Below, in pieces: positions 1-64,000 of a stretch of DNA of 64,000 bases. Both the position numbers and the translations under genes were made by a program. Each line of letters begins with the position of its first letter. Position 1 is the first letter of the stretch. Location of the stretch: contig CAYMXN010000001.1 of assembly GCA_964394435.1 (NCBI GenBank), forward strand, positions 170,428 to 234,427, written 5' to 3'. Below the pieces are notes generated by a model. That model saw only the letters and a list, made by a program, of their open reading frames with translations, was not told the DNA's origin and ran no database searches. Source of the stretch: an uncultured Candidatus Saccharibacteria bacterium (GTDB lineage: Bacteria > Patescibacteriota > Minisyncoccia > UBA6257 > 1-14-0-10-44-23).

Positions 1-948
1 ATGCTCAAGACATTTCTTGGCCCGGCAGAAGATGGAGCGAGTACGGTGTATTTCCGTCCGGAAACTGCGCAAGCGATGTTTGTTGATTTTAAAAATGTGT
101 TAGACACGTCCCGTAAACGTTTACCATTTGGTATCGCGCAGCAGGGTAAGGCGTTTCGTAATGAGATTACGCCGGGCAACTTTATTTTCCGTACGCGTGA
201 GTTTGAACAGATGGAGATTGAGTATTTTGTAAATCCAAAAGAGTGGAAGGAACACTTTGAGTATTGGCTTACCCAGATGAAGGCGTGGATTAAGGATCTG
301 GGTGTGCGTGATGAGCACGTGCACTATGTTGAGATTCCCGATGGAGACCGCGCGCACTATTCGCAACGTACCGTTGATGTTGAGTACGATTATCCGTTTG
401 GTCAGAAGGAGCTATATGGTATCGCGTATCGTGGAGATTATGATTTGAGTAATCATATGAAGTTGTCGGGCGAAGATTTGCAGTACACTGACCCAGTTTC
501 TAACGAGAAGTTTTTGCCGCATGTTATCGAGCCGACGTGGGGAGTAGATCGTAGTGTACTTGTGGCGATGCTTGAGGCGTATACGGAAGATACTGCGAAT
601 GAGCGCGTGTATATGAAGTTTCCAAAGTGGATGGCGCCGTATAAGGTTGCGGTATTCCCGTTATTAGCGAACAAGCCGCAGCTCGTTGAAAAAGCGAAGC
701 AGGTATTTGATATGCTTGCGCCAAACTTTACGACCGCGTGGGATGATCGAGGAAATGTTGGTAAGCGTTATTACGCACAAGATGAGATTGGTACGCCGTA
801 CTGCGTGACTGTTGATTTTGACACATTAGGAGAGAAGGGGCCGGAGCTCGCTGACACCGTTACGATTCGTGACCGAGATACGATGCAGCAAACACGTCTT
901 AAAATAAACGAGCTAGTTGCTTATTTGCAGAAAAATTTGAAGGCGTAG
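1..948 (+). CDS. glyQS: Glycyl-tRNA synthetase (class II, dimeric GlyQS type), C-terminal portion; 5' end lies outside the window
   Basis: The translation carries class II GlyRS motifs (GIAQQGKAFRNEITPGNFIFRTREFEQMEIEYF). The ORF is open at the window start. An intrinsic terminator follows. Confidence 0.85.
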   Translation: MLKTFLGPAEDGASTVYFRPETAQAMFVDFKNVLDTSRKRLPFGIAQQGKAFRNEITPGNFIFRTREFEQMEIEYFVNPKEWKEHFEYWLTQMKAWIKDLGVRDEHVHYVEIPDGDRAHYSQRTVDVEYDYPFGQKELYGIAYRGDYDLSNHMKLSGEDLQYTDPVSNEKFLPHVIEPTWGVDRSVLVAMLEAYTEDTANERVYMKFPKWMAPYKVAVFPLLANKPQLVEKAKQVFDMLAPNFTTAWDDRGNVGKRYYAQDEIGTPYCVTVDFDTLGEKGPELADTVTIRDRDTMQQTRLKINELVAYLQKNLKA

Positions 949-953
949 TAGTC

Positions 954-984
954 AAAAAAAACCGCGTTATGCGGTTTTTTGTTT
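954..984 (+). terminator. Intrinsic terminator after glyQS (A-run, aaccgc-gttat-gcggtt hairpin, T-run); could act in both directions
   Basis: A hairpin with a 6-bp GC-rich stem is flanked by an A-run and a T-run, as seen in the sequence. Confidence 0.55.
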
Positions 985-1036
985 GACATAGTTCGTATCC
1001 ATTTGGTTTACTGCTGATAGTTCTTGGAGGTGAGTC

Positions 1037-1333
1037 ATGAGTGATCTCAACGAGAGGCGGCGGTTACGCGAAGGTCGGCAACTTGCTTTGAGTGCGGAGT
1101 TGCTTGCTGGGCGAGCAGAGATTGACGCGCTGCTTGTGCAGAGGGCGTCACTTCCTATGGGTGAAATTGATCGACTCATTCGGCTTGTGCGAACGCAGAT
1201 TGACCAAATGAGCGCTTGCTACGGCGTGCGACTAACCCCTGCACGAGCGGCGGAGTCCAACGAGAGCGAGCTTGATTTCCTCATGAGCGAGCTGGGTGCT
1301 CTCGAGGAGATGATTCTGTCTCTTCCGTCTTGA
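1037..1333 (+). CDS. Hypothetical protein in a GC-rich island
   Basis: A strong SD (ggaggtgagtc) precedes the ATG. Local GC is well above the flanking housekeeping genes. No recognisable domain. Confidence 0.45.
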   Translation: MSDLNERRRLREGRQLALSAELLAGRAEIDALLVQRASLPMGEIDRLIRLVRTQIDQMSACYGVRLTPARAAESNESELDFLMSELGALEEMILSLPS

Positions 1334-1441
1334 GTCTTTCCCGCACTGGCGATAGCTGGTGCGGGGATTTTTTATGTATGCGTGATTTGAAATCTAGCGC
1401 TTACTTCCTTATCATTAGTTTAGTTCCTTAGGAGAAGAGTC

Positions 1442-1663
1442 ATGGATGAGTCAATTCGCAGTCAGTTTGCTCGACGAGGCGAGCTGTCTCCTGTCGAGCT
1501 CGCAGATCTCGAGGCTCGGATCAGGGAAGCGCTTCGTGCAAGGCGAGGGCGTTTTGGTGGGATTTCGGGAAATGGCGGAGGTGCCATCACAGTTCTTGAG
1601 CGCCTCTATTACGATCTCCTTTCTACTGAGACGGTTAAGAGGAATGCTGGGCGATTTTTTTAG
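1442..1663 (+). CDS. Hypothetical small protein in a GC-rich island
   Basis: An SD (ggagaagagtc) precedes the ATG. The overlapping frame 1446..1730 is less convincing. No domain recognised. Confidence 0.35.
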   Translation: MDESIRSQFARRGELSPVELADLEARIREALRARRGRFGGISGNGGGAITVLERLYYDLLSTETVKRNAGRFF

Positions 1664-1704
1664 TGCACGCGCTTTTCTCAATAATCATCTTCTGGAGGTA
1701 AGCG

Positions 1705-2118
1705 ATGCGGCCGAAAATTCCGGTGGTTGATGGATTGAGCTGTGCGATTTCGAGGCTCGTTTATCTCGTCGCAGGCCTTCTTGAAGAACATTTCAAGAAG
1801 CTCAAGCTGGTTTCTCCTTATGACTATGCCGGGTTCGACTTGGAGGTGGTTGATCGCGAGGAGGCGTATGTAGCTCTGAAGATACGCCCGCGAGGATGGG
1901 GAGAGGTTGCTGAAATCTATGCGACCTTTCATCGTCAGAATCGGCATGGGAAATACTGGAGCTGGTCTTTCGGTGGGGGGAGGGTTCTCGCTCCCGGAGC
2001 TTGTGGATGGCTCTCCTTTGAGCCGATGCGAGATGCTGCTACCGGAAAGATAATTCTCGGGAAGGTTGTTTCGCCGGCGCAGAAGGTTCCGCTTACAACT
2101 GCGGATATCCCGGTTTAG
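1705..2118 (+). CDS. Hypothetical protein in a GC-rich island
   Basis: An SD (ggaggtaagcg) precedes the ATG. 137 aa. No domain recognised. Confidence 0.45.
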   Translation: MRPKIPVVDGLSCAISRLVYLVAGLLEEHFKKLKLVSPYDYAGFDLEVVDREEAYVALKIRPRGWGEVAEIYATFHRQNRHGKYWSWSFGGGRVLAPGACGWLSFEPMRDAATGKIILGKVVSPAQKVPLTTADIPV

Positions 2119-2213
2119 CGTGTGTCTTGAAAATTGATTGTTTTGCCCCGAGGGTCTGACTCTCGGGGCGCTATCTTTTTAAAAATGCAATTTACGTTTA
2201 TACTCACATCTAT

Positions 2214-3485
2214 ATGAAACCATTTTCGAAAATGACACTGCCGAACGGCCTGAAGATTATTACGGTTCCGCAGGCTGGTGCGGTAGCGATGACTGTGCTG
2301 ACACTAGTTGAGTGTGGGAGTAAGTATGAGGAGAAGCGGATTAATGGTATCTCGCACTTTTTAGAGCACCTATGTTTTAAGGGTACGACGAATCGTCCTA
2401 AGCCGAGTATGATTGCGGGTGAGCTAGATGGCCTTGGTGCGCAGTCAAACGCATTTACGAGTCATGAGTATACCGGTTATTACGCCAAGGTGAGTGCGGA
2501 TAAGGGAGAAAAGGCTTTGGAGATTATTGCGGATTTATATATGAATCCGATTTTTGATGCTGATGAGATTGAGCGTGAAAAGGGTGTGATTATTGAAGAG
2601 ATTAATATGTACGAGGATATGCCTCAACGGAAGATTGGTGATTACTTTATGTCGCTTTTATATGGAGACCAGCCGGCCGGTTGGGATATTGCCGGTGAGC
2701 GCGAGCTTATCAAGAAGATGATGCGTGAGGATATTGTGAAATATCGGAGTCAGCACTATTTACCGGCTGCCACTACGTTGGTTATTGCTGGCGGTTTTGA
2801 TGAGCAAAAGATTATTGCGCGGGCTCAAGAGTTATTTGGGACGATGGCCGGAGGCGTTAAGGCGGGTAAGGTGGCGGTTAAGGAAAGCCAGAGTGAGCCG
2901 GCGGTATTTTTGAAATACAAGAAATCTGATCAGGCACATATTGTACTTGGTGTTCGGGCGTTTGATTTGAGCGATGATCGTCGTTATGTGATTGAGGTCT
3001 TGGGCGATATTTTAGGAGGCGGTATGAGCTCGAGGTTGTTCCAGTTGCTCCGAGAAAAGTACGGCGCAGCGTATTACGTCCGCGCGGGAGCTGATTTGTA
3101 TACGGACCATGGTTATTTTGCCGCATCAGCTGGACTTGAGCTTTCCAAGGCCCAGATGGTAATTAGTGAGATCTTGAAAGAGTTCAAGCGTCTGACGACT
3201 GAACTTGTTTCTCCGGAAGAGCTGGCGCGCGCAAAGAGCCATATGATTGGCAACTTACTTTTAGGCTTGGAGGGTTCGGACGACTTGGCGGTATTTTATG
3301 GAACACAGGAAGTGCTTCGTCATACTGTTATGACGACTGATGATTTGATTGCGGCGGTTAACAAGGTGACCGCGGAAGAGATTCGTGATTTGGCGAAATT
3401 CTTATTTGTGAAAGAAAAATTAAACTTGGCGATTATCGGCCCGTACGAGCAGGTGGATGAGTTTAAGAAGTTGCTCGTGCTCTAG
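2214..3485 (+). CDS. M16 family zinc metallopeptidase (insulinase/pitrilysin-like)
   Basis: Carries the inverted zinc motif HFLEH near the N-terminus. 423 aa, typical of M16 peptidases. Confidence 0.85.
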   Translation: MKPFSKMTLPNGLKIITVPQAGAVAMTVLTLVECGSKYEEKRINGISHFLEHLCFKGTTNRPKPSMIAGELDGLGAQSNAFTSHEYTGYYAKVSADKGEKALEIIADLYMNPIFDADEIEREKGVIIEEINMYEDMPQRKIGDYFMSLLYGDQPAGWDIAGERELIKKMMREDIVKYRSQHYLPAATTLVIAGGFDEQKIIARAQELFGTMAGGVKAGKVAVKESQSEPAVFLKYKKSDQAHIVLGVRAFDLSDDRRYVIEVLGDILGGGMSSRLFQLLREKYGAAYYVRAGADLYTDHGYFAASAGLELSKAQMVISEILKEFKRLTTELVSPEELARAKSHMIGNLLLGLEGSDDLAVFYGTQEVLRHTVMTTDDLIAAVNKVTAEEIRDLAKFLFVKEKLNLAIIGPYEQVDEFKKLLVL

Positions 3486-3546
3486 GAGATTGTAAGAACA
3501 TTTTTCGCGTGGTATTTTTTCATTGGCACATTGAGTTGCTAGTAAT

Positions 3547-3867
3547 TTGGCTAGCACGAAAGGAGTGATTATGAGTATTTGTGGTTGGGTGGCGAATGAT
3601 CCCGATCCTGACTCCGATATTGAGCCCAGCCTTGAAGCAGTTGAGCTTGCGACCGTGCAGTATCGGGTTGCGTATGAACCACACCGGGCGCGGCAGCTTT
3701 GCTCTCTAATTAGTAGCCGCATACAGGCTTTTGCGAGGCGTTATCCCCAAATTGCGATGCCTGGCGGTAAGGGCCTCGAGAATCCTTTTTTGGCGATCTC
3801 CTTGCTTGCGCAGCTCGAGCAGAAGATTCGTGATATGCACGATTGGGGCTGGCTTTTGGCGGGGTAG
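3547..3867 (+). CDS. Hypothetical protein (GC-rich ORFan)
   Basis: A strong SD (aaaggagtgatt) precedes the ATG. GC-rich. No domain recognised. Confidence 0.4.
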   Translation: MASTKGVIMSICGWVANDPDPDSDIEPSLEAVELATVQYRVAYEPHRARQLCSLISSRIQAFARRYPQIAMPGGKGLENPFLAISLLAQLEQKIRDMHDWGWLLAG

Positions 3868-3960
3868 TCCAACGGGTGGCGTCATATATTTGACTGTCAC
3901 CCGTTTTCTTTTTCGTATTGTGTAAGGTACAATACAAATAGTTTATTAATACGTAGTGCA

Positions 3961-4992
3961 ATGGAGGCAAAAGAATTTTCAATAAGTTGGGGTTCACTGT
4001 GGCGCATCGTCGCTATGGTGAGCTTGGTTGGTATCTTGTATGCATCAAGCTCTATCTTGGTGGCACTTTTTGTTGCGATTATTGTTTCTGCGGCGCTTGA
4101 TCCGTTTGTAAGTTGGTTGGAGAAAAAACGCATCCCGCGTATCTTGGGTACTTTGGCGATTTATATCATCGCTATTTTCGGCATCGCCTTAGTGATTTAT
4201 ATCGTTGTTCCGATTTTTCTCGTCCAGCTTAATAGTTTATTGAGTAATTCGGGTGACGTCGTAGGTAGTTTCTTTGGTTCGTTTAATGCGAGCTCTTCGC
4301 AGATTTTGGCGCAGATTAACGGATATGTAGATGAGCTGACGGCGACACTTTTGAGTGGAAAAATTACGCTGCTTAATATTGTGGCGAAGTTTCTTGGTGG
4401 ATTTATTCTCACCGTAGTTGTCTTTGTCCTTTCATTTTATCTGACGGTTGGGCGCGATGGGGTTGAGAAGTTTTTGATTGCCGTGTTGCCGTATAATACG
4501 CAACCGCGCGTGCTCGATATTTACGAGCGAGTCCGAGTAAAGATTAGTCGATGGTTTATTGGACAGATGTTTTTAAGTTTGATTGTTGGTATCGCCGTAT
4601 TTATCGGACTTTCGATTCTTGGCGTAAAATACAGTCTTTTACTTGGTGTAGTCGCCGGATTGTTTGAGATTATTCCATATGTCGGGCCGATTTTTTCCGG
4701 TGGCTTGGCGATTTTATTTGCGCTCACTACGTCGCCGACGCTTGGATTGTATACGCTCCTTTTGTTCGTTGCGATTCAGCAGCTTGAGAGTCATTTGCTG
4801 ATTCCTCAAGTTATTGGGTATACGACTAACCTAAGTCCGGTGGTTGTACTTGTGGCACTTCTGATTGGTGGGCAGGTATTGGGAATTGTCGGTGTACTTA
4901 TCTCGGTGCCTTCGGCGGTGTTGTTCCAAGAGATTCTGCGTGCGTGGTCTGGGTCGCATGCGCATACGCGCCCACTTGATAGCGCGGTCTAG
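3961..4992 (+). CDS. AI-2E family transporter (UPF0118/PerM-like membrane protein)
   Basis: Multi-pass membrane protein with a conserved AI-2E core (GQMFLSLIVG...LFEIIPYVGPIFSGGLAILFAL). Confidence 0.8.
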   Translation: MEAKEFSISWGSLWRIVAMVSLVGILYASSSILVALFVAIIVSAALDPFVSWLEKKRIPRILGTLAIYIIAIFGIALVIYIVVPIFLVQLNSLLSNSGDVVGSFFGSFNASSSQILAQINGYVDELTATLLSGKITLLNIVAKFLGGFILTVVVFVLSFYLTVGRDGVEKFLIAVLPYNTQPRVLDIYERVRVKISRWFIGQMFLSLIVGIAVFIGLSILGVKYSLLLGVVAGLFEIIPYVGPIFSGGLAILFALTTSPTLGLYTLLLFVAIQQLESHLLIPQVIGYTTNLSPVVVLVALLIGGQVLGIVGVLISVPSAVLFQEILRAWSGSHAHTRPLDSAV

Positions 4993-5027
4993 GCGGTTTA
5001 TAGTTGTCTGCGAAACTATCTAATTCT

Positions 5028-6476
5028 ATGAAATTTTATCTGACTGCAGCGATTCCATATGTAAATGCGAAGCCGCACATCGGGCATGCGCAGGAGCTTG
5101 TTCAGGGTGATGTTATTGCCCGTTTTCGCAAATCGCTTGGCGATGATGTTTCATACATTACCGGTTCTGATGAAAACTCGCTTAAAATTGTTCAGGCGGC
5201 GGAAAAAGAAGGATTGTCTGCTGATCAACTTGCTGTTAAATACGGAAAATCGTTTCAGGATTTAATTGCGGCGCTTCATATCAGCATTGATGTGTTTCAG
5301 CGCTCGAGTGCGGCTAATAACGCTGCGTCTGCTCAAGAGTTGTGGAAGCGCTGCGAGGCGAATGGTGATATTTATAAGAAAACATATAAAGGGTTGTACT
5401 GTGTTGGTTGTGAAGCGTTTTATACCCTTGATGAGCTTAATGAAAAGGGTGAGTGTTTTGAACATCCAGGTAAAAAGCTCGATGAGGTTGAAGAGGAAAA
5501 CTATTTCTTTAAACTTTCCCGCTATCAAGCAATGCTTGAGGATTTAATCACTTCTGGGACGTATGCTATTTCTCCGGCGTTTCGTAAAAATGAGGCGCTT
5601 GGATTTATCAAGCAGGGCCTTCAGGATTTTTCAATTTCACGTAGTAAAGAGCGAGCAAAGGGTTGGGGTGTCCCGGTGCCGGGCGATGAGAGTCAGATTA
5701 TGTATGTTTGGTTTGATGCGCTCAATGTCTATCGTTCGGCGATGCCTGATAAGTGGCCAGCTGATTTGCATATTATCGGTAAGGGCATTTTCCGTTTCCA
5801 TGCTATTTATTGGCCGGCTATTTTATTGTCTGCGCGACTTCCGCTTCCTAAGAAGTTATTTGTGCATGGATATTTTACGGTGAATGGACAGAAGATGAGC
5901 AAGACGCTTGGCAATGTGGTTGATCCGATGGAACTTATCGTGAAGTATGGTTCTGATGCGGTTCGCTATTTCTTGCTTCGCGAGATTCCGTCTGATGGTG
6001 ATGGAGATTTTAGCGAAGAGAAGTTTAAGATTCGTTATAATGCTGATCTTGCAAATGGTATTGGTAATTTTGCGGCGCGTGTTCTAACGCTCGCTCAAAC
6101 GTTTGGTGCGCTATCGTTTGATTTTGAGCAAAAAATCGAAATTGAAACGCTTAAGGCGATCGAGGCTGCGAATGCCGAGGTGCCAAAGTGTATTGGTGAG
6201 CTAGATTTCTATAACGCTTTGTTGGCGATTTGGAAGCTGATTGGATATGGCGATGGATACGTAAATGCTAAGAAGCCATGGGAGTTGCCAGCGGGATCTC
6301 CTGAACAGGGGGCGGCGCTCGTCAGTTTACTCTATATTTTATACACTGCTTCGAGTTTGTTGATGCCGTTTTTGCCAGAGACTGCTGTAAAAATTCAGGC
6401 GTGTATTGCTATCGATAAAGAAAAGAAAGAGTATCGTTGTTCAAAGCCAAGCGCGTCTCTTTTCCCGCGATTGTAA
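5028..6476 (+). CDS. metG: Methionyl-tRNA synthetase (short form, no C-terminal tRNA-binding domain)
   Basis: HIGH-type motif (PHIGHA) and KMSKT motif are present. The likely start is the ATG at 5028 (MKFYLTAAIPYVN) rather than the ORF-track TTG at 5004. Confidence 0.9.
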   Translation: MKFYLTAAIPYVNAKPHIGHAQELVQGDVIARFRKSLGDDVSYITGSDENSLKIVQAAEKEGLSADQLAVKYGKSFQDLIAALHISIDVFQRSSAANNAASAQELWKRCEANGDIYKKTYKGLYCVGCEAFYTLDELNEKGECFEHPGKKLDEVEEENYFFKLSRYQAMLEDLITSGTYAISPAFRKNEALGFIKQGLQDFSISRSKERAKGWGVPVPGDESQIMYVWFDALNVYRSAMPDKWPADLHIIGKGIFRFHAIYWPAILLSARLPLPKKLFVHGYFTVNGQKMSKTLGNVVDPMELIVKYGSDAVRYFLLREIPSDGDGDFSEEKFKIRYNADLANGIGNFAARVLTLAQTFGALSFDFEQKIEIETLKAIEAANAEVPKCIGELDFYNALLAIWKLIGYGDGYVNAKKPWELPAGSPEQGAALVSLLYILYTASSLLMPFLPETAVKIQACIAIDKEKKEYRCSKPSASLFPRL

Positions 6477-6512
6477 ACAAAAATGAGTCCAACATGGATT
6501 CATTTTTGTTTT
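6477..6512 (+). terminator. Intrinsic terminator after metG
   Basis: aaaaaatgagtcca-aca-tggattcattttt hairpin followed by gttttag. Confidence 0.55.
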
Positions 6513-6656
6513 AGAAATTAAAAGGGGGTCGACAACTCGCGTTGACGACCCCAGGCTTTCAGGGGAACTCCGGTTGGGAGGGTTGGCAGGAGGAACGTCG
6601 GGGGACGTTTCCGAAGCTCGACCCTGATTGGCCATATATCTATCATACCATTCTTT

Positions 6657-6905
6657 CCTAAAAAAACAACCGCGTCACATTGAAGTGAAGCGCGGTCATT
6701 GGGCTGTCCCGAGGGTGTGGGAGGGAGGAGGTTGCGGCTGCGTGCGTAGTCGTCGATGCACATGGGGTGCTGACGGGGTTGCGCGCCACTAACCTTAGTA
6801 CACTGGAGGAGCTTCGTGTCTGCTCCTAAGATTGGTCAGTCTGGGAAGAAGTCGCCCGGACTGGATCTTTGTTTTTCCCTACCCACACCTGGGAGGTAAT
6901 GTATA
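6657..6905 (-). ncRNA. Candidate structured small RNA (about 250 nt) with a long 5'/3' closing helix; class unknown, 6S-like architecture is possible
   Basis: No credible ORF. GC-rich. Strong minus-strand intrinsic terminator (accgcg..tcac/gtga..cgcggt hairpin plus U-run at 6657-6700). The 5' segment cccaggtgtgggtaggg can pair with the 3' segment ccctcccacaccctcggg. A weak promoter-like TTGACG..AACAAT lies upstream. Confidence 0.25.
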
Positions 6906-6972
6906 TTGTTCTCTTTTTGAGTCTTTTCGTCAAGGGCTTGTGGATAACTCTAAAATTGCTAGTATTTAAGCT

Positions 6973-7815
6973 ATGTTTGATGCGCATACGCACGTTCACT
7001 TTCCCGCTTTTGATGCTGACAGGCCAGAAGTGATGAAACGTGCTCAAAAAGAAGGAATTAAAATGATTACGGTTGGTACTCAGCTCTCCACTTCTCGTGG
7101 GGCGATTGAGTTTGCGCGAAAATATCCGGGCGAGGTTTGGGCGACGGTCGGATTTCATCCCGGACACGTTGGTAGTGCTGAAACGTGGCATCATGATGCC
7201 AAGGAGCAGAAAGAGTCTGTCAAAGAGTCGTTTGATGCCGATGCGTTTGCAGAGCTTGCTGACGACGAGCGAGTGGTTGCGATTGGCGAGTGTGGTCTCG
7301 ACTACTATCGTTTTGACGGATTGACCGAACGACAAGTGATGCTTTTAAAAGAAGAGCAGAAAAATGTGTTTATCGCCCAGGCGCAAATTGCCTTAAGTGT
7401 TGGGAAGGCGCTGATGATTCACTGTCGACCCTCGAAAGGAACGGATGACGCGTATGAAGACTTACTTTCTATATTATCGGCTCCGATTTATGCGCCGCTG
7501 AAAAAAGTGCTGCATTTTTATGTTGGTTCATCGGCGATGACGAAGAAATTTGTTGATGCTGGTTTTTATTTTACCTTTGGTGGCGTTATCACCTTTAGTA
7601 GAGATTATGATGCAACAATTGCGGTGATTCCGATGGATAGGATATTAATGGAGACTGATGCGCCATATGTGGCGCCAATGCCGTACCGAGGCAAGCGAAA
7701 CGAACCATCTTTTGTTGTTGAGTCAGCTAAAAAAATGGCGGAGCTCAAGGGGGTTAGCTATAATGAGATGGAGCGAATTACTGAAGAGAACACTAAACAT
7801 GTTTTTAGCATTTAA
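6973..7815 (+). CDS. tatD: TatD family metal-dependent hydrolase (deoxyribonuclease)
   Basis: N-terminal MFDAHTHVHF histidine cluster and overall TatD length and pattern. Confidence 0.85.
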   Translation: MFDAHTHVHFPAFDADRPEVMKRAQKEGIKMITVGTQLSTSRGAIEFARKYPGEVWATVGFHPGHVGSAETWHHDAKEQKESVKESFDADAFAELADDERVVAIGECGLDYYRFDGLTERQVMLLKEEQKNVFIAQAQIALSVGKALMIHCRPSKGTDDAYEDLLSILSAPIYAPLKKVLHFYVGSSAMTKKFVDAGFYFTFGGVITFSRDYDATIAVIPMDRILMETDAPYVAPMPYRGKRNEPSFVVESAKKMAELKGVSYNEMERITEENTKHVFSI

Positions 7816-7817
7816 CT

Positions 7818-10286
7818 ATGAAGTATGATTTTTCCGAAATAGAAAAGCGCTGGCAGGCCGAGTGGGAAACGTTGGGTATTTATAATGCGAAAGGGAATCC
7901 TTCGGCTGGCTCAGAACAAGCGGGTAAAAAATGGTACTCGTTATTTGAGTTTCCTTATCCATCTGGCGATGGTCTGCATGTCGGACATTTGCGGCCATAT
8001 ATTGGTATGGATGTTATTTCGCGTAAGAAGCGCATGGAGGGTTATGACGTGTTGTTTCCAATTGGTTGGGACGCGTTTGGTTTACCGACCGAGAACTATG
8101 CGATTAAAAATGGTATTTCTCCGGAGGTAGCTACAAAAAAGAATACTGATAACTTCCGTAGACAGTTTAAATCGTTTGGCCCATCGCTTGATTGGAGTCG
8201 GGAGATAGATACGACCGATCCGAACTACTATAAATGGACGCAGTGGATGTTTTTAAAGTTTTTTGAAAAGGGAATGGCGTATAAGGCGAAGACGTATATT
8301 AACTGGTGTCCAAAAGACAAGATTGGTTTAGCGAATGAAGAAGCAGCTGGCGGTGTGTGCGACCGCTGTGGTGGCCCGGTTGAGAAGCGCGAAAAAGAGC
8401 AGTGGATGATTTCGATTACGAAGTATGCGGATAAACTTCTCGATGGTTTGAAGGACGTTGATTATATTTCGCAGGCGAAAATTCAGCAGGAAAACTGGAT
8501 TGGGCGCTCTGAAGGTGCGGAGATTGAGTTTAAGTTAAAAGGTATTGTAAAAAGTTCTGACGGAAAGCCACTTACTATTGGCGTTTTTACAACGCGACCA
8601 GATACGATATTCGGTGCGACATATCTCGTGTTGGCGCCCGAGCATGACTTTATAGCAGGCCTTATTAAAGGTCTCTTCCCATTGCTTAACCGAGAAGAAG
8701 TTATTACGTATGTAGAAGCGGCGCGAAAGAAGTCTGAAGACGAACGTAATTCGGCTGACAAAGAAAAGACTGGCGTCGAGCTTAAAGGTATTAAGGCGAT
8801 TAACCCGGCGACCAATGAAGAGATTCCGGTGTATGTTGCTGACTATGTGCTGACTGGATATGGAACCGGAGCGATTATGGCGGTGCCGCAGCATGATGAG
8901 CGTGATCAGGCTTTTGCTAAAAAGTTTAATTTACCGATTGTTGATAAGCCCCTTGTTTCGGTAGATGAGGTGATGCAGATTACTGGTGGTAAAAAAACAG
9001 TGAAGTATAAACTTCGCGACTGGGTGTTTTCTCGTCAGCGCTATTGGGGTGAACCGATTCCGCTTGTGTATTGCGAGCAGTGCGCATCGATGCATAATCA
9101 TCGGACTATTGCCAACGAAGGTGAGCGCCTGAACCCAGGATGGTTTGCTGTTGTTGATGCAGCGTTGCCAGTTGTGTTGCCGAAAGTAGAAAAGTACCAG
9201 CCGACTGATACGGGTGAGTCGCCACTGGCAAATATGACCGAGTGGGTGAACACGACGTGTCCAAACTGCAAGGGACCTGCCAAGCGCGAGACTGATACGA
9301 TGCCAAACTGGGCGGGAAGTTCCTGGTACTTTTTGCGTTATACCGACCCGGCTAATATGAAAGAGTTTGCGAGTACGGAAGCACTTAAAAATTGGATGCC
9401 GGTTGATTGGTATAACGGAGGAATGGAGCACACGGTGTTGCACCTTTTGTATTCGCGATTTTGGAATATGTTTTTGTACGATTGCGGACTTGTTCCAACG
9501 AGTGAGCCGTATAAAAAGCGAACTTCACACGGTCTTATTTTGGCCGAGGGTGGGGTGAAGATGAGTAAGTCAAAGGGCAACGTGATTAGTCCGGATGATA
9601 TTATCGCTGAATATGGTGCGGACGCTTTACGTACCTATGAGATGTTTATGGGTCCGTTCGAGCAGGCGATCGCGTGGGATAAACGGGGTATTTTAGGTAC
9701 AGTCCGTTTCCTTGAGAAGGTTTGGAATATTGCGACGCATACGGTTGACGGTGAAAGTAAGGCGGGAAACTCTTCGGTTGCTACCTCGGAGCGATTGTCC
9801 TCGCCGAACAATCGGACGACTGATAAAGAACTTACTGCGCTACTTCATAAGACGATTAAGAAGGTTTCGGCGGATATCGAGGCGATGGCGTTTAACACCG
9901 CGATCAGTACTTTGATGATTTTTATCAACAAGTGCGATGAGTATCGTTCGATTGATTCGAAGACTATTTGGGCGCCATTTTTACAGTTGCTCGCACCATT
10001 TGCCCCGCATATGGCGGAAGAGTTATGGATGAAGCTTGGTAATACAACTTCTATTCATATTTCGAATTGGCCGGTTGCTGACGAGAAGCTCCTTGTTGAA
10101 GATACGTTTGAATTGATTATTCAGGTTAATGGAAAGATGCGCGATAAGGTGAGTGCTCCGATTGGTATTTCACAAGCTGATGCCGAGGTGTTGGCGCTTG
10201 GTCGCGATGAGGTGAAAAAATGGATTAGCGGAACTCCAAAGAAAGTTATTTTCGTCGAGAATCGCTTGATTAATTTTATTGTGTAA
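7818..10286 (+). CDS. leuS: Leucyl-tRNA synthetase
   Basis: HIGH motif (GLHVGHL), KMSKS motif (KMSKSKGN), editing and Zn insertion regions; 822 aa. Confidence 0.92.
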   Translation: MKYDFSEIEKRWQAEWETLGIYNAKGNPSAGSEQAGKKWYSLFEFPYPSGDGLHVGHLRPYIGMDVISRKKRMEGYDVLFPIGWDAFGLPTENYAIKNGISPEVATKKNTDNFRRQFKSFGPSLDWSREIDTTDPNYYKWTQWMFLKFFEKGMAYKAKTYINWCPKDKIGLANEEAAGGVCDRCGGPVEKREKEQWMISITKYADKLLDGLKDVDYISQAKIQQENWIGRSEGAEIEFKLKGIVKSSDGKPLTIGVFTTRPDTIFGATYLVLAPEHDFIAGLIKGLFPLLNREEVITYVEAARKKSEDERNSADKEKTGVELKGIKAINPATNEEIPVYVADYVLTGYGTGAIMAVPQHDERDQAFAKKFNLPIVDKPLVSVDEVMQITGGKKTVKYKLRDWVFSRQRYWGEPIPLVYCEQCASMHNHRTIANEGERLNPGWFAVVDAALPVVLPKVEKYQPTDTGESPLANMTEWVNTTCPNCKGPAKRETDTMPNWAGSSWYFLRYTDPANMKEFASTEALKNWMPVDWYNGGMEHTVLHLLYSRFWNMFLYDCGLVPTSEPYKKRTSHGLILAEGGVKMSKSKGNVISPDDIIAEYGADALRTYEMFMGPFEQAIAWDKRGILGTVRFLEKVWNIATHTVDGESKAGNSSVATSERLSSPNNRTTDKELTALLHKTIKKVSADIEAMAFNTAISTLMIFINKCDEYRSIDSKTIWAPFLQLLAPFAPHMAEELWMKLGNTTSIHISNWPVADEKLLVEDTFELIIQVNGKMRDKVSAPIGISQADAEVLALGRDEVKKWISGTPKKVIFVENRLINFIV

Positions 10287-10291
10287 ATTGC

Positions 10292-10328
10292 TTTTAAAAC
10301 ATTCCTACATTCTGCAGAATGTAGGAAT
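10292..10328. terminator. Perfect 17-bp palindrome (aacattcctacattctg / cagaatgtaggaatgtt) between convergent leuS and 10392..10823; probably a bidirectional terminator
   Basis: Perfect inverted repeat. A T-run follows on the minus-strand reading. Confidence 0.5.
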
Positions 10329-10391
10329 GTTTACGATGGGCGTAAATAAAAAGCACGCAGAGGTCGGATGACCAACTGCGTGTGAAAGGAG

Positions 10392-10823
10392 CTACTTCTT
10401 TTTCGGAATCGGGGGAGGGATGCGTTTGTTTTTTATTCTCGTGATTATTTCGAAGAGCTGTTTGAGCTGATCGGAAAACCCGAGAGTCTTCGCGGCATCA
10501 TAGAACGTTTCGATCGGAGTGATTCCGGTGTCGCAGGCGTGTATGAATTGCGCGAGACTTTCGGCAAACTTTCCCCCAATGAGCTCGGCTGCCTGCCAAA
10601 GCGCCGCAATCTTCTCTTCCGTTTTCTTGAGGCGGTAGACGAGGAGGTGGCGGGTTTCGCGTGTGCCGCTCGTGTCCATCGAGCTATCACTTCTGCGCTT
10701 TACCGAGAGGAGTAGTCGATTCTGTATGGAGCCGACCCGAGGTGTCCGGTAATCATCGAAACTGACGATTTCGATTTTTCCTTCGGGGGTGCGTCCGAGG
10801 TAGTACGTGACCGCGTGATGCAT
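10392..10823 (-). CDS. Hypothetical protein
   Basis: RBS aaagga lies 9 nt upstream of the ATG on the minus strand. 143 aa with a Pro/Lys-rich C-terminus. Confidence 0.45.
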   Translation of the reverse strand: MHHAVTYYLGRTPEGKIEIVSFDDYRTPRVGSIQNRLLLSVKRRSDSSMDTSGTRETRHLLVYRLKKTEEKIAALWQAAELIGGKFAESLAQFIHACDTGITPIETFYDAAKTLGFSDQLKQLFEIITRIKNKRIPPPIPKKK

Positions 10824-11305
10824 AGCTTGATTCCTTTTATAGGTGCTTTTCTTACCCTATGCTTTTTAAAAATATTTGTCGAGATTATAAATAAAAAAGC
10901 CGCAGGTCTCTTGTGGAGTTGCGGCAGAGTCTGATCTCGCACCTTGCGAGACAGAGGGCTCGGCGAGTGGTGAGCCTCGCCTGGTTGTTGACGGAGAGCA
11001 GCTTCATCAGGGAAGGGATCGGAAACCTAGTTTGCTGCTCGCGCGATACTTTTACCAAATGTTTCTCTTTCAAGGATCGCTCCTTGTATCCGCTTGAGGC
11101 GAACTAACCCGCGGGCTAGTTTGCGGTCCAGCACGTGGTCCTGGCTTGCTGGAGTTTAATCTGATATCGGTTGTCGCGAATCAGCGATCTTTGCGTTTTT
11201 GATTACGCTTAGATCCCGTTGCTGATAATCTTAATCATATTGAGTTATTTTTTTGCGTCAAATAAAAAACTCTGAATATGTGGGTGTATATTCAGAGTTG
11301 GTATC

Positions 11306-11602
11306 TTACGATGCGCTCGCTAGGATCAGCTTGCGTCCCGATGAGTTGCCGAGCGCGAGGGAGACAATCGCTTGCTCGCCGCTGGCGTGGAGCCGGACTT
11401 TGTACTTTGGGTCGACGAGCGTAGCGACGGGACACTTGATTCGCTGTTGACCTCGAAGATCAATCTCATACAGAGACTTTCCGCGAATCCTTTCGAGGAT
11501 GCGGGTGATTACCGGAGAGCTTGGTTCGCCATAGAGAACTAGTCTGCCTGCGGGCATATATCTCCTTTTTTGTAGGCAGAAGGGCTTCTTATAGAGTGCC
11601 AT
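11306..11602 (-). CDS. Hypothetical protein with a degenerate P-loop-like segment (LVLYGEPSSPVIT)
   Basis: A minus-strand terminator (aactctgaatat hairpin at 11262-11300) directly follows the stop. Could be a remnant of an AAA-type ATPase. Confidence 0.3.
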   Translation of the reverse strand: MALYKKPFCLQKRRYMPAGRLVLYGEPSSPVITRILERIRGKSLYEIDLRGQQRIKCPVATLVDPKYKVRLHASGEQAIVSLALGNSSGRKLILASAS

Positions 11603-11631
11603 TTTTCTCTATATTTATCCACATCCACCTA

Positions 11632-11665
11632 TCTATTGACGCTTTTTCTGCCTTTTGATACACTA
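11632..11665 (+). promoter_or_regulatory. Candidate promoter upstream of 23S rRNA (TTGACG-N17-TACACT)
   Basis: Sequence pattern about 500 nt upstream of the mature 23S 5' end. Confidence 0.3.
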
Positions 11666-12172
11666 CTGGGCATTGGTCATTAACCCACCTAATGCGAAAT
11701 AACTTATACATTGCGGCAACAAACCATTCAACCTTTTCCTAACCGGGAAAGTTTTGTATTGCGTTTGACTCGCCGCTCTGAATGAGCGGTTTTTCTTTAG
11801 ATGATTTAGTTGACTAACGAACTTTTAAAAATCCAGTTTTGCATCATCGCTCCGCAAGTTGCATCGAGAGGTGCGCGGTTCGCACATAGTGCGTTTCATA
11901 ATGCGTGTGTGATTTTGCAGAATATATAGTTTCGCGTTTTTTCTAGGGGAAAAACCGCGAGACAGTTTTGTATCACCTCATGACATCGATGGTGGTGCAA
12001 AGCAAACACGTTTTACGAGTAGCAGACACTGTTATCCGTTTGTGAAAGGTAAAACAAAAATGTTCTGGTTTACACACGCGTCGCATTGCGTGGTAAATGC
12101 AGTTCGCATTCATATATGAAGAGTATTTGAATGATCAGTTTAGACTTTTGTCGCAAGACAAAAGAAATATGT

Positions 12173-15205
<3,033 letters not shown>

Positions 15206-15371
15206 TACATATTTTTTCTGGTCTTATATGAGCACACACTTAAGAGTGTTCATATGAGATACGGAATTCTAAACTGATCATTCAAGTACTTCATCAAACA
15301 AGTACTTGTACCAATACCCCTAGAGCGCTTCAAACGCTCGTCTGAAAAACCCGTAATTGTCTTTAAGGGTT

Positions 15372-15489
15372 TCTCGGTGATTTAGTTCTGTGTGTCCCAC
15401 CTCTTCCCATTCCGAACAGAGAAGTGAAAGCACAGTTCGCTGATGATACTTACTGCAAACCGCGGTTGGGAAAGTAGGCTTCGCCGGGA
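15372..15489 (+). rRNA. rrf: 5S ribosomal RNA
   Basis: Carries ccgaacagagaagtgaaag and gggaaagtagg blocks. Terminal helix tctcggtg/cgccggga. A terminator-like hairpin plus T-run follows. Confidence 0.85.
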
Positions 15490-15594
15490 TTCCTTTGTAG
15501 AGAATTGCGGGTTTTTTGTTTGACGAAATCTTTTAGATACGATACGTTGAAGAAAGTGGGTAGCGTCTCCTTTCAATTACAAGGGGGTCTACGT

Positions 15595-15735
15595 ATGAAA
15601 AAGGTGCTGTCTGCAGTCATCGTGGTACTCATTGGTGCTGCTATCCTGTATGTTTTGGAAAATTGGTGTCGACTCTTTGGCACTGGCTCAGCTCGCTATG
15701 TCGATCCTGATGACTTCGAAGAACGTCTTCGATAA
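15595..15735 (+). CDS. Small hydrophobic protein (46 aa; MKKVLSAVIVVLIGAAILYVLENW...)
   Basis: RBS aagggggt precedes the ATG. A strong terminator follows at 15762-15810. Confidence 0.4.
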   Translation: MKKVLSAVIVVLIGAAILYVLENWCRLFGTGSARYVDPDDFEERLR

Positions 15736-15761
15736 CTGTTCACTTGCTTGGGTTGCTTGCC

Positions 15762-15810
15762 CGATACCTACTTTCTTCGGAAAGAAAGGGTCGGGCGGTT
15801 TTTTTATTGA
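15762..15810 (+). terminator. Intrinsic terminator (gcccgataccta...ggtcgggcgg then 7 T)
   Basis: GC-rich hairpin plus T-run. Confidence 0.6.
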
Positions 15811-15965
15811 AAATAAAATGCCCCGGACTCGTGTGAGTGCGCGGGGCGGAGAGACGAGCGGGTTACTCGTTGGTGATCGGGTTGGTGAACCCGGAGGCGC
15901 TTTTCCGTCTCGGTTCCTCGGTCGCCTGCGGGTAGAGCCCGGATCTGCGCCATGGCGATCGACTC

Positions 15966-16250
15966 CTAGGCCTTGCTGGTGGCCGGCTGGTGTGCTCGTT
16001 CACGGATGACCACGATGTACGCCTTGGTGCCTTTCGGCCGGGGCATTTCGGGGTCTTGGTGAATCTTGCGACACATGTCGCAGACGTGGTCGCTCGCCGG
16101 GTCAATGGACTTCGGCGCGTGCTCCACCTTCTTGGCGACTTCGCCACAGTTGGTCTGGAGTCTGGCTCCTGCCGCCGGTCGCTTGGTCGCTTCGATGATG
16201 TGATGCTGATGCTTCACGAAACCCTCCCAGGTTGAGGAAACACTGCCCAT
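15966..16250 (-). CDS. Hypothetical protein (GC-rich ORFan; contains HVCDMC)
   Basis: 94-aa ORF in a GC-rich island. A minus-strand hairpin plus T-run lies near 15815-15850. Weak RBS. Confidence 0.25.
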   Translation of the reverse strand: MGSVSSTWEGFVKHQHHIIEATKRPAAGARLQTNCGEVAKKVEHAPKSIDPASDHVCDMCRKIHQDPEMPRPKGTKAYIVVIRERAHQPATSKA

Positions 16251-16347
16251 TTAATGTATGAGATTTTTGTCCTTTGGTCAATTTCCGCCAAAGTCCGTGC
16301 CAAAGGCAGGCGGGCGGACAAGTTGACGCGTGATATAATAAATAGTA

Positions 16348-17838
16348 ATGATCTTGATTAAGAATAGTTTGGTTGTTGATGGAACGGGGAGTAAGCCGCA
16401 GCAACTTGATGTGCTTATTAAAGACAATCGTATTTCGGCGATTGGTAATTTTTCGACTCATCCTGCCGAGATGGTTATTGATGGACAGGGTGCGTATCTT
16501 ACTCCGGGATTTATTGATATTAATACTGACTCTGATCATTATTTGAGCCTTTTTTCTGATCCGATTCAGCAGGATTTTCTCCTACAAGGCGTTACTACGA
16601 TTATTGGTGGGCACTGTGGAAGTAGTTTAGCGCCTCTTTTATATGGCAGCCTGGAGAGTATTCGCAAATGGGGCGATGAGAATCAGGTAAACCTTGATTG
16701 GCACAGCGTCGCTGAATTATTTGCTTTACTTGAAAAACGTAAATTAGGCGTGAATTTTGGCACACTTGTTGGGCACTCGACTATTCGTCGTGCGCTTATC
16801 GGTGATGTGCCACGCGATTTAACTGATGCCGAACTTGAGGTGTTTAAAAAAGTGCTCGAGGCTGCGCTACGAGAGGGTGCGCTCGGACTTTCAACGGGGC
16901 TGGGGTATAACCATGGGCGGAGTGCTGGTTTTCTTGAAATCAAGATGTTGACCGATATTGTGGCGCGTTTTGGCGGTGTGTACGCGACGCATCTACGTGA
17001 TGAGGGGAAAGATGTCGGCAAGGCGGTTGATGAGACGATTCAAATCGCACAGTCGAGCAAGGTTAAGACGCTTATTAGTCATTTCCGGCCGATTGTTGGT
17101 AATGAGGCTCTTTATGAAGAAGCTTTGAGTGAGGTGGAGCGCGTAGGAAGTCGTTTTGACGTTGCGTTTGATCTCTATCCATTTGATTACAGTATCGTGC
17201 CGATTTATACGCTTTTGCCAATTTGGGCTCAAGATGGAAGTCTTGAAGATATGTATGAGCAGATGACGCAAAAGCACACTCAAGAAGAGGTGCTTAAGGG
17301 TATCGCGAGTATTACTGGCGATGATTTAGTGATCGCGCGTGCACCGGGATTTGATTATTTAGTTGGTAAGACATTGGCACAGTTTGCGGCTTCGCGGGAG
17401 ATGAAACTAAAGCCAGCGCTGTTTGAGTTGATGAAGATTTCTAAACTTAAAGCGGTACTTTTTTATCGCAATATTAATATGAGTGTTTCCGAGCGTGCGC
17501 TACTTTCTGATTCTTCATTTGTTGCGTCAAACAGTCCGAGTCTGATTGAGACGAAAAATATTTTAGAGAACCAGCGCGCTAAAGAAACATTTACTCGTTT
17601 TATGAGTATAGCGGCGCGTGTCGGTAAGCCGATTGAGTGGGTTATTCAAAAGTTCACACAAAAACCTGCCCAGTTTTTAGGGCTGAAAGGAAGGGGTGCG
17701 ATTACCGAAGGTGCGTTTGCTGATGTGGTACTTTTGCGTGATGGACGGGCGACTGATGTTTGGGTCAATGGCGTTCGAGTGGTTAATAATGGCTCTATTG
17801 CTAGTGTTTTAGCCGGTTCAATTTTGAAGCGAACCTAG
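16348..17838 (+). CDS. Amidohydrolase family protein (N-acyl-D-amino-acid deacylase-like)
   Basis: Family-typical N-terminal DG...GFIDI region, but the usual HxH metal motif reads NTDSDH. 496 aa. Confidence 0.75.
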   Translation: MILIKNSLVVDGTGSKPQQLDVLIKDNRISAIGNFSTHPAEMVIDGQGAYLTPGFIDINTDSDHYLSLFSDPIQQDFLLQGVTTIIGGHCGSSLAPLLYGSLESIRKWGDENQVNLDWHSVAELFALLEKRKLGVNFGTLVGHSTIRRALIGDVPRDLTDAELEVFKKVLEAALREGALGLSTGLGYNHGRSAGFLEIKMLTDIVARFGGVYATHLRDEGKDVGKAVDETIQIAQSSKVKTLISHFRPIVGNEALYEEALSEVERVGSRFDVAFDLYPFDYSIVPIYTLLPIWAQDGSLEDMYEQMTQKHTQEEVLKGIASITGDDLVIARAPGFDYLVGKTLAQFAASREMKLKPALFELMKISKLKAVLFYRNINMSVSERALLSDSSFVASNSPSLIETKNILENQRAKETFTRFMSIAARVGKPIEWVIQKFTQKPAQFLGLKGRGAITEGAFADVVLLRDGRATDVWVNGVRVVNNGSIASVLAGSILKRT

Positions 17839-17839
17839 T

Positions 17840-18964
17840 ATGAATCGAGGATTTGAAGCGCCGCGCTTAATCAAACAAGGACATAAGCCTGATTACCTGA
17901 TTTTATTTTGCCTAGGTTTTTTGCTTATTTTTGGGTTGATTATGCTTAGTAGTGCTTCGTCAAACCTCGCGACGGCGGCGTTTGGTGATCCGTATTACTA
18001 TGTAAAGCATCAATTCCTTTCTGGTGTTTTGCCTGGTATTGTCGGATTTTTAATCGCTTCGAAGATTTATTATGGCAGGTATCGCTCGCCAAAGTTGAGC
18101 ATTCCATTTTTGGTACTTACGATTATTTTGCTTGGCTTAGTTTTTACCCCGTTTGGGTTTACCGCAAAGGGTGCGACGCGCTGGATAGCGCTTGGCCCAA
18201 TTACGTTTCAGCCCGCCGAACTTTTAAAGATATCGCTTGTATTGTATTTAGCTGGCTGGTTAGTGCGTGGCGGTGGTAGGCAGAAGAGTTTTAAACAGGG
18301 ACTGCTCCCATTTTTAGTTATTTTGGGATTTATCTCATCATTTCTTATTCTTCAGAATAGTACGAGTCCAGTGGCGATTTTAGTTATAGTTTCGTTGGCT
18401 ATGTATTTTGCGAGTGGCGCGCGCTGGCGCTATATTTTTGGTATTTTTATGATCGCGCTTGTCGCACTCGCTTTGATCATTAAGATTACGCCGTATCGTG
18501 CGCAGCGGTTTTTATCATTTTTAAATCCTGAAGCTGACCCGCAAACAACGGGATATCATATTATTCAGGCAAAGAGTGCGATTGGCGCCGGTGGATTGAC
18601 TGGAGTTGGGTATGGGCAGTCGACGGTGAAGTTTCGTTTACCGGAGCCATTTGGTGACTCAATTTTCGCGGTTATCGCCGAAGAGTTTGGGTTTGTTGGC
18701 TCAACGATACTTATTGGGGTGATTATGCTTCTTGTGCTGCGTATGATGCTTATCGCCCAGCAGTGTCGGGATAAGTTTGGCCAGCTTTTACTTGTCGGAT
18801 TTGGTTCGATTATCGCGGTTCAGTCGATTGTAAACATCGGTGCGATGAGCGGTGCTTTGCCGCTTACGGGTACGCCATTGCCATTTATTAGTTACGGAGG
18901 TACGGCGCTAGCGATTATGCTGACGATGATGGGTATTGTGGTAAACGTGACCAAGTACGATTAA
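17840..18964 (+). CDS. ftsW: SEDS family peptidoglycan glycosyltransferase (FtsW/RodA)
   Basis: 10-TM protein with the GYGQS..FAVIAEEFGFVGS block. Adjacent to murG. Confidence 0.85.
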   Translation: MNRGFEAPRLIKQGHKPDYLILFCLGFLLIFGLIMLSSASSNLATAAFGDPYYYVKHQFLSGVLPGIVGFLIASKIYYGRYRSPKLSIPFLVLTIILLGLVFTPFGFTAKGATRWIALGPITFQPAELLKISLVLYLAGWLVRGGGRQKSFKQGLLPFLVILGFISSFLILQNSTSPVAILVIVSLAMYFASGARWRYIFGIFMIALVALALIIKITPYRAQRFLSFLNPEADPQTTGYHIIQAKSAIGAGGLTGVGYGQSTVKFRLPEPFGDSIFAVIAEEFGFVGSTILIGVIMLLVLRMMLIAQQCRDKFGQLLLVGFGSIIAVQSIVNIGAMSGALPLTGTPLPFISYGGTALAIMLTMMGIVVNVTKYD

Positions 18965-19008
18965 TAGAAATTAAAATGGCGAAGCACCTGTGTGCTTCGC
19001 CATAGATC

Positions 19009-19416
19009 TCATCTCTCGAACCTGTCGCCCCGGTATTGAGCCTCGGAGCTCGGCATGGAGGGGGTTGGTCTCCCGCATCCCGAAGTGGGGGCGGGATTCG
19101 CGCATCGTTCGCAGGAGTTCTGTCCGACGAACAGAAGCGTCCACATGAACTCCTTGCAGCCTTTGCACTGAACTCTCGCGTACGCCTTGCCGCGGGTCAT
19201 TTTGATGCCCTTTTTCCCCGTCGTCGGACAGACCGAGAAGAGGGTATCGACGCGCGCTTCCAGAGGCCTTTCGTATCTCTCAAACGCTTCGCGATCCTTT
19301 TTCGACATGCCAGACGTATCGAAGAGGGCGTGTGCCTGTCTCCGAGCCTCATCCGCGTCGATCTTGTCGTCATGGAAGAGCTGCGCGATCGCCTCGAGCT
19401 TCCGATGGAAGTCCAT
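19009..19416 (-). CDS. Hypothetical Cys-rich protein (CKGCKE...CERC), GC-rich ORFan inserted between ftsW and murG
   Basis: Strong RBS aggagaagg on the minus strand. Opposite orientation to the flanking dcw genes. Confidence 0.5.
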   Translation of the reverse strand: MDFHRKLEAIAQLFHDDKIDADEARRQAHALFDTSGMSKKDREAFERYERPLEARVDTLFSVCPTTGKKGIKMTRGKAYARVQCKGCKEFMWTLLFVGQNSCERCANPAPTSGCGRPTPSMPSSEAQYRGDRFER

Positions 19417-19577
19417 TGTAGCCTTCTCCTGGATTCGAATTGGACAAAATATATATTAGCAGTATTTTGTATATTTGTCAATTATCGATAGGGTGGGAAT
19501 TGTATCAATTATTCCTCGTTTCATTTCGACTACTTATACGTTAAAATATATAGGAGGCGGTAAAGCCTTTTTTATCG

Positions 19578-20744
19578 ATGGCTAAATCATTTAAATTTCG
19601 CGTTCTTTTATTAGGAGGCGGTACGGGCGGGCACATCTTTCCGCTTGTTGCGGTTGGAAAAACGCTCAAAGATTACTGTTTAAAAAATCAGATTGATTTA
19701 GATCTGCGGTATTTTGGTCAACCTGGACCGTATGAGTTTTATCTTGAGACGCACGGGATAGCGATCAGTAAAGTGGCGGTGAGTAAGTTGCGTCGTTATT
19801 TTTCGATATTAAACTTTTTTGATTTCTTTAAGTTTTTCTTTGGATATTTTCAAGCGATGTGGAAGTTGTTTTGGTTTATGCCGGACGTAGTGTTCAGCAA
19901 AGGCGGTCCGGGGGTGTTGCCGATTATTTTCGCCGCACGATTTTATAACATTCCAATCGTAATACACGAGTCTGATGCTGTTCCGGGGCTTACGACGCGT
20001 ACTTCGGCTAAGCGCGCAGAAATTATCGATGTGGCGTTTGAACAAGCTAAAAAGTACTTTCCAACGCATCCAAATGTGCGCGTTACCGGTGTTCCGGTGC
20101 GCGATAGTCTTTCGACTGGCGATAGTCGGGCGGAGTCGCGCTTAAGTCTTGGGCTGCTTGATGCGAAGCCGACCATTTTGATTTTAGGAGGTTCACAGGG
20201 AGCGCAAAATCTGAACTATTTCTTTTTAGAGAACTGTCAGCTGATTTTGTCTAAGTACGAGGTGATACACCAGATTGGTCGGGAGAACTTTGTTGGGTTT
20301 CAGCAGGAGTATGAGTTTATGACAAAGAACTTTCCGATTGATTTAAAGAAAAACTATTTACCATTTGCGTTTTTGGATGATGAAAAGTTGGCGATGGCGA
20401 TTAACGCTGCAGATGTGATTGTCTCGCGGGCCGGTGCTGGTTCGATCAGTGAGCTTTCCGCATTTGGTAAGCCAGCGATTCTTGTTCCACTGCCTGATTC
20501 AGCTAATGACCATCAGCGTGAAAACGCGTATACGTATGCACAAGCCGGTGGAGCGATTGTTATTGAGGAAAACAACTTATTGCCAAATGTATTTGTGACT
20601 CAGGTTGATAAGTTGCTTCAAAATATGGCGATTTATGATCGTATGAGCGAGTCAGCACGTCGGTTTTATAAGTCAGACGCGGCTCAACTCATCACCCAGG
20701 ACATTATTGAGGCTTCGCATATTTTAAGGTATTATTCCGCGTAA
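19578..20744 (+). CDS. murG: UDP-GlcNAc:lipid I GlcNAc transferase
   Basis: N-terminal GGGTGGHIFP motif and GT28 architecture. Confidence 0.85.
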   Translation: MAKSFKFRVLLLGGGTGGHIFPLVAVGKTLKDYCLKNQIDLDLRYFGQPGPYEFYLETHGIAISKVAVSKLRRYFSILNFFDFFKFFFGYFQAMWKLFWFMPDVVFSKGGPGVLPIIFAARFYNIPIVIHESDAVPGLTTRTSAKRAEIIDVAFEQAKKYFPTHPNVRVTGVPVRDSLSTGDSRAESRLSLGLLDAKPTILILGGSQGAQNLNYFFLENCQLILSKYEVIHQIGRENFVGFQQEYEFMTKNFPIDLKKNYLPFAFLDDEKLAMAINAADVIVSRAGAGSISELSAFGKPAILVPLPDSANDHQRENAYTYAQAGGAIVIEENNLLPNVFVTQVDKLLQNMAIYDRMSESARRFYKSDAAQLITQDIIEASHILRYYSA

Positions 20745-20748
20745 ACCC

Positions 20749-22179
20749 ATGAGTACTAACGATCAATCTGGTAAGCCAATTCGTGTCCGTATGGCGCCAT
20801 CGCCAACGGGTAGTTTGCATATCGGTGGAGTGCGTACGGCGCTTTATAATATGCTGTTTGCTCGTAAACTTGGTGGTACGTTTATTTTACGTATCGAAGA
20901 TACTGATGCGGAGCGTTCGACTAAGGCGTTTGAACAGGAGATTTTGGATAGTTTCGCCTGGTCGGGGATTGTGTTTGATGAGGGCGTGATGCCGGATGGT
21001 TCTGAAAAAGGTGCGTATGGTCCGTATCGCCAAACCGAGTGCTTAGACTCATACGAAAAGCATTTAGCTCGTATTCTTGAAGAAGGTAAGGCGTATTATT
21101 GTTTTTGCTCAAAGGAAGAGCTCGAGGCGCAGGCGGCTGATGGTCCAGCTGAAGGCGTTGCTCCAAAGTATAGCGGAAAGTGTAGCTCGACTAGTTTGGC
21201 GGATGCGCAGGCGCGCATTGCTGGTGGTGAGGCTCCAGTTATCCGCTTAAAGGTGCCGGCGGAGAAAGTTGTTTTTACAGACTTGATTCGCGGTGAAGTT
21301 GTTTTTGATAACGCGCTGATTGGCGATATCGTAATTGCGAAAGGACTTCGTCAGCCACTTTATAATTTCGCGGTAGTTATTGATGACGCGACGATGCAGA
21401 TTAGTCATGTGATTCGTGGTGAGGAACATCTCGCAAACACGCCAAAGCAAATCGCTATTGCGCAGGCGCTTGGACTTTCGTCGCCACAGTTTGCCCATTT
21501 ACCGATTATTTTGAGTGCGACCGGAAAGGGGAAGATGAGTAAGCGTGATGGTGGTACTACGGTGCGCGAGTATAAAGAGGCCGGCTACTTACCCGAAGCG
21601 TTGTTAAACTTTTTGGTTTTACTTGGGTGGCACCCAAGTGGCGACGAAGAAGTGATGACGCTTGAACAAATGGTTGCGCAGTTTTCACTCGAGCGTGTAC
21701 AGAAATCTGGTGCGAAATTTGATAAGGAAAAATTGAATTGGTTTAACAATCACTATTTGCGATTATTGAGTGATGAAACACTTGCGCAGCTTTCTGGTGC
21801 GCCGGCGAAGTTTGTGCCGCTTTTTAAAGAGCGTGCGAATACATTGATTGAGCTTGGCGTGATGGCGAAGGAGCTTATGACTGTGCCGGAGTATCCAGCG
21901 AGTTTATTAGTCTGGCGTAAGTCGGATGCGGCTGGGGCGAAGGTGTGTTTGACCGCAGCTCGAGCGGTTGTGGCTGGGCTTACCGATGGCATCGATGCCA
22001 GGGCCGTAGAAGGGGCGTTTAGTGGCCTTTTAGCTGAAAAGGGCAAGGGTGATGTACTTTGGCCACTCCGAGTGGCTTTATCGGGTAAAGAGGCCTCTCC
22101 GGGGCCATTTGACCTGATTGTGGCCCTTGGAAAGGCCGAGGCGCTGACCCGGATTGATGCTGGTTTAGCCAAGTTGTAG
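20749..22179 (+). CDS. gltX: Glutamyl-tRNA synthetase (probably non-discriminating, since gatCA is present)
   Basis: HIGH motif (SLHIGGVRTA) and KMSKR motif. Confidence 0.92.
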   Translation: MSTNDQSGKPIRVRMAPSPTGSLHIGGVRTALYNMLFARKLGGTFILRIEDTDAERSTKAFEQEILDSFAWSGIVFDEGVMPDGSEKGAYGPYRQTECLDSYEKHLARILEEGKAYYCFCSKEELEAQAADGPAEGVAPKYSGKCSSTSLADAQARIAGGEAPVIRLKVPAEKVVFTDLIRGEVVFDNALIGDIVIAKGLRQPLYNFAVVIDDATMQISHVIRGEEHLANTPKQIAIAQALGLSSPQFAHLPIILSATGKGKMSKRDGGTTVREYKEAGYLPEALLNFLVLLGWHPSGDEEVMTLEQMVAQFSLERVQKSGAKFDKEKLNWFNNHYLRLLSDETLAQLSGAPAKFVPLFKERANTLIELGVMAKELMTVPEYPASLLVWRKSDAAGAKVCLTAARAVVAGLTDGIDARAVEGAFSGLLAEKGKGDVLWPLRVALSGKEASPGPFDLIVALGKAEALTRIDAGLAKL

Positions 22180-22200
22180 CTCATTTTAAACCTATTACCA

Positions 22201-23475
22201 ATGAAGAAGTTTTCTCATCTTTCGACTGGACTTCTCACGGTGCTCTTGGGCGCCCAACTTATCGTTGGTAATTTTGCGTATGCGGCGGATGTTGATCAAC
22301 TCAAGAGTGCGATTGATCAAAAGGCCAGAGAACTTGAGGCGGTTAATAAGCAACTCGAGGCGACTCAAGATGTACTTGAAGATGTACAGGTGCGCGGAAA
22401 AACACTCAATCAAGAGATTAAACGAATTGATACGAGCTTGAGCCAGGTTGATTTAAGTATTAAGGCTTCGGAAATTAAGATTAGCAAGACCGCGCTCGAG
22501 ATTCAGTCTTTAAATAATTCGATCACTGAAAAAGAGTCGGCGATCGCACTGCGGCGTGATGCGGTTGGACGCTTGCTTCAGCAATTTCAAGAGCGCGATG
22601 GCGAAAGTCTCTTGAGCTTGTTTTTAAAAAATATGAGCTTGTCGCAGAACTTAGCGGAAACTGAAACGATTGATACGCTTAACGATACGCTGCTTGATGA
22701 TGTTTCGACTATTCGACAGCTTAAAGACGATTTGAATCAGCGACTTCAGGATGTGAGTGATAAGAAGAAGTCGATTGAGGCGGAAAATCAAAACTTGAAG
22801 GTAAAGAAGTCGATCGCGGTTGAGCAAAAAGCAGACAAGCAGTCGCTGCTTTCGCAAACCAAAAATCAGGAAAAAGCGTATCAGCAGGTTGTGAGCGAGC
22901 TTGAGAAAAAACAGGCGGAGATTAGTTCGGAAATTGATACGATTGAGCAGCAGCTGCGTGCGAATTTTGACTCAAGCATATTGCCGCTTAAGCGTTCGGG
23001 GGTGTTTGGCAGTCCGGTTGTTAAGGGAGTGATTACCCAGCTCTATGGTTCGACTGCGTTCGCGCAAAAAGCGTATCGCTCAAAGTTTCATAACGGTATC
23101 GACTTTGGTGTAGGCGTTGGTACCCCGATTTATGCTGCCGAAGATGGCAGGATTTTGTCTGCCGGAAATAACGGCAAGGTACAGTATGGAAAGTATATTT
23201 TAGTTAAACATAACAACAATTTGGCGACGCTATACGCCCATCTTTCACGCCAAATGGTCAGCACAGGGGATATCGTGACGAGGGGACAGCTTATTGGGTA
23301 TTCGGGCAATACCGGCTACTCGTTTGGTGCGCACTTACACTTTACCGCGTATTACGAGCCGCCATCGTGTGAGATCGCTCGTACAAATCGTAAGGATTGT
23401 ATTCAACTTCAATCGATTCCAGGGGCTGGGCTTGTCCCAGTTGGTATTACCATCGACCCTGGACAATATCTTTAA
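22201..23475 (+). CDS. Secreted M23 family peptidase with an N-terminal coiled coil (EnvC-like)
   Basis: Signal peptide, long coiled-coil region and C-terminal LytM motifs (HNGIDFG...GNTGYSFGAHLHF). Confidence 0.85.
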   Translation: MKKFSHLSTGLLTVLLGAQLIVGNFAYAADVDQLKSAIDQKARELEAVNKQLEATQDVLEDVQVRGKTLNQEIKRIDTSLSQVDLSIKASEIKISKTALEIQSLNNSITEKESAIALRRDAVGRLLQQFQERDGESLLSLFLKNMSLSQNLAETETIDTLNDTLLDDVSTIRQLKDDLNQRLQDVSDKKKSIEAENQNLKVKKSIAVEQKADKQSLLSQTKNQEKAYQQVVSELEKKQAEISSEIDTIEQQLRANFDSSILPLKRSGVFGSPVVKGVITQLYGSTAFAQKAYRSKFHNGIDFGVGVGTPIYAAEDGRILSAGNNGKVQYGKYILVKHNNNLATLYAHLSRQMVSTGDIVTRGQLIGYSGNTGYSFGAHLHFTAYYEPPSCEIARTNRKDCIQLQSIPGAGLVPVGITIDPGQYL

Positions 23476-23481
23476 AACATT

Positions 23482-23802
23482 ATGAAACAATTTTTGATTG
23501 TCGGGCTGGTTTTGGTGAGTTTCTTGAGCACGCAAGTAAGTTTTGCGGCGTTTGACGTTTCTGGTTCGCAGTCGCTCGATACGATTAAAAATGCGTTTGA
23601 GTTTGCCAAGCAAAATAGTTCGACGATTGATACCGCACTTTCAGTTGCCAGCACTGCTACGGATGTGGCGAGTAAAACCGACTCGTGGTTTGACACCCAC
23701 GGAATCGATATCAAGGCTATCTTAAAAGCGATTGGGACGGCGTTTGTCTGGGTGGCGAAACTAGTTATCCACGTCGTTGAGTATCTTGTATCGAAATTGT
23801 AG
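23482..23802 (+). CDS. Small secreted or membrane-anchored hypothetical protein
   Basis: Signal peptide (MKQFLIVGLVLVSFLSTQVSFA) and a hydrophobic C-terminus. Confidence 0.5.
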   Translation: MKQFLIVGLVLVSFLSTQVSFAAFDVSGSQSLDTIKNAFEFAKQNSSTIDTALSVASTATDVASKTDSWFDTHGIDIKAILKAIGTAFVWVAKLVIHVVEYLVSKL

Positions 23803-23819
23803 TGGATTTATACTCTTAG

Positions 23820-24175
23820 TAGGTCTACAGAGTCTTGCGCGTCTATCCTGGGCTGGTCACCCCCGGGGCTTCCGAAACCTTTACTCCGGTATTTGTCGGG
23901 AGGCGCCTATGCGACACATATCACTTCTCCAGACTCCGACTTCGGCGTTGTAGCCGAACCGGAAGGAGGTGATCTGATATCGGTCGAGAACTCAATGGCT
24001 GCCGTGAGGCACCCGGAGAGCCTCGATGCTTGTGGTCGTCGCAGAGTTAGAGTTTGCTGACCAACCAAAAACTGTCCGGGAAAGGATAGCGCGCAGATTC
24101 TTAAAAGTCAGAGGGAGGAGATTTGGGCGGAGTGCGATGACAAACCGTTGTTGCGACCGCCCATTTTAATTTAGA
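23820..24175 (+). ncRNA. Candidate GC-rich noncoding transcript (about 350 nt)
   Basis: Promoter-like TTGTAT-N17-TATACT at 23778-23813. No ORF. Weak terminator-like hairpin gggcgg...ccgccc plus attttaattt near 24126-24175. Confidence 0.2.
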
Positions 24176-24202
24176 GGTTGAGGGAGGGTTCTAGTTGTTC
24201 CT

Positions 24203-24229
24203 ATTATATATGTCGTAAAGCATCATTTG
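24203..24229 (+). repeat. Copy 1 of a 27-bp direct repeat or regulatory motif, CTATTATATATGTCGTAAA(gc)ATCATT
   Basis: Exact 19-mer plus ATCATT shared with 25928-25952. Lies about 60 bp upstream of the small ORF and PIN gene. Confidence 0.6.
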
Positions 24230-24287
24230 GGCGTTTTTATCAAGGGCGGAGAGGAAACTCCTTAATCATGTGATATACTTATTTCAA

Positions 24288-24443
24288 ATGGGGATTACTA
24301 AGAGTGATGAGAAAAAACCTTCGCATCCTTCAAATGAAAGACCTGCTTTTTATTGGGATGCAGAGTTAAAGAAGGCCGCTGAAGGTCTTAAGGAAATTTT
24401 TGAAAAGGAACGTAACGACCGTGCTGAAGGATCTAAAAAATAA
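24288..24443 (+). CDS. Small charged ORF (51 aa) overlapping the PIN gene start; possible antitoxin-like partner
   Basis: ATG-initiated and K/E-rich. Its 3' end overlaps the start of the PIN ORF by 44 nt. Below the length cut-off of the ORF track. Confidence 0.25.
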   Translation: MGITKSDEKKPSHPSNERPAFYWDAELKKAAEGLKEIFEKERNDRAEGSKK

Positions 24444-24984
24444 GTATCTTATTTTAGATACAAACATCATTATCAATGGTGTTGAGCATAAGGATAGACT
24501 ATTTCCTTTTTTTGATGAGTTGAGGGAACATAATATCGCTCCAGTAATTAGTGATGTGATTCTTTATGAGTTTCTTTGTGGGTCCAAGGAACCAGATCAT
24601 TTAAAAAAGAAGATCAATTTTATTGAGTTACTTCTCGGCGGTAAGAATCATAAGAATAGGATTAGCCTCCCGATAGATCATAAAATCTTTGAAACTGCAC
24701 GCAAAATTCAAAATGTTTATGGCTCACGAGGCGTCTCCTCTAAGCAGATTGGAATAGTTGATTCTATTATTGCAGCCCAGATGCAAAGATTTAGTAAGGG
24801 AGAAAGTGAGATTATTTTTTTAGCAACTTGTGATAATAATGATTTTCCTTTGATTTTTGATCGCATAGGTATTAAAACCTATGACCTAGGTAAAGAGATT
24901 CTTAATATTGGCATTTATTCTTTTAACCAAAAAAAGTATACTACTTTAGTTGAAGGTTTTGAGTCTGAGCCGTTTACTAGTTAA
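24400..24984 (+). CDS. PIN-domain nuclease (TTG start as annotated; 194 aa with a C-terminal extension)
   Basis: PIN acidic quartet context: LILDTN, VILYEF, GIVDSII, ATCDNNDF. Confidence 0.7.
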   Translation: MKRNVTTVLKDLKNKYLILDTNIIINGVEHKDRLFPFFDELREHNIAPVISDVILYEFLCGSKEPDHLKKKINFIELLLGGKNHKNRISLPIDHKIFETARKIQNVYGSRGVSSKQIGIVDSIIAAQMQRFSKGESEIIFLATCDNNDFPLIFDRIGIKTYDLGKEILNIGIYSFNQKKYTTLVEGFESEPFTS

Positions 24985-25016
24985 GGACTGCATCTGGCAA
25001 AAAGGATTAGAGAGAG

Positions 25017-25373
25017 GTGCTTGAGGTAGGAAAGGGCTTTACAAGCAAATTTTCGAGGTCTATCATGAGGCCAATGATGATTATTACTGCACCTTGCTGG
25101 CAGTGCGACAAGGATATGCTTGTTGCTCTTGTCGGAGATGATAATGGGAATATGGGCTATGGACCCGAAGATTTTAACCAGGAGGAAATAGCGCTTGCTA
25201 AAAAGAATGGAGTTCTCTTAAAGAAAATTGATAGTAAAACCGCGGAGGAAACTTATTTGGCTAATATATGTCCTGCGTGCGGAGCTTTTGTTGGCAAATG
25301 GTTTTACTTCGCTAACTACTATACGGAGGCTTTATATGATCGATTGAAATATCGTAGAATCGAGGACGTATAG
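25017..25373 (+). CDS. Zinc-ribbon protein (CWQC...CPAC), hypothetical
   Basis: GTG start with aaagga RBS; an alternative ATG lies at 25065. Two CxxC pairs. Confidence 0.5.
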   Translation: MLEVGKGFTSKFSRSIMRPMMIITAPCWQCDKDMLVALVGDDNGNMGYGPEDFNQEEIALAKKNGVLLKKIDSKTAEETYLANICPACGAFVGKWFYFANYYTEALYDRLKYRRIEDV

Positions 25374-25829
25374 TTTGACTTGGGTCATGGTGGTTTTCGT
25401 ATAGGACAAAGGGGAGAGTCGTTTATCGCGAGAAGAAGGGGCTATAAACCCTTTATTTAAGCCTTTTTAGGGCGTTTTCAATATCTATAGATTTTTTCGC
25501 AAATTTGTGCTACCCTGTGATTGCCGTTTAGTTTTTAGGTAGAACTTCTGAAGCAGTTCATGCTAGCTAGCTGCTTCAGGGGCCTTTACTATTAACCATT
25601 ATGGCTTCCTGGATAAGATTCGTCGCCTTATTGATGGAAAGTTAAATATTGAATTAATGAAGAGCATTAATTCCGACGGTGAGTGGGTATATACTCGCTG
25701 CATAGTTCTTCGAAATGGCAGGAGGATTTGTAAGCCAATCGGCAAAGTCTTTCGATTTCGAAGATATGCTAAGGTCGTTATTAAAACACAAAACTCCTCA
25801 GATAAGGAGTTTGTGAGATAGCGATCTGA

Positions 25830-25880
25830 AAAAGAGGAGCCGCTTCCAGAGTTAAAAACGGGAGCGGTTTTTCTTTTCAT
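25830..25880 (+). terminator. Terminator-like hairpin (agccgcttcc...gggagcggtt) plus tttttctttt
   Basis: Seen in the sequence. Closes the PIN/zinc-ribbon unit, possibly with an intervening small ORF or RNA. Confidence 0.4.
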
Positions 25881-25927
25881 CGTTTATTATACTTTTTCGC
25901 GGACACTTGTCCAGTCTTGGCTATAGC

Positions 25928-25952
25928 TATTATATATGTCGTAAAATCATTG
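25928..25952 (+). repeat. Copy 2 of the 27-bp motif CTATTATATATGTCGTAAAATCATT
   Basis: Identical 19-mer plus ATCATT. Lies about 330 bp upstream of the PD-(D/E)xK nuclease gene. Confidence 0.6.
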
Positions 25953-26278
25953 TTGTGCGACAGATAGTATATCGGGAAAAGCCATCTCCCCTAGGGTTTT
26001 GAAATGGATAAAAAAGTTTTCTCATTGGCGCATTTTGAAATTATTTTTCTTTCCTGGTACGCTTATCTGGTCGACTGAATCTGTTCTGACTTCAAGTTGG
26101 GTTTCTGCTCGTCCGCGCGAGCTCTGGCCATAGCCCGGCTTTGTAGTCGCCCTGGCACCCCCCCCTGCTGGGTCAACGTCTTCCAAAAGCCTTGGATGAC
26201 CAGTCGACACTTTCAATCTCCGCGCACGTCAGTTTACTGATGGGCGCGGTTTTCATTTCTTTGCTACAATGGAGCGAT

Positions 26279-27070
26279 ATGTCGTTTTTTGATGAGTTTA
26301 AAGATGAGCGGGATTTTATGGCCCAAAACGGGTATGAAATTGATGGTAAGTGGTATCCGCGTGTCACTAAAATTGTAGAGATGAAAGCGAAGCCTTCCTT
26401 ATATGTGTTTTATGGTCAGGTTGGCTATTTCCAAGGTAAAGAGATTAGTCGTAAGTCTGCGGAGCACGGTACTGCGGTACACGAAGCGATTGAGAAGATT
26501 ATGGTTGGCCAGCGACCTGGTGATATGCCCGCTTCAATCGTTCCTTCGGTCCGCGCTTTTTTGGAATTTATTAAAACAAACAAAATTGAGGTTGATCCAA
26601 CGCATGTCGAGCGGCGCATTATGAATCCCGAACATCGTTACGCAGGTACGATTGATACCCTCGCTCGAATCAACGGAAAGTTTGGCGTACTTGATATTAA
26701 GACTTCAGAATCAGTGTATCGTGATTATAATATTCAGACTTCGGCGTATATGGACGCACTTACGCGTGAGTTTAGTGATTTAACGGCCCGTTGGATACTG
26801 CGAATCGATCAAACGCAGACCTGTAAGCGCTGTGGTTCTGTTTTACGAACTAAAGGTGGGAGAGATAAGGTCAAGAAGAGTGGAATTAAATCCCCCGCTG
26901 GCAACGTGCAGGCGTGTCCGGAGTATGCGCATGATTGGGATATTATGAAGGGCGTGATTGAACTTAAAGAGATCGAGACTCCGTGGCAAGAAGATTTTCA
27001 GGCGTTTTTGGGAGCGAAAAAACTTTGGGAGTGGGAACACGCTGATTGGCTGAAAAAGATTGGGTACTAG
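26279..27070 (+). CDS. PD-(D/E)xK nuclease of RecB/Cas4-like type with a C-terminal Cys cluster
   Basis: Motifs GTIDTL...VLDIKTS (D...D-x-K) then YNIQTSAY (QxxxY). C-terminal CKRCGS...C. SD ggag precedes the ATG at 26279; the ORF track extends to 26192. Confidence 0.6.
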   Translation: MSFFDEFKDERDFMAQNGYEIDGKWYPRVTKIVEMKAKPSLYVFYGQVGYFQGKEISRKSAEHGTAVHEAIEKIMVGQRPGDMPASIVPSVRAFLEFIKTNKIEVDPTHVERRIMNPEHRYAGTIDTLARINGKFGVLDIKTSESVYRDYNIQTSAYMDALTREFSDLTARWILRIDQTQTCKRCGSVLRTKGGRDKVKKSGIKSPAGNVQACPEYAHDWDIMKGVIELKEIETPWQEDFQAFLGAKKLWEWEHADWLKKIGY

Positions 27071-27187
27071 TGGTGTATTTGTAGGTCAGTTACCCTAGTT
27101 TGCGGATTGACTTTATTATATAAATTCAGTACTATAATTAGCTGTCCTGAAGCGCTCTTTAACACATGAAAGGAGCTGATTTTCATT

Positions 27188-28045
27188 ATGGAATCAGCTA
27201 ACCAATTCGATCAATTGAACCCGAACTGCTCTGCTTCTCGGCGAGCCCGCGCAGCTTTGCGCAAGATCGACAAGGAGCGTGGAGATGATACCGAGCGACG
27301 AGTGTTCGCAGCGTTTGCAAGCGACGATGATTGGTTTGTGCCGCGATGGTATAGCGCCATTGCTCGTGCAACCCCGAGCGAAGATAGTCAGGGTATTGAT
27401 TTCATCATTTACCGCACGATTGAGCCTTCTGAACTTTTCGTGCAAGTGAAGAGCTCTGATCGTGGGCGCGAAGAGTTTCAAGCTCGTAGAGAGCTGATTC
27501 CCACTCAACAGCGCCTTCCGATTGGCGTGACGGTTATCCGGAGGAGTGACTCTTCGGACGTAATTAGGCGCAAGGTGCTTGCTGCTGCCGGGGAGTCGTT
27601 GCGGCTCAAGCTTGCGTTCGCTGATTCGGCTACGCCCGAACCGGTTGTGCTGTCTGGGTCAAATCGCCTCATCCGGCAACGGTTGAATATCAACGAGTCT
27701 TTGATTTCGCACGCCGAACTCTTGCAATTTGTATTACGTGTCATTGCTGCAATTCGGTCACGTAATTGCCAAGAGTTTCGCGTGCTTGATCGGCCGACGG
27801 ATTTTTCAGTTTCCCTGGGTATCGGTCTAATCTTCGTTACCCAGCGTAACGGAAGGTTTCTTGTTCGACAGATATTAGGCGAAGATGAACTATCCGCGCT
27901 TCGAAGCCCTGCTGCTGGGCGCCTCGTTCAAATCCTTGCCGATCGCTTCATCGGTGAGGCGCAAATCAGGCATCAGCGCAGGCTTAGTAAGGATTTGCGC
28001 AGGTTCCAGAGTTACCTTAGGCGTACCGCGCCCAAGGCCGATTAG
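27188..28045 (+). CDS. Hypothetical protein (GC-rich ORFan, 285 aa)
   Basis: Strong RBS aaaggagctg. About 55% GC. No domain recognised. Confidence 0.5.
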   Translation: MESANQFDQLNPNCSASRRARAALRKIDKERGDDTERRVFAAFASDDDWFVPRWYSAIARATPSEDSQGIDFIIYRTIEPSELFVQVKSSDRGREEFQARRELIPTQQRLPIGVTVIRRSDSSDVIRRKVLAAAGESLRLKLAFADSATPEPVVLSGSNRLIRQRLNINESLISHAELLQFVLRVIAAIRSRNCQEFRVLDRPTDFSVSLGIGLIFVTQRNGRFLVRQILGEDELSALRSPAAGRLVQILADRFIGEAQIRHQRRLSKDLRRFQSYLRRTAPKAD

Positions 28046-28106
28046 TTTGTTAGGGGGGTGATGTTGTTTGCGAGTAATCGCAGCGATGTCGCCCCTTTTT
28101 TATTTT

Positions 28107-28763
28107 CTATTCAACGAGCTCACTAAAGATTACGAGGCGCTCATTGTAGCGCTTAACTGTCGAGTTCCACGTACCATTGCACGTGATTAAATTCAGTTTT
28201 CGTTTATCGGTTTTTCCAAAAATCTCATTGAGATTAGTCGAGTGTTCGTCGTAAATTTTTTTATCAGTTACGCGGAAATGTAGCGTTTTTCCATTTTCAT
28301 TTACATAAATATCATCGCCGACTGCGAGTTGGTGTAGGTTGCGAAATACGCCTGGTGTCCACCAGTACGTATCTAAATGGCCGGCCATAACCGCGTTGCC
28401 TACCTCGCCAGGCTTGGTCCCACGATTAAACCAGCCAACATCGGTATAGTTGTCTGGAATGCCCATATTTCCCTTCGAGGTTAGTCCTACGCTTTGGATA
28501 TTCGTGTTGATCGCGAGCTTTGGAATAACTAATGTGCTCCCCTCCCCAATCGGCTTATTGGCTGGCGCGATGACTGGTTGAGTTTGTGTATTTGTAATTG
28601 GAAGCGGGACCGTTGCGGTGCCGGTTGCTTGGGTTGTTTGCTGAAGTGCTGGCTGTTGAATTTCGATCTCATCCGGCGTTCCGCCCGTGGTGTACCAAAA
28701 GAGTGCGACTACCAGGTAGGCAATCACAAAACCTAGGACGAGTTTTTCGCCACGGGTATACAT
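28107..28763 (-). CDS. Sortase (transpeptidase) with N-terminal membrane anchor
   Basis: Catalytic TLxTC-type motif NLITCNG. The His-containing region AGHLD is present. Confidence 0.8.
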   Translation of the reverse strand: MYTRGEKLVLGFVIAYLVVALFWYTTGGTPDEIEIQQPALQQTTQATGTATVPLPITNTQTQPVIAPANKPIGEGSTLVIPKLAINTNIQSVGLTSKGNMGIPDNYTDVGWFNRGTKPGEVGNAVMAGHLDTYWWTPGVFRNLHQLAVGDDIYVNENGKTLHFRVTDKKIYDEHSTNLNEIFGKTDKRKLNLITCNGTWNSTVKRYNERLVIFSELVE

Positions 28764-28839
28764 AGAGGAGGCCGAATTATGAGTTATGAATTATGAGGCG
28801 AGAGTAATGGCAATGAGAAAACTCGATGCCAGAGAAAGA

Positions 28840-29841
28840 CTAGTTGCGGGACGGGGCGGTCGGCAAGGTGCTGACGGCGTAGTAAGCGAAGAGTCCTCCG
28901 ATAAGCACCCAGAGCGTGTATGCGGCGTACTCACCTGCGCTGCCGGTGTTTGGAAGTCCCGGAATGCCAGTGTTAGTACCAAGAACTTGACCACCGATTA
29001 CGTTAACGGTGCAGGTCGCAGTCTGTCCGGCGCTAGCGACGGTTACGGTTTGTGTTCCTTGTGTTGCGAAGTTAGCGGTAAAACCAGCTCCATTTGGATT
29101 AAGGATCGTTAAAACCGGGGAAGCCCACGTGTAGTTGCCATTGCCACCCATTGCGGTGAAGCTGACTGGCATACCGGCGTTGACCGTCTGGAAGTTTGGA
29201 GCACAGCTAAGCGCAGTTACCGAACCACCGTTGGCGTTGCCACCAAACTGACTGCAGGATGGGCAGTTTACGGTACCCGTTGCTGCGTTTACTATGCCGT
29301 TTAACGAGTACGCGCGGCCAATCAATGTTGCACCCTGCTTAAGGGTAATATTACCAGTCGCGAGGATTGATCCTTTGATGGTCGTTCCGCTGTTAATGGT
29401 TACGTCGCCGTTTACAACCCAGAAAATGTTTTGTGGGTTGATGTTGCTCAAAAGCGAGGTCGTGAAGAAGGTGTTGAACTCGATTGAGTTGCTGACCTTA
29501 AAAATGAATACGGCGTTGTTGTCCTGGTATGAGCTCAATTGGAGATCGCCACTAAGAAGAATTGGGCCACTGAAGCAGTACACGCCTCCGGAAGTGATCT
29601 GGCTCTGGAGACTGTTGCTGGTAAGGGCCTGGTCACAGGTTTGGCCGTTCGCAGCACTAAAAGCGGTCGCGAGATCGGTGCGGGCCTGGCTGGCTCCGGC
29701 GGTCGTTGCGTCGAGGGTCGCAAAGGTACCCGCAAGCCCTAAATTAGGGGCAAAGGCGGCATTTGCCGTGATTCCAAGGTTAGTAAGTGTTCCGACTGCC
29801 AAGACTGCTAAAAAGGCCAATTTTACGCTGTTTTTGAGCAT
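28840..29841 (-). CDS. LPXTG-anchored surface protein with a beta-helix, ice-binding-like (DUF3494-like) repeat core
   Basis: Signal peptide. Repetitive T/N/G-rich beta-solenoid-like core. C-terminal LPNTG, then a hydrophobic segment and a basic tail. Adjacent to the sortase. Confidence 0.7.
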   Translation of the reverse strand: MLKNSVKLAFLAVLAVGTLTNLGITANAAFAPNLGLAGTFATLDATTAGASQARTDLATAFSAANGQTCDQALTSNSLQSQITSGGVYCFSGPILLSGDLQLSSYQDNNAVFIFKVSNSIEFNTFFTTSLLSNINPQNIFWVVNGDVTINSGTTIKGSILATGNITLKQGATLIGRAYSLNGIVNAATGTVNCPSCSQFGGNANGGSVTALSCAPNFQTVNAGMPVSFTAMGGNGNYTWASPVLTILNPNGAGFTANFATQGTQTVTVASAGQTATCTVNVIGGQVLGTNTGIPGLPNTGSAGEYAAYTLWVLIGGLFAYYAVSTLPTAPSRN

Positions 29842-29961
29842 ATTTTTTGATGTTTTTATAATGATTTTACGTGCTTAGACGGAGGCACGTCTTATGTGTC
29901 CCTACCCTACGCTTTTTTTGAATTTTTGGCAAGGGATTAGCCTCTCGATGAAAATGGGTGC

Positions 29962-30297
29962 TTAGCCATACAATATTGCTCCTATAGTAACGGCTATGTT
30001 TATAACAAGCCAGATATATTGAGTAATAATGATTGGTTTTTCGTGATGAACATATCCGTAGATAAGCCAGATGAACGTGAGCACGCAGTACCCCGTCCAA
30101 GTGAAGATAGAGATCCCTCCTGCGTTTTTATAAATCCAAATATCAATAAGCTGAGGAATACTGACGAGCGGTCCGATAACTCCAGCGATATAAATTAAAC
30201 TGTCAATAAAACGCACTAAGTGATTCGGTGAAGGATACGGCTCGTTGTTTTTAATGATTCTTTTACGAAGATGTTGATGATGGGTTACGCCGAACAT
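29962..30297 (-). CDS. SemiSWEET/PQ-loop family small sugar transporter
   Basis: Three-TM protein with PQ motif (SIPQLIDIW) and a WLIYG block. Confidence 0.6.
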   Translation of the reverse strand: MFGVTHHQHLRKRIIKNNEPYPSPNHLVRFIDSLIYIAGVIGPLVSIPQLIDIWIYKNAGGISIFTWTGYCVLTFIWLIYGYVHHEKPIIITQYIWLVINIAVTIGAILYG

Positions 30298-30314
30298 TGG
30301 AATGAGTATGTGAA

Positions 30315-31325
30315 TTATATTCGTTTTATTTTTGCTCCCGGAGTTGCGTGCGTTGGAATGTGGAACATCGTAGCGATCTCTGAAGCGTTTAAAATCATCT
30401 GTTGGTCTGCATCAAATCGGCGGGAGAGTATGTGCTGACTCGCTTTCGCGCTTGAGCGTGGACGCATCATTTTAAACTCGTTATAACAAACACCTCCGGA
30501 AGCACTTACGTATTTATGCTCCAGTCGCTCGAGCATTTCTTGTGCATTTTTGGGAGTGAGTGAGCTTACTAACACGCGAGCATTAACTGCGAATAGCGGC
30601 TCGGCGATTTTCTTTTCTAAAATGTGCATCGTGTCGCACGCAAGCAAAAACTTTGGATCGATAAGCGGCGAAGAAACGTACGTGCCGCCGGCAAGCGTGT
30701 TAAGGAGGTGTGATATGTCTTGCTGGAGTTGTTTTGGAGCTGGTTTGATGACCCACTGTAGGACGGCTGCCTCTCCGATCGCGTTTATTTTTCCGAGTTC
30801 GTTTATGATTGCGTGAAATGCGCTCGTATTTGGATCGGTCGGGAGCGCAAATGGAATCGCATATGGTTTGAGTGATTTGAGGTATCCTACCTCGAGCTCA
30901 CCTTCGTTTAGGATGCCAGCGGCATTAGTTGTCGATCCATCAAGCCAAAGATCGTAATCATCAGCAGTGGTTATGTGTGATCCAGGAAGTTCTTTTTCAA
31001 TAATTTGCGTAAGTTTAGCGGCATGTATGCGTGGAATGAGCGCGTAGAAATGTATCTCTTCGCCGATAGCGTGAATAGCCGCCTCAAAGACAACTGTTGT
31101 ATTGAGCTGCGCTACCTGATGCAGTATGCGTCGCATTGGTTCGATCTCCCCTTCGTTTCCATCGCGCGTATATGGATCGCTTGATTTTTTCGGTACTTGA
31201 ATAAGGAGCATCGTTAGACGATGCATCTTTGTTGTGAAATGGCGAAATAATTGCCCGGCGATATAGAGTGTCGCTCCGAGAAAAAGAAGCCCTAATAAAA
31301 GATACGCGCTCCCCAGGATCGTCAT
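30315..31325 (-). CDS. Hypothetical membrane-anchored protein (336 aa)
   Basis: N-terminal TM helix. No recognisable domain. Confidence 0.5.
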   Translation of the reverse strand: MTILGSAYLLLGLLFLGATLYIAGQLFRHFTTKMHRLTMLLIQVPKKSSDPYTRDGNEGEIEPMRRILHQVAQLNTTVVFEAAIHAIGEEIHFYALIPRIHAAKLTQIIEKELPGSHITTADDYDLWLDGSTTNAAGILNEGELEVGYLKSLKPYAIPFALPTDPNTSAFHAIINELGKINAIGEAAVLQWVIKPAPKQLQQDISHLLNTLAGGTYVSSPLIDPKFLLACDTMHILEKKIAEPLFAVNARVLVSSLTPKNAQEMLERLEHKYVSASGGVCYNEFKMMRPRSSAKASQHILSRRFDADQQMILNASEIATMFHIPTHATPGAKIKRI

Positions 31326-31377
31326 ATAGAAATTATATCATAGGAGTTGCGCGCATATTTAAGGGATTTCTTGTGAT

Positions 31378-31406
31378 TTGACAAAACCTTTTCTATGAGT
31401 TATTAT
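31378..31406 (+). promoter_or_regulatory. Near-consensus sigma70 promoter TTGACA-N17-TATTAT
   Basis: Seen in the sequence, 40 nt upstream of the 43-aa basic ORF. Confidence 0.5.
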
Positions 31407-31446
31407 GAAATCTCTCGTCAGCAACCCCAAATGGAGGCGTTTCGGC

Positions 31447-31578
31447 ATGGTCCCTCGGAAGCGAAGGAGTCGGTTGCCCGGGCGGAACCGAAGTAAGCAT
31501 GCACACGCGGTGCGGGCGGCGGAGGCCGAGAAGAAGCGCGAAGCCGAGCTCAAGAAGGACGAGCGGTCGGCGAAGTAG
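31447..31578 (+). CDS. Small highly basic protein (43 aa; MVPRKRRSRLPGRNRSKHAHAV...); possibly ribosomal protein bL32-like
   Basis: RBS ggagg. Strong promoter and strong terminator. The N-terminal RS..G..RS.H.A motif loosely resembles bL32. Confidence 0.35.
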   Translation: MVPRKRRSRLPGRNRSKHAHAVRAAEAEKKREAELKKDERSAK

Positions 31579-31592
31579 TCTGACTTTTCGGC

Positions 31593-31640
31593 GTCGGAGC
31601 GGCGGAATACCTATTCCTGTCCGCTCCTTTTTTATTTCAG
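31593..31640 (+). terminator. Intrinsic terminator (ggagcgg...ccgctcc plus tttttta)
   Basis: Hairpin plus T-run. Confidence 0.55.
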
Positions 31641-31710
31641 CTATATTTGACAGGGTATTTTTGAATCGGTACGTTAATATAAGTTCCTTCTCTTTCCGGA
31701 GGTTTGTCGA

Positions 31711-31965
31711 ATGAGCTCTCTTCGCTATTCTCGGAGTGCTCGCAGCGTACCTGCTCGGACGAGCGCGACCAAGCGTTACGCGCTTAAGCGAGACGGTAAG
31801 TTTCAGGTACGTGCGGCCGATGGAAAGCCTCGCGATTGCCGTGACAAGGAAAAGCCAACCCCTTTTAGTGACTATGATTTGGCGATGAAGACGGCACGTT
31901 ATCTCAATGGCCAGCTCGCCGCTGATGACGCGATGTTTGAGGTCGTCGACTATCCGACTGATTGA
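31711..31965 (+). CDS. Hypothetical protein (84 aa, GC-rich)
   Basis: RBS ggagg. A terminator follows. Confidence 0.45.
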   Translation: MSSLRYSRSARSVPARTSATKRYALKRDGKFQVRAADGKPRDCRDKEKPTPFSDYDLAMKTARYLNGQLAADDAMFEVVDYPTD

Positions 31966-31968
31966 TAA

Positions 31969-32005
31969 ATAGGCGCAACTCTATGAGTTGCGCCGTTTTA
32001 TTTTC
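31969..32005. terminator. Intrinsic terminator (ggcgcaactc-tatg-agttgcgcc plus gttttatttt)
   Basis: Perfect 10-bp stem between convergent genes. Confidence 0.55.
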
Positions 32006-33000
32006 TAGCTGTGTCTGATCTCCATTATGTCTCCGTCTTTGACGGTGTACTCTTTTCCTTCTACGCGGAGTACTCCCTTTTGGCGAGCGGCTGCCCAACT
32101 TCCATATTTTACGAAATCTTCATATCCAACTACTTCAGCTCGAATAAACTTTTTTTCAAAATCAGTGTGAATGGTTCCGGCGGCTTGTGGAGCGAGCCAA
32201 CCTTTTTGAATCGTCCAAGCGCGTGTCTCATCTTCGCCGGTGGTAAAGAAGCTAATGAGCCCAAGAATCTGATACGCCTTGGTAATAATTTCTGGAATAT
32301 TTTCAGCAGTCGCCAAGTCGGCGATGACGTACTCGTTGCCTTCAGCGGCGATTTTGGCTTTTAACTCTGGAGAGACTTCCGATTCGGAACCATTGAGGAG
32401 ATAGAATTTCGGCTTGGTAGTGAGTAAGAACAACTGTTTGATAAACGGGTCAGTGGCGAATTCGCGGATTGATTTTCCTGCCTTAAGTGCGTCGCGCACT
32501 TTTTTAAGTGCTTCAACTTCCTTAATCGCATCCTTTTTGCCGCCTTTAACCTCAACCTCTGCTTTTGGTAAACGCTTTTCTACGCTTTCGAGATCTTTGA
32601 GCGCGAGTTCGGTATTAATAATCTCCATATCACGAATTGGGTCGACGGAGTTTTCGACGTGGACGATCTCGGTCCCACCGAACACGCGTAGTACCTGTAC
32701 GACCGCGCTGACATCGCGAATATGAGTTAAAAATTGATTTCCAAGTCCTTCTCCGGAAGCCGCTCCCTTAACTAGCCCAGCAATATCATAAAACTCAACT
32801 ACGGCCGGTACTTTTTTCTTCGACTTAGACATCTCGGTAAGTTTTTCTACGCGAGCGTCTGGCACAGCTACTACGCCAACGTTTGGGTCAATGGTTGCGA
32901 ACGGGTAGTTGGCGATTAGAATGTCGTTTTTTGAGATGATTTTAAAAAGCGTGCTTTTGCCGACATTAGGAAGTCCTACGATGCCGATTGAAAGTTTCAT
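32005..33000 (-). CDS. ychF: Ribosome-binding ATPase YchF (Obg-family GTPase with TGS domain)
   Basis: MKLSIGIVGLPNVGKSTLF G1 motif and overall YchF architecture. Confidence 0.9.
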   Translation of the reverse strand: MKLSIGIVGLPNVGKSTLFKIISKNDILIANYPFATIDPNVGVVAVPDARVEKLTEMSKSKKKVPAVVEFYDIAGLVKGAASGEGLGNQFLTHIRDVSAVVQVLRVFGGTEIVHVENSVDPIRDMEIINTELALKDLESVEKRLPKAEVEVKGGKKDAIKEVEALKKVRDALKAGKSIREFATDPFIKQLFLLTTKPKFYLLNGSESEVSPELKAKIAAEGNEYVIADLATAENIPEIITKAYQILGLISFFTTGEDETRAWTIQKGWLAPQAAGTIHTDFEKKFIRAEVVGYEDFVKYGSWAAARQKGVLRVEGKEYTVKDGDIMEIRHS

Positions 33001-33218
33001 AGTTTATTTAAAAGTGGCCGCTGCGAACTCTCGCGAGTTCCAGTGGTCGGGATGGTTCTTGACCTGATTTTAGAGTCTACACCCCGAGGTATGCGAGTTC
33101 CGAGTTCGCGTTGCCAATCAGCCAAGCTTACTGCTAACCCCTCTGGAGCCACGCGCAACGCTACCCACAAGCGACCAGCTTCAAAATAGTACCCTAGTTT
33201 ATTTGTAAAATCAATTTA

Positions 33219-33258
33219 AAAAAATAACCGCCGCCAGCGAGGTAGTGCTGGAGGCGGA
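33219..33258 (-). terminator. Strong minus-strand intrinsic terminator (ccgcctccagc-actacctc-gctggcggcgg plus U-run)
   Basis: 11-bp stem followed by ttattttttt on the minus strand. Ends a transcript coming from the 33.3-33.6 kb region. Confidence 0.6.
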
Positions 33259-33576
33259 GCGTGACTCGAGTCTCTTATTTTTCGATCTCCCGCCAAGCGA
33301 CGCTTGACTGAAAGGAGAAACTTTAGCAGCGCGACTACCTTCCGCCCCCGGAACTTGTAATCATATGTGGCGCGTTTAAAGTTGAAGGGGTCTTTTACCA
33401 CCCAGTACCCTTCTTCTTGGACCAAAATCGGCGGAAAAACATTCGCACGGGCCCGCCTCGGGTGGTCCACAAACGAGAAATACCGGCAGGAGGTTGCCCT
33501 GCTTGTCGATCGCTAATCGACTTCCGGCAAGCACTCGAATGTCATTTTGTGCCAAAAACAGAATAACCTGATTTTC

Positions 33577-34011
33577 TTAGTTAGTCAACACTCCTTCGGC
33601 TATCAACTCTTCGAGTACTCCTTCAGGGATTAGTGGTCGCTCACCTGCTTTGGTGCGACCCGGATAGCGCCACGCGCTAATCATCGTAAGACGTGATGGA
33701 ACGATTTTTAGCCCAGGTTTTACGGCCGAAGTCCCCATCTCTTTACGCGACATCCTTTTATTCGCCTTATACATTATCCAGATTTCGGTTTCTGGTTGTT
33801 TGCGTTGCCCGGAGGTCGAGGCGGTTTTATTGATGTTATGCTTAACTATTTTCATCGCTGCGATTGTTCCCGGCGCGATACCTTCTTCCGTTCTATCTGG
33901 CGAACGTAGTACGCGAAACAGTGCCGAGGCGGGCAAATTATAAAAAACCATCTTATTTTTGATATGCCTCGTCCAACTTGCTCGGGTTGTATTTTCTGGA
34001 AACTTAAACAT
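33577..34011 (-). CDS. Hypothetical protein (144 aa)
   Basis: Translationally coupled (ATGA overlap) to the upstream FtsQ-like gene. No domain recognised. Confidence 0.45.
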   Translation of the reverse strand: MFKFPENTTRASWTRHIKNKMVFYNLPASALFRVLRSPDRTEEGIAPGTIAAMKIVKHNINKTASTSGQRKQPETEIWIMYKANKRMSRKEMGTSAVKPGLKIVPSRLTMISAWRYPGRTKAGERPLIPEGVLEELIAEGVLTN

Positions 34012-34826
34012 TAGCGAGGCTTTACGAGTGCACGATTTTCAACGGTAAGATCAACATACTCAAATCCGGATAAGCCGGGACTAATGCGAAGCTTTTTAAG
34101 TGCGGGGAGTGCGCTAATTGTTGGGTCGAATCGGAGACTGAAGTAGATGTTCGTACCGTTTGCTGCTTCAATTTCGACGCGAAAATCTTTGCGCACAATA
34201 CGAATTTCTTTTACTGCTAACTGCATTTGCTTAACTGTATCAAGAATCTTTTTCGCATTTGTAAACGCGTAGGCGTCTAGTACATTATCTCCAATTACAA
34301 ATTGGCTGCTGGTCGCATATTCGGTTATTTTGGTGATAATTTGCCCATCGGGAATAGCGGATGGTTCAAATGCGATTCCCTGCGTGTCTATCCAGTAGCA
34401 TTGTTCGAGAAATGCTGGTTCTTCGCCGGTGATTGCTGGTGCGATGCACCAAACGGCATATTGTGTTCGTGGAACAACTTGGATACTTATCGTTCGACTT
34501 AAAAAATCTTTTACGATGCTTGTTGAAGCGTATTCAATGTTTGAGTATTGGATAGTTGGGTCCCAGGAGAGGTAGTTTTCGGTGCCGAACAACCTGCCCC
34601 AAAATGTTGTTGCGATTTGCGGCTTTAGTTTCTCGATGAGCGCTGTTGGTTCGATATCGTCTGCCCCGATAACACTGATGCGTTGTATTTTAAAAAGGCC
34701 GGTAAAGCCGATACTGTAGGCGATTATGATGACGACGAGCAAGGAAACGCCAAGCCACGCATATACTTTAATGCGCTTAACTTGCTTCTTCTTTTTGTAG
34801 CGTGTGTTTCCGTAGAGCTGGTTCAT
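34011..34826 (-). CDS. ftsQ: FtsQ/DivIB-like cell division protein (N-terminal basic tail, one TM, POTRA-like region)
   Basis: Architecture and operon context (alr, GIY-YIG, this gene). Confidence 0.55.
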   Translation of the reverse strand: MNQLYGNTRYKKKKQVKRIKVYAWLGVSLLVVIIIAYSIGFTGLFKIQRISVIGADDIEPTALIEKLKPQIATTFWGRLFGTENYLSWDPTIQYSNIEYASTSIVKDFLSRTISIQVVPRTQYAVWCIAPAITGEEPAFLEQCYWIDTQGIAFEPSAIPDGQIITKITEYATSSQFVIGDNVLDAYAFTNAKKILDTVKQMQLAVKEIRIVRKDFRVEIEAANGTNIYFSLRFDPTISALPALKKLRISPGLSGFEYVDLTVENRALVKPR

Positions 34827-35086
34827 CCCGTTAGAGATAGGAAGCGCCCCATCCTATTTTTCAGATAGCGCTTACCCATACCAGTTTTTAAATACACTTC
34901 TCTCGACCGGGCGTCGTCGCGATCCAAACACATCTTACAGTATATGAGTGCGAATGGTCCACGATTTTTTGTCCACTGCGATTGGTTCATGTTGTGTTGA
35001 GTGAGGCGCTTCCGTATGTCATTCGTAAATCCAGTATACCAGCGTTTATCTTTTTTGCTTTGCAGGACATAGACGTAGTAAAACAT
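34823..35086 (-). CDS. Stand-alone GIY-YIG nuclease-domain protein (UPF0213-like)
   Basis: FYYVYVLQS...RWYTGFTNDIRKRLTQHN GIY-YIG signature. Confidence 0.75.
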   Translation of the reverse strand: MFYYVYVLQSKKDKRWYTGFTNDIRKRLTQHNMNQSQWTKNRGPFALIYCKMCLDRDDARSREVYLKTGMGKRYLKNRMGRFLSLTG

Positions 35087-35131
35087 TTTTTATCTCTAAC
35101 GGGATTCATTCAGTTTGGATTAGTTAGGCAG

Positions 35132-36274
35132 TTAGTCGGTGATGATATGTTCGATAAGCGGATTGATGCGTGTGATGATTTCGTACGGACTAGTCCCAAT
35201 TTTCAGAGCTACTTCGCGAGCGGTAATTTCTTCTTTCTTATCTTTACCGATAATAGTAGCGATTGATCCAACTTTTGCTCCGACACCTGTTACGTCGATC
35301 GCGATCATATCCATTGAAACGCGGCCAAGCACTTTGGCGCGCTGTCCATTTATCAGCACTACTCCACTTGATGAGAGTGCCCAAGGGTAGCCGTGCCAGT
35401 AGCCGATAGGTACGATAGCGATTTCGGTTTTCCGGGTAAGACGTTCGGTGAGATCGTATCCGATATACTCCCCTTTATTGCCGGTTTTAACCTCGCTAAT
35501 GACCGCTCGCCAGCTTAGCGCGGGAGTTAGGCCGAGTGAGGGCATCTGAATTTCGAGCTCTTTCGAGGGGTATATGCCATACAGACCGATACCAACACGT
35601 ACAACATCAAGATGGTATTTTTGATCAAGGAGTGTTCCTCCGGTAGCGGCGATGTGGCGTTTGATATTAGTAAATCCGGCAGCTTCAAATTGTGCGATCG
35701 CCTCCTGAAATCGCTTGAACTGCTGCTCGGTAAAGGTCGGGTATGCGATATCTTTGGCGCTCGCAAAGTGTGAAAAAATACCTTTAAGCTTAAGATTTTC
35801 TTTCTTTACTTTTGTAATTACTTTTTTTACGTCCTGCACAAAAAAACCCTGTCGTAACATCCCGGTGTCAATTTTGATATGTATCTCGGGACGGTCGATT
35901 GGCGACTCGATTTGTTCAACGAGCGCTTCGAGGCCTTCAAATGTTGAAATTGAGAGCGTAATTTTATATTGTGCGGCTTTTTGGTAAAGCGTTGGCAGTG
36001 TTGAGCCGAGAACTAAGATTGGGCGTTGAATTCCCTGTTCGCGCAGTTTAATTCCTTCGATAACGCTGTCGACACAAAATCCACTAATGCCGAGCTCATT
36101 GATTACTTTCGTAAATGAAAAAATGCCGTGGCCGTACGCATTTGATTTTACGACTGACCAAACTTCTGTTTGTTCAGCTGTGAGTGATTTAATTACTTCT
36201 AAGTTATGAGCGACCGCACTCCGCGATATTTCAATCCACGTTTTCCATTGCGGAGTAGTTTTTTGTTGCGCCAT
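35132..36274 (-). CDS. alr: Alanine racemase
   Basis: PLP-lysine motif VVKSNAYGHG. 380 aa. Confidence 0.88.
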   Translation of the reverse strand: MAQQKTTPQWKTWIEISRSAVAHNLEVIKSLTAEQTEVWSVVKSNAYGHGIFSFTKVINELGISGFCVDSVIEGIKLREQGIQRPILVLGSTLPTLYQKAAQYKITLSISTFEGLEALVEQIESPIDRPEIHIKIDTGMLRQGFFVQDVKKVITKVKKENLKLKGIFSHFASAKDIAYPTFTEQQFKRFQEAIAQFEAAGFTNIKRHIAATGGTLLDQKYHLDVVRVGIGLYGIYPSKELEIQMPSLGLTPALSWRAVISEVKTGNKGEYIGYDLTERLTRKTEIAIVPIGYWHGYPWALSSSGVVLINGQRAKVLGRVSMDMIAIDVTGVGAKVGSIATIIGKDKKEEITAREVALKIGTSPYEIITRINPLIEHIITD

Positions 36275-36342
36275 ATCTTATTAGTATATCAAAGAATAAA
36301 TAAGGCCCCCAGGTACGACAGCGTACCTAGGGGCTAGTTCTC

Positions 36343-36639
36343 TTAGCGTCTCATTTGGCGACGCACTTCGGGGTCTTGCAGAAGCATGTCCATGAACTGC
36401 TTCTGCTCCTTGCCGACGGTGCCGGGCGGCTGCAGGAGAAGGATTCCAAAGGCGCGCTGGACGCTCTGCGCGGCTCTGCGCGTATACCCCTGCAAAACGT
36501 CGCGATGCGGCGGTGAATGCATCGCAGTCTTTACGACATGATCGACCGCACCGCGGTCGATCGCCGAGCTTTCGGGGCGAAAGACGTCGTGCAACCCGTC
36601 CTCCGTGTACTTAATTCTCGGCCGAGACGAAACTGACAT
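36343..36639 (-). CDS. Hypothetical protein (GC-rich ORFan)
   Basis: RBS ggaggg. A terminator hairpin (cccccaggtacg...cgtacctagggg) lies downstream. Confidence 0.45.
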   Translation of the reverse strand: MSVSSRPRIKYTEDGLHDVFRPESSAIDRGAVDHVVKTAMHSPPHRDVLQGYTRRAAQSVQRAFGILLLQPPGTVGKEQKQFMDMLLQDPEVRRQMRR

Positions 36640-36766
36640 ACTAACCCTCCAAACTACAGCTAGCCTCGATGCTTCTCGTGTCGAGTCCCATTTCTCGCTG
36701 CGGAAGCATCAATAACTAACTTTTCGAGTATAATACAAAAATCCCGCCTGTAAAGCGGGACTTTGT

Positions 36767-38050
36767 TTATTTGATTTCTTTGACTCCGGAGTATTTTTGC
36801 AGAACTTTTGGAATTTTAATCGTACCTTTTTCAGTTTGATTGTTTTCCATAATCGCAATGAGGATACGGCCGATGGCAAATGCAGTAGCGTCGTTGGTGT
36901 GTGCGTATACCGTTGTTCCGTCTGCTTTGCGAATCTTGGTCGCGAGGCGTCGGGTTTGATAATCGGTCATTAAGTCAGAGGTGTGTGTCTCACGATACCT
37001 ATCCTGACCAGGCATCCACGTCTCCATATCTACCTGGCGAGCGTCCGGCTTACCCATATCACCCGTACAGATTTGTACAACTTGGTATGGAAGCTCTAAT
37101 TGCTGTAGGAGATACTCCTGAATCGCAATAAACAAGCGCTGCTCCTTTTCGGAGTCTTCTGGAAGTGTAAATGATTCCATTTCGAGCTTGTCGAATTGAT
37201 GCATACGCAAGATGCCTTTTGTATCTTTGCCATAACTACCGGCTTCACGGCGGAAGCTAGTCGAGTACCCAATGTACCGAATTGGCATATCTTCAGCCTT
37301 AAGGATCTCGTCCATATACATCGAACCAAGGGTGTGTTCAGCACTACCAATCAAGTAGAGGTCGTCTTGATCGAAGTGATAGCGCTCATCTTTATCGGCC
37401 GGGCTTAAGCGCGCCATACGAACATACGGCTCTGGTTTAATCATTACTGGCGGGATTACCGGTACGAATAACTTCGGGTTAAATCCTTTTTCGACGCTAT
37501 TCGCTAATTTCTTCATCACCTTTTCGTCGGTAAGCGTATCAAAGACAAACTGAATAATACCCATTTGAAGCTTGGCGAGCGCTCCTTTGAGATACACAAA
37601 GCGAGCACCAGAAACTTTAACGGCGCGCTCGCTGTCGAGCAGTCCGAGTTTTTCGCCGAGCGCTACGTGATCGAGTGGCTTAAAGGAAAACTTGGTCGGC
37701 TCACCCCACTTTCGAATTACTTTGTTTTCTGACTCATCTTTACCAGCTGGTACGTCCGGATGGAGTAGGTTTGGAATCTGGTATACGAGCTCGATGCGCT
37801 TTGCTTCGAGCGACTCAACTTGCTTTTCCTTTTCGCTAATTTCGGTTTTCAGCTTTTTCGCCTCTTCGATTTTTCGCTCCGCTCCATATTTTTTCTGTAG
37901 GGCGCGAGCTTGCTCAACTTCATTTAAGAGTGAGCGCCACTGCTTATCGACGGTTAAGAACTCATCGACAATCGCGCTATTCATATTGCGCAACTTCATC
38001 GAGTCTTTGTATGGCTGTGGATTTTCGCGAAGGTGTTCGATGTCGATCAT
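36767..38050 (-). CDS. serS: Seryl-tRNA synthetase
   Basis: N-terminal coiled coil and class II motifs (FRREAGSYGKDTKGILRMHQFDKLE). Confidence 0.92.
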   Translation of the reverse strand: MIDIEHLRENPQPYKDSMKLRNMNSAIVDEFLTVDKQWRSLLNEVEQARALQKKYGAERKIEEAKKLKTEISEKEKQVESLEAKRIELVYQIPNLLHPDVPAGKDESENKVIRKWGEPTKFSFKPLDHVALGEKLGLLDSERAVKVSGARFVYLKGALAKLQMGIIQFVFDTLTDEKVMKKLANSVEKGFNPKLFVPVIPPVMIKPEPYVRMARLSPADKDERYHFDQDDLYLIGSAEHTLGSMYMDEILKAEDMPIRYIGYSTSFRREAGSYGKDTKGILRMHQFDKLEMESFTLPEDSEKEQRLFIAIQEYLLQQLELPYQVVQICTGDMGKPDARQVDMETWMPGQDRYRETHTSDLMTDYQTRRLATKIRKADGTTVYAHTNDATAFAIGRILIAIMENNQTEKGTIKIPKVLQKYSGVKEIK

Positions 38051-38059
38051 AGAAGTATG

Positions 38060-39511
38060 TTAGTTATCTTTTTTAGGACGAAGGATTGGGAAGAAGACGG
38101 TTTCACGGACTGGTTTATCAACGAGAATTGAGAAGAGTCGTTCGGAAATGCCAAAGCCGTGGTTTGGTGGCATACCGTACTCCATTGCTTCGAGGTAGTC
38201 CTCATCGAGACGCTGCGCCTCTGGGTCGCCAGCCTCACGGAGCTTTTGCTGCTCCTCAAATCGAGCACGCTGATCTTGTGGGTCGTTTAATTCGGAAAAT
38301 CCTTTGCCGAGCTCGGTACCGGCGGCTACTACCTGGAAACGAGCAACCTTATTACTGCCCGGCGAAAGACGCTTAGCAAGTGGCTCGATATCAACTGGTG
38401 GGTTGATTAAGAAGCATGGCTGAACTAACTTGTGGCGAATCTTTTTAAAGATTGCGTCAGTGATACGTCCACGGCCAATATGTTTTGTCGTATCGATTCC
38501 CTGCTTTTTCGCATGCTCATAGAGCTGCTCGTCGGTCGCCGTATTGAGGTCGATACCCGTTTCTTTCTTAAAGATATCGAAGTAGTCGACACGCCCCCAT
38601 TTCTTTCCCCAATCGATTGTGATATCGCCACGCTTAGTTTTTAGCGTGCCCATCGTTTGCTTAATAACGTATTTATAGAGTTTTTCGATAAACTTCATAC
38701 CACCTTCGTAGTCCTGGTACGCCCAGTAGTATTCGAGCTGGGTGTAGTCCTGGAGATGTTCGGCGTCAATGCCTTCGTTGCGGAAAATGCGCCCGATTTC
38801 AAATACTTTTTCAAAACCACCGACAAGCAAACGCTTGAGCGGAAGCTCGAGTGAGATACGTAGTGAAAGGTCTATGTCGAGTGCGTTCATATGAGTCATA
38901 AACGGTTCGGCATCAGCACCACCGGGGGTTTGTTCGAGTACCGGCGTCTCCACCTCTAAGAATCCGTTTTTAATTAAAAACGTGCGGAATGCGGCCCAGA
39001 ATTTTGTTTTCCTTTTGAATGTTTCGCGAAGCTCCGGGTGAAGCATTAAGTCGAGGTAGCGCTTGCGCAAGCGAGTCTCGACGTCGGCGATACCGTACCA
39101 CTCGGAAGGAATTGGGCGAATTGATTTAGTGATTGTGCGGAACGAGGTCGCCTGTAAGCTCTTCTCTCCTTTTTTCGTTACAAACGCGGTGCCGGTCGCC
39201 TCGACAAAGTCGCCGATATCAGTGTTATTGCGCACGAGCTCGAAGTTTTTAGTCGCGTCTTTAGAGAGAACAAGTTGAATCGCTCCGTTTTCATCTTTGA
39301 GGTCGAGAAATGAGATACCGCCCTGTCCACGCAACGCAAAAATACGCCCAACTAGGGTTATTTTTTTCTTTTTGTTGTTATAGCTCTTCCAATCAGCGAG
39401 GAGTTCGCTGATGGTGTGCGTGCGCTTAACTGACGCGGGATACGAGTCATATCCTGCTTCAGTTAAATTATCTTTTTTCTTGAGTCGCTCTTTGATGATA
39501 TCTTCGAGCAT
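38060..39511 (-). CDS. lysS: Lysyl-tRNA synthetase (class II)
   Basis: OB-fold N-domain, then FEIGRIFRNEGID and class II motifs. Confidence 0.92.
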   Translation of the reverse strand: MLEDIIKERLKKKDNLTEAGYDSYPASVKRTHTISELLADWKSYNNKKKKITLVGRIFALRGQGGISFLDLKDENGAIQLVLSKDATKNFELVRNNTDIGDFVEATGTAFVTKKGEKSLQATSFRTITKSIRPIPSEWYGIADVETRLRKRYLDLMLHPELRETFKRKTKFWAAFRTFLIKNGFLEVETPVLEQTPGGADAEPFMTHMNALDIDLSLRISLELPLKRLLVGGFEKVFEIGRIFRNEGIDAEHLQDYTQLEYYWAYQDYEGGMKFIEKLYKYVIKQTMGTLKTKRGDITIDWGKKWGRVDYFDIFKKETGIDLNTATDEQLYEHAKKQGIDTTKHIGRGRITDAIFKKIRHKLVQPCFLINPPVDIEPLAKRLSPGSNKVARFQVVAAGTELGKGFSELNDPQDQRARFEEQQKLREAGDPEAQRLDEDYLEAMEYGMPPNHGFGISERLFSILVDKPVRETVFFPILRPKKDN

Positions 39512-39562
39512 ACGTATAGTAGTTATTAGTTGCGGCTTATAGCTAAAAAACTACAAACCGGG

Positions 39563-40018
39563 TTATTCAATTTTGAGAATCTTGTAAGTTGCTTCACCGG
39601 CTGGAATCTTTATCTTCACCTCATCGCCAGCTTTTTTGCCAATAAAGGCTTTGCCAAGTGGTGATTCGTTGGAAATCATACCAGCTTCCGGACGAGCTTC
39701 GTTTGCGCCAACGATAGTGTACTTAAACTTTTTACCTTTTACCTCAACGTCGATAGTCGCACCAATCTGTACCGTTCCTTTGCCGTGCGTCATCGTAATG
39801 ACTACCGCATTTTTGATAATATCTTCAATTTCAGAAATACGGGTTTCTACCCACTGCTGCTCTTCACGAGCTTCAAAGTATTCGGAGTTTTCCGAGAGAT
39901 CGCCAAGTTCTTTGGCGCGCTTAAGACGATCAGCCACATCCATGCGCTTCGTGGTTTTCAGTACCTCTAGCTCCGCCTTTAACTCTTCTAACTTTTCGGC
40001 TGTTACGTGGTGCTCCAT
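39563..40018 (-). CDS. greA: Transcription elongation factor GreA
   Basis: N-terminal coiled coil with DLSENSEY and a C-terminal FKBP-like domain. Confidence 0.9.
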   Translation of the reverse strand: MEHHVTAEKLEELKAELEVLKTTKRMDVADRLKRAKELGDLSENSEYFEAREEQQWVETRISEIEDIIKNAVVITMTHGKGTVQIGATIDVEVKGKKFKYTIVGANEARPEAGMISNESPLGKAFIGKKAGDEVKIKIPAGEATYKILKIE

Positions 40019-40094
40019 ATATATAGTACTAATGATAAGTTGTTGCTTAGCCTATCATATCCGCCCCTCTTCGCATAGTGCCGATATGCACAGA

Positions 40095-40856
40095 CTAGTT
40101 TTTGCTATTTCCGAGAATTCTCCTAAACCAGATACTGATCGCCTCGCCCATAAAACTCATTGAGCGAGCAAACGTGTTTCGCTTTTGGTTATTACACGCC
40201 CAAAAGATCGGAATTTCTTTAATTTTTAGCTTTTTCTTCTTCGCGAGGATCAGCGCCTCAAGGTCAAACGCCCACCCATTTGCCTGAACAAGCGGAAAGA
40301 TGGCGTCCGCGGATGAGGCCGAGAAGCACTTAAATCCACATTGCGTATCTGATATCCCGCGAATGAAAAATAGTTTTGAGAAGAAGCGCCAAATGCGGGC
40401 GCGAAGTTGCTGTGCACTACTTGGTTTTGGGCTCATACTGCTGCCGGAAAGATAACGCGAACCGATTACGATATCGTAAGCGTTGTCTCGCTCGGTCGCA
40501 CTCGCATCACCGCTTGGCGCAAGATATGGGCGCATTTTCAGAAACTCAACAACGGTTGCCGAGTTGTCCGCGTCTATCGCAAGCTTCCAACTTCCTTTTG
40601 CCGCGCTCATTCCTGTGCGTAGTGCGTACCCCCTCCCTCGGTTATCTGGAAGTGCGATTACCTTCAGATTCGTAATCATAGTCGCGAGGCGTTCGACGAT
40701 TTGCGCGGTTTGATCTTCTCCCTTGCTGATAACCGCTATGATTTCATATGAAAAATCTTGCTGTGAGAGATGTCGATCAACATCAATGAGTGTCAGCGGG
40801 AGACGCTTTGCTTCGTTATACGCGGGGATAACAACTGATAAAAATGGACGAGCCAT
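40095..40856 (-). CDS. Family 2 glycosyltransferase (polyprenyl-phosphate glycosyltransferase-like)
   Basis: SVVIPAYNE and DADNS (DxD) motifs. Confidence 0.8.
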   Translation of the reverse strand: MARPFLSVVIPAYNEAKRLPLTLIDVDRHLSQQDFSYEIIAVISKGEDQTAQIVERLATMITNLKVIALPDNRGRGYALRTGMSAAKGSWKLAIDADNSATVVEFLKMRPYLAPSGDASATERDNAYDIVIGSRYLSGSSMSPKPSSAQQLRARIWRFFSKLFFIRGISDTQCGFKCFSASSADAIFPLVQANGWAFDLEALILAKKKKLKIKEIPIFWACNNQKRNTFARSMSFMGEAISIWFRRILGNSKN

Positions 40857-40966
40857 TGGGGTAGAGATATGAATTACGAGTTATGAAGTGCGAACTAAGA
40901 GGCGAGAATAATTATATTGAAAGTATATCACGGGTTGGGCTGATTTTGATGCTTAACCGTACCCTA

Positions 40967-40994
40967 TTGACAAATATTTATAGTGTGCTATAAT
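40967..40994 (+). promoter_or_regulatory. Consensus sigma70 promoter TTGACA-N16-(TGc)TATAAT with extended -10
   Basis: Exact consensus hexamers, seen in the sequence. No ORF lies downstream. Confidence 0.6.
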
Positions 40995-41000
40995 ACTTTT

Positions 41001-41590
41001 ACCGACGTGGATGGGCCCTGAGCCCCTCTCCACGGGCGCGTGTTTTTTGCGATGCGTGTTTTTGAGGTAGGTTGTTCGAGTGATTAGCCCCCGGTGGCCG
41101 TACACTTGAATCCCCTCCTCTGTCCGGGTCGACAACGACTCGGAGGTTCGCGGATACTCGACTTGGTAGGTCGAGTCGGGACGTGGTCTTATCGGACCAA
41201 CCCGCGCAGGTCCTAGAGATAGGGCCGAATTCCTCCTCTGTCCGCTGAGGGGGTACGGTCATCGCCGGGATAGTAGTGGGGTGCGAAAGTAACTCCACGA
41301 CAAAGAGCTATCTCGACCGATGGTTGAATGAGCTTTAGGTAAGCTCTGGGTGAATCGTCAGCACCCTAAATTGAGATGGATTGGCCTGCAACTCCGGGGG
41401 TCAATGTCAACTCAAAGCTAGTCGTGCGAGTCATCGGCGTGTACCAAATGCTACGATGACAGCGACGAACAGGTTTCGTACTCTGCCTGCAGTGTGCGTC
41501 GCAAGTTAACGGGTTAAATTCCCGTCGATGTGCACAAAGAGTGCTCTTCCCCTGGTTGCCGTAAAGCGTAGCCAGGGGATCTTTTTATTC
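41001..41590 (+). ncRNA. Candidate large structured ncRNA (about 590 nt, about 58% GC), class unknown
   Basis: Bracketed by the consensus promoter above and an intrinsic terminator (cccctggtt...agccagggg plus ctttttatt at 41549-41590). No ORF of 60 aa or more on the plus strand. Many internal hairpins and a repeated cctcctctgtccg motif. Confidence 0.35.
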
Positions 41591-42343
41591 GGTTAAGATT
41601 TTATTGCCTTTTTCCGTGATGACGATCGTGTGTTCAAAGTGCGCGGAGTTTTTGCGGTTAGCAGAACCATAGCTTTCGTCCGCAAGCTGGACAACTTCGC
41701 CAGTGCCGATAATAACCATTGGCTCGAGTGCGAGCACCATTCCTGGGACAAGCTTCATCCCCTTACCTGGACGCCCTTCGTTAAATACTGATGGGTCTTC
41801 GTGAAGCTTGGTTCCAATTCCGTGGCCGGTTAATCCCTGCGCAACACAAAAACCTTTTTTCTCAACAAAATCCCCAATCGCAAATCCAATATCACCAAGT
41901 GTGTTGCCTGGTTTAGCTGCTTTAATACCACGTACAAGCGCCTGTTCGGTAACCTCAATAAGCTTTTTATCTTGTTTGGAAATATTACCAATTGGAATCG
42001 TAATTGCGGCATCGGCATAGTATCCTTCGTAAATAACTCCGCAGTCGATACTGATTAGATCACCGTCTTTAATGACACGCTTGCTCGGTACGCCGTGGAC
42101 AACTACGTCGTTTGGTGAAACGCAGAGTGTTGCCGGGTATGGGCGAGTTGCTCCTTCTGGACGATAGTTTAAAAATGCTGGCTTACCTCCCGCGTCTTCA
42201 ATTAGTGAGCGAGCCAGCTCGTCGAGTGCGCTAATAATTACACCCTCTTTCGCGACCGCCTTAATTCGCTTAAGTGTCATTGCTAAAATCGCACCAGCCT
42301 TGGCGATTTTTTCTATTTCAGCTTGAGATTTAATTAACGCCAT
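41585..42343 (-). CDS. map: Methionine aminopeptidase type I
   Basis: M24 pita-bread fold motifs. 252 aa. Confidence 0.92.
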   Translation of the reverse strand: MALIKSQAEIEKIAKAGAILAMTLKRIKAVAKEGVIISALDELARSLIEDAGGKPAFLNYRPEGATRPYPATLCVSPNDVVVHGVPSKRVIKDGDLISIDCGVIYEGYYADAAITIPIGNISKQDKKLIEVTEQALVRGIKAAKPGNTLGDIGFAIGDFVEKKGFCVAQGLTGHGIGTKLHEDPSVFNEGRPGKGMKLVPGMVLALEPMVIIGTGEVVQLADESYGSANRKNSAHFEHTIVITEKGNKILTE

Positions 42344-42346
42344 ATC

Positions 42347-43045
42347 TTACGGAAGATGTTTTTCGATTTGCTTAAAGACAAACTCCGGGAGCGGCTCGGC
42401 ATTTATTTTAAATACCTGATACTTACGCTTCTCGAGCTCGGCTAAAATCGGCATCGTACGCTTATCATACTCAACTAGGCGATCACGGATCACTTTTGGA
42501 TTATCGAGACTGCGTTTACGCAAAAGCCCATAGCAGATTGGGCAGTGTTTGCTGCGTGTCGTCGGGTTAAACACGGTCGCACATACCGAACACACTCGGC
42601 GGACCGAGTTGCGCTTAATTGATGTTTCTGGGTTTACCTTTAAAAAGAAGAAGTACATATTTTTCTTTCCATAGTACTCTTCTATTGTTTTAACTAAGCC
42701 TTGGCGCTTCTCATCGCCAAACGCCTCATACATCGTACGTGGTGAGCCGCTAAAAATGATGCTAACGCCCGACTTACCGACGGTAATCGCCTGTTTAGTG
42801 GTCATGCCGAGCACCCAGGATGGGGTCATAAGGATTCCGGCATCAAAGAGGCGCTTCTCGCGTTGAATCATCTTATTATTGCGGTTGGCCGGGTCGCGAA
42901 TGACTGATTCCAGATAGCGGCCGGAATCAAAATGAAAATAATCCCGTTTCCAGGATATAAGGTTGGCTTGGGTTCCTTTTCCCGAGCCTGGAGGCCCGTA
43001 AATGATGATTGCTACTTTGCGCATTTGTCTTTGGTAGTTTACCAT
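42347..43045 (-). CDS. adk: Adenylate kinase (with zinc-binding lid Cys motifs)
   Basis: YGPPGSGKGTQA P-loop and CSVC...CPIC lid. Confidence 0.85.
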   Translation of the reverse strand: MVNYQRQMRKVAIIIYGPPGSGKGTQANLISWKRDYFHFDSGRYLESVIRDPANRNNKMIQREKRLFDAGILMTPSWVLGMTTKQAITVGKSGVSIIFSGSPRTMYEAFGDEKRQGLVKTIEEYYGKKNMYFFFLKVNPETSIKRNSVRRVCSVCATVFNPTTRSKHCPICYGLLRKRSLDNPKVIRDRLVEYDKRTMPILAELEKRKYQVFKINAEPLPEFVFKQIEKHLP

Positions 43046-43059
43046 AAAGAAATCAACCT

Positions 43060-44352
43060 ATGGAAGCACGTAAATCAATTATCGTATTAGGAGCTGGATT
43101 TGGTGGGCTGCGGGCCGCTTTGCGTCTCGGACGTTATCTAAAAGCATACAAGCTGGCGGATAAGTATGAAGTCGTTCTTATTGATAAAAATGAGTATCAC
43201 ACGTATACCCCTACGCTCTACGAAATTGCCACTACCTCGAAAGAGACTGCTAACTTTTTCCATTTAAAAGAGATTGTAACTTTTAACGTTGCGAGCTTGG
43301 TCGCTTGGCTCCCTATTCGCTTCATTAAGGCGGAAGTTACCAATATTGATGTTGCTCATGGCGATGTCCACCTCTCGACTGGCGAGCGCCTAGTGTTTTG
43401 TAATCTTTTGCTCGCCCTTGGTGCGCAGACAAATTATTTTGACATTCCCGGACTTAAGGAGAATTCGTTTGCCCTCAAGACCTTCCACGATGCGGTGATG
43501 CTACGCGAAGTGATGACTACGAAAGTTATGGAGCGTGAAAATGCTCCTCTGCGAATTGTAATTGGCGGAGGTGGCTCGACTGGCGTCGAACTTGCCGGCG
43601 AGATTAAGCTTTGGCTCTGCGGCCCAACTGCGGAGATTAAAAATACCTGCTCAACTTCGATTGAGATCATTGATGGTGCTTCGACCGTACTAAGCGTTTT
43701 TGATCCGCGGCTTATTACTCGTGCACAACAGCGACTAGCTAAACTTGGTATTGCGACGCGAACCAATGAGCGCATCGCTTCGGTTTCAAAAAACTCACTC
43801 ACGCTTCAGAGTGGAGCGACCGTTCCATTTGATGTTTTAGTCTGGACTGGAGGCGTTAAGGCAAATCAACTTGCGTATGCCGCGAGTATGAAGCGCGATA
43901 AAGGTGGAAAGGTTTTGACCAACCACGATATGCGCTGCATTCCGGAAACTGATGATTTACGTTTCCATGGTTCGATTTATGGAATCGGTGATTCGATTTG
44001 TTTTATTAATCCAAAAACAAATACGCCAGTTCCGGGTACTGCTCGAGCTGCGATGACGCAGGCGACAATAGCTGCGCACAATATTATGCAGGAGATTTTA
44101 GCGGCAGAAAAAATAATTTCTAGCGCGCAACTGAAATCGTATATTCCGCAAAACTATCCATACGTGATTCCAATCGGAGGAAAATTTGCGATTGCAAAAT
44201 TAGGATCGGTTATCATTTCTGGATTTTGGGGTTGGGTACTTAAAGGACTCGTTGAGCTAAACTACCTATTCTCAATTATGCCGCTACGCCGCGCGATTCC
44301 GATTTGGTTCAAAGGACTTTCGATATTTATCAAAAACGATCGTCTTGGATAA
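43060..44352 (+). CDS. FAD/NAD(P)-binding oxidoreductase, type II NADH dehydrogenase (NDH-2)-like
   Basis: Two Rossmann GxGxxG motifs (VLGAGFGGL, IGGGGSTGVELAGE). Confidence 0.8.
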   Translation: MEARKSIIVLGAGFGGLRAALRLGRYLKAYKLADKYEVVLIDKNEYHTYTPTLYEIATTSKETANFFHLKEIVTFNVASLVAWLPIRFIKAEVTNIDVAHGDVHLSTGERLVFCNLLLALGAQTNYFDIPGLKENSFALKTFHDAVMLREVMTTKVMERENAPLRIVIGGGGSTGVELAGEIKLWLCGPTAEIKNTCSTSIEIIDGASTVLSVFDPRLITRAQQRLAKLGIATRTNERIASVSKNSLTLQSGATVPFDVLVWTGGVKANQLAYAASMKRDKGGKVLTNHDMRCIPETDDLRFHGSIYGIGDSICFINPKTNTPVPGTARAAMTQATIAAHNIMQEILAAEKIISSAQLKSYIPQNYPYVIPIGGKFAIAKLGSVIISGFWGWVLKGLVELNYLFSIMPLRRAIPIWFKGLSIFIKNDRLG

Positions 44353-44371
44353 TTAATACTTTGTTTGAAAA

Positions 44372-44410
44372 TGAAAAGGGGGACCTCCGTGTGGTGTCCC
44401 CTTTTTTGCG
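44372..44410 (+). terminator. Intrinsic terminator (gggggac...gtccccc plus tttttt)
   Basis: Hairpin plus T-run. Confidence 0.6.
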
Positions 44411-44794
44411 AGAAGTTTTCTAAGATGAATGTTGATCGGTGTGGTGCCGTCAGAGGGATATCGGGATTAGGGTTGGTGTTTCTGCCGGATTAGTATCGGC
44501 AGTTGTGGCAGTTCGCTTTCTTTCAATTACTTGCGCTACACACAGCTCTAGTTGTCCGCCTCATATGCCAGCTTCGCAGCGGCAGGCTCGATCAGTCACT
44601 TGTCTTAGACACTTTTTTGTTCGTCGGTTTGCAGTCGCTTCTTGTTTCAAATTTCTTTAAAGCGAGAAGCGACTGCAACACAACTATGTTCAACGTTCTG
44701 AAATAAGTATAACAGAAACGAGTTGACCTGTGCGTCAACTCGTTGTGGAAAAGTCTATTAGGCCTTATGTTTCAAGGTTTGTCGAGGCCTTCAC

Positions 44795-45934
44795 TTATCG
44801 AACTTCAGCGCCAAATTGCTTTTTCGTTTCTTCGATTACTCTGTTTTGGATCGGCTCAACTTCTTCAGTGAGAAGCGTGCGCTCGTTGCTGCGATAAATT
44901 ATGCGATAGGTGTAGCTCATCTTGTCGGCACCAAATTTTTTATCATTCTCGTACTTATCAAGGAGTGAAACTTCTTCGACGAGCTCGCCACCGATTTCAC
45001 GAATTAAATCGAAGTAGTCATTTGGAACAAATTTCTTACTCACCACAAACGAGATGTCGCGAGTGATTGGCGGATACTTACTTACTTCTTTAAATTTATT
45101 TCCGAGCTTGAGCTGTTTTACTACGCGCGGATCAGTTGACCAGAGCAAGCGAATATCTGGGAGCTCCATGCTGATAATTGCCAAGCGCTCTAGACCAAAT
45201 CCGAACGCCCACCCGTTGTACCCTTCGAGTCCAAAGTTTTTCAGTACTGATTTTTTCGGCATACCTCCACCTAAAATCTCAATCCACCGATCGCCGATTT
45301 TTACCTCAACTTGAAGTGATGGGTCGGTGTACGGAAATGTATCATCAAGAAAACGATACTCAATATTTTTCCCAAAAAGCGTTTCAACAATTTCTGATAA
45401 TACGTTTCGCAGTGAGTCGAGTGGCATCACGCCCATAGAGTCCGGTTGTAAGTACCACGCACCGAACTGATGGAAGACGTTCATGTGACGATTATCAATT
45501 TCATCTTTGCGATAGACTTTTCCATAACACGTAGTTCCTACCGCCTCCCCTTTTGCGATTCGATTTTTAACATCAGCATCGTTGAGGTAGTAATACCACA
45601 TCACCGTGTCGTGTGTACGCAAAATATTTTTATCGTTTACATAGTACGTGTCAGACTTACTACGCGCTGGGTGGTCTGCAGGAAAATCAAATAAGTCGAA
45701 TGTAATACTTGCTGGTACTACCTCTGGAATGACAATGTTATCTAAATTTTTGAGCGCGTTAGTAGCTCGAGCTCGCGCGACAATTTCATACAATGGACTT
45801 TCCGGAGTACGAGAAAGATCGGGCATCGCTAGATAGCGCTTTTCACGAAGCGCTTCTGCGTCGGTTCGCTTTTCTAAATCCTTAAGTGCGGTCGCTTGAT
45901 CTTGTGTATCAATAATGATTTCTTTGTGTGACAT
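44795..45934 (-). CDS. pheS: Phenylalanyl-tRNA synthetase alpha-type catalytic subunit fused to a C-terminal FDX-ACB-like anticodon-binding domain
   Basis: Class II motifs FPYTDPS and GFGLERLAI, followed by about 95 aa (YPPITRDISFVV...SYTYRIIYRS...TLTEEEV) that resemble the FDX-ACB domain of PheT and mitochondrial PheRS. Confidence 0.85.
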   Translation of the reverse strand: MSHKEIIIDTQDQATALKDLEKRTDAEALREKRYLAMPDLSRTPESPLYEIVARARATNALKNLDNIVIPEVVPASITFDLFDFPADHPARSKSDTYYVNDKNILRTHDTVMWYYYLNDADVKNRIAKGEAVGTTCYGKVYRKDEIDNRHMNVFHQFGAWYLQPDSMGVMPLDSLRNVLSEIVETLFGKNIEYRFLDDTFPYTDPSLQVEVKIGDRWIEILGGGMPKKSVLKNFGLEGYNGWAFGFGLERLAIISMELPDIRLLWSTDPRVVKQLKLGNKFKEVSKYPPITRDISFVVSKKFVPNDYFDLIREIGGELVEEVSLLDKYENDKKFGADKMSYTYRIIYRSNERTLLTEEVEPIQNRVIEETKKQFGAEVR

Positions 45935-45953
45935 ATGCGTTATTTTTGATTAC

Positions 45954-46028
45954 TGGTGGCTGGGGAGAGGATCGAACTCTCGACCTTGGCCTTATGAAAG
46001 CCCTGCTCTACCACTGAGCTACCCAGCC
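45954..46028 (-). tRNA. tRNA-Met (anticodon CAT), elongator-type G1-C72; could also be tRNA-Ile2 (lysidine)
   Basis: Manual fold gives acceptor GGCTGGG/CCCAGCC, D arm GCTC-AGTGGTA-GAGC, anticodon loop TTCATAA, T arm GAGAG-TTCGATC-CTCTC. CCA is encoded. Confidence 0.8.
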
Positions 46029-46120
46029 AGTACGTATACGATAATAGCGATTTCTCCTTCCTTTGTAAATAAAAGCCCCGGGCCGAAGCGCAAGGCTTGA
46101 GTCGGGGCTTGTAAATCTAC

Positions 46121-46555
46121 TTAGTGCTGCGGAATTCCAGAAATGAACGAGATGAGCCAGACGCCCCAGGCGACGAGCGAAAAGCGGTTGAAGAGTTCGG
46201 CGCAACGGCCGTGTGTTCGTAATGTCGCATCGAGTGCCCAGCCGAAGTGCAGACCCATAATGAGTACCGAGGCGAGCCCGGTGGTCGTGTGGAGATCCCA
46301 CGTCCACCCCTTGGAGTTTAGGCTACAGACAAAGATGGTCGCGCTCACGTCGAGTGTGAGTGCGATACCAAACACCCACAGCATCCAGCGACGCAGCTCT
46401 AACACCTTCTTCCGCTGAATGAAGTGAGTCCAGATGACCGTCGAGTACAGGAGAAGCGCCACGACAAACAGCAGCTCGAGACGGGGCATAGTGGATTCCT
46501 TTCGATGAACTAAGTGCAGGTTAGCGCAAGGTGGACTTTTGGGCAATCTTTTCAA
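46121..46555 (-). CDS. Hypothetical membrane protein (GC-rich); likely start at the internal Met MPRLELLF
   Basis: Several TM helices. A minus-strand terminator (agccccg...cggggct plus U-run) follows at about 46045-46110. Confidence 0.45.
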   Translation of the reverse strand: MKRLPKSPPCANLHLVHRKESTMPRLELLFVVALLLYSTVIWTHFIQRKKVLELRRWMLWVFGIALTLDVSATIFVCSLNSKGWTWDLHTTTGLASVLIMGLHFGWALDATLRTHGRCAELFNRFSLVAWGVWLISFISGIPQH

Positions 46556-46692
46556 GAATGACGCTTATTCGATGAGTTCAGAACAAGCCGGACTTGTTCC
46601 CGTTTTGTCTGCGAGAATTTGAGCAGACACAAAACGCAATGCCGCCTTAAAGCGGTAACCGGGAACCGGTGAAAGTCTGCGTCTGACACACA

Positions 46693-46722
46693 AAACCCAC
46701 CTTTCTGTGAGGTGGGTTTTGA
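46693..46722. terminator. Bidirectional terminator hairpin (aaaacccacct-ttctgtg-aggtgggtttt) downstream of tRNA-Asp
   Basis: Perfect 11-bp stem with flanking A-run and T-run. Confidence 0.55.
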
Positions 46723-46726
46723 TATG

Positions 46727-46800
46727 CGCGGGCGGCCGGACTTGAACCGGTGACCTTCCCCGTGACAGGGGGACGCTCTAACCAGCTGAGCTACGCCCGC
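46727..46800 (-). tRNA. tRNA-Asp (anticodon GTC)
   Basis: Manual fold gives acceptor GCGGGCG/CGCCCGC, D arm GCTC-AGCTGGTTA-GAGC, anticodon loop CTGTCAC, T arm ACCGG-TTCAAGT-CCGGC. CCA is not encoded. Confidence 0.85.
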
Positions 46801-47032
46801 AGTTCCTTTGCCTTATTGCTTTGTTGTTTCGGGTTCGCCGTATGCTATCGCTGATATACGGCTTCACCCTTACGCCTCGCACTAAGCCAAAGACTTCAGA
46901 TATATACTTCCCTGCTTCTCGCAGGTACACAATATACTACTAAAACCTTAGCATTTTTTCAACTAACTTGCCAAGGGTTATAAATCGTTTTATTATATCT
47001 TCGGCATTAATCCTGGACTAAAGGAGGTTGCG

Positions 47033-47812
47033 ATGACTAAGCTCCGAGGTGTTCTTGTCGGGAAACCGGGCGATTTTCGTCCGAATCACTACCCGAGTCG
47101 CGAGAAACTCATCTCTTTTGTTGCCCAGCTACTTCCTCCTGGTGTTCGAAAGGTGTACTTCACTCGCATCGAGGGTACAAGTACTAAGCTTGCGAGTCAG
47201 GACAGCTTCGTGGCGACGACGCCGGCGAATTGGTTTCTTGAAAGTAGAGATACCGTTGACGGTGCCGTCATTCACGGGCGAAATTCGGCGATATTTGTCG
47301 CAAATGCCGATTGTCCCCTGCTAGCCGTTCATTCTGGCGACAAGCTGATGGTGCTTCATTGCGCGTTTCGTTGCTTGGTTGGCGAAAATGGCGAGAGCAT
47401 TATTCTCGCGTCGCTTATGAAGCACTTCCCTGATCCACGGATGATTGACAACATCTTTTTTGGATTCGGGGCCGGCCCTTGCTGCTTTGGACAGAAAGAG
47501 TCGCTCGAAAACCCCGATATTCGTAAAAACTTGCCCGTCCAGGCTATTCATAGGGCGACGTGTGGTCCCCGCAAGGGTAGCCCCTCGGTCGATCTGTGTC
47601 GCTTGGCAGTGATGCATTTAGAGCAAGTATTTGCGGGGACTGCTGGGCTACGACCGGGAGTCGCGAAAATCGATGCGAGATGTACCGCCTGCGAAGAGCG
47701 GGATAATGGTGGAGCTGGCGCATACTGGTCGCATGTCTGGGACGGCAGACCAGTTCCCGGAAAGTGTGAAACAGTTGCTGGGAGAAACGGCGCCTTCTTC
47801 TGGATCTCCTGA
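47033..47812 (+). CDS. YfiH/PgeF (DUF152, LACC1-like) family protein, tentative
   Basis: VANADCPLLAVH resembles the family motif ADC-P-L. Conserved Cys/His residues. Strong RBS aaggagg. GC-rich. Confidence 0.5.
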   Translation: MTKLRGVLVGKPGDFRPNHYPSREKLISFVAQLLPPGVRKVYFTRIEGTSTKLASQDSFVATTPANWFLESRDTVDGAVIHGRNSAIFVANADCPLLAVHSGDKLMVLHCAFRCLVGENGESIILASLMKHFPDPRMIDNIFFGFGAGPCCFGQKESLENPDIRKNLPVQAIHRATCGPRKGSPSVDLCRLAVMHLEQVFAGTAGLRPGVAKIDARCTACEERDNGGAGAYWSHVWDGRPVPGKCETVAGRNGAFFWIS

Positions 47813-47854
47813 TTCTCGCCGGACATATCCCCTCGTGGAGTGTCCGGCTTTTTA

Positions 47855-49216
47855 TTACTTCAGTTTTTTAACGAGTGAAACAAACTGATTGCCGCGATCC
47901 TCGTAATCTTTAAACATATCAAAGCTTTTTGAGGCTGGAGAAAGAATAACTGCAGCTGATGCTTTTTCTATAGTTGCATGGTATTGAGCGCGTTGATACG
48001 CGAGCGTGACTGCGTCGGCAAGTGTACTTACGATTTCTGGCGTTATATTAGTCACCCGTAGCGCCTCGGCGATTTTGTGTTTATTTTCACCATACAGCAC
48101 CATACTACGAACCGTACTTTCATTAACTGCATCGGCAAGCGGCGCGTAATCGAATTGCGCGTCTTTGCCTCCGGCGATCAGCACAATTGGAATATGAAGA
48201 GCCTTAACTGCTGCGCTTGCTGTTGATGGGTTTGTGCTTAGTGAGTCGTTATAGAAATAGATTGACGCTCCCTTGGTTAGCTTATTTTTGATTGTTTTAA
48301 TAAGTTGTAGGCGATGTGGAAGGCCAACAAATGAAATTGCCACTTTTTTAATCGCCTTATCCGATATGCCAATGAAGCGGGCAACGGTCGCTGCCATAAT
48401 CGCATTACCATACGAGTGCGAACCGATAATTTTTAAGTCTTCCTGACTAAATATGTCAAAACTCTTTCCTTCAACTGCGAACTGTTTTCCTTTTGACTGT
48501 TTGGCGATCTGACTAGTTAGCTCATTTCCGGCTACATAAAAAACCGCCTGATCGCTCGTTTGATTACGTGTAATACCAGCTTTTGCCTGTACGTACTCGT
48601 TCATATCTCTATGAACGTCTTGGTGATCAGGTGAGATTGAAAGTACTACGGCGATGTCGGGTGAGGTTCGAATATCTTGGAGTTGAAAACTAGAGAGCTC
48701 GAGCACTACTGCGTCTGCTTTTTTGGCCTGTCCAATAATCTCAATAGCCGGCTTACCGATATTCCCTGCGATTAATACCTTTTTCTTTCCAGCCTTGAGC
48801 ATCTCATAGATAAGTGTAGAAACGGTGCCTTTGCCTTTCGTTCCCGTAATGCCGATTACGAGGGGGCGTTTTTTAAGTTCTTTGAGCGCGTCAAAAAATA
48901 ACTGCGTCGCACTCGTGATGATAACGCCATGCTCTTTAGCTTTCTGGATTTGTGGAGTGAGATACCAGATACCAGGCGAACGTACGATTTGCGTAAAGCT
49001 TTCTAGGTTATCTAAATACTGCTGGCCAAGCTGATATGAGATGTTCCTACCTTTGATCGGCTTAAGGCTTGGATTTTTATCGCAAATAGTAATCTGCGCA
49101 TCTTTGTATTGAGGTGCTTTTTTGAAGTAGTTGAGCGCCGCCCTACCTTCTTTGCTGAAGCCAAGAATTGCGATGTTATGTATGTTTTTTGATGATTTGA
49201 CCATATCTCTAAACAA
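47855..49216 (-). CDS. murD: UDP-N-acetylmuramoylalanine--D-glutamate ligase
   Basis: N-terminal Rossmann segment ILGFSKEG and Mur ligase P-loop GITGTKGKGT. 453 aa. Confidence 0.88.
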   Translation of the reverse strand: MFRDMVKSSKNIHNIAILGFSKEGRAALNYFKKAPQYKDAQITICDKNPSLKPIKGRNISYQLGQQYLDNLESFTQIVRSPGIWYLTPQIQKAKEHGVIITSATQLFFDALKELKKRPLVIGITGTKGKGTVSTLIYEMLKAGKKKVLIAGNIGKPAIEIIGQAKKADAVVLELSSFQLQDIRTSPDIAVVLSISPDHQDVHRDMNEYVQAKAGITRNQTSDQAVFYVAGNELTSQIAKQSKGKQFAVEGKSFDIFSQEDLKIIGSHSYGNAIMAATVARFIGISDKAIKKVAISFVGLPHRLQLIKTIKNKLTKGASIYFYNDSLSTNPSTASAAVKALHIPIVLIAGGKDAQFDYAPLADAVNESTVRSMVLYGENKHKIAEALRVTNITPEIVSTLADAVTLAYQRAQYHATIEKASAAVILSPASKSFDMFKDYEDRGNQFVSLVKKLK

Positions 49217-49258
49217 TTATATAATGAACCAACGTTTCTTCCAATGGAAGAACTTGAT

Positions 49259-49330
49259 CGCGGGGTAGAGCAGTGGTAGCTCGTCTGGCTCATAACCAGA
49301 AGGTCGGGGGTTCAATTCCCTCCCCCGCAA
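49259..49330 (+). tRNA. tRNA-Met (anticodon CAT), initiator-like (C1 x A72 mismatch)
   Basis: Manual fold gives acceptor CGCGGGG/CCCCGCA with an unpaired 1:72, U8, D arm GAGC-AGTGGTA-GCTC, anticodon loop CTCATAA, T arm GGGGG-TTCAATT-CCCTC. Only two G-C pairs at the base of the anticodon stem. CCA is not encoded. Confidence 0.8.
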
Positions 49331-49418
49331 CTCTTCGTCGCCTTACTCCTCAGAGTCTTCGACTTCGCCTTTAAGGCGACGAAGACACTGAGCGAAGCGA
49401 AGTGATACAATTTAAGAG

Positions 49419-49664
49419 ATGCGTTTCTTTGTCTATATCCTCGAATGTGCCGATGGTTCTTTTTATGTTGGCTACACTAATGATTTAAATAAGCGAATTA
49501 GGCAACACAATGAATCAGATTATGGCTCGTGGTACACCAAACTTCGCCGGCCAGTTTTTTTAAAATATTCTGAAGAATTTTCAACTCTCGTAGTGGCTCG
49601 GCGAAGAGAGCGTGAAATTAAAGGCTGGAGGAGGGAGAAAAAACGAGCCTTATTTGAGAAGTAA
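49419..49664 (+). CDS. Second stand-alone GIY-YIG domain protein (UPF0213-like)
   Basis: FFVYILECADGSFYVGYTNDLNKRIRQHN signature. Paralogue of 34823..35086. Confidence 0.7.
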   Translation: MRFFVYILECADGSFYVGYTNDLNKRIRQHNESDYGSWYTKLRRPVFLKYSEEFSTLVVARRREREIKGWRREKKRALFEK

Positions 49665-49711
49665 CCCACTCCTTCACACCCCCATAATACCGAGTATAAA
49701 TCCGAGAGCTA

Positions 49712-50121
49712 GAAAAAGGGCGTGTCTGCGCTTCGCAACACCCCCCGCAATACAGGGGAAAAAATCACCCTACGCACTCCCCGCCGAGCGAGTTCGTGAG
49801 CTGTCGCTTAATTTATCACTCACTCTTAGATACCTTCCTCGGTGCAGAATGCAAACTTAGCTGTTACATATAATTTAAAAGGGCGCAACCAGATCTCTCC
49901 AGTTACGCCCAATACTCCTTTATCTTTACGCGACCGAAATTGATCGCGCTCCTATTCTTGTCCGAAGAATTTCACTTCGGACTTGCGCTTCGGCCGAGAA
50001 TAGGACTTCCGGCCTGCAAGGTAGGGCGGGATTGCCCAAAGCCAATCCCTCGACTGGACGTTCCCATCCGTCCAATCCCCGTGACCGAGTGGTTCAGGCT
50101 TGAGGCCTTTTACCACTTGTC
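49712..50121 (-). ncRNA. Candidate structured ncRNA (about 410 nt, GC-rich), class unknown
   Basis: Consensus promoter on the minus strand (TTGACA at 50151-50156 plus-coordinates, N17, TATAAT at 50128-50133). No ORF. Terminator-like hairpin gggtgt...acgccc plus U-run near 49712-49745. Confidence 0.3.
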
Positions 50122-50127
50122 TTTTCC

Positions 50128-50156
50128 ATTATAGCATATAGCAATATACTTGTCAA
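50128..50156 (-). promoter_or_regulatory. Consensus sigma70 promoter TTGACA-N17-TATAAT (minus strand)
   Basis: Exact consensus hexamers, seen in the sequence. Confidence 0.55.
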
Positions 50157-50195
50157 TAGTCTGTACTTTTCATGTTTTGTGGCAGTTTTTCGTAG

Positions 50196-50872
50196 AAATA
50201 AAAGGGCCCTCCATCTTTTCCTTGCGGATTGGATGAAGGGCCGGGCGGAGCGGGTGCTGTGACGGTCGTACAGCGCATTGGTGTGTCATGACTTCCACCA
50301 GCGGCTATTTCGGATTGGAGCTTTTTTGTTGGTCGCACTTTTTCGCGTTTGTGCGACTTCCCTTATCGGCGCTTGCGCACCGGTTCGGTACTCTCAGGCC
50401 TGCTAATGATCCACCTCGGCGAGAGGACTTTTTCTGTTTCAGATGCTTGCGCACCTAATTGGAAATCATCCTGTGGGCAAAGATGGGACGCAGACCTAGA
50501 CTCTCCTATTCCGTAGTCGGCTTTGTTCTTGCGAACGGGGCTCTCTAGTGGACAGGTTGCGCGTTTTGTTTTTATCCGGGTGGTATTTAGGTCACCTGGG
50601 CAAAACGCAGAGTCTTAGCTCCTACTAAAGTCACGGAGGGTAGCTTCTGGGGCTAGCGGTGAAGCCAGCTTATCCATTCGCTTTTCGGTATCAGGCGCCA
50701 CGTTAGACGCCTAATTCGCCATTCCTGGGGGGCTTTAGCAATTCCTTTTTACGGGTTTCGCCTTGCCTCGCGGAATGTTTCCGTGCTTCCTACCGACGGA
50801 GTATTCGTTCCAAAGGAGGCTTTGAGGGTCGCCTCTGGATACTCCTGCCACAACAGCATCGCTGCCGTCGTA
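50196..50872 (-). ncRNA. Candidate large structured ncRNA (about 680 nt, GC-rich), class unknown
   Basis: Promoter-like TTGACA-N16-TACTAT (plus coordinates 50879-50906) immediately downstream of the gatA stop. No ORF of 60 aa or more. Minus-strand terminator (ggcccttcatc...gatggagggcc plus cttttattt) at 50196-50242. Confidence 0.25.
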
Positions 50873-50949
50873 GAAGCTATAGTACTCCCCTGCGAAAATA
50901 TGTCAATAGCCCCAACGCGGAGCTGTGGATAACTTAGTTTTATGAAAAG

Positions 50950-52392
50950 CTATGAGTTTTCGTACAAACGCCCGAGTCCTAGTATATCTGCTTCTCTCCA
51001 AGGCTTGCCCATAAGCTGAAATCCGATTGGCAAGCTACCCGCTGGGACACGCGCCGGGATAGAGATCGCCGGAATACCCGCGAGGTTGGCTGGAATAGTA
51101 AAAATATCTGAAAGATACATTGAGAGTGGGTCACTCGCCTTTTCGCCGATCTTAAATGGGACAGTTGGGGTGACTGGAGTAAGAATCGCGTCCACTTCTT
51201 TAAACGCGTTAGTAAAGTCGTCAGTGATATACTCTTTTACTTCGAGCGCTTTCTTGTAGTACGCGTCGTAGTAGCCCGATGAAAGTACAAACGTGCCAAG
51301 CATAATACGTCGTTTAGTTTCCGGACCAAATCCGAGACCCTTCGAGCTCTTATACAGACCGGCGAGATCGTGTTGGCTACGCTCTACACCAGCGACATTG
51401 GCGTACCGAATACCGTCAAAACGCGAGAGGTTGGAGCTCGCTTCGGCTGGTTGAATAATGTAGTAGCAGGAAAGTGCGTACTTGGTGTGCGGGAGGCTGA
51501 TTTGTTTAAACTTCACTCCGAGTTTTTCATAGGTTTTAATAACTTCATCAATCGCTTGGCGCACTGCTGGCTCAATACCGTCGATAAAGTACTCTTTTGG
51601 CAATCCGAGCGTCATCCCCTTTAGTTTTTCAAAGTCGGGTGCGAGCAAGTCTGCGCCATATTGCGTATCAGCCGTCGTATTGTCATATGGGTCCTTACCC
51701 TTAAGTGCATTAAACAAAATAGCAGCGTCTTCTACGGTTTTAGTAAATGGGCCTATTTGATCGAGACTCGAAGAGAGTGCGATTAATCCCGAGCGTGAGG
51801 TTGAGCCGTAGGTCGGCTTGAGTCCAACTACGCCACAGAAAGCGGCTGGCTGACGGATTGAGCCTCCGGTATCTGAACCAAGACTCGCAGTCGCCATATC
51901 AGCGGCAACCGCAGCAGCACTTCCTCCCGAGCTTCCGCCAGGAACGCGTGAAAGGTCGTGTGGGTTTTTAGTCGGCCCGAAAGCGGAGTTTTCAGTCGAA
52001 CTACCCATCGCAAACTCATCGAGATTAGTTTTACCGATAAATACAGCGTTTTCCTCTTTAAGTCGTTTAATCACAAACGCGTCATAAACCGCGGTGTAAT
52101 TTTCGAGCATTTTTGATGACGCGGTTGCTTTTTCACCGGTAATTAAAATATTGTCCTTGATAGCAATCGGAACGCCAGCAAGTGGCGAAATAGTAGTGCC
52201 GCTTGCGATGAGCTCGTCTACTTTTTTGGCTTGCTCAAGTGCAGCCTGATCATTATGCGCAAGATATGCGTGAATATCCCCGTCTTTTGCGTTGATTTGA
52301 GCTATATATGCCTGCGCAACTTCAGTTGCTGTAAACTCTTTTTTTACCAGCCCATCATGAGTTGCTTTGATTGAAAGATGTGTAAGATCCAT
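50950..52392 (-). CDS. gatA: Glutamyl-tRNA(Gln) amidotransferase subunit A
   Basis: Amidase signature region (GGSSGGSAAAVAA). 480 aa. Follows gatC. Confidence 0.92.
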   Translation of the reverse strand: MDLTHLSIKATHDGLVKKEFTATEVAQAYIAQINAKDGDIHAYLAHNDQAALEQAKKVDELIASGTTISPLAGVPIAIKDNILITGEKATASSKMLENYTAVYDAFVIKRLKEENAVFIGKTNLDEFAMGSSTENSAFGPTKNPHDLSRVPGGSSGGSAAAVAADMATASLGSDTGGSIRQPAAFCGVVGLKPTYGSTSRSGLIALSSSLDQIGPFTKTVEDAAILFNALKGKDPYDNTTADTQYGADLLAPDFEKLKGMTLGLPKEYFIDGIEPAVRQAIDEVIKTYEKLGVKFKQISLPHTKYALSCYYIIQPAEASSNLSRFDGIRYANVAGVERSQHDLAGLYKSSKGLGFGPETKRRIMLGTFVLSSGYYDAYYKKALEVKEYITDDFTNAFKEVDAILTPVTPTVPFKIGEKASDPLSMYLSDIFTIPANLAGIPAISIPARVPAGSLPIGFQLMGKPWREADILGLGRLYENS

Positions 52393-52393
52393 A

Positions 52394-52687
52394 TTATTCC
52401 TTAAAGATTGGAGGAATTTTTAAAAGCCGGCCCTCTTTTTCGGGGAACTCCTTGATAATCGCTTCTTGATTTACAAAATGATTCGGCTGCGTATCAGCAT
52501 CCTCGCGCAAAAGAACACGTCGAGGACGAGCAGTATTAATTGGCCGAGCTGGCAGCTCAGAGAGCTCATTGAAGTGGTCGAGAATTTTTGAAAAGTCCTT
52601 AATAAACTTTTCTTCTTCATTTGGATTGAGCTCAAGTCGGGCGAGATTTGCTAAACGCTCGAGTTCATTTTTATCAATTGATGCCAT
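52394..52687 (-). CDS. gatC: Glutamyl-tRNA(Gln) amidotransferase subunit C
   Basis: 97 aa, immediately upstream of gatA. Typical GatC length and charge pattern. Confidence 0.8.
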   Translation of the reverse strand: MASIDKNELERLANLARLELNPNEEEKFIKDFSKILDHFNELSELPARPINTARPRRVLLREDADTQPNHFVNQEAIIKEFPEKEGRLLKIPPIFKE

Positions 52688-52764
52688 ATTGCTCTAGTAT
52701 ACCTATCTTTCGTTAATTTTCTATATCGATTGACAAATTGTTATTATGTGATACTATCTTGGTT

Positions 52765-52862
52765 AAGCCCTCCCACTCCTGGGCACCCTTAGATGGGATA
52801 AGAGTGGTTGCGGGGCGCTGAAGGCTGGATCATCCAGCTCGAGGCGCCCTCTTTTATTTCAT
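52765..52862 (+). ncRNA. Candidate small RNA (about 95 nt) in the ligA-gatC spacer, on the strand opposite to both genes
   Basis: Promoter-like TTGACA-N16-TACTAT at 52723-52750. Nested perfect hairpin (ggggcgc..gctgga-tca-tccagc..gcgcccc) plus TCTTTTATTT at 52812-52860. Confidence 0.25.
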
Positions 52863-54890
52863 GAAATCTAGAAATTCTTGTTCGTTGAGTATTTTTACAC
52901 CAAGCTGCTCCGCCTTGTCTTTCTTAGAGCCAGCTTCAGCCCCTGCTACAACATAGCTTGTTTTTTTAGAAACAGATTCAGAGATGTCTCCGCCTAAGTC
53001 GCGGATTTTTTGTTTCGCCTCGTCTCTACTCATCGAGGAAAGTGTTCCTGTAAGTACAAACGAAAGACTCTTAAGCTTGGAGCCTTTAGGTTTACTTTGT
53101 GGACTTTCGATGGTAATACCGGCGCGTGAGAGCTTTTCTAGTAATCCAAGATTGCGTTTTTCCTCAAACCAATCATAAATACTTTGCGATACCTTGGGAC
53201 CGATATCCGAAATCTCCTGGAGTTGCTCGAGGGTAATCTGCTTACCCTTTTGAATAAGTTCGTCAATTGAGTGCGCTTGAAAAGCTTGGGCGAGTAAAAT
53301 AGCCGTCTCTTCGCCGACATGCATAATACCGAGACTATACATAAACTTAGCTAGAGGGATCGTTTTTTTGCCGGCAATCTCCTGGACCAGATTTTGTGCG
53401 GACTTTGCGCCAAATCGCTCCAGAACTTCGATTTCTTTCGCCTCAAGGTCGAAAATATCAGCCGCATCATCAATCAAGCCTTCATCTAACAGACGGTCAA
53501 TAATCTTCGGGCCAAGCCCCTCAATATTAAACGCACCCCTACCCACAAAATGATAGAGTTGCTCGCGGTGCCTAGCTCCACACTGCGGATTTGGACAGCG
53601 ATAGATAACGCCATCGCGGACTACCTTGGAACCGTCATATGGACAAATCTCTGGCATCGCAAATGTACGCGCATTTTTTGGGCGTAACTCCGGAAAGACT
53701 TTAATGATTTTCGGAATTACATCTCCGGCACGACTTACCACGACCGTATCACCGATTTTAAGACCAAGCCGCTCAATCTCATCCGCATTGTGCAGTGTTG
53801 AGTGCTTGACAATAACCCCACCAACCTCAACTGGAGTGAGTACGGCGACCGGTGTGAGCGCACCCGTTCGTCCGACTTGTACCACAATATCTTCGACGGT
53901 GGTTGTTTTTTCTTCAGCTGGAAACTTGTAGGCGATTGCGGCACGCGGCGTCTTGCCGATTACTCCTGCCGCTTCAGCGATTACATTGTCATTAATACTT
54001 ACGACAATTCCATCAATTTGATACGGAATTTTGGAACGCTTTTTATTGATTTGCGTGTGAAATGCGAAAACCTCTTCGAGTGAGCTGACGGTTTTACCCT
54101 CGGCGGCGGTTTTAAATCCTAGTTGACGGAGCGCCTGATACTCACCTGCTTTGGTCTTGTACTGCATATCGCTCGTACGCAAAAAATATGCGTGAAAGTC
54201 GAGTTTGCGACTTGCGGCAACTCGTGGATCGAGCTGGCGAATTGATCCGGCGACGAGATTGCGCGGATTAGCATATGGTTTTTCGCCTTTTTTCTCTTGC
54301 TCATTATTAATACGCTCAAACTCTTTTGTGGCAAGAAATGCTTCACCGCGAATAATTGTTTTTTTGGAAATTGGCGCGGCGTTCGATTGAAGATTGAGAG
54401 GAATTGAGTCGATGGTTTTGAGATTTTGCGTAATGTCTTCGCCAAACTCGCCATCGCCACGAGTTGAGCCTTGAATAAGCACTCCATTTTCATATACGAG
54501 CTCAACCGCGAGACCATCCATTTTGAGATCGCAGAAAAAATCCAAGCTTGTGGTTTGCGGCTGATAGTTGATGGATTCTAAATAGTTTAGAAGGCGCTCA
54601 TACCAGTCGCGCATATCCTGTTCGCTAAATGCGTCATTAAGCGAGATCATCCTCGTCTCGTGCCTTACCTTCACAAACTCTTTTAGGGGCTGCCCGCCGA
54701 CGCGCTGCGTTGGGCTATCAGGAGTAATAAGCTCGGGAAATTGCTGCTCTAAGTCAAACAACTCCTTTTTGAGGGAGTCAAGCGCCGCATCAGATATCTC
54801 TTGCTTGTCCAGCACGTGATACTGATAGCGGTGATAATTAATAAGCTCTTTGAGCTTGGTTATGCGCTCCTGGGCAGCTTCTTTATCCAT
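52854..54890 (-). CDS. ligA: NAD-dependent DNA ligase
   Basis: Adenylation domain, OB fold, Zn finger (CPYDGSKVVRDGVIYRCPNPQC), HhH and BRCT-like C-terminus. 678 aa. Confidence 0.92.
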   Translation of the reverse strand: MDKEAAQERITKLKELINYHRYQYHVLDKQEISDAALDSLKKELFDLEQQFPELITPDSPTQRVGGQPLKEFVKVRHETRMISLNDAFSEQDMRDWYERLLNYLESINYQPQTTSLDFFCDLKMDGLAVELVYENGVLIQGSTRGDGEFGEDITQNLKTIDSIPLNLQSNAAPISKKTIIRGEAFLATKEFERINNEQEKKGEKPYANPRNLVAGSIRQLDPRVAASRKLDFHAYFLRTSDMQYKTKAGEYQALRQLGFKTAAEGKTVSSLEEVFAFHTQINKKRSKIPYQIDGIVVSINDNVIAEAAGVIGKTPRAAIAYKFPAEEKTTTVEDIVVQVGRTGALTPVAVLTPVEVGGVIVKHSTLHNADEIERLGLKIGDTVVVSRAGDVIPKIIKVFPELRPKNARTFAMPEICPYDGSKVVRDGVIYRCPNPQCGARHREQLYHFVGRGAFNIEGLGPKIIDRLLDEGLIDDAADIFDLEAKEIEVLERFGAKSAQNLVQEIAGKKTIPLAKFMYSLGIMHVGEETAILLAQAFQAHSIDELIQKGKQITLEQLQEISDIGPKVSQSIYDWFEEKRNLGLLEKLSRAGITIESPQSKPKGSKLKSLSFVLTGTLSSMSRDEAKQKIRDLGGDISESVSKKTSYVVAGAEAGSKKDKAEQLGVKILNEQEFLDFMK

Positions 54891-55003
54891 ACAGCCTATT
54901 TTACCCTACTTCTCACCTCTTTTCGAGTAAAATATTGACAATGATTATTACATATTGTATTTTAATTTAGTTCGAATCAACCTCTTTCAAGGACGCTCTT
55001 TCT

Positions 55004-55330
55004 ATGACATCTCCCGCTCCGTCTCTTCGTTTGGAGCAGAATCTCATCGTCCAGGGTGACCTGACGATGGTTGTCGGAGGTATCCCGGTCATGAGTTTCG
55101 ACGGTGGCCGCGAAGCGGAGACCGTTGTCAACTTTCTGCGCTGCGGCTGTCTGGCAGTTCAGCTGACTGATGATCATTCGGAGGAAGTGCTCGCCCGCGG
55201 CACTGCGAGATTAAAGAAGTATCTTGATGCGTTGGCGATGAGTGGAGAGGAGTTCATCGTTGCGCAACATTCGAATGCTGCGGAGGACAACTATCACGTC
55301 CTCATCGTCACGCGAGTAGCGCAGTCGTAG
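55004..55330 (+). CDS. Hypothetical protein (GC-rich ORFan)
   Basis: 108 aa. Weak RBS. Followed by terminator cccgcaa...ttgcggg plus atttttatt at 55355-55390. Confidence 0.4.
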   Translation: MTSPAPSLRLEQNLIVQGDLTMVVGGIPVMSFDGGREAETVVNFLRCGCLAVQLTDDHSEEVLARGTARLKKYLDALAMSGEEFIVAQHSNAAEDNYHVLIVTRVAQS

Positions 55331-55378
55331 GACCGAGACCTCTCGCCCCGCCCGCAATCCTAACCGGTTGCGGGATTT

Positions 55379-55768
55379 TTATTGCTGACACGGAATCGTG
55401 TCGGTATATGCGCCGATATTTAAGATAAATGAGCGAAATGTCTTACCGGCTGTGCCGTTACTGTTAATCACTACGTCTTTTGGATCAGCTGGATTGGTTG
55501 CGGTTTCGAGTGAGATTGCGGACTCGGACTGGGTCGCATCGACAAATTCAGGTGCGGGGTGATTACAGTCGTTTTGAAGTAATTGATAGAGACGGTAGTT
55601 AATACCGGTGTCGGCTGCGTAAATCGCTTTGGCAGATTGCGCGGCGTTTCCGGCCTGGCGAATTTGATACAACATCAATACTCCAGCAACGGTAATTGAT
55701 GCTAAAACGACACCCGAGAGTACGAGCGTAGTTATAAGCATTACTTGTCCACGTTGTGAGTTTTTCAT
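55379..55768 (-). CDS. Type IV pilus minor pilin or assembly protein, PilX/ComGG-like
   Basis: N-terminal hydrophobic helix (RGQVMLITTLVLSGVVLA) without the classic G-F-T-L-x-E motif. Last gene of the pilin operon. Confidence 0.5.
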   Translation of the reverse strand: MKNSQRGQVMLITTLVLSGVVLASITVAGVLMLYQIRQAGNAAQSAKAIYAADTGINYRLYQLLQNDCNHPAPEFVDATQSESAISLETATNPADPKDVVINSNGTAGKTFRSFILNIGAYTDTIPCQQ

Positions 55769-55770
55769 AG

Positions 55771-56280
55771 CTATTGATTAAGCACGAGCGGCGCGACGGT
55801 AGTTTGTAGATTAGTAAATACTTGATCGACATCGCGGGCTTTTGAGCCGACGCGCATTACAATAGTGATCCGCGGAATTTCAAGCGTACTCCCCTCGTCC
55901 TGCTTTACCACGCGAAATCCGAGACGATCTACATATACATTAGTCGCGGTAATTGGCAAAAAGAGACCGTTGTCTTCACGTCGCTCGATTTTCCCATCAT
56001 TGAGCTGATAGCTGATCGCCTGTCCTCGGGCACTTATAAACTCTAATGACTCTGAATCAACCGACTGAAAATCAGTTCCCGTGCGAATCTCACGCGCCAT
56101 TTGTTCGAGCGTTAAGCTCGCGTTATCGTTGATGGCGATGAGTGAGACGATGGCGCGCTGACTCCGGAGCGCACGCACGAAACTCGTACTCGCAATGGCG
56201 ATAATAACCGAAAATACCGTTATTGAAACGAGTAACTCGACAACCGTGAATCCTTTGTTGGTGCGAAGATTGATTTTCAT
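55771..56280 (-). CDS. Type IV minor pilin (prepilin-type N-terminal cleavage and methylation domain)
   Basis: KGFTVVELLVSI class III signal motif. Confidence 0.7.
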   Translation of the reverse strand: MKINLRTNKGFTVVELLVSITVFSVIIAIASTSFVRALRSQRAIVSLIAINDNASLTLEQMAREIRTGTDFQSVDSESLEFISARGQAISYQLNDGKIERREDNGLFLPITATNVYVDRLGFRVVKQDEGSTLEIPRITIVMRVGSKARDVDQVFTNLQTTVAPLVLNQ

Positions 56281-56285
56281 ACTTC

Positions 56286-56819
56286 TTAGTTACTGCACGC
56301 GGCTGGTGCCGGTCGCCAGTTGTATAAGTGATCTTCGACGTCGATTTGTGTATCTGAACCACTGCGTCCCTTCCAGCGGACCGAAGAGACTACTTGAATT
56401 TCCTGATTTTGATCGCCTAAAGTCGAGATAGCAACGGTTCGATAGTACGGCGTTGCCTCTCCGGATTGGTAGCTATACACGCCGGTATTTACATCAAACT
56501 TCAATGGATCACCCGAAACGCCACCAAGCGAAGCGCTATCGTACTGTACCTCGTGCGCACCATCGGCAATATCTTGATTCCATGCCTCACACTGCTGGAT
56601 GTTTTGGTCAATTAGATTTTTAACTACCTCAATACCCTCGCTCGCAAGATAGGTTGCCGTATATTGCTCGGAAACAACACGATTAAGACTAATTGCGCGG
56701 GCGATTAAATTAAAAATGCTAAAGATAGCCACAATCAAAATCGTAATGGCGATCATCGCCTCGATAAGCATTTGCCCGTGGGTAGCTTTTAATTTAAGGG
56801 TTTGAGCGGAGAACTTCAT
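56286..56819 (-). CDS. Type IV minor pilin (PilV-like)
   Basis: HGQMLIEAMIAITIL prepilin-like N-terminus. Confidence 0.65.
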   Translation of the reverse strand: MKFSAQTLKLKATHGQMLIEAMIAITILIVAIFSIFNLIARAISLNRVVSEQYTATYLASEGIEVVKNLIDQNIQQCEAWNQDIADGAHEVQYDSASLGGVSGDPLKFDVNTGVYSYQSGEATPYYRTVAISTLGDQNQEIQVVSSVRWKGRSGSDTQIDVEDHLYNWRPAPAACSN

Positions 56820-56840
56820 TATGTATAAGTATAGCGCGAA

Positions 56841-57374
56841 TTACTGCGTAGTTACCTGTCCGGCCGAGTTGATGATAATTGATACTCGATTATCAGTCGT
56901 TGCCCCGAGCTCAAATATCGCATCGCTAGTCGCGCGCTGACCATCGGTATACACACGTGGATCTGGTGGCGTAAATAAAACGTCAGTCGCCCCTCTGCTC
57001 GTAAACTCAACACCCGGCGAAAGCTCAAACTCTTCTAGCTTTTCATCTTCCGAGGTGTACTTCCGATCCGTTGATGCGTCTGAACACTTCGTACCACTAC
57101 TTATCGCGTCTTTATAGAGGAAGTAATGTCGTTCGTCAGTAAATGAGATGCCGTAGCCACAAATCTGCTCATCTTCAGCTTGTATACGTTGGAGCGTCAT
57201 ACTGCGGGCGCGCAGCACGTCGCCAACAAATTTTGCCTGATCTTTATATAGTGCGATTTGCTTATTGCCCGTCTGTGTATAGACCAACAAAAGCGAACTT
57301 AATAACGCGACGATTGCGACCGTAACGAGCATCTCGGTTAGCGTAAAGCCACTTTGTCGATTATTTTTTTTCAT
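56841..57374 (-). CDS. Type IV pseudopilin or minor pilin
   Basis: SGFTLTEMLVTVAIVA prepilin N-terminus. Confidence 0.75.
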   Translation of the reverse strand: MKKNNRQSGFTLTEMLVTVAIVALLSSLLLVYTQTGNKQIALYKDQAKFVGDVLRARSMTLQRIQAEDEQICGYGISFTDERHYFLYKDAISSGTKCSDASTDRKYTSEDEKLEEFELSPGVEFTSRGATDVLFTPPDPRVYTDGQRATSDAIFELGATTDNRVSIIINSAGQVTTQ

Positions 57375-57378
57375 TTTA

Positions 57379-58263
57379 TTAAATTAAACTAAAGTACCAG
57401 CGTAAAAATGACTCACCATAAAACAGAGCTAGATACATACCTACAGCTAAAAATGGTCCAAATGGAACACCATCTTTCATTTTTTTAAGGCCAAAAAAGA
57501 GTAAACTTATCGCGAAAAGCGAGCCGACAATAAAAGCAAAACCTAGGCTTAATAGTACATCTGGATAACCAACTAATAAGCCGATAGGGATCGCGATTTT
57601 TAGGTCGCCCATACCCATACCTCGCCCTTTGGTTGCGGTAATTATGAGCGCGAACAGACCAAATCCGATTATCACCGCTACGAGTGAGCTGGTTAACGGA
57701 TTAGCAAAATGACTAAGTGCGGTGCTATATGGACCAGCAAACGAGCCTCCATATCCGAAGATAGTTGGGAACGAGGCTTTGAGTATTACGGTAAGTGCGG
57801 CAAAACTCGCCATAAAAATTGTTATTTGATCCGGCAAAATTGTATATCGAATATCGATAATTGAGGTGACGATAAACGCGTAAGTAATGAGCAGCCAGGC
57901 GCCTACAAATACGTAAAACGGCCAGATTGGACTTCCGACAACCATAAGCTGCTGGATGCTGTAGTAGTTGTAGAAGAAGATACTAACCGCTGCGGTTAAA
58001 AAGCCTGTCAAAAACTCAATTACCGGATACTGCCATGAGATTGAGTGGCGGCAGTGTCGACACTTAGCTCCCTGAACAATAAAGCTAAAAAGTGGCACTA
58101 ACTCGTACCATCGCAATCCTTTTTTGCAGGTCATACACATTGACCGGCCACCGATTTGTCGCACATCTAACAGCGCCTGCTCTGGCTTATAGCGTAATGC
58201 CAATACATTCAAAAAGCTGCCTATAATCAAGCCGGCTACAAAGAGGACGACAAACATATACAT
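57379..58263 (-). CDS. pilD: Prepilin peptidase (A24 family) with a CxxC...CxxC zinc-binding domain
   Basis: N-terminal TM helices, CMTCKK...CRHCRH motif and C-terminal peptidase TM core. Confidence 0.88.
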   Translation of the reverse strand: MYMFVVLFVAGLIIGSFLNVLALRYKPEQALLDVRQIGGRSMCMTCKKGLRWYELVPLFSFIVQGAKCRHCRHSISWQYPVIEFLTGFLTAAVSIFFYNYYSIQQLMVVGSPIWPFYVFVGAWLLITYAFIVTSIIDIRYTILPDQITIFMASFAALTVILKASFPTIFGYGGSFAGPYSTALSHFANPLTSSLVAVIIGFGLFALIITATKGRGMGMGDLKIAIPIGLLVGYPDVLLSLGFAFIVGSLFAISLLFFGLKKMKDGVPFGPFLAVGMYLALFYGESFLRWYFSLI

Positions 58264-58293
58264 ATGTTCAGAAATTAGGCGGCTACCGAAACG

Positions 58294-58782
58294 CTAGAAC
58301 TTAATACAATAGGTAAGTCGTGCGGTGCAATCAATTGATGCTCCGTTGTAGTCTGACTCGCCTCCACCGGCGTACGAATCTTTAAGAAGCGGGCTGTTTT
58401 CGTCTTCAAGAGTTGCTGCGAGAATATAGCTCTGCCCTGACTGACTAACGGCATATCGATAGTTGCGCGATGAGTCGTCGGCATAGAGTGGGTCTGAACT
58501 CAAGCTCGTAACGCCAATACCCGAGTCGGCGAGCGCATCTTTTAAGCCCGCCCAGTCACTTGGATCTCCTGCACCACAATCAGCCGCGCCTGGATAGCGT
58601 TGGCAACGTGCATAATACAATTCAAGCCCCTGCTGTACCTGACGTAAATCAGCCGCGCGGCGCGCATCACGACCACGACCGCGAACTGAACCAAGACCGG
58701 AAAGAACCACCGAGGCTAACAGACCGATGATGCCGACGACGATTAAGATTTCGATAAGAGTAAATCCTCCTTTTTTATTCAT
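58294..58782 (-). CDS. pilA: Type IV major pilin
   Basis: GGFTLIEILIVVGIIGLLA class III signal. 162 aa. C-terminal Cys pair. Confidence 0.8.
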   Translation of the reverse strand: MNKKGGFTLIEILIVVGIIGLLASVVLSGLGSVRGRGRDARRAADLRQVQQGLELYYARCQRYPGAADCGAGDPSDWAGLKDALADSGIGVTSLSSDPLYADDSSRNYRYAVSQSGQSYILAATLEDENSPLLKDSYAGGGESDYNGASIDCTARLTYCIKF

Positions 58783-58834
58783 ATTCGCTTATTGGATTAA
58801 TGATCTTTCCTATTGTTTTATTATATCACGACGA

Positions 58835-60043
58835 TTAAAACGCTTGGGCGAGGTTGTAAATCGGGATAAGAATTGAGGCGAACAGCAGGCCGACGAGCGC
58901 GCCCATTACTACCATCAAAATTGGCTGGATTAACTCTACGAGGTTATTTACTACGCTATCAATCTCGCGGGAGTACATTCGAGCGATACGATCAAACATC
59001 TCTTCGAGCTTACCGGTTTTCTCACCAACTGAAACCATTTGCCCAACCATTGGCGGGAAGTACGATAAATCACGCGACAGAGCTACTGAAAGCAGCTCGC
59101 CAGCGCGAATTTGGTCGGCAGACGCACGTAGCGCTTCGGCGTACACCGGACTACCAACCGCACCACCACTAATCTCGATAGCTTCAGCAATTGGAATACC
59201 TCCTTTAATAAGGACACTAATTGACTCTGAAAATCGGGCGATGAATACCTTTTTAAGTAAATTTCCGATAATTGGAATCTTAAATCCAATTTGATTAAAT
59301 ACCGCCTTACCCTCCTCGCTCTTAAAGTAATCGATGAGCAAAATGGTTACGGCGATGAGTGCGACGACAATTACTACCCACCAGGAAGCGACGAACTTAC
59401 CTGCGGCGAGCAATATCTTCGTAATAATCGGCAGTGGTACGTTTGATTCTTCAAAAATTGGAGCGAGCTGCGGGAACACAAAACCGACAAGCACGCCGGC
59501 GACGATGATAAATAGTCCGATTACAAAAACTGGATAGATGAGCGCGTTACGAACACGGCCAATAAGACTTAACTCTTTTTCTAAGAAGTCTGCTAAGAAG
59601 CCCATCACCTCTTCCACGCGTCCGGTAACCTCGGCTGAGCGAATTAAGTTCACATAGAACTCGGAAAAAATATTTGTGTGGCGCTCAAGTGCTTGGGAAA
59701 GTGAAAGACCACCACCAATATCCTGCGAGACTTCGTAAATTACTTCTTTCAAATAAATATTCTTTGTTTGCGCGTACAAATTTTTAAGCGAATCCGTCAT
59801 TGGAATCTTCGCCTCAAGCAGGGTCGCAAACTGACGTGTAAATACCATCAAGTCCTGTCGTTTTACGCGATTGAAAAAGCTTGTAACCGCGCTAAATAAC
59901 TTAGGCGAGTTTACCTCTTCAATACTTAAGATATATAAGTCGTGGCTATTCAGAATATTAAAGGCGGCATTTCGATTGACCGCTTCAACATATCCAACTT
60001 GGAGCTCTCCGGCTTTTGTACGTGCGCTGTAATGGTACTTCAT
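58835..60043 (-). CDS. pilC: Type IV pilus platform protein (GspF/PilC family)
   Basis: Two GspF-type repeats. 402 aa. Confidence 0.88.
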   Translation of the reverse strand: MKYHYSARTKAGELQVGYVEAVNRNAAFNILNSHDLYILSIEEVNSPKLFSAVTSFFNRVKRQDLMVFTRQFATLLEAKIPMTDSLKNLYAQTKNIYLKEVIYEVSQDIGGGLSLSQALERHTNIFSEFYVNLIRSAEVTGRVEEVMGFLADFLEKELSLIGRVRNALIYPVFVIGLFIIVAGVLVGFVFPQLAPIFEESNVPLPIITKILLAAGKFVASWWVVIVVALIAVTILLIDYFKSEEGKAVFNQIGFKIPIIGNLLKKVFIARFSESISVLIKGGIPIAEAIEISGGAVGSPVYAEALRASADQIRAGELLSVALSRDLSYFPPMVGQMVSVGEKTGKLEEMFDRIARMYSREIDSVVNNLVELIQPILMVVMGALVGLLFASILIPIYNLAQAF

Positions 60044-60051
60044 TGGCGTGA

Positions 60052-61125
60052 TTAGATTCTCTCGAGCAGGATGCGAAGTTCGGAAGGATTAATTGAGTAC
60101 AGTTCGGCGTTTTCAAGGCTGATCTGCTTTTGCTTAACCAGTGTGGCGAGACGGCGGTTAAGCGTCATCATACCCTCTTGTAGGTTTGTTTCGATAACCA
60201 GGTCGATCTGATACGCTTTGCGCTCACGGATCAAGTTACGGATAGCCGAGTTTACGATCATTATTTCGCAAACCGGAATACGTCCACCGCTAATTTTTGG
60301 CACTAGGCGTTGCGAAACAATTGCCACAAGCGTGGCGGCAAGCTGGCTCGTCACCTGTCCTTGCTGCCCCTCCGGAAAACTGTCGATAATACGATCGATA
60401 GTTTGACTGGCAGAGTTTGTGTGAAGCGTCGAAAAGACTAAGTGACCAGTTTCCGCCGCAGTCATTGCGGTTGAAATGGACTCTGGGTCGCGCATTTCAC
60501 CAACCATGATGACGTCTGGGTCTTGGCGCAATACGGATTTAAGTGCCTGATTGAAGTTTGAAGTATCTCCTCCCACTTCACGCTGCGAAATAATCGAACG
60601 ATCCTGACTAAATAGGTACTCAATCGGATCTTCGATCGTGATAATGTGCTCGGTACGGGTGTGGTTGATCTCGTCTAAAACTGCGGCAAGCGTAGTAGAC
60701 TTTCCCTGACCGGCCGGACCGACACACAAAATAAATCCCTGTGAGATTTTTGCAAAATCATGAAGAACTGGCGGCAACCCAAGCTCTTCGATTGTTTTAA
60801 TTTGCGCAGGAATTAAACGAAGCGCTGCAGCCATATATCCGCGCTGAAAAAATGCGTTAGCGCGGAAACGGGCATCGTCGCCGTGGGAAAACGAAAAATC
60901 AATCTCGCGATTGTGTAAAAAAGTTTCTTTTTGCTGTGGAGTAAGAAGAGCTGAAACTAACCCCTCGGCGACCTCTGGGGTGATGATCTCCTCTTGTTGT
61001 AATGGCACAAGAATACCGTCGAGACGAAGTGTCGGCCGACGGCCAACGGCGATGTGTAAGTCAGAAGCACCTTGTCGGGCGGTTGTAATCAGTAAGTCGC
61101 TTAACTTTTGTTTGTAGTTTTCCAT
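60052..61125 (-). CDS. pilT: Type IV pilus retraction ATPase
   Basis: Walker A GPAGQGKST. PilT-size (357 aa) secretion ATPase. Confidence 0.88.
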   Translation of the reverse strand: MENYKQKLSDLLITTARQGASDLHIAVGRRPTLRLDGILVPLQQEEIITPEVAEGLVSALLTPQQKETFLHNREIDFSFSHGDDARFRANAFFQRGYMAAALRLIPAQIKTIEELGLPPVLHDFAKISQGFILCVGPAGQGKSTTLAAVLDEINHTRTEHIITIEDPIEYLFSQDRSIISQREVGGDTSNFNQALKSVLRQDPDVIMVGEMRDPESISTAMTAAETGHLVFSTLHTNSASQTIDRIIDSFPEGQQGQVTSQLAATLVAIVSQRLVPKISGGRIPVCEIMIVNSAIRNLIRERKAYQIDLVIETNLQEGMMTLNRRLATLVKQKQISLENAELYSINPSELRILLERI

Positions 61126-61150
61126 AGCTTATTTTTAAGTATATCACTGA

Positions 61151-62887
61151 TTAAAACTCCTCGGTTTCGCGAATAACATCTTCGATGGTTAAAATACCAT
61201 CAAGCGCTTTCATAATACCGTCTTGGCGAAGCGTAATCATACCCTGCCGGCGAGCCTCTTCGGCGATTTTTACATCATTGATGCCGCCGCTGATAATCGC
61301 AGCTAACTGCGGAGTCATTTGTAGCATTTCGAAAATCGCGATACGTCCGACGATGCCTTTTTGCTTACAAACCTCACAACCTGGCGCGTGATATATCGTA
61401 TATGGCTTTTTATATTTAGCGCGCAACGCCTCTGGGAGTTTTGCTAGCTCTTTATCGATTACCGCCGCTATCGTAGCCGGAGCCTCTGTTCCCTTTTTGC
61501 ACTTTTGGCAGATTTTTGAGACTAGTCGCTGCGCCGCCATTACGTTTACTGCTGACGGAAGCAAAAATGGCTCAACTTTCATATCAGCTAAGCGGGAGAT
61601 AACTGAAAGTGCGTTGTTCGTGTGGAGCGTTGAAAGAACGATGTGTCCGGTGAGTGCGGCGTGAACGGCGAGTCCGGCGGTTTCGCTATCACGAATCTCA
61701 CCAACCATAATAACATCTGGGTCTTGGCGCAAAATCTGGCGAAGTCCTGATGCAAAATCATATCCAATTTCAGGACGAACCTGTGATTGGTTTACCCCAT
61801 CAATCGTGTACTCAACCGGATCCTCGAGGCTGACTACGTTTGTACCAACGCCATTTAAAATCTGCATTATCGCGTACAACGTTGTTGTCTTACCAGAACC
61901 AGTCGGACCGGTAATCAGCACCATACCATATGGCTTTTTTACATTTTCCATAATGATATCGAGATTGCGTCCCACTAAGCCAAGTTGATCGAGACTCTTA
62001 AGTCCCGTGTTTGGATCAAGTACGCGTAGCGCAACCTTTTCTCCTGATGGTGTTGGAAAAGTTGAAACACGAAAGTCGATCTCGCGACCAAAAATATTCG
62101 TACGGAATCGTCCGTCTTGTGGTACACGATTTTCATCAATTTTTAACTCCGACATAATTTTTACGCGGGAGAGAATTGGCTGATGGAGCTCGATCGGCAT
62201 ACTGGAGATTTCTTGGAGTACTCCATCGATACGAAAACGCACTCGAACTCGTTTCCCTTCAGGCTCGATGTGAATATCAGACGCACCCACATTGATCGCC
62301 TCTTTAAGCAAAGATGCGACGATTTTAATAACCGGGGCTTCTTCGGCGCTACCCATTGTTCGTTCTTCAAGACCAATCACGCGCTGCTTTTGTGCGCCCG
62401 CTTTATCCGGCTTAGCCATTACGGTACGCAGTGCCTCCTGAAACGTACTTTGAAATGGCGAGTAGCGGCGAAGTACGAGATTTAGATCTGATGGCGTGAT
62501 GATATACGCACCAAGATTAATACGCCCCTGCTTGGCGATAAACCGGAGCACCTCCTGCGTTTTTTGGTCATCAGGATGCACCATACCGACCGTCAATAAA
62601 TCACCTTCTTTTGCCAACGGAACAACTTGGTAGGTCTTTGCGGTCTCTTCTGGAATAATCTTTAATACGTCGTCAGAAATTTCTGACAAACTTACCTGCA
62701 TAAATGGAATCCCTAAAATCTTACCCTTCGCCTCTGCGATGCTCTTTTCGTCAGCAAGATTTCTTCCATACAAAACATCTTCGGCTGGTTTGCCGAAGCT
62801 AATGCTGTCGCGGAGTACATTTTCTCCATCCTGCGGAGACAGAAAACCGCCGTCTATCAGTTCTTTTACAAGACGCTGGTCATCCAT
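61151..62887 (-). CDS. pilB: Type IV pilus assembly ATPase (GspE family)
   Basis: Walker A GPTGSGKTT, tetra-Cys motif (CQKCKK...CEVCK) and N-terminal GSPII domain. Confidence 0.9.
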   Translation of the reverse strand: MDDQRLVKELIDGGFLSPQDGENVLRDSISFGKPAEDVLYGRNLADEKSIAEAKGKILGIPFMQVSLSEISDDVLKIIPEETAKTYQVVPLAKEGDLLTVGMVHPDDQKTQEVLRFIAKQGRINLGAYIITPSDLNLVLRRYSPFQSTFQEALRTVMAKPDKAGAQKQRVIGLEERTMGSAEEAPVIKIVASLLKEAINVGASDIHIEPEGKRVRVRFRIDGVLQEISSMPIELHQPILSRVKIMSELKIDENRVPQDGRFRTNIFGREIDFRVSTFPTPSGEKVALRVLDPNTGLKSLDQLGLVGRNLDIIMENVKKPYGMVLITGPTGSGKTTTLYAIMQILNGVGTNVVSLEDPVEYTIDGVNQSQVRPEIGYDFASGLRQILRQDPDVIMVGEIRDSETAGLAVHAALTGHIVLSTLHTNNALSVISRLADMKVEPFLLPSAVNVMAAQRLVSKICQKCKKGTEAPATIAAVIDKELAKLPEALRAKYKKPYTIYHAPGCEVCKQKGIVGRIAIFEMLQMTPQLAAIISGGINDVKIAEEARRQGMITLRQDGIMKALDGILTIEDVIRETEEF

Positions 62888-62901
62888 AGCGGTTTTGTAT
62901 T

Positions 62902-63192
62902 TTACGGAGCTAAAAATGGATTTCCTCGACCAAAGGAGCCACCAGTTGGGACATTTACTACTTTACGCAGCGCCTTAAACTCATTACCATCAAATACCGT
63001 GCCCGGATCGAGTGTGAATTTGGCGATCTTCGAAGTTTGTTCAAGTGGCTTTGGCAAGATGACGTCTACTTTTGGTGATGGTGAGAAGAATAAGAAGTAC
63101 GCACCGCCAAAAACGATACCAATAATAATCAGGATGATTAACAGATTAAGAAATCCTATTCCGTTTTTTCGTTCTTCAATGACGATTGCCAT
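62902..63192 (-). CDS. Small membrane protein (96 aa), pilus-cluster associated
   Basis: One TM helix. Position between pilO-like and pilB. Confidence 0.4.
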   Translation of the reverse strand: MAIVIEERKNGIGFLNLLIILIIIGIVFGGAYFLFFSPSPKVDVILPKPLEQTSKIAKFTLDPGTVFDGNEFKALRKVVNVPTGGSFGRGNPFLAP

Positions 63193-63194
63193 AG

Positions 63195-63764
63195 TTATGA
63201 TTGATAATACGTATTAATTGAGACGTTGAAGAAGAATAGATCTTGGTTAGATTTTGATACTGGCTGCATTTTGAGGCTTGTGAGATCCATGACGCGCAGG
63301 TTCTGTTCAACTCCCTGCATAAACATCTTGAAATTTGCGTACGATCCGACAACGTAGATATTAATCTGTGCTGTTCCAACACTGCGAATCAATGATTTAT
63401 CTGACGTAGTCGTTTTTGTTGCTTGGGCGTTATTAATACCGAACTGTTGAATGCTTAGATTGCTTTCTTGTGCGAGGGCGTAGAGCTGACCAAACGCCCC
63501 GGCTGTATCTTCACTCGTGGGGAGCGCGAGACTGACTACGTTGCGCAGGTCTGGAATACTGCGATACTTCGTGAGTAGTGTTTTAACCTGATTTACAATT
63601 TGACGCTGATTGTCGAGTGCTGAAACCTTACTCTGATACTCGCCTCGGAGCTCGTTTACTACATCATACTGCGGCACTACCATATCGGAATACGCAATAA
63701 TAGCACCCAATAAGAGTGAGGCGCTTAGCAAGATGCTGATGATTCGTTTCGTTGATCCTTTCAT
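63195..63764 (-). CDS. pilO: PilO-like pilus assembly protein (TM, coiled coil, C-terminal domain)
   Basis: Architecture and position in the pilM/N/O region. LRVMDLTSLKMQP...FNVSINTYY C-terminus. Confidence 0.5.
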   Translation of the reverse strand: MKGSTKRIISILLSASLLLGAIIAYSDMVVPQYDVVNELRGEYQSKVSALDNQRQIVNQVKTLLTKYRSIPDLRNVVSLALPTSEDTAGAFGQLYALAQESNLSIQQFGINNAQATKTTTSDKSLIRSVGTAQINIYVVGSYANFKMFMQGVEQNLRVMDLTSLKMQPVSKSNQDLFFFNVSINTYYQS

Positions 63765-63768
63765 ATCT

Positions 63769-64000
63769 TTAGAGGGCGAATACGCCTGGATTAATAAAGA
63801 TATTGAGACGGAATCGAACTTTCCCGTCGACAGACTGCGACTCGGTTAACAGATACTTTTGAATTTGAGGAACTTTCGAGAGCCCAGCGAGTTGCGTGGC
63901 AAGTACTTCGTACGAGCTCGCGATACCCTCAAGATTAATACGGCGCTCACCGACCGAAAGATCGAGTGAGGTGAAATATACGCGTGACTCGGTGTTGCGC
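63769..64000 (-). CDS. pilN: PilN-like protein, C-terminal fragment (gene continues beyond the window end)
   Basis: Manual minus-strand translation gives ...GERRINLEGIASSYEVLATQLAGLSKVPQIQKYLLTESQSVDGKVRFRLNIFINPGVFAL, with a stop at 63769-63771. Confidence 0.4.
   Translation of the reverse strand, partial: RNTESRVYFTSLDLSVGERRINLEGIASSYEVLATQLAGLSKVPQIQKYLLTESQSVDGKVRFRLNIFINPGVFAL

Follow-up and report, generated by a model that had tools for sequence, protein, structure and literature searches.

The 64,000-nt window analysed here, from a small Patescibacteria (CPR) genome, contains short GC-rich patches between its housekeeping genes, and the question is whether these represent repeated insertions of foreign or selfish DNA or a lineage-specific class of small genes and RNAs, both of which had been proposed in a first-pass annotation. 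The patches are largely real, yet of mixed nature. The window is 46.8% GC and is uniform in neither GC nor codon usage: the 17 listed intervals (Table 1) together are 53.8% GC versus 45.6% for the remainder, a grouping that is itself partly an artefact, since the intervals were picked on GC. Core genes (n=42) have a GC content of 0.460±0.022 and a GC3 of 0.46, versus 0.554±0.025 and 0.62 for island genes (n=14; p≈4e-8), a clean gene-level separation that is present at all three codon positions. Compared with same-length windows of the stretch, 11 of the 17 intervals rank within the top 5%. The range of 55-60% GC first ascribed to the islands, against a background of ~45%, is reached by only about six of them, the others lying at 50-54%, and interval 44410-44700 is not GC-rich. 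Equally GC-rich segments occur outside the listed intervals (10392-10823, 11306-11602 and 28840-29841). An AT-rich island of the classical type is also present in the window, at 24201-25900. In two island genes, 1037-1333 and 27188-28045, fourfold sites show ordinary GC and the GC-richness stems from amino-acid composition; there is therefore no single cause for all islands.

The islands are best explained, with a probability of about 0.6, as lineage-specific "filler" between core operons, of two main kinds. The first would be monocistronic cassettes (one of them bicistronic) for small proteins with a high content of Cys, Arg and His, some of them zinc-ribbon-like or nuclease-like, each cassette having its own putative sigma-70-type promoter and intrinsic terminator. 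The cassette proteins evolve 3-10 times faster than core proteins, under purifying selection, and from one congener to another whole cassettes have been lost, duplicated or replaced in spacers that themselves stay fixed; the GC of the cassettes would be kept up by selection on sequence or by a local GC-biased process. The second kind would be ORF-free independent transcription units making predicted structured RNAs, which may be GC-rich because stable helices need GC in an AT-leaning genome.

Table 1. Features of the 17 intervals, with GC rank among same-length windows; W is the window genome, Z is a congener, and promoters and terminators are putative.
Island	Interval	GC rank	Feature	Coordinates	Strand	Promoter	Terminator	Remarks
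1a	1037-2118	top 5%	98-aa ORFan gene	1037..1333	+		1338-1367	GC 0.56; terminator after gene
1			window-specific ~0.8 kb insert	1340..2200	+	1387-1415	2144-2170	putative ORFs 1446-1730, 1705-2118
2	3547-3867	borderline, 5-6%	106-aa putative ORFan gene	3547..3867	+			
3	6520-6960	borderline, 5-6%	ORF-free conserved structured element	6520..6950	+			between metG and tatD
4	10900-11250	weak, about 15th percentile	143-aa ORFan gene beside island	10392..10823	-			GC3 0.65
4			98-aa ORFan gene	11306..11602	-	11261-11234 (past terminator, facing spacer)	11299-11268	56% aa orthologue in Z
5	15820-16260	top 5% (61.9%)	83-aa Cys-containing ORFan gene	15966..16217	-	16281-16253		GTG start after GGGAGG Shine-Dalgarno
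5			second gene, degraded	15804..15953	-			two deletions in W
6	19009-19416	top 5% (59.1%)	135-aa ORFan gene, CxxC...CxxC motif	19009..19416	-	19481-19453	19003-18976	
7	23810-24200	borderline, 5-6%	ORF-free conserved element	23810..24185	+		at end	
8	27188-28045	top 5%	285-aa fast-evolving protein	27188..28045	+			PD-(D/E)XK-like N-terminal domain
9a	31440-31965	top 5%	43-aa very basic small protein gene	31447..31578	+	31378-31406	present	Shine-Dalgarno
9b			84-aa ORFan gene	31711..31965	+		31972-31994	
10	33000-33580	weak, about 15th percentile	ORF-free, two parts	33005..33575	-			3' element and leader before ychF
11	36343-36639	top 5% (59.9%)	98-aa putative ORFan gene	36343..36639	-	36754-36727	36334-36305	GC3 0.72
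12	40990-41580	top 5%	structured ncRNA candidate, ~590 nt	40996..41584	+	40967-40994 (perfect)	41548-41579	
13	44410-44700	ordinary, 49th percentile (46.7%)	ultra-conserved non-coding element	44406..44716				not GC-rich
14	46121-46555	top 5%	HsmA-like membrane protein gene	46121..46555	-			
15	47033-47812	top 5%	YfiH/PgeF-family (Cu-oxidase_4) gene	47033..47812	+	46968-46996		
16a	49680-50940	top 5%	structured ncRNA candidate, ~680 nt	50195..50872	-	50906-50879	~50235-50195	
16b			ORF-free unit, ~240 nt	49880..50122	-	50156-50128 (perfect)	49910-49881	
17	55004-55330	top 5%	108-aa ORFan-family gene	55004..55330	+	54935-54963	55351-55374	

The comparison set comprised three congeneric genomes (the window genome W and congeners Z and R) and fragments. 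The islands have no common sequence among themselves: about nine are small protein genes with their own putative promoter and terminator, six are ORF-free yet far better conserved than neutral sequence would be (core dS 0.8-1.1), and two or three can be placed in known families (YfiH/PgeF, HsmA-like and PD-(D/E)XK-like). Because of this mixture and the lack of shared sequence they are not one class. The proposal of lineage-specific small genes and RNAs is otherwise supported, both by the conserved ORF-free elements and by the ORFan genes, which a HMMER search of 1.84 billion representative proteins found to be confined to one genus or close relatives. The claim that the encoded proteins share no obvious family holds for most, the exceptions being the three families just named; the ORFan proteins match no Pfam, PHROG, NCBIfam or PADLOC family. 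The first-pass annotation was also borne out in assigning most islands their own signals and several of them an opposite orientation. Putative sigma-70-like promoters and/or intrinsic terminators occur at about 12 of the 17, although we infer their use, promoter-like matches being overall no commoner than in shuffled sequence, and at least seven islands (4, 5, 6, 9, 12, 15 and 17) are antisense to both neighbours, as island 6 is between ftsW and murG.

Repeated foreign insertion is mostly not supported. It is unlikely that the islands are foreign or selfish sequences recently and repeatedly inserted between core genes and not yet ameliorated, their donor being richer in GC (the host, a phage, a plasmid or a GC-rich Patescibacteria sister lineage). 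Their atypical composition, GC3 included, is what such import would produce, and the nearest sister genome, at 54% GC and with a GC3 of ~0.7, resembles the islands; however, substitutions in islands 5, 14 and 15 point to a stationary high GC, not decay. At a given spacer, one congener can have a whole cassette where another lacks it or has a different one, so that insertion survives in the weak sense of cassette turnover, but most islands keep their place in all three congeners, and for islands 5 and 17 this synteny extends to more distant relatives. Relatives do hold a multi-copy GC-rich cassette family with a common terminator motif, and the island 8 domain is nuclease-like. The islands themselves, by contrast, have no shared sequence, flanking repeats, target duplications, integrase, transposase or tRNA-flanked ends, and for most of their proteins neither the 1.84e9 representative proteins nor phage records nor IMG/VR contain a homologue, the search thus yielding no foreign donor.

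Several islands are instead old residents in which, to judge from substitution patterns, high GC appears to be maintained. At fourfold sites the equilibrium GC comes to 0.49 in core genes, 0.63 in the pooled islands and 0.74 in the HsmA-like gene. In a small sample of polarised substitutions (222 AT sites and 396 GC sites), the AT-to-GC rate of island genes is higher (odds ratio 1.9) and the GC-to-AT rate lower (0.59; p about 0.005), and island 5 has four GC-to-AT changes in 75 sites versus 16.7% in core genes (p=0.003). This suggests that the high GC of the protein cassettes is actively maintained and is not the fading mark of an import. The same rates, together with the equilibrium near 0.49 of fourfold sites in the core genes of W, Z and R, would also fit descent of the genus from a GC-richer ancestor, the islands keeping their GC through constraint or through GC-biased gene conversion acting locally at accessory loci prone to recombination, and we consider this improbable. 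The island 5 homologue in a more distant relative still has a GC3 of 0.76, and the sister lineage has a GC of 0.54 and a core GC3 of 0.61-0.74, although these sister data come from one contig and do not give the direction of GC change. A mutational shift should, moreover, reach less constrained sequence sooner, not later, and core genes only a few bases from the islands show no GC elevation.

The coding status of the island ORFs follows from the congener comparison. Substitutions gather at the third codon positions of one frame, and it is this annotated frame that is best conserved (79-80% versus 41-62% for the alternatives); dN/dS is about 0.2 in the island genes (0.19-0.26) versus 0.02-0.09 in core genes. 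Indels in island 9a are multiples of three, Shine-Dalgarno sequences precede the starts and three island proteins match protein families. On this comparative evidence the island ORFs are real genes under purifying selection, whereas the putative ORFs at 1446-2118 and in islands 2 and 11 have scant or zero comparative support as coding. It is accordingly very improbable that all islands, the ORF-bearing ones too, are non-coding structured RNA or regulatory DNA with chance open frames, even though GC-rich DNA has few stop codons, ORFs overlap on both strands at islands 5, 6, 14 and 15, gene callers took an antisense frame of island 5 and a 177-aa ORF over non-coding island 3 in R, synonymous change is unusually low in island 5, and the predicted folding of island mRNAs is a little more stable than that of shuffled sequence (z about -2).

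The protein cassettes resemble ORFan genes in flexible genomic islets in being short, fast-evolving, lineage-restricted, located between core genes and variably present among close relatives. In bacteria, ORFans and acquired genes usually have a higher AT content than the genome that contains them, as Daubin and Ochman reportedly described in 2004; the island genes, in contrast, are ~9 points GC-richer, and in some this GC appears to be maintained. Both congeners have a syntenic orthologue of the island 1a gene (80% and 74% aa identity), located just upstream of the M16 peptidase gene; among the 1.84e9 proteins the gene matched only itself. In the congeners the 98-aa gene and the peptidase gene are direct neighbours; the insert that follows the 98-aa gene in W is unalignable to either congener, and its ORFs have no Pfam, PHROG or NCBIfam match. 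The same 1.84e9-protein search returned only self for islands 2 and 11. Island 2 is missing in Z and its slot in R holds a 34%-identical 99-aa gene, while in R the island 11 slot is taken by an ORF of the opposite strand that is unrelated and GC-rich (62%). Beside island 4, the 143-aa gene has a 54% aa orthologue at the same position in Z, whose cluster was its only HMMER match, and the 98-aa gene has no family match; its terminator lies just downstream and a putative promoter further on, facing the 10900-11250 spacer. The island 6 gene was called in five independent assemblies, and its only matches among 5.8e9 and 1.84e9 proteins were itself and the Z orthologue (81%); the cassette is missing from the ftsW-murG spacer of R. 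Islands 9a and 9b are both found in R, the latter as a 48% aa orthologue whose cluster was its only HMMER match. Island 17 has a 56% aa orthologue in Z and ~5 small clusters in relatives, one of which is syntenic, adjoining a pilus gene.

In W, Z and R alike the island 5 gene lies beside the 5S rRNA gene, and a more distant relative, L101, also has it (47% aa). Its dN/dS, like that of island 6, is 0.19; its fourfold-site GC is 0.89/0.79/0.93 and its GC-to-AT rate is low. The second gene is whole in Z and R, where it is a 58-aa ORF overlapping the stop codon of the first. This compact 83 + 58 aa pair, with a stop/start overlap, its own putative promoter and terminator and one partner decayed in W, is reminiscent of a Type II toxin-antitoxin module, but the genes match no Pfam or PADLOC toxin or antitoxin family and the module is syntenic and old, not mobile. 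Three of the island proteins have recognisable relatives. Island 8 has orthologues in the same slot in Z and R (41-42% aa); its N-terminal domain is common to ~95 clusters with a conserved E...D...QVK motif, and the protein matches DUF4365 weakly and has an AF2 model with a pLDDT of 85.6. Island 14 (orthologues of 90% aa in Z and 85% in R) matches TIGR03987 with an E-value of 6e-15, at 55 bits and thus under the 78-bit cutoff, and island 15 (61% aa in Z, 70% in R) matches PF02578 at 24.2 bits versus a cutoff of 22.9.

In AT-leaning genomes, high GC in an intergenic region is an accepted sign of a structured RNA (PMC6429828). The ORF-free islands 3, 7, 10, 12 and 16 fit this description, being long, conserved and GC-richer than their surroundings, with negative folding z-scores and, in islands 12 and 16a, covariation; they differ in that this genome leans only moderately to AT (47% GC), the units match none of 4227 Rfam families and two of them are unusually large. 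The Breaker laboratory is said to have obtained structured ncRNAs by this route, the GC-IGR approach, from long GC-rich intergenic regions of AT-leaning genomes, and Klein and Eddy, in 2002, reportedly found ncRNAs in GC-rich regions of AT-rich hyperthermophiles.

The two large units, 40996-41584(+) and 50195-50872(-), look like undescribed structured RNAs, judging from folding and covariation. Island 12 has no conserved ORF in the congener comparison, and its promoter, terminator and sequence blocks are kept in Z and R while helix lengths vary. Island 16a is ORF-free, lies downstream of gatA and near a tRNA gene, and keeps its promoter, blocks and terminator in R and Z, with inserted hairpins. 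Compensatory double changes affect 27 of 123 pairs in island 12 (3-7 in slid controls) and 28 of 147 in island 16a (1-8), with 0 of 500 shuffles in each case, a contrast inflated by counting covariation on the alignments also used to predict the structures. Folding z-scores are -5.8 and -9.0, respectively; island 12 found nothing in Rfam at E<10 and island 16a had no Rfam match. OLE, ROOL, GOLLD, HEARO and raiA are large bacterial ncRNAs whose functions are unknown or only recently emerging. The candidates share with them a length of >500 nt, many helices, a promoter and terminator of their own, the lack of ORFs, a narrow phylogenetic range and, for island 16a, proximity to a tRNA gene, but match none of their Rfam models, so that the likeness is one of size and architecture alone; neither candidate was found on phage or viral contigs. 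The island 16b slot holds a promoter-terminator unit in Z, R and the sister genome as well, with barely alignable sequences.

In the alignment of the three species, island 3 shows invariant blocks and indels whose lengths are not divisible by three, and several of its reading frames are about equally conserved (MFE z-score -3.4); the 177-aa gene call in R is probably spurious. Island 7 is ~93% identical to Z versus 85% in its flanks, with 1-nt indels and several frames equally conserved (z-score -2.6). Island 10 has two parts: behind the ftsQ operon lies a conserved 3' element of ~350 nt, and a leader of ~200 nt with a putative promoter runs up to the ychF start codon and closes with a terminator-like hairpin immediately in front of it. 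The alignment with R has 1-nt indels; promoter, leader and hairpin are kept, and R has a 219-aa gene inserted between the two parts. Island 13 has no Rfam match. Its column identity is 94% across the three species versus ~84% in the flanks, with 1-nt indels and no codon periodicity, and its + strand is predicted to fold into a rod of ~210 nt and a hairpin with compensatory changes.

The GC-rich intervals listed in the table lie in a Patescibacteria (CPR) genome, here called W, and were compared with two congener genomes, Z and R. The window encodes aminoacyl-tRNA synthetases, cell-wall and division proteins (ftsW, murG, murD, ftsQ and alr), a sortase and an LPXTG surface protein, a type IV pilus operon, three tRNAs and the 23S and 5S rRNAs, whose genes form a pair with no 16S gene beside it. 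Several independent assemblies contain the identical sequence, so the islands are not assembly artefacts. Overall GC content is 46.8%, and the listed intervals pool to 53.8% versus 45.6% for the remainder of the window. The recurring GC-rich islands described in the first-pass annotation are mostly real, as 11 of the 17 intervals rank in the top 5% of same-length windows, with three borderline and two weak, but island 13 shows no GC elevation, and the range of 55-60% originally given is reached by only about six intervals. When the sliding GC profile proposed as a check and gene-level values were computed, the profile was not uniform and core genes (n=42; GC 0.460±0.022, GC3 0.46±0.04) contrasted sharply with island genes (n=14; GC 0.554±0.025, GC3 0.62±0.08; Mann-Whitney versus core, p ~4e-8). 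The two groups differ at all three codon positions, and Cys (2.9-fold), Arg (2.0-fold) and His (1.6-fold) are over-represented in the island proteins. The composition pattern is real, but what it marks is a mixture: small-protein cassettes that are restricted to the genus and turn over to some extent, a handful of genes from known families, and several RNA-like units that are conserved.

Islands and other features (window coordinates unless a relative's locus, L, is named)
Feature	Coordinates	Strand	Remarks
Island 1a	1037-1333
Insert	1340-2200		~0.8 kb, private to W
Island 2	3547-3867
Island 3	6520-6960	+	conserved element, 6520-6950
leuS, W	7818-10286		822 aa
leuS, Z	L095:8174-11071		965 aa
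Palindrome	10297-10332		36 nt, perfect
Palindrome, relative	L102:481-515		100% identical
143-aa gene	10392-10823	-	beside island 4
23S + 5S rRNA	12194-15490
Inverted repeat	12122-12147 / 15265-15290		26 nt, 92% complementary
46-aa ORF	15596-15735
Island 5	15820-16260
Island 6	19009-19416
Island 7	23810-24200	+	conserved element, 23810-24185
AT-rich island	24201-25900		35-40% GC
PIN-domain gene	24400-24984
Island 8	27188-28045
Island 9	31440-31965
Island 10	33000-33580
Island 11	36343-36639
Island 12	40990-41580
Island 12 RNA candidate	40996-41584	+	predicted 12/12 promoter and terminator, both conserved
Island 13	44410-44700		conserved element, 44406-44716
Island 14	46121-46555
Island 15	47033-47812
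GIY-YIG-like gene	49419-49664		81 aa, 40% GC
Island 16b	49880-50122	-
Island 16a RNA candidate	50195-50872	-	predicted promoter, terminator; inserted hairpins in Z
Island 17	55004-55330
Family X copies	L007:692-1144, 1325-1768, 5799-6254; L100:4884-5336		motif ERKIVLL.FG...EDALRFGAQHPEVQR
Metallo-beta-lactamase-fold gene, R	L092:10761-11408		38% GC

A GC-rich intergenic region is an accepted sign that a structured RNA may be present (PMC6429828). Core genes have a dS of 0.8-1.1 between the species, and neutral DNA should therefore be unalignable among W, Z and R. Islands 3, 10, 12 and 16a consist of invariant blocks with variable-length segments between them, and island 7 is ~93% identical to its counterpart in Z. 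Islands 12 and 16a carry no conserved ORF: none of the frames stands out by its conservation, indel lengths do not follow multiples of three, and the longest ORFs in 49680-50940 do not exceed 64 aa. Both are equipped with what appear to be conserved TTGACA/TATAAT-like promoters and hairpin-plus-T-run terminators. For island 12, RNAalifold predicts a multi-helix fold with a folding z-score of -5.8; the z-score of island 16a is -9.0. Double-sided changes were found in 27 of 123 pairs in island 12 (3-7 in slid controls, 0/500 shuffles) and in 28 of 147 pairs in island 16a (1-8 in slid controls, 0/500 shuffles), in structures derived from the same three-species alignments. Both rank as strong candidates for large structured RNAs of a new type. 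To our knowledge, bacterial structured RNAs of more than 500 nt are rare. The known large classes (OLE, ROOL and GOLLD) each turned out to be biologically unusual, and two candidates from an uncultured CPR lineage that combine clean promoter and terminator signals with covariation would merit modelling and wider searching.

The element in island 13 is 94% identical across the three species, above the flanking protein genes, with 1-nt indels and no codon periodicity; its + strand folds into a ~210-nt rod and a 23-bp hairpin with compensatory changes. No promoter was recognised at this element; an essential RNA, 6S-like or of another kind, is one possibility. In island 10, a ~200-nt leader makes up part of the sequence and ends in a terminator-like hairpin just before ychF, in an attenuator-like arrangement. 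Identification of the ORF-free islands as RNase P, tmRNA, SRP RNA or a T-box was unsupported by eye and by Rfam. Across the whole window, the cmscan matches at gathering thresholds or with E<=1 were limited to 23S, 5S and three tRNAs; at E<=5-10 over two island regions it added no family, and islands 3, 7, 10, 12, 13, 16a and 16b had no match at permissive thresholds. Covariance models for RNase P, tmRNA, SRP, 6S, OLE, ROOL, GOLLD, group I/II introns and riboswitches gave no match, and ARAGORN detected no tmRNA in the window. No copies of the ORF-free units were found outside the genus by nhmmer and motif scans of relatives' and metagenome loci or in IMG/VR. The gatA-murD slot of the sister genome holds a different promoter-terminator unit, and 80 metagenome loci around distant murD genes contained neither an island gene nor an RNA motif.

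When the protein-coding islands are compared with Z and R, each has one frame that is clearly best conserved; in islands 5 and 6 the annotated frame retains 79-80% amino acid identity versus 41-62% for overlapping frames. Values of dN/dS are 0.19, 0.19 and 0.26 for islands 5, 6 and 8, and 0.02-0.09 for eight neighbouring genes, seven of which are core genes (0.02-0.07). Frame conservation and dN/dS together indicate that these island ORFs are real genes under weaker constraint. Amino acid identity between congeners is 41-80% for island proteins and 91-97% for core proteins. The alignment moved the start of the island 5 gene to a GTG that has the Shine-Dalgarno sequence GGGAGG in front of it; the resulting 83-aa product, considered as part of a type II toxin-antitoxin module, matches no toxin or antitoxin family in Pfam, NCBIfam or PADLOC. 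A second gene in this island, encoding 58 aa, overlaps the stop codon of the first; it is intact in Z and R, and two deletions break the W copy. Island 9 contains a gene for a very basic 43-aa protein, supported by 3-nt indels, and an 84-aa gene. In practice, gene callers mis-annotate the islands by choosing antisense or spurious ORFs, and annotations of such MAGs therefore need care.

The statement that the island proteins share no obvious family holds for most, which lack matches in Pfam, PHROGs, NCBIfam and PADLOC, but not for islands 8, 14 and 15. The island 15 protein matches YfiH/PgeF, passing the PF02578 (Cu-oxidase_4) gathering cutoff marginally (24.2 versus 22.9 bits) over profile positions 74-219 of 238. 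The island 14 protein matches HsmA (TIGR03987) over nearly its full length (E 6e-15), at 55.3 bits, below the curated cutoff of 78.2. Island 8 has a weak DUF4365 match and an N-terminal domain with a PD-(D/E)XK-like E...D...QVK motif; its AF2 model is confident, and a fold search gave no decisive match. Among 5.8 billion clustered proteins, the only matches to the island 6 protein were the protein itself and the orthologue in Z. A HMMER search of 1.84 billion (1.84e9) representative proteins, run exhaustively with nine concatenated island proteins, returned nothing but the query for islands 1a, 2, 6 and 11. Islands 5 and 9 and the 143-aa gene retrieved clusters from congeners or near relatives alone, and island 17 a few small clusters; the N-terminal domain of island 8 was the one query region with a wide family. 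The suggestion of a lineage-specific class of small genes and RNAs stands as regards genus-restricted small-protein cassettes and conserved RNA-like units, but these form a mixed bag and no single system.

Most islands are syntenic in every genome covering them. Islands 1a, 3, 5, 7, 8 and 12-17 are stably present among relatives, and presence is patchy for islands 2 (absent from Z), 6 and 11, the insert private to W, and a GC-rich family of ~150-aa proteins, family X. The ftsW-murG spacer holds the island 6 cassette in W, this cassette and a second one in Z, and only the second in R, all with clean boundaries and each with its own promoter and terminator. The second cassette belongs to family X, a paralogous family with three copies within 16.6 kb in Z, at least one in R and none in the window; each copy has its own promoter, a terminator motif is common to them, and Pfam and PADLOC gave no match. 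In a distant MAG (L010), the stretch immediately upstream of murG matches family X weakly (E 0.007). In R, the island 11 slot holds an unrelated GC-rich ORF on the other strand, and extra genes occupy the slots of islands 9, 10 and 12. One gene of R, lying between map and the island 12 RNA, encodes a metallo-beta-lactamase fold with a faint match to the Anti-Pycsar protein Apyc1, and is absent from W and Z. On contigs of more distant relatives, the homologues of island 5 (next to 5S) and island 17 (next to a pilus gene) keep their positions, so both of these islands are old. Opposite orientation was noted for several islands in the first-pass annotation; at least seven run against the genes on both sides. 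The promoters and terminators attributed to most islands are recognisable for about 12, several promoters having 11-12 of 12 consensus matches, but promoter-like matches overall are no commoner than in shuffled sequence. The cassettes offer a compact, testable example of a reduced, episymbiont-type genome keeping a small set of fast-changing lineage-specific genes at fixed slots between essential operons.

ORFans are usually AT-rich; those described here are GC-rich and are staying so, which is a compositional puzzle. When changes at fourfold sites were polarised on the W/Z/R tree, a small sample, equilibrium GC was 0.49 for 15 core genes, which are stationary, and 0.63 pooled over five island genes (HsmA-like gene 0.74, YfiH 0.62). 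Fourfold-site GC in island 5 is 0.79-0.93, with GC-to-AT changes at 4 of 75 sites versus 16.7% in core genes (p=0.003). Relative to core genes, islands 5, 14 and 15 taken as a group gain GC 1.9-fold more often (AT-to-GC changes) and lose it at 0.59 times the rate (GC-to-AT changes; p ~0.005). This pattern, in a small sample, favours maintained GC over a simple amelioration of recently imported DNA. At fourfold sites, islands 1a and 8 are ordinary in GC, and their GC-richness stems from amino acid composition. Island mRNAs are only mildly structured (z ~ -2, control +0.7). We place a probability of roughly 0.4 on the reading that the genus has at least two undescribed large structured RNA classes (~590 and ~680 nt) and several smaller conserved RNA-like units in one 64-kb stretch and, separately, small-protein cassettes held at high GC by a gene-specific force, either selection on nucleic acid or local GC-biased conversion. 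If true, this would be an unusually high load of unknown RNAs for a reduced genome, and the GC content of the cassettes would reverse the usual ORFan pattern.

The sister lineage at 54% GC may represent a donor pool for the islands, or else may point to a GC-richer ancestor. This nearest sister (L098, GCA_964351575.1) has a GatA 71% identical to that of W, shares the pilus-ligA-gatCA synteny and has a core GC3 of 0.61-0.74, a shift of ~8 GC points (~25 at GC3) between neighbouring lineages. Repeated insertion of foreign or selfish modules, proposed in the first-pass annotation, is at best a minor contributor. The island genes do have the atypical base composition and codon usage by which horizontally acquired islands are recognised, but plausible donors or mobile-element homologues were not found in the 1.84e9 representatives or in phage records. 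Flanking direct repeats and integrase or transposase domains were likewise not found at the islands, and the only islands near tRNAs (14-16) are syntenic in all three genomes. An interspersed repeat or mobile element family (REP, MITE or IS) was rejected, since a repeat search and an all-against-all protein comparison revealed no similarity linking the islands. Transfer from the high-GC actinobacterial hosts of Saccharibacteria was dropped because there are no homologues anywhere among the 1.84e9 representatives and GatA has its relatives among Parcubacteria-type sequences, although one congener is labelled "Saccharibacteria".

The region looking most like recent foreign DNA is a classical AT-rich island with a PIN-domain gene and a small zinc-ribbon-like ORF, because the same slot in Z holds different AT-rich DNA. 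A GIY-YIG nuclease-like gene adjoining tRNA-Met is unalignable to Z and R at its position; in R, a GIY-YIG gene is found at the upstream end of gatA instead. GC skew takes very strong values of +0.1 to +0.4 where genes lie on the + strand and is about zero where they lie on the - strand (1-32000 versus 32000-64000), which suggests two components of about equal size, one tied to replication and one to the coding strand, that reinforce each other in the first half and offset each other in the second. LeuS differs in length between W and Z, indicating a ~140-aa insertion in this core synthetase of Z, which has a weak NUDIX match. Right after leuS in W is a palindrome, AAACATTCCTACATTCTGCAGAATGTAGGAATGTTT, which recurs in a related organism, where it separates the island 17 homologue from a pilus gene, and which may be a small mobile palindromic terminator element. 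The 23S rRNA gene measures 3014 nt against a 2925-nt model and is bracketed by an inverted repeat resembling a processing stem; upstream, in place of a 16S gene, are two GC-rich ORFan genes on the opposite strand. A small ORF (MKKVLSAVIVVLIGAAILYVLENW...) follows directly on 5S; its product has a hydrophobic N-terminus, and it comes with a Shine-Dalgarno sequence and a terminator. Z lacks a counterpart and has two family X cassettes at this place.

Follow-up and report, generated by a model that had tools for sequence, protein, structure and literature searches.

Inoviruses are known to integrate at dif by means of the host XerC/D recombinases (PMC5666396), and dif modules are known to carry toxin-antitoxin (TA) pairs (PMC6449649). 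Among the described systems closest to the locus analysed here are IMEX (integrative mobile elements exploiting Xer), such as CTXphi and XacF1, and the dif modules of Acinetobacter, cassettes with pdif on both sides that include the TA 'add' modules. With IMEX the locus shares integrase-less DNA lying exactly at the site, with a full copy on one side and a hybrid or degenerate copy on the other, and, in related genomes, the use of the same site by Zot-encoding elements resembling filamentous phages (PMC5666396). However, the candidate element is only 1.76 kb long, lacks phage or replication genes, and carries a putative TA pair, a Zn-ribbon gene and a hairpin-rich spacer. With the Acinetobacter modules it has in common a small recombinase-less cassette, sites of the Xer type and the putative TA pair; those modules, though, are mainly plasmid-borne and lie between full pdif sites of inverse orientation, whereas the copies described below are chromosomal direct repeats beside the main site, one of them being a half-site.

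The window, i.e. the whole stretch of 64 kb that was analysed, contains four plus-strand ORFs in a row, encoding a PIN-domain protein, a Zn-ribbon protein, a nuclease and a 285-aa protein (Table 1). All four are present as the initial annotation had it, which took them for a co-regulated module. Most likely they do not form one system, and what is found instead is a small integrase-less cassette with a putative PIN-type TA pair, adjoining a likely dif site. I consider the following combined reading fairly probable: the locus is a convergence region of the Parcubacteria/Paceibacteria type, its 28-bp palindrome is dif, the cassette was captured by Xer, and the nuclease and the 285-aa gene are separate from it.

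Table 1. Coordinates of the features discussed, as positions in the window
Feature	Position	Strand	Remarks
Strain-specific integrase-less cassette, 1.76 kb	24176..25936	+	insertion directly to the left of the dif-like site; blastn break against L012
Pseudo-site, with motif copy 1 (24201-24226)	24210..24237	+	left arm ATGTCGTAAAG (24210-24220), centre CATCAT, degenerate right arm TTGGGCGTTTT
51-aa ORF, candidate antitoxin	24288..24443	+	called in public assemblies; overlaps PIN start by 23 nt
PIN-domain protein, 187 aa, candidate VapC-like toxin	24421..24984	+	Pfam PIN E 9e-9
Zn-ribbon protein, CxxC...CxxC	25017..25373	+	118 aa from GTG 25017, 102 aa from ATG 25065
Hairpin-rich spacer within cassette	25380..25885	+	ends in terminator-like hairpin 25834-25880
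Full dif-like site	25936..25963	+	ATGTCGTAAAA-TCATTG-TTGTGCGACAG, 11+6+11; PWM 41.1, sole full site in 64 kb
PD-(D/E)xK exonuclease, MGME1/RecB-like, with CxxC...H insertion	26279..27070	+	263 aa in public assemblies
Two-domain protein, 285 aa	27188..28045	+	N-terminal restriction-endonuclease-like motif E36...D71...Q86-x-K88
Right-arm-only match TTGTTCGACAGATA, 13/14	27861..27874	+	right-arm PWM 18.0, second best in window; repeat family D7

A conserved 28-bp palindrome between converging genes

The repetition of a 27-bp motif, noted earlier, holds as an exact 19-mer (24201-24219 and 25927-25945), for which about 0.01 occurrences are expected by chance. Copy 2 (25927-25952) overlaps the left arm and centre of a 28-bp imperfect palindrome that is conserved across related genomes, with the consensus CTGTCGYAAAA-GRTATA-TTGTGCGACAG. 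Across genomes the arms are conserved, the centre is variable and the orientation is fixed, the information content being 1.32 bits for the left arm, 0.83 for the centre and 1.43 for the right arm. Exactly one site scoring >=10 was found in 53 of 84 related genomes, counted per locus of 10-64 kb; a shuffled control of about 800 kb gave zero matches at a score >=8.

Both geometry and conservation agree with published descriptions of dif, and 15-16 of the 28 positions are identical to the dif sites of E. coli and B. subtilis, the reference sequences of which are confirmed in PMC3025954. As with dif/XerCD, 28 bp are divided into 11+6+11: the inverted arms are imperfect and unequally conserved, and the 6 bp between them vary; there is one site per locus, intergenic and of fixed polarity, at the switch of gene orientation and GC skew. 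It differs by arm sequences of its own and by outer arm positions (GTCG/CGAC) that are palindromic and as strongly conserved as the inner ones, whereas classical dif conserves the inner parts; moreover, of the 6 inner pairs considered by Kono et al. only 3-4 are complementary. The recombinase could be a XerC/D pair or a single Xer; neither a Xer recombinase nor an FtsK gene was detected among the ten window ORFs tested, and a literature search brought up no dif described for this lineage.

Genes converge on the site. In loci selected by the nuclease, ORFs to its left are on the plus strand in 125 cases and on the minus strand in 8, minus-strand genes follow on the right, and GC skew passes from +0.07 to -0.02. 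The same polarity is seen in 120 metagenome contigs chosen by the site alone (213 plus and 62 minus ORFs on the left, 71 and 222 on the right; GC skew +0.037 versus -0.034), in 114 of which the site is intergenic. Within the window, GC skew declines from about +0.2 to about 0 with its sign unchanged, which counts against a dif. The locus is the zone of gene convergence, probably the replication terminus, of a chromosome of the Parcubacteria/Paceibacteria type.

Alternatively, temperate elements equipped with an integrase of their own could use the palindrome as their attB/attP pair, in which case it would not be the host dif. The site does occur in at least 120 IMG/VR viral contigs, often beside terminase genes; yet a tyrosine integrase is encoded by only one of the 104 mid-sized ORFs that lie at most 2.5 kb from it in these contigs, and neither the prophages of the Zot type described below nor the window cassette encodes a recombinase. 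Furthermore, for 28 bp of intergenic sequence to be conserved in genomes that diverge widely, and always in the same polar position, a host function is needed. An attB/attP pair is thus unlikely, and the palindrome is most likely the chromosome's dif site, the one that host Xer tyrosine recombinase(s) resolving chromosome dimers would target.

The motif had also been proposed to be a promoter or operator shared by the PIN unit and the nuclease, which would make it the target of one palindrome-binding regulator such as a LexA- or NrdR-like repressor. Operators too may be imperfect palindromes, each of the two units has a copy upstream, the core of the site presumably resembles an NrdR box, and the genes on either side of it in viral contigs diverge, as they do around phage switch operators. 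On chromosomes, however, it sits once per locus between convergent gene blocks. The nuclease lies downstream of it in only 3 of 61 site-selected metagenome loci, so the site occurs independently of this gene, and the distance between them ranges from -29 to -2300 nt. In the window, a terminator-like hairpin (26220-26253, by eye) separates the site from the nuclease start, and copy 1 lacks a right arm and precedes the likely promoter of the PIN unit by about 60-85 nt. The LexA motif of Patescibacteria, moreover, is reported as a direct repeat; conserved left/right asymmetry and hybrid sites flanking prophages are features of recombination, not of an operator. A regulatory role of this kind is very unlikely, and the proposal of a shared operator is given up in favour of dif.

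The cassette and its pseudo-site

The other earlier suggestion, attL/attR-like repeats bounding a 1.7-kb cassette, fares better. Homology to the closest genome (L012; blastn) is confined to 21070-24175 and 25937-27069, and the two motif copies are a degenerate and a full site of the recombination type. Between these boundaries L012 has three unrelated genes. The cassette, with a G+C content of about 0.35-0.41 versus 0.47-0.53 in the flanks, carries the small ORF and PIN, the Zn-ribbon gene and the hairpin-rich spacer. The M23 peptidase gene is 2459 nt away from the site here; over 41 genomes the median distance is 472 nt, and the slot is expanded in only 7 of them. The pseudo-site combines a good left arm (PWM score 14.3, third best in the window) with a right arm scoring -4.9, for a total of 1.8.

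Comparable arrangements are seen elsewhere. In eight loci an element of 5.1-5.9 kb encoding a Zot-like protein (phrog_197, E 2e-9; Pfam Zot and REP_ORF2-G2P) lies between a full and a hybrid site; these hybrid sites flanking prophages share the centre and right arm with the full site. Another locus (L092) shows a degenerate site (score 8.9), followed by a ParA-like gene, orf69 and a PIN gene (53% identity), and then a full site. A further one (L128) is a perfect concatemer of 2398 bp with the site. Full and hybrid copies around prophages devoid of an integrase are characteristic of mobile elements that make use of a dif/Xer site.

The cassette may have entered by Xer recombination along the same line. 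In this scenario a circular element would have recombined with dif by way of its own dif-like site, the left arm of which was good and the right arm poor. The exchange would have left the hybrid pseudo-site on the left, made of the chromosomal left arm and the degenerate right arm of the element, and reconstituted the full site on the right. The insert would thereby have brought in a VapBC-like addiction pair (the 51-aa ORF and a PIN RNase), an orphan Zn-ribbon gene and a hairpin-rich non-coding stretch of 0.5 kb. Since the two copies differ in their central region, excision is not expected. An identical cassette did not turn up in any other context.

Alternatively, the two copies could stem from local duplication or unequal crossover, the cassette having been acquired by ordinary recombination in a variable islet near the terminus, without Xer. 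Indeed, the 6 nt past the extended arm (CTATTA) are common to both window copies, an identity that local duplication would predict and a simple Xer crossover does not; no pseudo-site is recognisable in the cassette of L012; and the conserved DNA bounding the slot could support homologous replacement. On the other hand, identity breaks at the boundary between arm and centre, where exchange of the Xer type takes place, and L092 likewise has cargo between a degenerate site and a full one, in the same order, while the eight prophage loci show the mirror image. Duplication appears rather unlikely as compared with entry by Xer.

Cargo of the cassette

The acidic quartet previously noted in the PIN protein is complete (D13, E50, D114, D138/D141) and invariant in its two homologues, the only ones found in 5.8 billion clusters. 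The overlap of the 51-aa ORF with the PIN start, also noted, is kept at both: in L092 by a homologous small ORF (39% identity, E 4e-10), and in P0124 by an ORF of 50 aa. Like VapBC type II TA systems, the unit comprises a PIN domain with four conserved acidic residues and a small overlapping ORF ahead of it, the pair being conserved as a unit. It differs from VapBC in that the 51-aa partner had no family match in profile searches, including the known DNA-binding families of antitoxins, that the score against NCBIfam VapC is 17 for a cut-off of 140, and that the PIN protein is longer than a typical VapC. The two genes are a plausible TA pair, in which the 51-aa protein would act as antitoxin and PIN as toxin.

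Both CxxC pairs of the presumed zinc ribbon are there. Profile searches assigned the protein to no family at threshold, and no homologue was found in 326 loci or in phage records. Its gene being absent beside both PIN homologues as well, the protein is not a conserved partner of either PIN or the nuclease.

The palindromes and terminator attributed to the spacer are borne out by an exceptional richness in hairpins, with a minimum free energy of -174.3 kcal/mol on the plus strand (z -6.33) and -111.1 on the minus strand (z -2.61). The spacer had no Rfam match and no homologous DNA in other loci, and the 54-aa ORF proposed within it (25657-25821) finds no backing in any search. It is a candidate structured transcript or single-strand element.

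The nuclease and the 285-aa gene

The nuclease is a core gene of the lineage and not cassette cargo. It has more than 2000 homologues at 55-75% identity, is present in 466 species genomes, and keeps its synteny after MurG-GltX-M23. The PD-(D/E)xK and QxxxY motifs recognised earlier are invariant in the family (H68/E69, D126, D139-x-K141, Q153-xxx-Y157). The closest solved structure to its predicted model (pLDDT 86.9) is MGME1 (E 5e-7), and it matches the phage exonucleases of phrog_298 with E 9e-25. With MGME1/RecB-family enzymes and these phage exonucleases it shares the fold and all catalytic motifs, QxxxY included; it differs from MGME1 in sequence (15-17% identity), by the CxxC...H insertion and in belonging to a bacterial lineage-specific family.

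With Cas4 it has in common the PD-(D/E)xK core with QxxxY and a weak PADLOC match (E 1.7e-4). A Cas4 identity was rejected: the C-terminal Cys cluster once read as Cas4-like is a CxxC with an invariant His, in which a third Cys is not universal; the N-terminal Cys is absent, as is the Fe-S arrangement of four Cys; Cas4 structures in the PDB score E 8e-3 or worse. Nor is there a cas1, a cas2 or a CRISPR array, in line with the initial annotation: an array scan of the window and the ORFs tested revealed no CRISPR-like array, cas gene or integrase.

A single new defence or toxin system made of PIN, Zn-ribbon, nuclease and 285-aa protein, together with the small ORF, would be consistent with consecutive genes on the same strand, with nuclease-type motifs in three of the four, and with weak PADLOC matches (besides that to Cas4, CARF_PIN at 1.2e-3), although no PADLOC model matched convincingly. 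The four genes, however, do not co-occur: homologues of PIN, Zn-ribbon, orf57 and orf54 were found in 0 of 86 nuclease loci, and beside the two PIN homologues the nuclease is missing along with the Zn-ribbon gene. Homologues that never lie together are an outcome which the initial annotation itself had named as refuting its module. The identity, spread and fixed synteny of the nuclease follow the pattern of a core gene, and the closest genome keeps it while having other genes in place of PIN and Zn-ribbon. A single system is extremely improbable; of the defence or toxin module as first described, the toxin part stands as plausible for the 51-aa/PIN pair, the four-gene defence module does not. 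Housekeeping genes, earlier said to be lacking nearby, surround the locus in public assembly gene calls, with FtsW, MurG, GltX and the M23 peptidase directly upstream and a sortase downstream. The nuclease gene, on the right side of the palindrome, would then encode an unrelated, vertically inherited exonuclease and adjoin dif in this clade.

The 285-aa protein is no ORFan, as had been thought, for phmmer retrieved 143 hits, of which three span the full length (41-48% identity), and L012 holds a positional orthologue. This orthologue is 41% identical, in contrast to 91-96% for neighbouring genes; the phmmer relatives are mostly single-domain proteins of 115-150 aa, and there are weak matches to DUF4365, RE_MjaI and Mrr_cat. 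To judge by its sequence, the gene is probably a separate, fast-evolving accessory gene, restriction-endonuclease-like. Inside it lies the right-arm-only match to the site pattern (TTGTTCGACAGATA).

The region and its candidate dif site

The four consecutive plus-strand ORFs that had been claimed for this region are present (sequence reading of 23800-28400 and ORF listing; see the table), same-strain public assemblies have identical gene calls for it, and five contigs match the window at 100% identity, all public copies of the locus being 100% identical. The absence of housekeeping functions nearby, also claimed by the initial annotation, is wrong, because the window is cellular DNA with 23S and 5S rRNA and tRNA genes, in which FtsW, MurG, GltX and an M23 peptidase are encoded directly upstream of the region and a sortase downstream. 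Nor do the data support a four-gene module: in 86 loci, not a single homologue of PIN, the Zn-ribbon protein, orf57 or orf54 (a possible 54-aa ORF at 25657-25821) was found within 5 kb of the nuclease, so that PIN and Zn-ribbon do not co-occur with it (0/86). For the 285-aa protein a single homologue lies near the nuclease, that of L012, the closest genome; it is 41% identical, against 91-96% for the neighbouring genes. A candidate defence system is likewise not supported; known anti-phage systems in PADLOC gave two weak single-protein matches only, none of them for the Zn-ribbon or the 285-aa protein, and searches of PADLOC, NCBIfam and PHROGs returned no system-level match, the sole strong one being that of the nuclease to a phage exonuclease family. 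Most likely, the region consists of three independent parts, namely a dif-like site with a captured toxin-antitoxin (TA) cassette, an unrelated conserved nuclease, and a fast-evolving gene of restriction-endonuclease type. A caution follows for similar cases: genes adjacent on one strand near the terminus need not form a functional module.

Features of the region and Zot-like-encoding elements at comparison loci
Feature	Locus	Coordinates	Strand	Source or score
Small ORF overlapping PIN start	window	24288-24443	+	ORF listing
PIN	window	24421-24984	+	ORF listing
Zn-ribbon	window	25017/25065-25373	+	ORF listing
Nuclease	window	26279-27070	+	ORF listing
285-aa ORF	window	27188-28045	+	ORF listing
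Pseudo-site (motif copy 1)	window	24210-24237	+	left arm 14.3 (third best in window), right arm -4.9
Full dif-like site, ATGTCGTAAAA-TCATTG-TTGTGCGACAG	window	25936-25963	+	PWM score 41.1
Zot-like element	L256	2223-7567
Zot-like element	L281	2191-7636
Zot-like element	L313	2058-7522
Zot-like element	L316	2168-8068
Zot-like element	L319	2055-7195
Zot-like element	L326	1263-6542
Zot-like element	L277
Zot-like element	L217

The repeated motif noticed upstream of the PIN unit and of the nuclease gene is real, an exact 19-mer occurring at 24201 and 25927 (~0.01 expected by chance). The sequence of its second copy recurs in L012 and in more distant relatives as TGTCGYAAAA-N6-TTGTGCGACA, and 53 sites yield the consensus CTGTCGYAAAA-GRTATA-TTGTGCGACAG, in which 11-bp inverted arms enclose a variable 6-bp centre and the left/right asymmetry is conserved. 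With a weight matrix built from 25 instances, exactly one site was found in 53 of 84 genomes, the shuffled control being without any score of 8 or above. Information per position amounts to 1.32 bits in the left arm, 0.83 in the centre (at least 12 different centres) and 1.43 in the right arm; the gap between the arms is small, and the right arm had been the seed of the model used to find the sites.

The chromosome dimer-resolution site dif is described as a sequence of ~28 bp with two imperfect 11-bp inverted repeats around a 6-8-bp central region, the XerD-side arm being more conserved than the other and the central region more variable, and as occurring singly on each chromosome. The present site resembles it in its ~28-bp inverted-repeat layout (11+6+11), and also in having a variable centre and one better-conserved arm, here, slightly, the right one; its consensus has 15-16 of 28 positions in common with the dif sites of E. 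coli and B. subtilis (reference sequences verified, PMC3025954). The 64 kb of the window hold one full site, and none of the 84 + 120 chromosomal loci has two, the exceptions being a concatemeric contig (L128, see below) and hybrid copies at prophage ends.

A further likeness to dif lies in gene orientation, which converges on the site, and in mean skew, which changes sign there, in two independent sets of loci. The first comprises 120 metagenome contigs chosen by the site pattern alone and oriented by the site's own asymmetry: ORFs on the plus and minus strands number 213 and 62 to the left of the site and 71 and 222 to its right, mean GC skew passes from +0.037 to -0.034, and the site is intergenic in 114/120 contigs. 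The same pattern is seen in the nuclease-selected set (125+/8- left of the site). In the window itself, genes change strand at 28 kb, and skew falls from ~+0.2 to ~0 without changing sign.

The alternative that the motif is a promoter or operator shared by the PIN unit and the nuclease gene, one of two readings of the repeat in the initial annotation, draws on the exact repeat and on a possible resemblance of the site to the NrdR box. It is disfavoured by four results, in that the site lies at a variable distance (-29 to -2300 nt) from the nuclease start, it occurs independently of the nuclease (which lies downstream in 3/61 site-selected cases, MurG, GltX or M23 being often upstream), its gene context is convergent, and it is used by mobile DNA. 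The same genomic context speaks against any operator, an SOS box included; moreover, the LexA motif of Patescibacteria is reported to be a direct repeat.

On these sequence comparisons, the site is a candidate for the dif of a large Parcubacteria/Paceibacteria group (Candidate Phyla Radiation), for which no published dif was found in the literature. I infer that Xer proteins act on it; no Xer or FtsK gene is found among the ten window ORFs scanned. If confirmed, it would offer a landmark for the replication terminus in the mostly fragmentary genomes of these bacteria as well as a means of finding their prophages and mobile cassettes, and the exploitation of Xer by mobile elements would be extended to a lineage of very reduced genomes.

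Mobile DNA at the site and a probable captured cassette

Viral contigs, too, carry the site in abundance; genes there diverge from it, and only 1/104 nearby ORFs is an integrase. In eight loci (see the table) a full site adjoins the chromosomal FtsQ/MurG side, and beyond it come a Zot-like-encoding element of 5.1-5.9 kb and a hybrid site, the latter having centre and right arm in common with the full site and an unrelated left arm. These integrase-less elements encode a Zot-like ATPase, small proteins and membrane proteins. Filamentous phages are known to integrate at dif via host XerC/D (PMC5666396), and the architecture of the eight loci is like that of dif-integrating filamentous phages; the elements are candidate filamentous-phage prophages of the IMEX type (integrative mobile elements exploiting host Xer) in candidate-phyla bacteria. 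A different case is contig L128 (JGI1221J13441_10002443), which at 768-7490 is a perfect concatemer, three copies of a 2398-bp unit without a mismatch (G+C 0.39). Each unit has one full site, encodes a protein of 169 aa, HTH-like at its N-terminus, and another of 106 aa, and is devoid of any ORF of integrase or Rep size; the contig is probably a small circular element carrying the dif-like site. As a separate observation, in many cases among tailed-phage contigs (e.g. L294, L285, L288, L250, L226 and L299) the site is located within ~100-200 nt of small or large terminase genes, where it may be an attachment site for host Xer or have another role.

The alignment of the window with L012 covers 21070-24175 and 25937-27069, three unrelated L012 genes lying in between; because it stops there and L012 has other genes, 24176-25936, a segment of lower G+C than its flanks, is a strain-specific insert. 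Near its left end, motif copy 1 differs from the full site in its centre, its right arm is degenerate, and the boundaries given by pseudo-site and full site match the L012 comparison within ~30 nt. The other suggestion originally made for the repeats, that they are attL/attR-like and flank a cassette, thus gains support from the L012 breaks and from the degenerate and full copies, with the caveat that both copies are alike for 6 nt past the extended arm. Like IMEX, the cassette lies between a full dif-like site and a degenerate copy in direct orientation, both on the plus strand, and is devoid of a recombinase of its own, none being found when orf51 (the 51-aa small ORF), PIN, the Zn-ribbon gene and doubtful small ORFs were compared with Pfam, PADLOC, NCBIfam and PHROGs. 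Its layout, which mirrors the prophage cases, fits the integration, at the dif-like site, of an element whose own site would have combined a good left arm with a poor right one. The Acinetobacter dif module differs in having two full, inversely oriented pdif sites, whereas the copies in the window are direct repeats, one of them a half-site.

Between the M23 gene and the site lies a slot with a median of 472 nt, longer than 1.5 kb in only 7/41 genomes and measuring 2459 nt in the window. In L012 it is filled with other cargo and holds no pseudo-site; in L092, one of the two loci with a PIN homologue, the same slot after GltX-M23 contains a degenerate site, a ParA-like gene, a small ORF, a PIN gene (53% identical) and the full site, that is, a homologous PIN pair flanked alike. 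Neither an identical cassette in another context nor an empty site was found in the comparison loci or in the same-strain contigs, the latter all being 100% identical to the window.

The PIN protein exceeds the Pfam PIN cut-off (36.4 vs 23.6 bits), and D13, E50, D114 and D138/D141 are invariant between it and its only two homologues. At all three PIN genes, those of the window, of L092 and of the P0124 locus (the other homologue), a small ORF overlaps the start by 23 nt, the L092 one being homologous to the 51-aa ORF (E 4e-10). The pair recalls type II TA systems of the VapBC kind, both in the conserved acidic catalytic residues of PIN and in the small overlapping upstream ORF inherited with it; it differs in that a recognised DNA-binding antitoxin fold would be expected, whereas the 51-aa ORF has no family match in Pfam, PADLOC, NCBIfam or PHROGs. 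The Zn-ribbon gene is absent beside both PIN homologues, and its protein has no family match and no homologue among the comparison loci or phage records. TA pairs are known cargo of modules bounded by Xer sites (PMC6449649). The cassette is most likely integrase-less, TA-carrying DNA captured beside the dif-like site at the convergence point of the chromosome. Filamentous-phage-like prophages and a tiny putative TA cassette, all of them integrase-less DNA, are located at a candidate dif.

The nuclease and the 285-aa gene

All motifs of a PD-(D/E)xK nuclease with QxxxY were found, as proposed; the C-terminal Cys cluster taken as Cas4-like is instead a CxxC with an invariant His. Cas4 has four conserved cysteines, one N-terminal and three C-terminal, which bind an Fe-S cluster. 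That arrangement is not present here: of the cysteines in 18 sequences only C182 and C185 are invariant, 3/18 lack the third Cys, the N-terminal Cys is absent, and the invariant His stands alongside the CxxC. Association with cas1/cas2 or a CRISPR array, expected of Cas4, is not seen either, as the window contains no CRISPR array and the neighbours at every locus inspected are GltX, M23 and sortase. The nuclease has no match to Pfam Cas4 and matches PADLOC Cas4 with E 1.7e-4; its match to phrog_298 (phage exonuclease) has E 9e-25. With the structure model (pLDDT 86.9), Foldseek ranks human MGME1 nearest (E 5e-7), followed by RecE, and Cas4 chains far behind (E 8e-3 or worse).

The family has >2000 members at 55-75% identity in Harrison-, Lipton-, Brenner- and other Parcubacteria; the gene occurs in 466 species genomes. 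On long contigs the order FtsW-MurG-GltX-M23-small protein-gap-nuclease is kept, followed by opposite-strand genes. The nuclease gene is probably transcribed from a promoter of its own and shielded from upstream transcription. Inspection by eye shows, at 26220-26253, ~25 nt upstream of the nuclease start, the hairpin CCGCGC-N18-GCGCGG and a TTTT run after it, with TTGCTACAAT and then GGAG downstream; the hairpin is not listed by the terminator scan because its loop exceeds 8 nt. In a 75%-identical relative (L006 6091-7631, L007 1230-2770), the dif-like site is separated from the nuclease gene by an inserted IS-type integrase gene (rve, on the opposite strand) and by one for a type IV pilin-like protein (N_methyl); the site, therefore, gathers insertions on both sides.

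The 285-aa protein, which had been called an ORFan, has 143 phmmer matches. Its N-terminal domain shows an invariant E...D...QxK motif and weak matches to DUF4365, RE_MjaI and Mrr_cat; fold searches gave no clear structural match, and the gene is most likely fast-evolving and restriction-endonuclease-like. A second spot of variability adjoins the nuclease on its right (L012 5792-7261 vs window 27070-28045), where L012 has ~600 bp extra with a 133-aa ORF on the minus strand. The 280-aa orthologue of the 285-aa protein in L012 is only 41% identical, the RBS region and start (window 27168-27199) being 94% identical. Within the 285-aa gene, 27861-27874 matches the right arm only of the dif-like site (TTGTTCGACAGATA, 13/14) with a score of 18.0, the second best in the window (an estimated ~0.02 such matches expected by chance); the match is absent from the L012 orthologue.

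Non-coding DNA

The nested palindromes reported in the spacer that follows the Zn-ribbon gene hold up, and its 506 nt (25380-25885) fold far better than shuffled controls on the plus strand (z -6.3), the effect being smaller on the minus strand (z -2.6). It terminates with a terminator-like hairpin, and has no Rfam match and no homologue in the comparison loci. The cassette might represent a new class of minimal Xer-dependent elements without recombinase or replicase in candidate-phyla bacteria, with 25380-25885 as functional core (e.g. a single-strand origin, a folded att substrate or a regulatory RNA), the PIN pair stabilising the insert and, separately, the MGME1-like nuclease, kept beside the dif-like site in hundreds of species, perhaps acting on that site or on single-stranded elements integrating there; this I consider improbable.

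No RNA family was found by Rfam in the region, either over the whole window at gathering thresholds or in permissive scans of 23700-28200 and of L006, L008 and L010. By nhmmer, the G+C-rich stretch 23803-24200 and the leader 25963-26278 were found only in L012, not being broadly conserved. On the plus strand, 23815-24195 is free of ORFs, has a G+C content of ~0.53, ends in a terminator-like hairpin, and is kept in L012 at about the level of flanking coding DNA. A long closing helix pairs 23830-23850 with 24085-24105, three L012 differences retaining the pairing via G.U on the plus strand only; the stretch includes GGAAGGAGGUGAUC, complementary to the 3' end of 16S rRNA, and has no Rfam match and fold z values of -1.75 (plus strand) and -2.67 (minus strand). 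It is a candidate small RNA gene. Similar ORF-less, G+C-rich stretches with terminators occupy the same position in L006, L008 and L010. Elsewhere in the window, the 23S rRNA gene (12194-15207), aligned to the bacterial model by cmscan, has ~80 nt inserted near 12500-12560, an insertion of a kind typical of candidate-phyla bacteria.

Follow-up and report, generated by a model that had tools for sequence, protein, structure and literature searches.

Does the GC-rich, apparently noncoding interval between map and a family-2 glycosyltransferase gene (GT2) make an RNA, and if it does, what kind of RNA is it? A sequence-only reading of the window (the whole stretch of DNA analyzed, 64 kb in length) had proposed that this interval is a large structured noncoding RNA that has a promoter and a terminator to itself and is distinct from the known housekeeping families. 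Searches against Rfam, examination of the ORFs, and tests for covariation supported that proposal, and positions 40967 to 41587 are very probably a real structured noncoding RNA gene. The reading that we prefer, with a probability of roughly 0.6, is that the gene specifies a structured RNA that is stable, strongly expressed, and trans-acting and that belongs to a new, narrowly distributed family; both its expression and its function are predictions.

The locus, on the plus strand, comprises a sigma-70 promoter, an ORF-free stretch of about 587 nt, and an intrinsic terminator (Table 1). The promoter, previously described as near-perfect, matches the consensus at 12 of 12 positions and has the TG extension as well (TTGACA-N16-TGcTATAAT). 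Only two promoters in the window match at 12 of 12 positions, each preceding noncoding DNA, and by our own arithmetic approximately 0.02 such sites would be expected by chance on both strands. A conserved motif, CTTTTACC, lies between the -10 element and the first helix. The longest plus-strand ORFs at the locus encode 40 and 42 amino acids, and none of 60 amino acids or more lies between 40995 and 41584, as had been claimed. The reported length of about 590 nt and the absence of ORFs were borne out, but the GC content had been overestimated: it is 55.4% for positions 41001 to 41587, not 58%, compared with 46.8% for the whole window and 49.2% for the 23S rRNA gene within it. The terminator consists of a 12-pair stem (41548 to 41579) followed by TCTTTTTATT. 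It had been described as abutting the map stop codon, and its T-run even overlaps that codon (41585 to 41587, TTA on the plus strand). The minimum free energy of the window copy is -254 kcal/mol (z = -6.0 versus shuffled sequences).

Table 1. Positions of the predicted elements of the RNA gene and of the adjoining divergent spacer in the window
Feature	Position	Strand	Details
Divergent spacer with extended -10 promoter TGaTATACT (glycosyltransferase-greA-lysS-serS)	40857..40966	-	Alignment A8
Sigma-70 promoter	40967..40994	+	-35 TTGACA 40967-40972; 16-nt spacer; extended -10 TGcTATAAT 40986-40994
Inferred transcription start (A, 7 nt past the -10)	41001	+	Promoter geometry only
5'-terminal irregular hairpin (nt 1-41) and U-run	41001..41048	+	Apical stem 41013-41016/41022-41025; U-run 41043-41048
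Private 96-nt insertion with two extra hairpins	41049..41144	+	Absent from 5/5 relatives
Junction domain	41145..41264	+	Helices 4-8; 11 pairs changed on both sides (A7)
Variable arm with GNRA-type tip	41265..41315	+	Helix 9; GAAA in the window, GUAA or GAAA in relatives
Central/3' domain	41326..41475	+	Helices 10-17; 17 pairs changed on both sides
Long 67-nt 3' hairpin with conserved internal loop CCUGCA / AA	41478..41544	+	Helices 18-20
Intrinsic terminator	41548..41587	+	Stem 41548-41560/41565-41579; T-run to ~41587; kept in all copies

Five further distinct copies of the gene (L083, L084, L087, L088, and L138) were recovered from metagenome-assembled genomes (MAGs) of the same clade and from metagenome contigs. 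The copies were found by looking up proteins in the same 90%-identity clusters, and L138, the most divergent copy, was found through a search for GT2 homologues. The L088 copy is identical to L089 and L090, and L139 is a partial copy that matches L088 over the whole of the shared stretch. Relatives carrying the RNA gene have Map proteins that cluster with the Map of the window at 90% identity. All copies keep the TTGACA-N16-TGcTATAAT promoter, with hexamers identical in 6/6, as well as the spacing to the first helix, the 5' hairpin that begins at +1, and the terminator. The RNA is about 587 nt long in the window copy and 483 to 510 nt long in the relatives.

Flanking proteins place the window in the Patescibacteria (Paceibacteria-like MAGs), and the best GTDB homologue of its Map is 63% identical. 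The clade that bears the RNA is isolated in current databases because the identity of GT2 homologues drops from 91% to 56%. Nothing similar to the RNA was found within ±4 kb of map in 80 other GTDB genomes encoding Map relatives, whether with single-sequence nhmmer, an nhmmer profile, or a covariance model of the junction domain (R1). Over 749 kb of loci, R1 matched only the copies from this clade. One metagenome scan with the conserved island TGNGTGAATN{4,9}CACNCTNAATTGA gave 10 matches, all by chance and without profile similarity, and scans of viral contigs with six conserved islands gave 0 to 29 matches each, none with profile similarity. No homologue was returned by blastn against phage and plasmid collections, no second copy of the gene was found in the window, and full-text literature searches yielded no description of such an RNA. 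The RNA family is provisionally considered to be narrowly distributed, with six known copies in one small clade of Patescibacteria; this distribution is provisional because scans with exact islands miss diverged relatives.

Conservation with covariation was among the checks that the sequence-only reading proposed, and the five other copies display strong compensatory variation on the plus strand. The principal alignment (A7) contained six sequences, with the private insertion of the window copy cut out by hand so that MAFFT aligned the core; a second alignment (A3) contained four sequences and kept the window copy in full. Three other MAFFT alignments (A4, A5, and A6) were dropped because the private insertion caused either the 5' hairpin of the window copy or the helix at 41156 to 41176 to be misplaced. 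In A7, 125 pairs were predicted in 21 helices, and 95.6% of the 745 cells were paired, compared with 34 to 41% in slid controls. Thirty-five of these 125 pairs had changed on both sides, versus 14.6 ± 2.8 in shuffles (0 of 500 reached 35) and 3 to 5 in slid controls; as the six sequences come from one narrow clade, these counts are not counts of independent events, and the consensus structure was derived from the same alignment that was used to test it. Results with A3 were similar: 133 predicted pairs, 95.1% paired, with 30 changed on both sides versus 12.7 ± 2.5 in shuffles and 0 to 7 in slid controls.

Paired cells included 67 G-U but only 10 A-C combinations, and the alifold energy was -145.5 kcal/mol for the plus strand versus -91.6 kcal/mol for the reverse complement, which is 54 kcal/mol worse. 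Therefore, the plus strand is the folded, functional strand, and a minus-strand RNA was rejected on the basis of the same asymmetry and the weaker folding of the reverse complement. Between the window and its relatives, fourfold-degenerate sites in map and GT2 are 41 to 56% identical, which is near saturation, and the RNA is 63 to 70% identical, with invariant islands. Insertions and deletions among the RNA copies are not multiples of three. The locus thus combines compensatory structure on a single strand, a promoter and a terminator of its own, and the lack of a conserved ORF, which are generic attributes of structured noncoding RNA genes.

In the consensus model, the compensatory substitutions demonstrate that the predicted plus-strand transcript folds into about 20 conserved helices, laid out as a 5' hairpin, a junction domain, a variable GNRA arm, four hairpins, a long 3' hairpin, and the terminator. 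The 5' hairpin has a folding energy of -17.5 to -19.6 kcal/mol in 6/6 copies, and U7 or CAU5 comes right after it in each; its helices 2 and 3 are 94 to 100% paired, with one compensatory pair (A7). The hairpin and U-run, as modeled, could be an end-protecting structure, a partial terminator, or both. The private insertion that follows in the window copy was built partly from local duplications (GCGTGTTTTT occurs twice, and there is another CCTCCTCTGTCCG); the second GCGTGTTTTT lies within it, as does the first CCTCCTCTGTCCG copy (41114 to 41126). The 13-nt motif cctcctctgtccg, previously noted as repeated, does occur exactly twice, at 41114 (inside the private insertion) and 41232, but the relatives conserve only the second occurrence. 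A separate observation is that GUCCG in the insertion (41122 to 41126) could pair with 41151 to 41155 in place of the conserved 41240 to 41244, giving an alternative fold.

The junction domain is organized by a long-range helix (41151 to 41155 with 41240 to 41244) that encloses hairpins at 41156 to 41176, 41177 to 41204, and 41210 to 41225. The strands of this closing helix are CGGAU and GUCCG in the window and CAGCU and GGCUG in the relatives. The hairpin ctcgacttggtaggtcgag, cited in the sequence-only reading as an example of the many hairpins, lies at 41157 to 41175 and corresponds to helix 5 of A7, where it is backed by compensatory changes. Beside the closing helix is an invariant unpaired CCUCC (41232 to 41236), and a small hairpin at 41247 to 41260 carries an invariant GGGGGUAC in its loop. 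CCUCC and GGGGGUAC, which as invariant elements can show no covariation, could form a pseudoknot in the modeled fold. The apical part of the variable arm differs in length and sequence among the copies, its tetraloops having been read directly from the sequences. The central domain contains hairpins at 41330 to 41346, 41348 to 41366, 41371 to 41415, and 41421 to 41466, joined by the near-invariant strands GAAU, CUAAAUUGA, UCAAAGCUAGU, and GAACAGGU. At its end, GGU (41472 to 41474) may pair with ACC at the predicted 5' terminus (41001 to 41003); both are invariant. The 24 pairs of the 3' hairpin are 95 to 97% paired, with 5 changed on both sides, and terminator helix 21 is 98.7% paired in the six-sequence alignment.

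With Rfam 15 at gathering thresholds, the whole window yielded only the 23S and 5S rRNAs and three tRNAs. Relaxed Rfam runs were made at E ≤ 10 on 901 nt of the window and on the 491-nt L088 copy and at E ≤ 5 on L088 plus L084. At E ≤ 10, all 4,227 families returned only terminator look-alikes (SpF22, NsiR1, and anti-hemB) on these 491- to 901-nt sequences, with scores of 13 to 24 bits versus gathering scores of 39 to 55. RNase P RNA (RF00010 and RF00011) was not listed in the relaxed runs on the window, L088, or L084, and direct reading of the six aligned copies revealed the P4 strands GGAAAGUCC / ACAGAA..GGCUUA in none of them. No tmRNA was found in the window by ARAGORN, and at the locus there was no Rfam match to tmRNA (RF00023), no tRNA-like pairing of the ends, and no conserved tag frame. 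A hairpin resembling a T-arm (41509 to 41525) has a loop of 4 to 7 nt that varies between copies, and L088 has a 2-nt deletion in the only candidate tag frame. SRP RNA and 6S RNA had no Rfam match either, and the consensus fold is multibranched rather than a rod. There was no covariance-model match to OLE, ROOL, GOLLD, raiA, or other large noncoding RNAs in Rfam, and no model match to group I or group II introns; the ends of the RNA are a promoter-proximal hairpin and a terminator, not the halves of a tRNA, rRNA, or coding sequence. As Rfam model RF00028 can fail to detect group I introns of Patescibacteria (PMC13011429), a tRNA or tmRNA interrupted by such an intron was considered as well, and was rejected because the ends are not tRNA-like. 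A riboswitch, T-box, or other leader was also rejected because the terminator faces the convergent map gene (an MBL-fold gene in L083) and no plus-strand gene follows. Thus, the absence of RNase P, tmRNA, and SRP signatures in the sequence-only reading agrees with Rfam and ARAGORN, and the Rfam comparison that it recommended produced no significant match to any known family. As judged from sequence comparison, the RNA is a member of no Rfam family and appears to represent a family not yet described.

The genes around the locus are arranged as serS, lysS, greA, and GT2 on the minus strand, the RNA gene on the plus strand, and then map and adk, with map convergent and GT2 divergent relative to the RNA gene. 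No plus-strand gene lies downstream in any copy. The GT2 promoter (TGaTATACT) and the RNA promoter stand back to back in 6/6 copies, and CCGTGATATACT is conserved in 6/6 copies approximately 60 to 75 nt upstream of the GT2 start codon (alignment A8). An MBL-fold gene separates map from the RNA terminator in L083 and L084, where the terminator abuts the MBL stop codon rather than that of map. In the outgroup L086, whose Map is 66% identical, map is followed on the same strand by an MBL-fold gene and GT2, with a 7-nt gap that leaves too little space for the RNA gene, and L085 (Map 75% identical) has a TrpR-like gene at the junction instead of the RNA gene. These occupants of the junction in relatives and outgroups indicate that the RNA gene entered a variable junction of a once codirectional string of genes, in the opposite orientation. 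GT2 is now served by a separate, conserved extended -10 promoter. More generally, what lies between map and the glycosyltransferase gene varies among relatives: a gene for an MBL-fold hydrolase, a TrpR-like gene, the RNA gene, or some combination of them (L083, 4761 to 5408; L085, 2533 to 2877; L086, 1039 to 1692).

One alternative is that the gene encodes an RNase P, tmRNA, SRP, or 6S RNA so extremely diverged that it escapes standard models. Among complete genomes of candidate phyla radiation (CPR) bacteria, 10 of 35 RNase P RNAs were missed at default Infernal thresholds, with helices missing or extended (PMC8172020). The size, GC excess, and consensus promoter of the locus, and its neighborhood of adk, map, greA, lysS, serS, and tRNAs, would fit such an RNA, and no RNase P RNA, tmRNA, or SRP RNA was detected anywhere in the 64-kb window. 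However, the window is 64 kb of a 320-kb contig, and the canonical genes can lie elsewhere. In addition, no RNase P, tmRNA, SRP, or 6S model appeared at E ≤ 10, a level at which scores of about 10 to 14 bits are listed; P4 strands, a tRNA-like domain, and a conserved tag ORF are all absent; and relatives with 66 to 75% identical Map lack the gene at this site, with none within 4 kb of map in the 80 genomes searched. A diverged housekeeping RNA is therefore very improbable. The locus is even less likely, to the point of being barely credible, to encode one or more small proteins. Beyond the 40- and 42-amino-acid ORFs, a short ORF whose start lies at nt 9 to 11 opens with G-P-E-P in 5 of 6 copies and G-L-E-P in L088, yet no ORF is kept in length or sequence: GPEP is the 5' hairpin read as codons, its continuations of 16 to 46 amino acids are unrelated, 1- to 2-nt insertions and deletions fall within the candidate frames, and no Shine-Dalgarno sequence precedes the candidate ORFs. 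The check for translation suggested at the outset consequently revealed no small ORF conserved across the copies, and comparison of the copies establishes that the predicted RNA encodes no conserved peptide and precedes no gene.

It is improbable that the role of the unit is mainly transcriptional, in which case head-on transcription would insulate the flanking operon or lower its expression, through colliding polymerases or antisense pairing, and the RNA product would be secondary. The clade has an opposite-facing RNA gene where L086 has map, the MBL-fold gene, and GT2 codirectional with a 7-nt gap, every copy has a terminator that overlaps the convergent gene's stop codon, and the glycosyltransferase-greA-lysS-serS genes have gained a conserved extended -10 promoter of their own, all of which could be expected from such a role. 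However, interference needs only a promoter, which leaves unexplained the approximately 20 compensated helices, the 95.6% pairing at a time when neutral sites are near saturation, and the invariant single-stranded islands, and the RNA and map mRNA overlap by only a few nucleotides. Equally doubtful is the possibility that the functional product is a 5' RNA of about 47 nt, with the long RNA made by conditional, attenuator-gated read-through. The hairpin and U-run at +1 to +48 resemble a terminator and could end most transcription ahead of the structured body; in 6/6 copies, the hairpin begins at the exact +1, runs straight into U7 or CAU5, and is better conserved than any other part of the locus. 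However, the hairpin has nothing upstream of it from which an antiterminator could form, and in L088 the U-run has shrunk to CAUUUUU. Furthermore, the downstream 440 nt show clear selection on structure and close with a second terminator, stronger than the first, and hence the long form must be made and must matter. The variability of the site also raises the possibility of a mobile-element remnant or cargo, such as an ORF-less, intron-like ribozyme or an element-borne RNA. Inserts at the map-GT2 junction differ among relatives (the MBL-fold gene, the TrpR-like gene, or the RNA), the RNA gene is limited to one clade with a GC content above that of the genome, and introns that evade RF00028 are known in Patescibacteria (PMC13011429). 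This origin is nevertheless highly improbable considering that the gene has a consensus promoter at the right distance and a terminator of its own, that it interrupts no host gene and is not bordered by tRNA halves, that no recombinase, reverse transcriptase, or nuclease gene is nearby, that a repeat scan of 40850 to 41650 revealed no flanking repeats, and that neither a second copy in the window nor a match in the phage, plasmid, and viral collections was found.

The RNA can be compared with several large bacterial RNAs. Like OLE RNA (RF01071), it is about 600 nt long, ORF-free, rich in hairpins with highly conserved single strands between them, and found in one bacterial lineage, and the function of OLE was long unknown. 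It differs in belonging to another phylum, in having no model match at the thresholds used and no recognized partner-protein genes alongside, and in comprising six copies in one clade. ROOL and GOLLD are likewise large, elaborate, stand-alone noncoding RNAs of unknown function; unlike them, the RNA described here has no model match, no phage or viral homologue, no adjoining tRNA or prophage genes, and, as read from the consensus, no conserved palindromic loop that would suggest self-assembly. ROOL, GOLLD, and OLE form RNA-only homo-oligomeric complexes (PMC12286853), and OLE works as a ribonucleoprotein (PMC9723947). With the RNase P RNAs of CPR bacteria it shares the character of a GC-rich, presumably stable RNA of several hundred nucleotides with lineage-specific helix extensions that default annotation misses. 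However, those RNAs were recovered with lowered thresholds and had kept their core motifs (PMC8172020), whereas the RNA of the window gave no such match at E ≤ 10 and has no P4 strands. Its likeness to tmRNA, an abundant RNA of several hundred nucleotides, lies in its several predicted helices and possible pseudoknot, and it differs in being negative with both ARAGORN and Rfam and in lacking tRNA-like ends and a tag frame.

Under our preferred reading of a stable, trans-acting RNA of a new family, the consensus promoter would make the RNA abundant, and the hairpins at +1 and at the terminator would protect both ends and allow a stable RNA to accumulate. The RNA would act in trans through its fold, most likely by scaffolding one protein or several, and the invariant single-stranded islands would be its contact or active sites. 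We infer this scaffold, or ribonucleoprotein, mechanism from the anatomy of the RNA and from analogy with OLE, and the chances that the RNA is a trans-acting scaffold or catalyst rather than a cis-acting or antisense device seem about even. CCUCC, which resembles an anti-Shine-Dalgarno sequence, and GGGGGUAC, which resembles a Shine-Dalgarno sequence, might pair with each other in a pseudoknot or might contact mRNA or the 3' end of 16S rRNA, although any link of the RNA to translation is unlikely. In addition, a short RNA of about 47 nt may be released at the U-run that follows the 5' hairpin. A bolder and quite unlikely proposal is that the RNA is the founding member of a new large bacterial RNA class with an activity of its own (ribozyme, self-assembling, or ribosome contacting), acquired by one lineage of ultrasmall episymbionts, in which the invariant CCUCC, GGGGGUAC, and joining strands would be the active or binding core.

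Most large bacterial RNAs of known function carry out fundamental biochemistry, as exemplified by the ribosome, RNase P, tmRNA, and self-splicing introns. Distribution in a single clade and absence from the syntenic site in closer outgroups are unusual for an RNA with a fundamental role. The narrow known distribution tempers the importance of the finding, and the RNA may prove to be a regulator specific to this lineage and of purely local interest. Bacterial RNAs that are both large and intricately folded are nevertheless rare, and the orphans OLE, ROOL, GOLLD, and raiA have lately yielded unexpected architectures. The host genome is in the 1-Mb class, assuming a typical CPR size, with little room for useless DNA, and this RNA has one of the two best promoters of the 64-kb window and has kept its fold while neutral sites neared saturation. 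If expressed as predicted, it would be a tractable new target of 483 to 587 nt with a clear domain layout, suited to structure determination, partner pull-down, and the discovery of function in the little-understood Patescibacteria.

Several other features of the window merit mention. The only other 12/12 promoter (TTGACA-17-TGcTATAAT, 50156 to 50128) starts a second orphan RNA candidate on the minus strand at 49872 to 50156, in which about 245 ORF-free nt follow the promoter and end at a 13-pair terminator (49910 to 49881). Its minimum free energy is -112 kcal/mol (z = -7.4), and it has no Rfam match at E ≤ 10. GC-rich gaps at 36275 to 36766, 45900 to 47050, and 49872 to 50121 were checked as possible sites of the missing housekeeping RNAs, the last being the orphan candidate just described. 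The first was rejected because it holds a 98-amino-acid ORF; this ORF (36343 to 36639, minus strand) has a Shine-Dalgarno sequence and lies in a patch of 60 to 64% GC compared with a genome average of 47%, which may be foreign DNA. In the second, Rfam found only two tRNAs, also at E ≤ 1 for the GC-rich (55 to 60%) segment at 46121 to 46555 on the minus strand, which lies between tRNA-Met and tRNA-Asp and contains a 144-amino-acid ORF. The 23S and 5S rRNA genes are at 12194 to 15490, with no 16S gene detected in the 64 kb, an arrangement in keeping with reports that rRNA genes are unlinked in CPR bacteria (PMC8172020). An 81-amino-acid ORF at 49419 to 49664 on the plus strand, with a GIY-YIG-like N terminus (MRFFVYILECADGSFYVGYTNDL...), adjoins another tRNA-Met gene (49259 to 49331).
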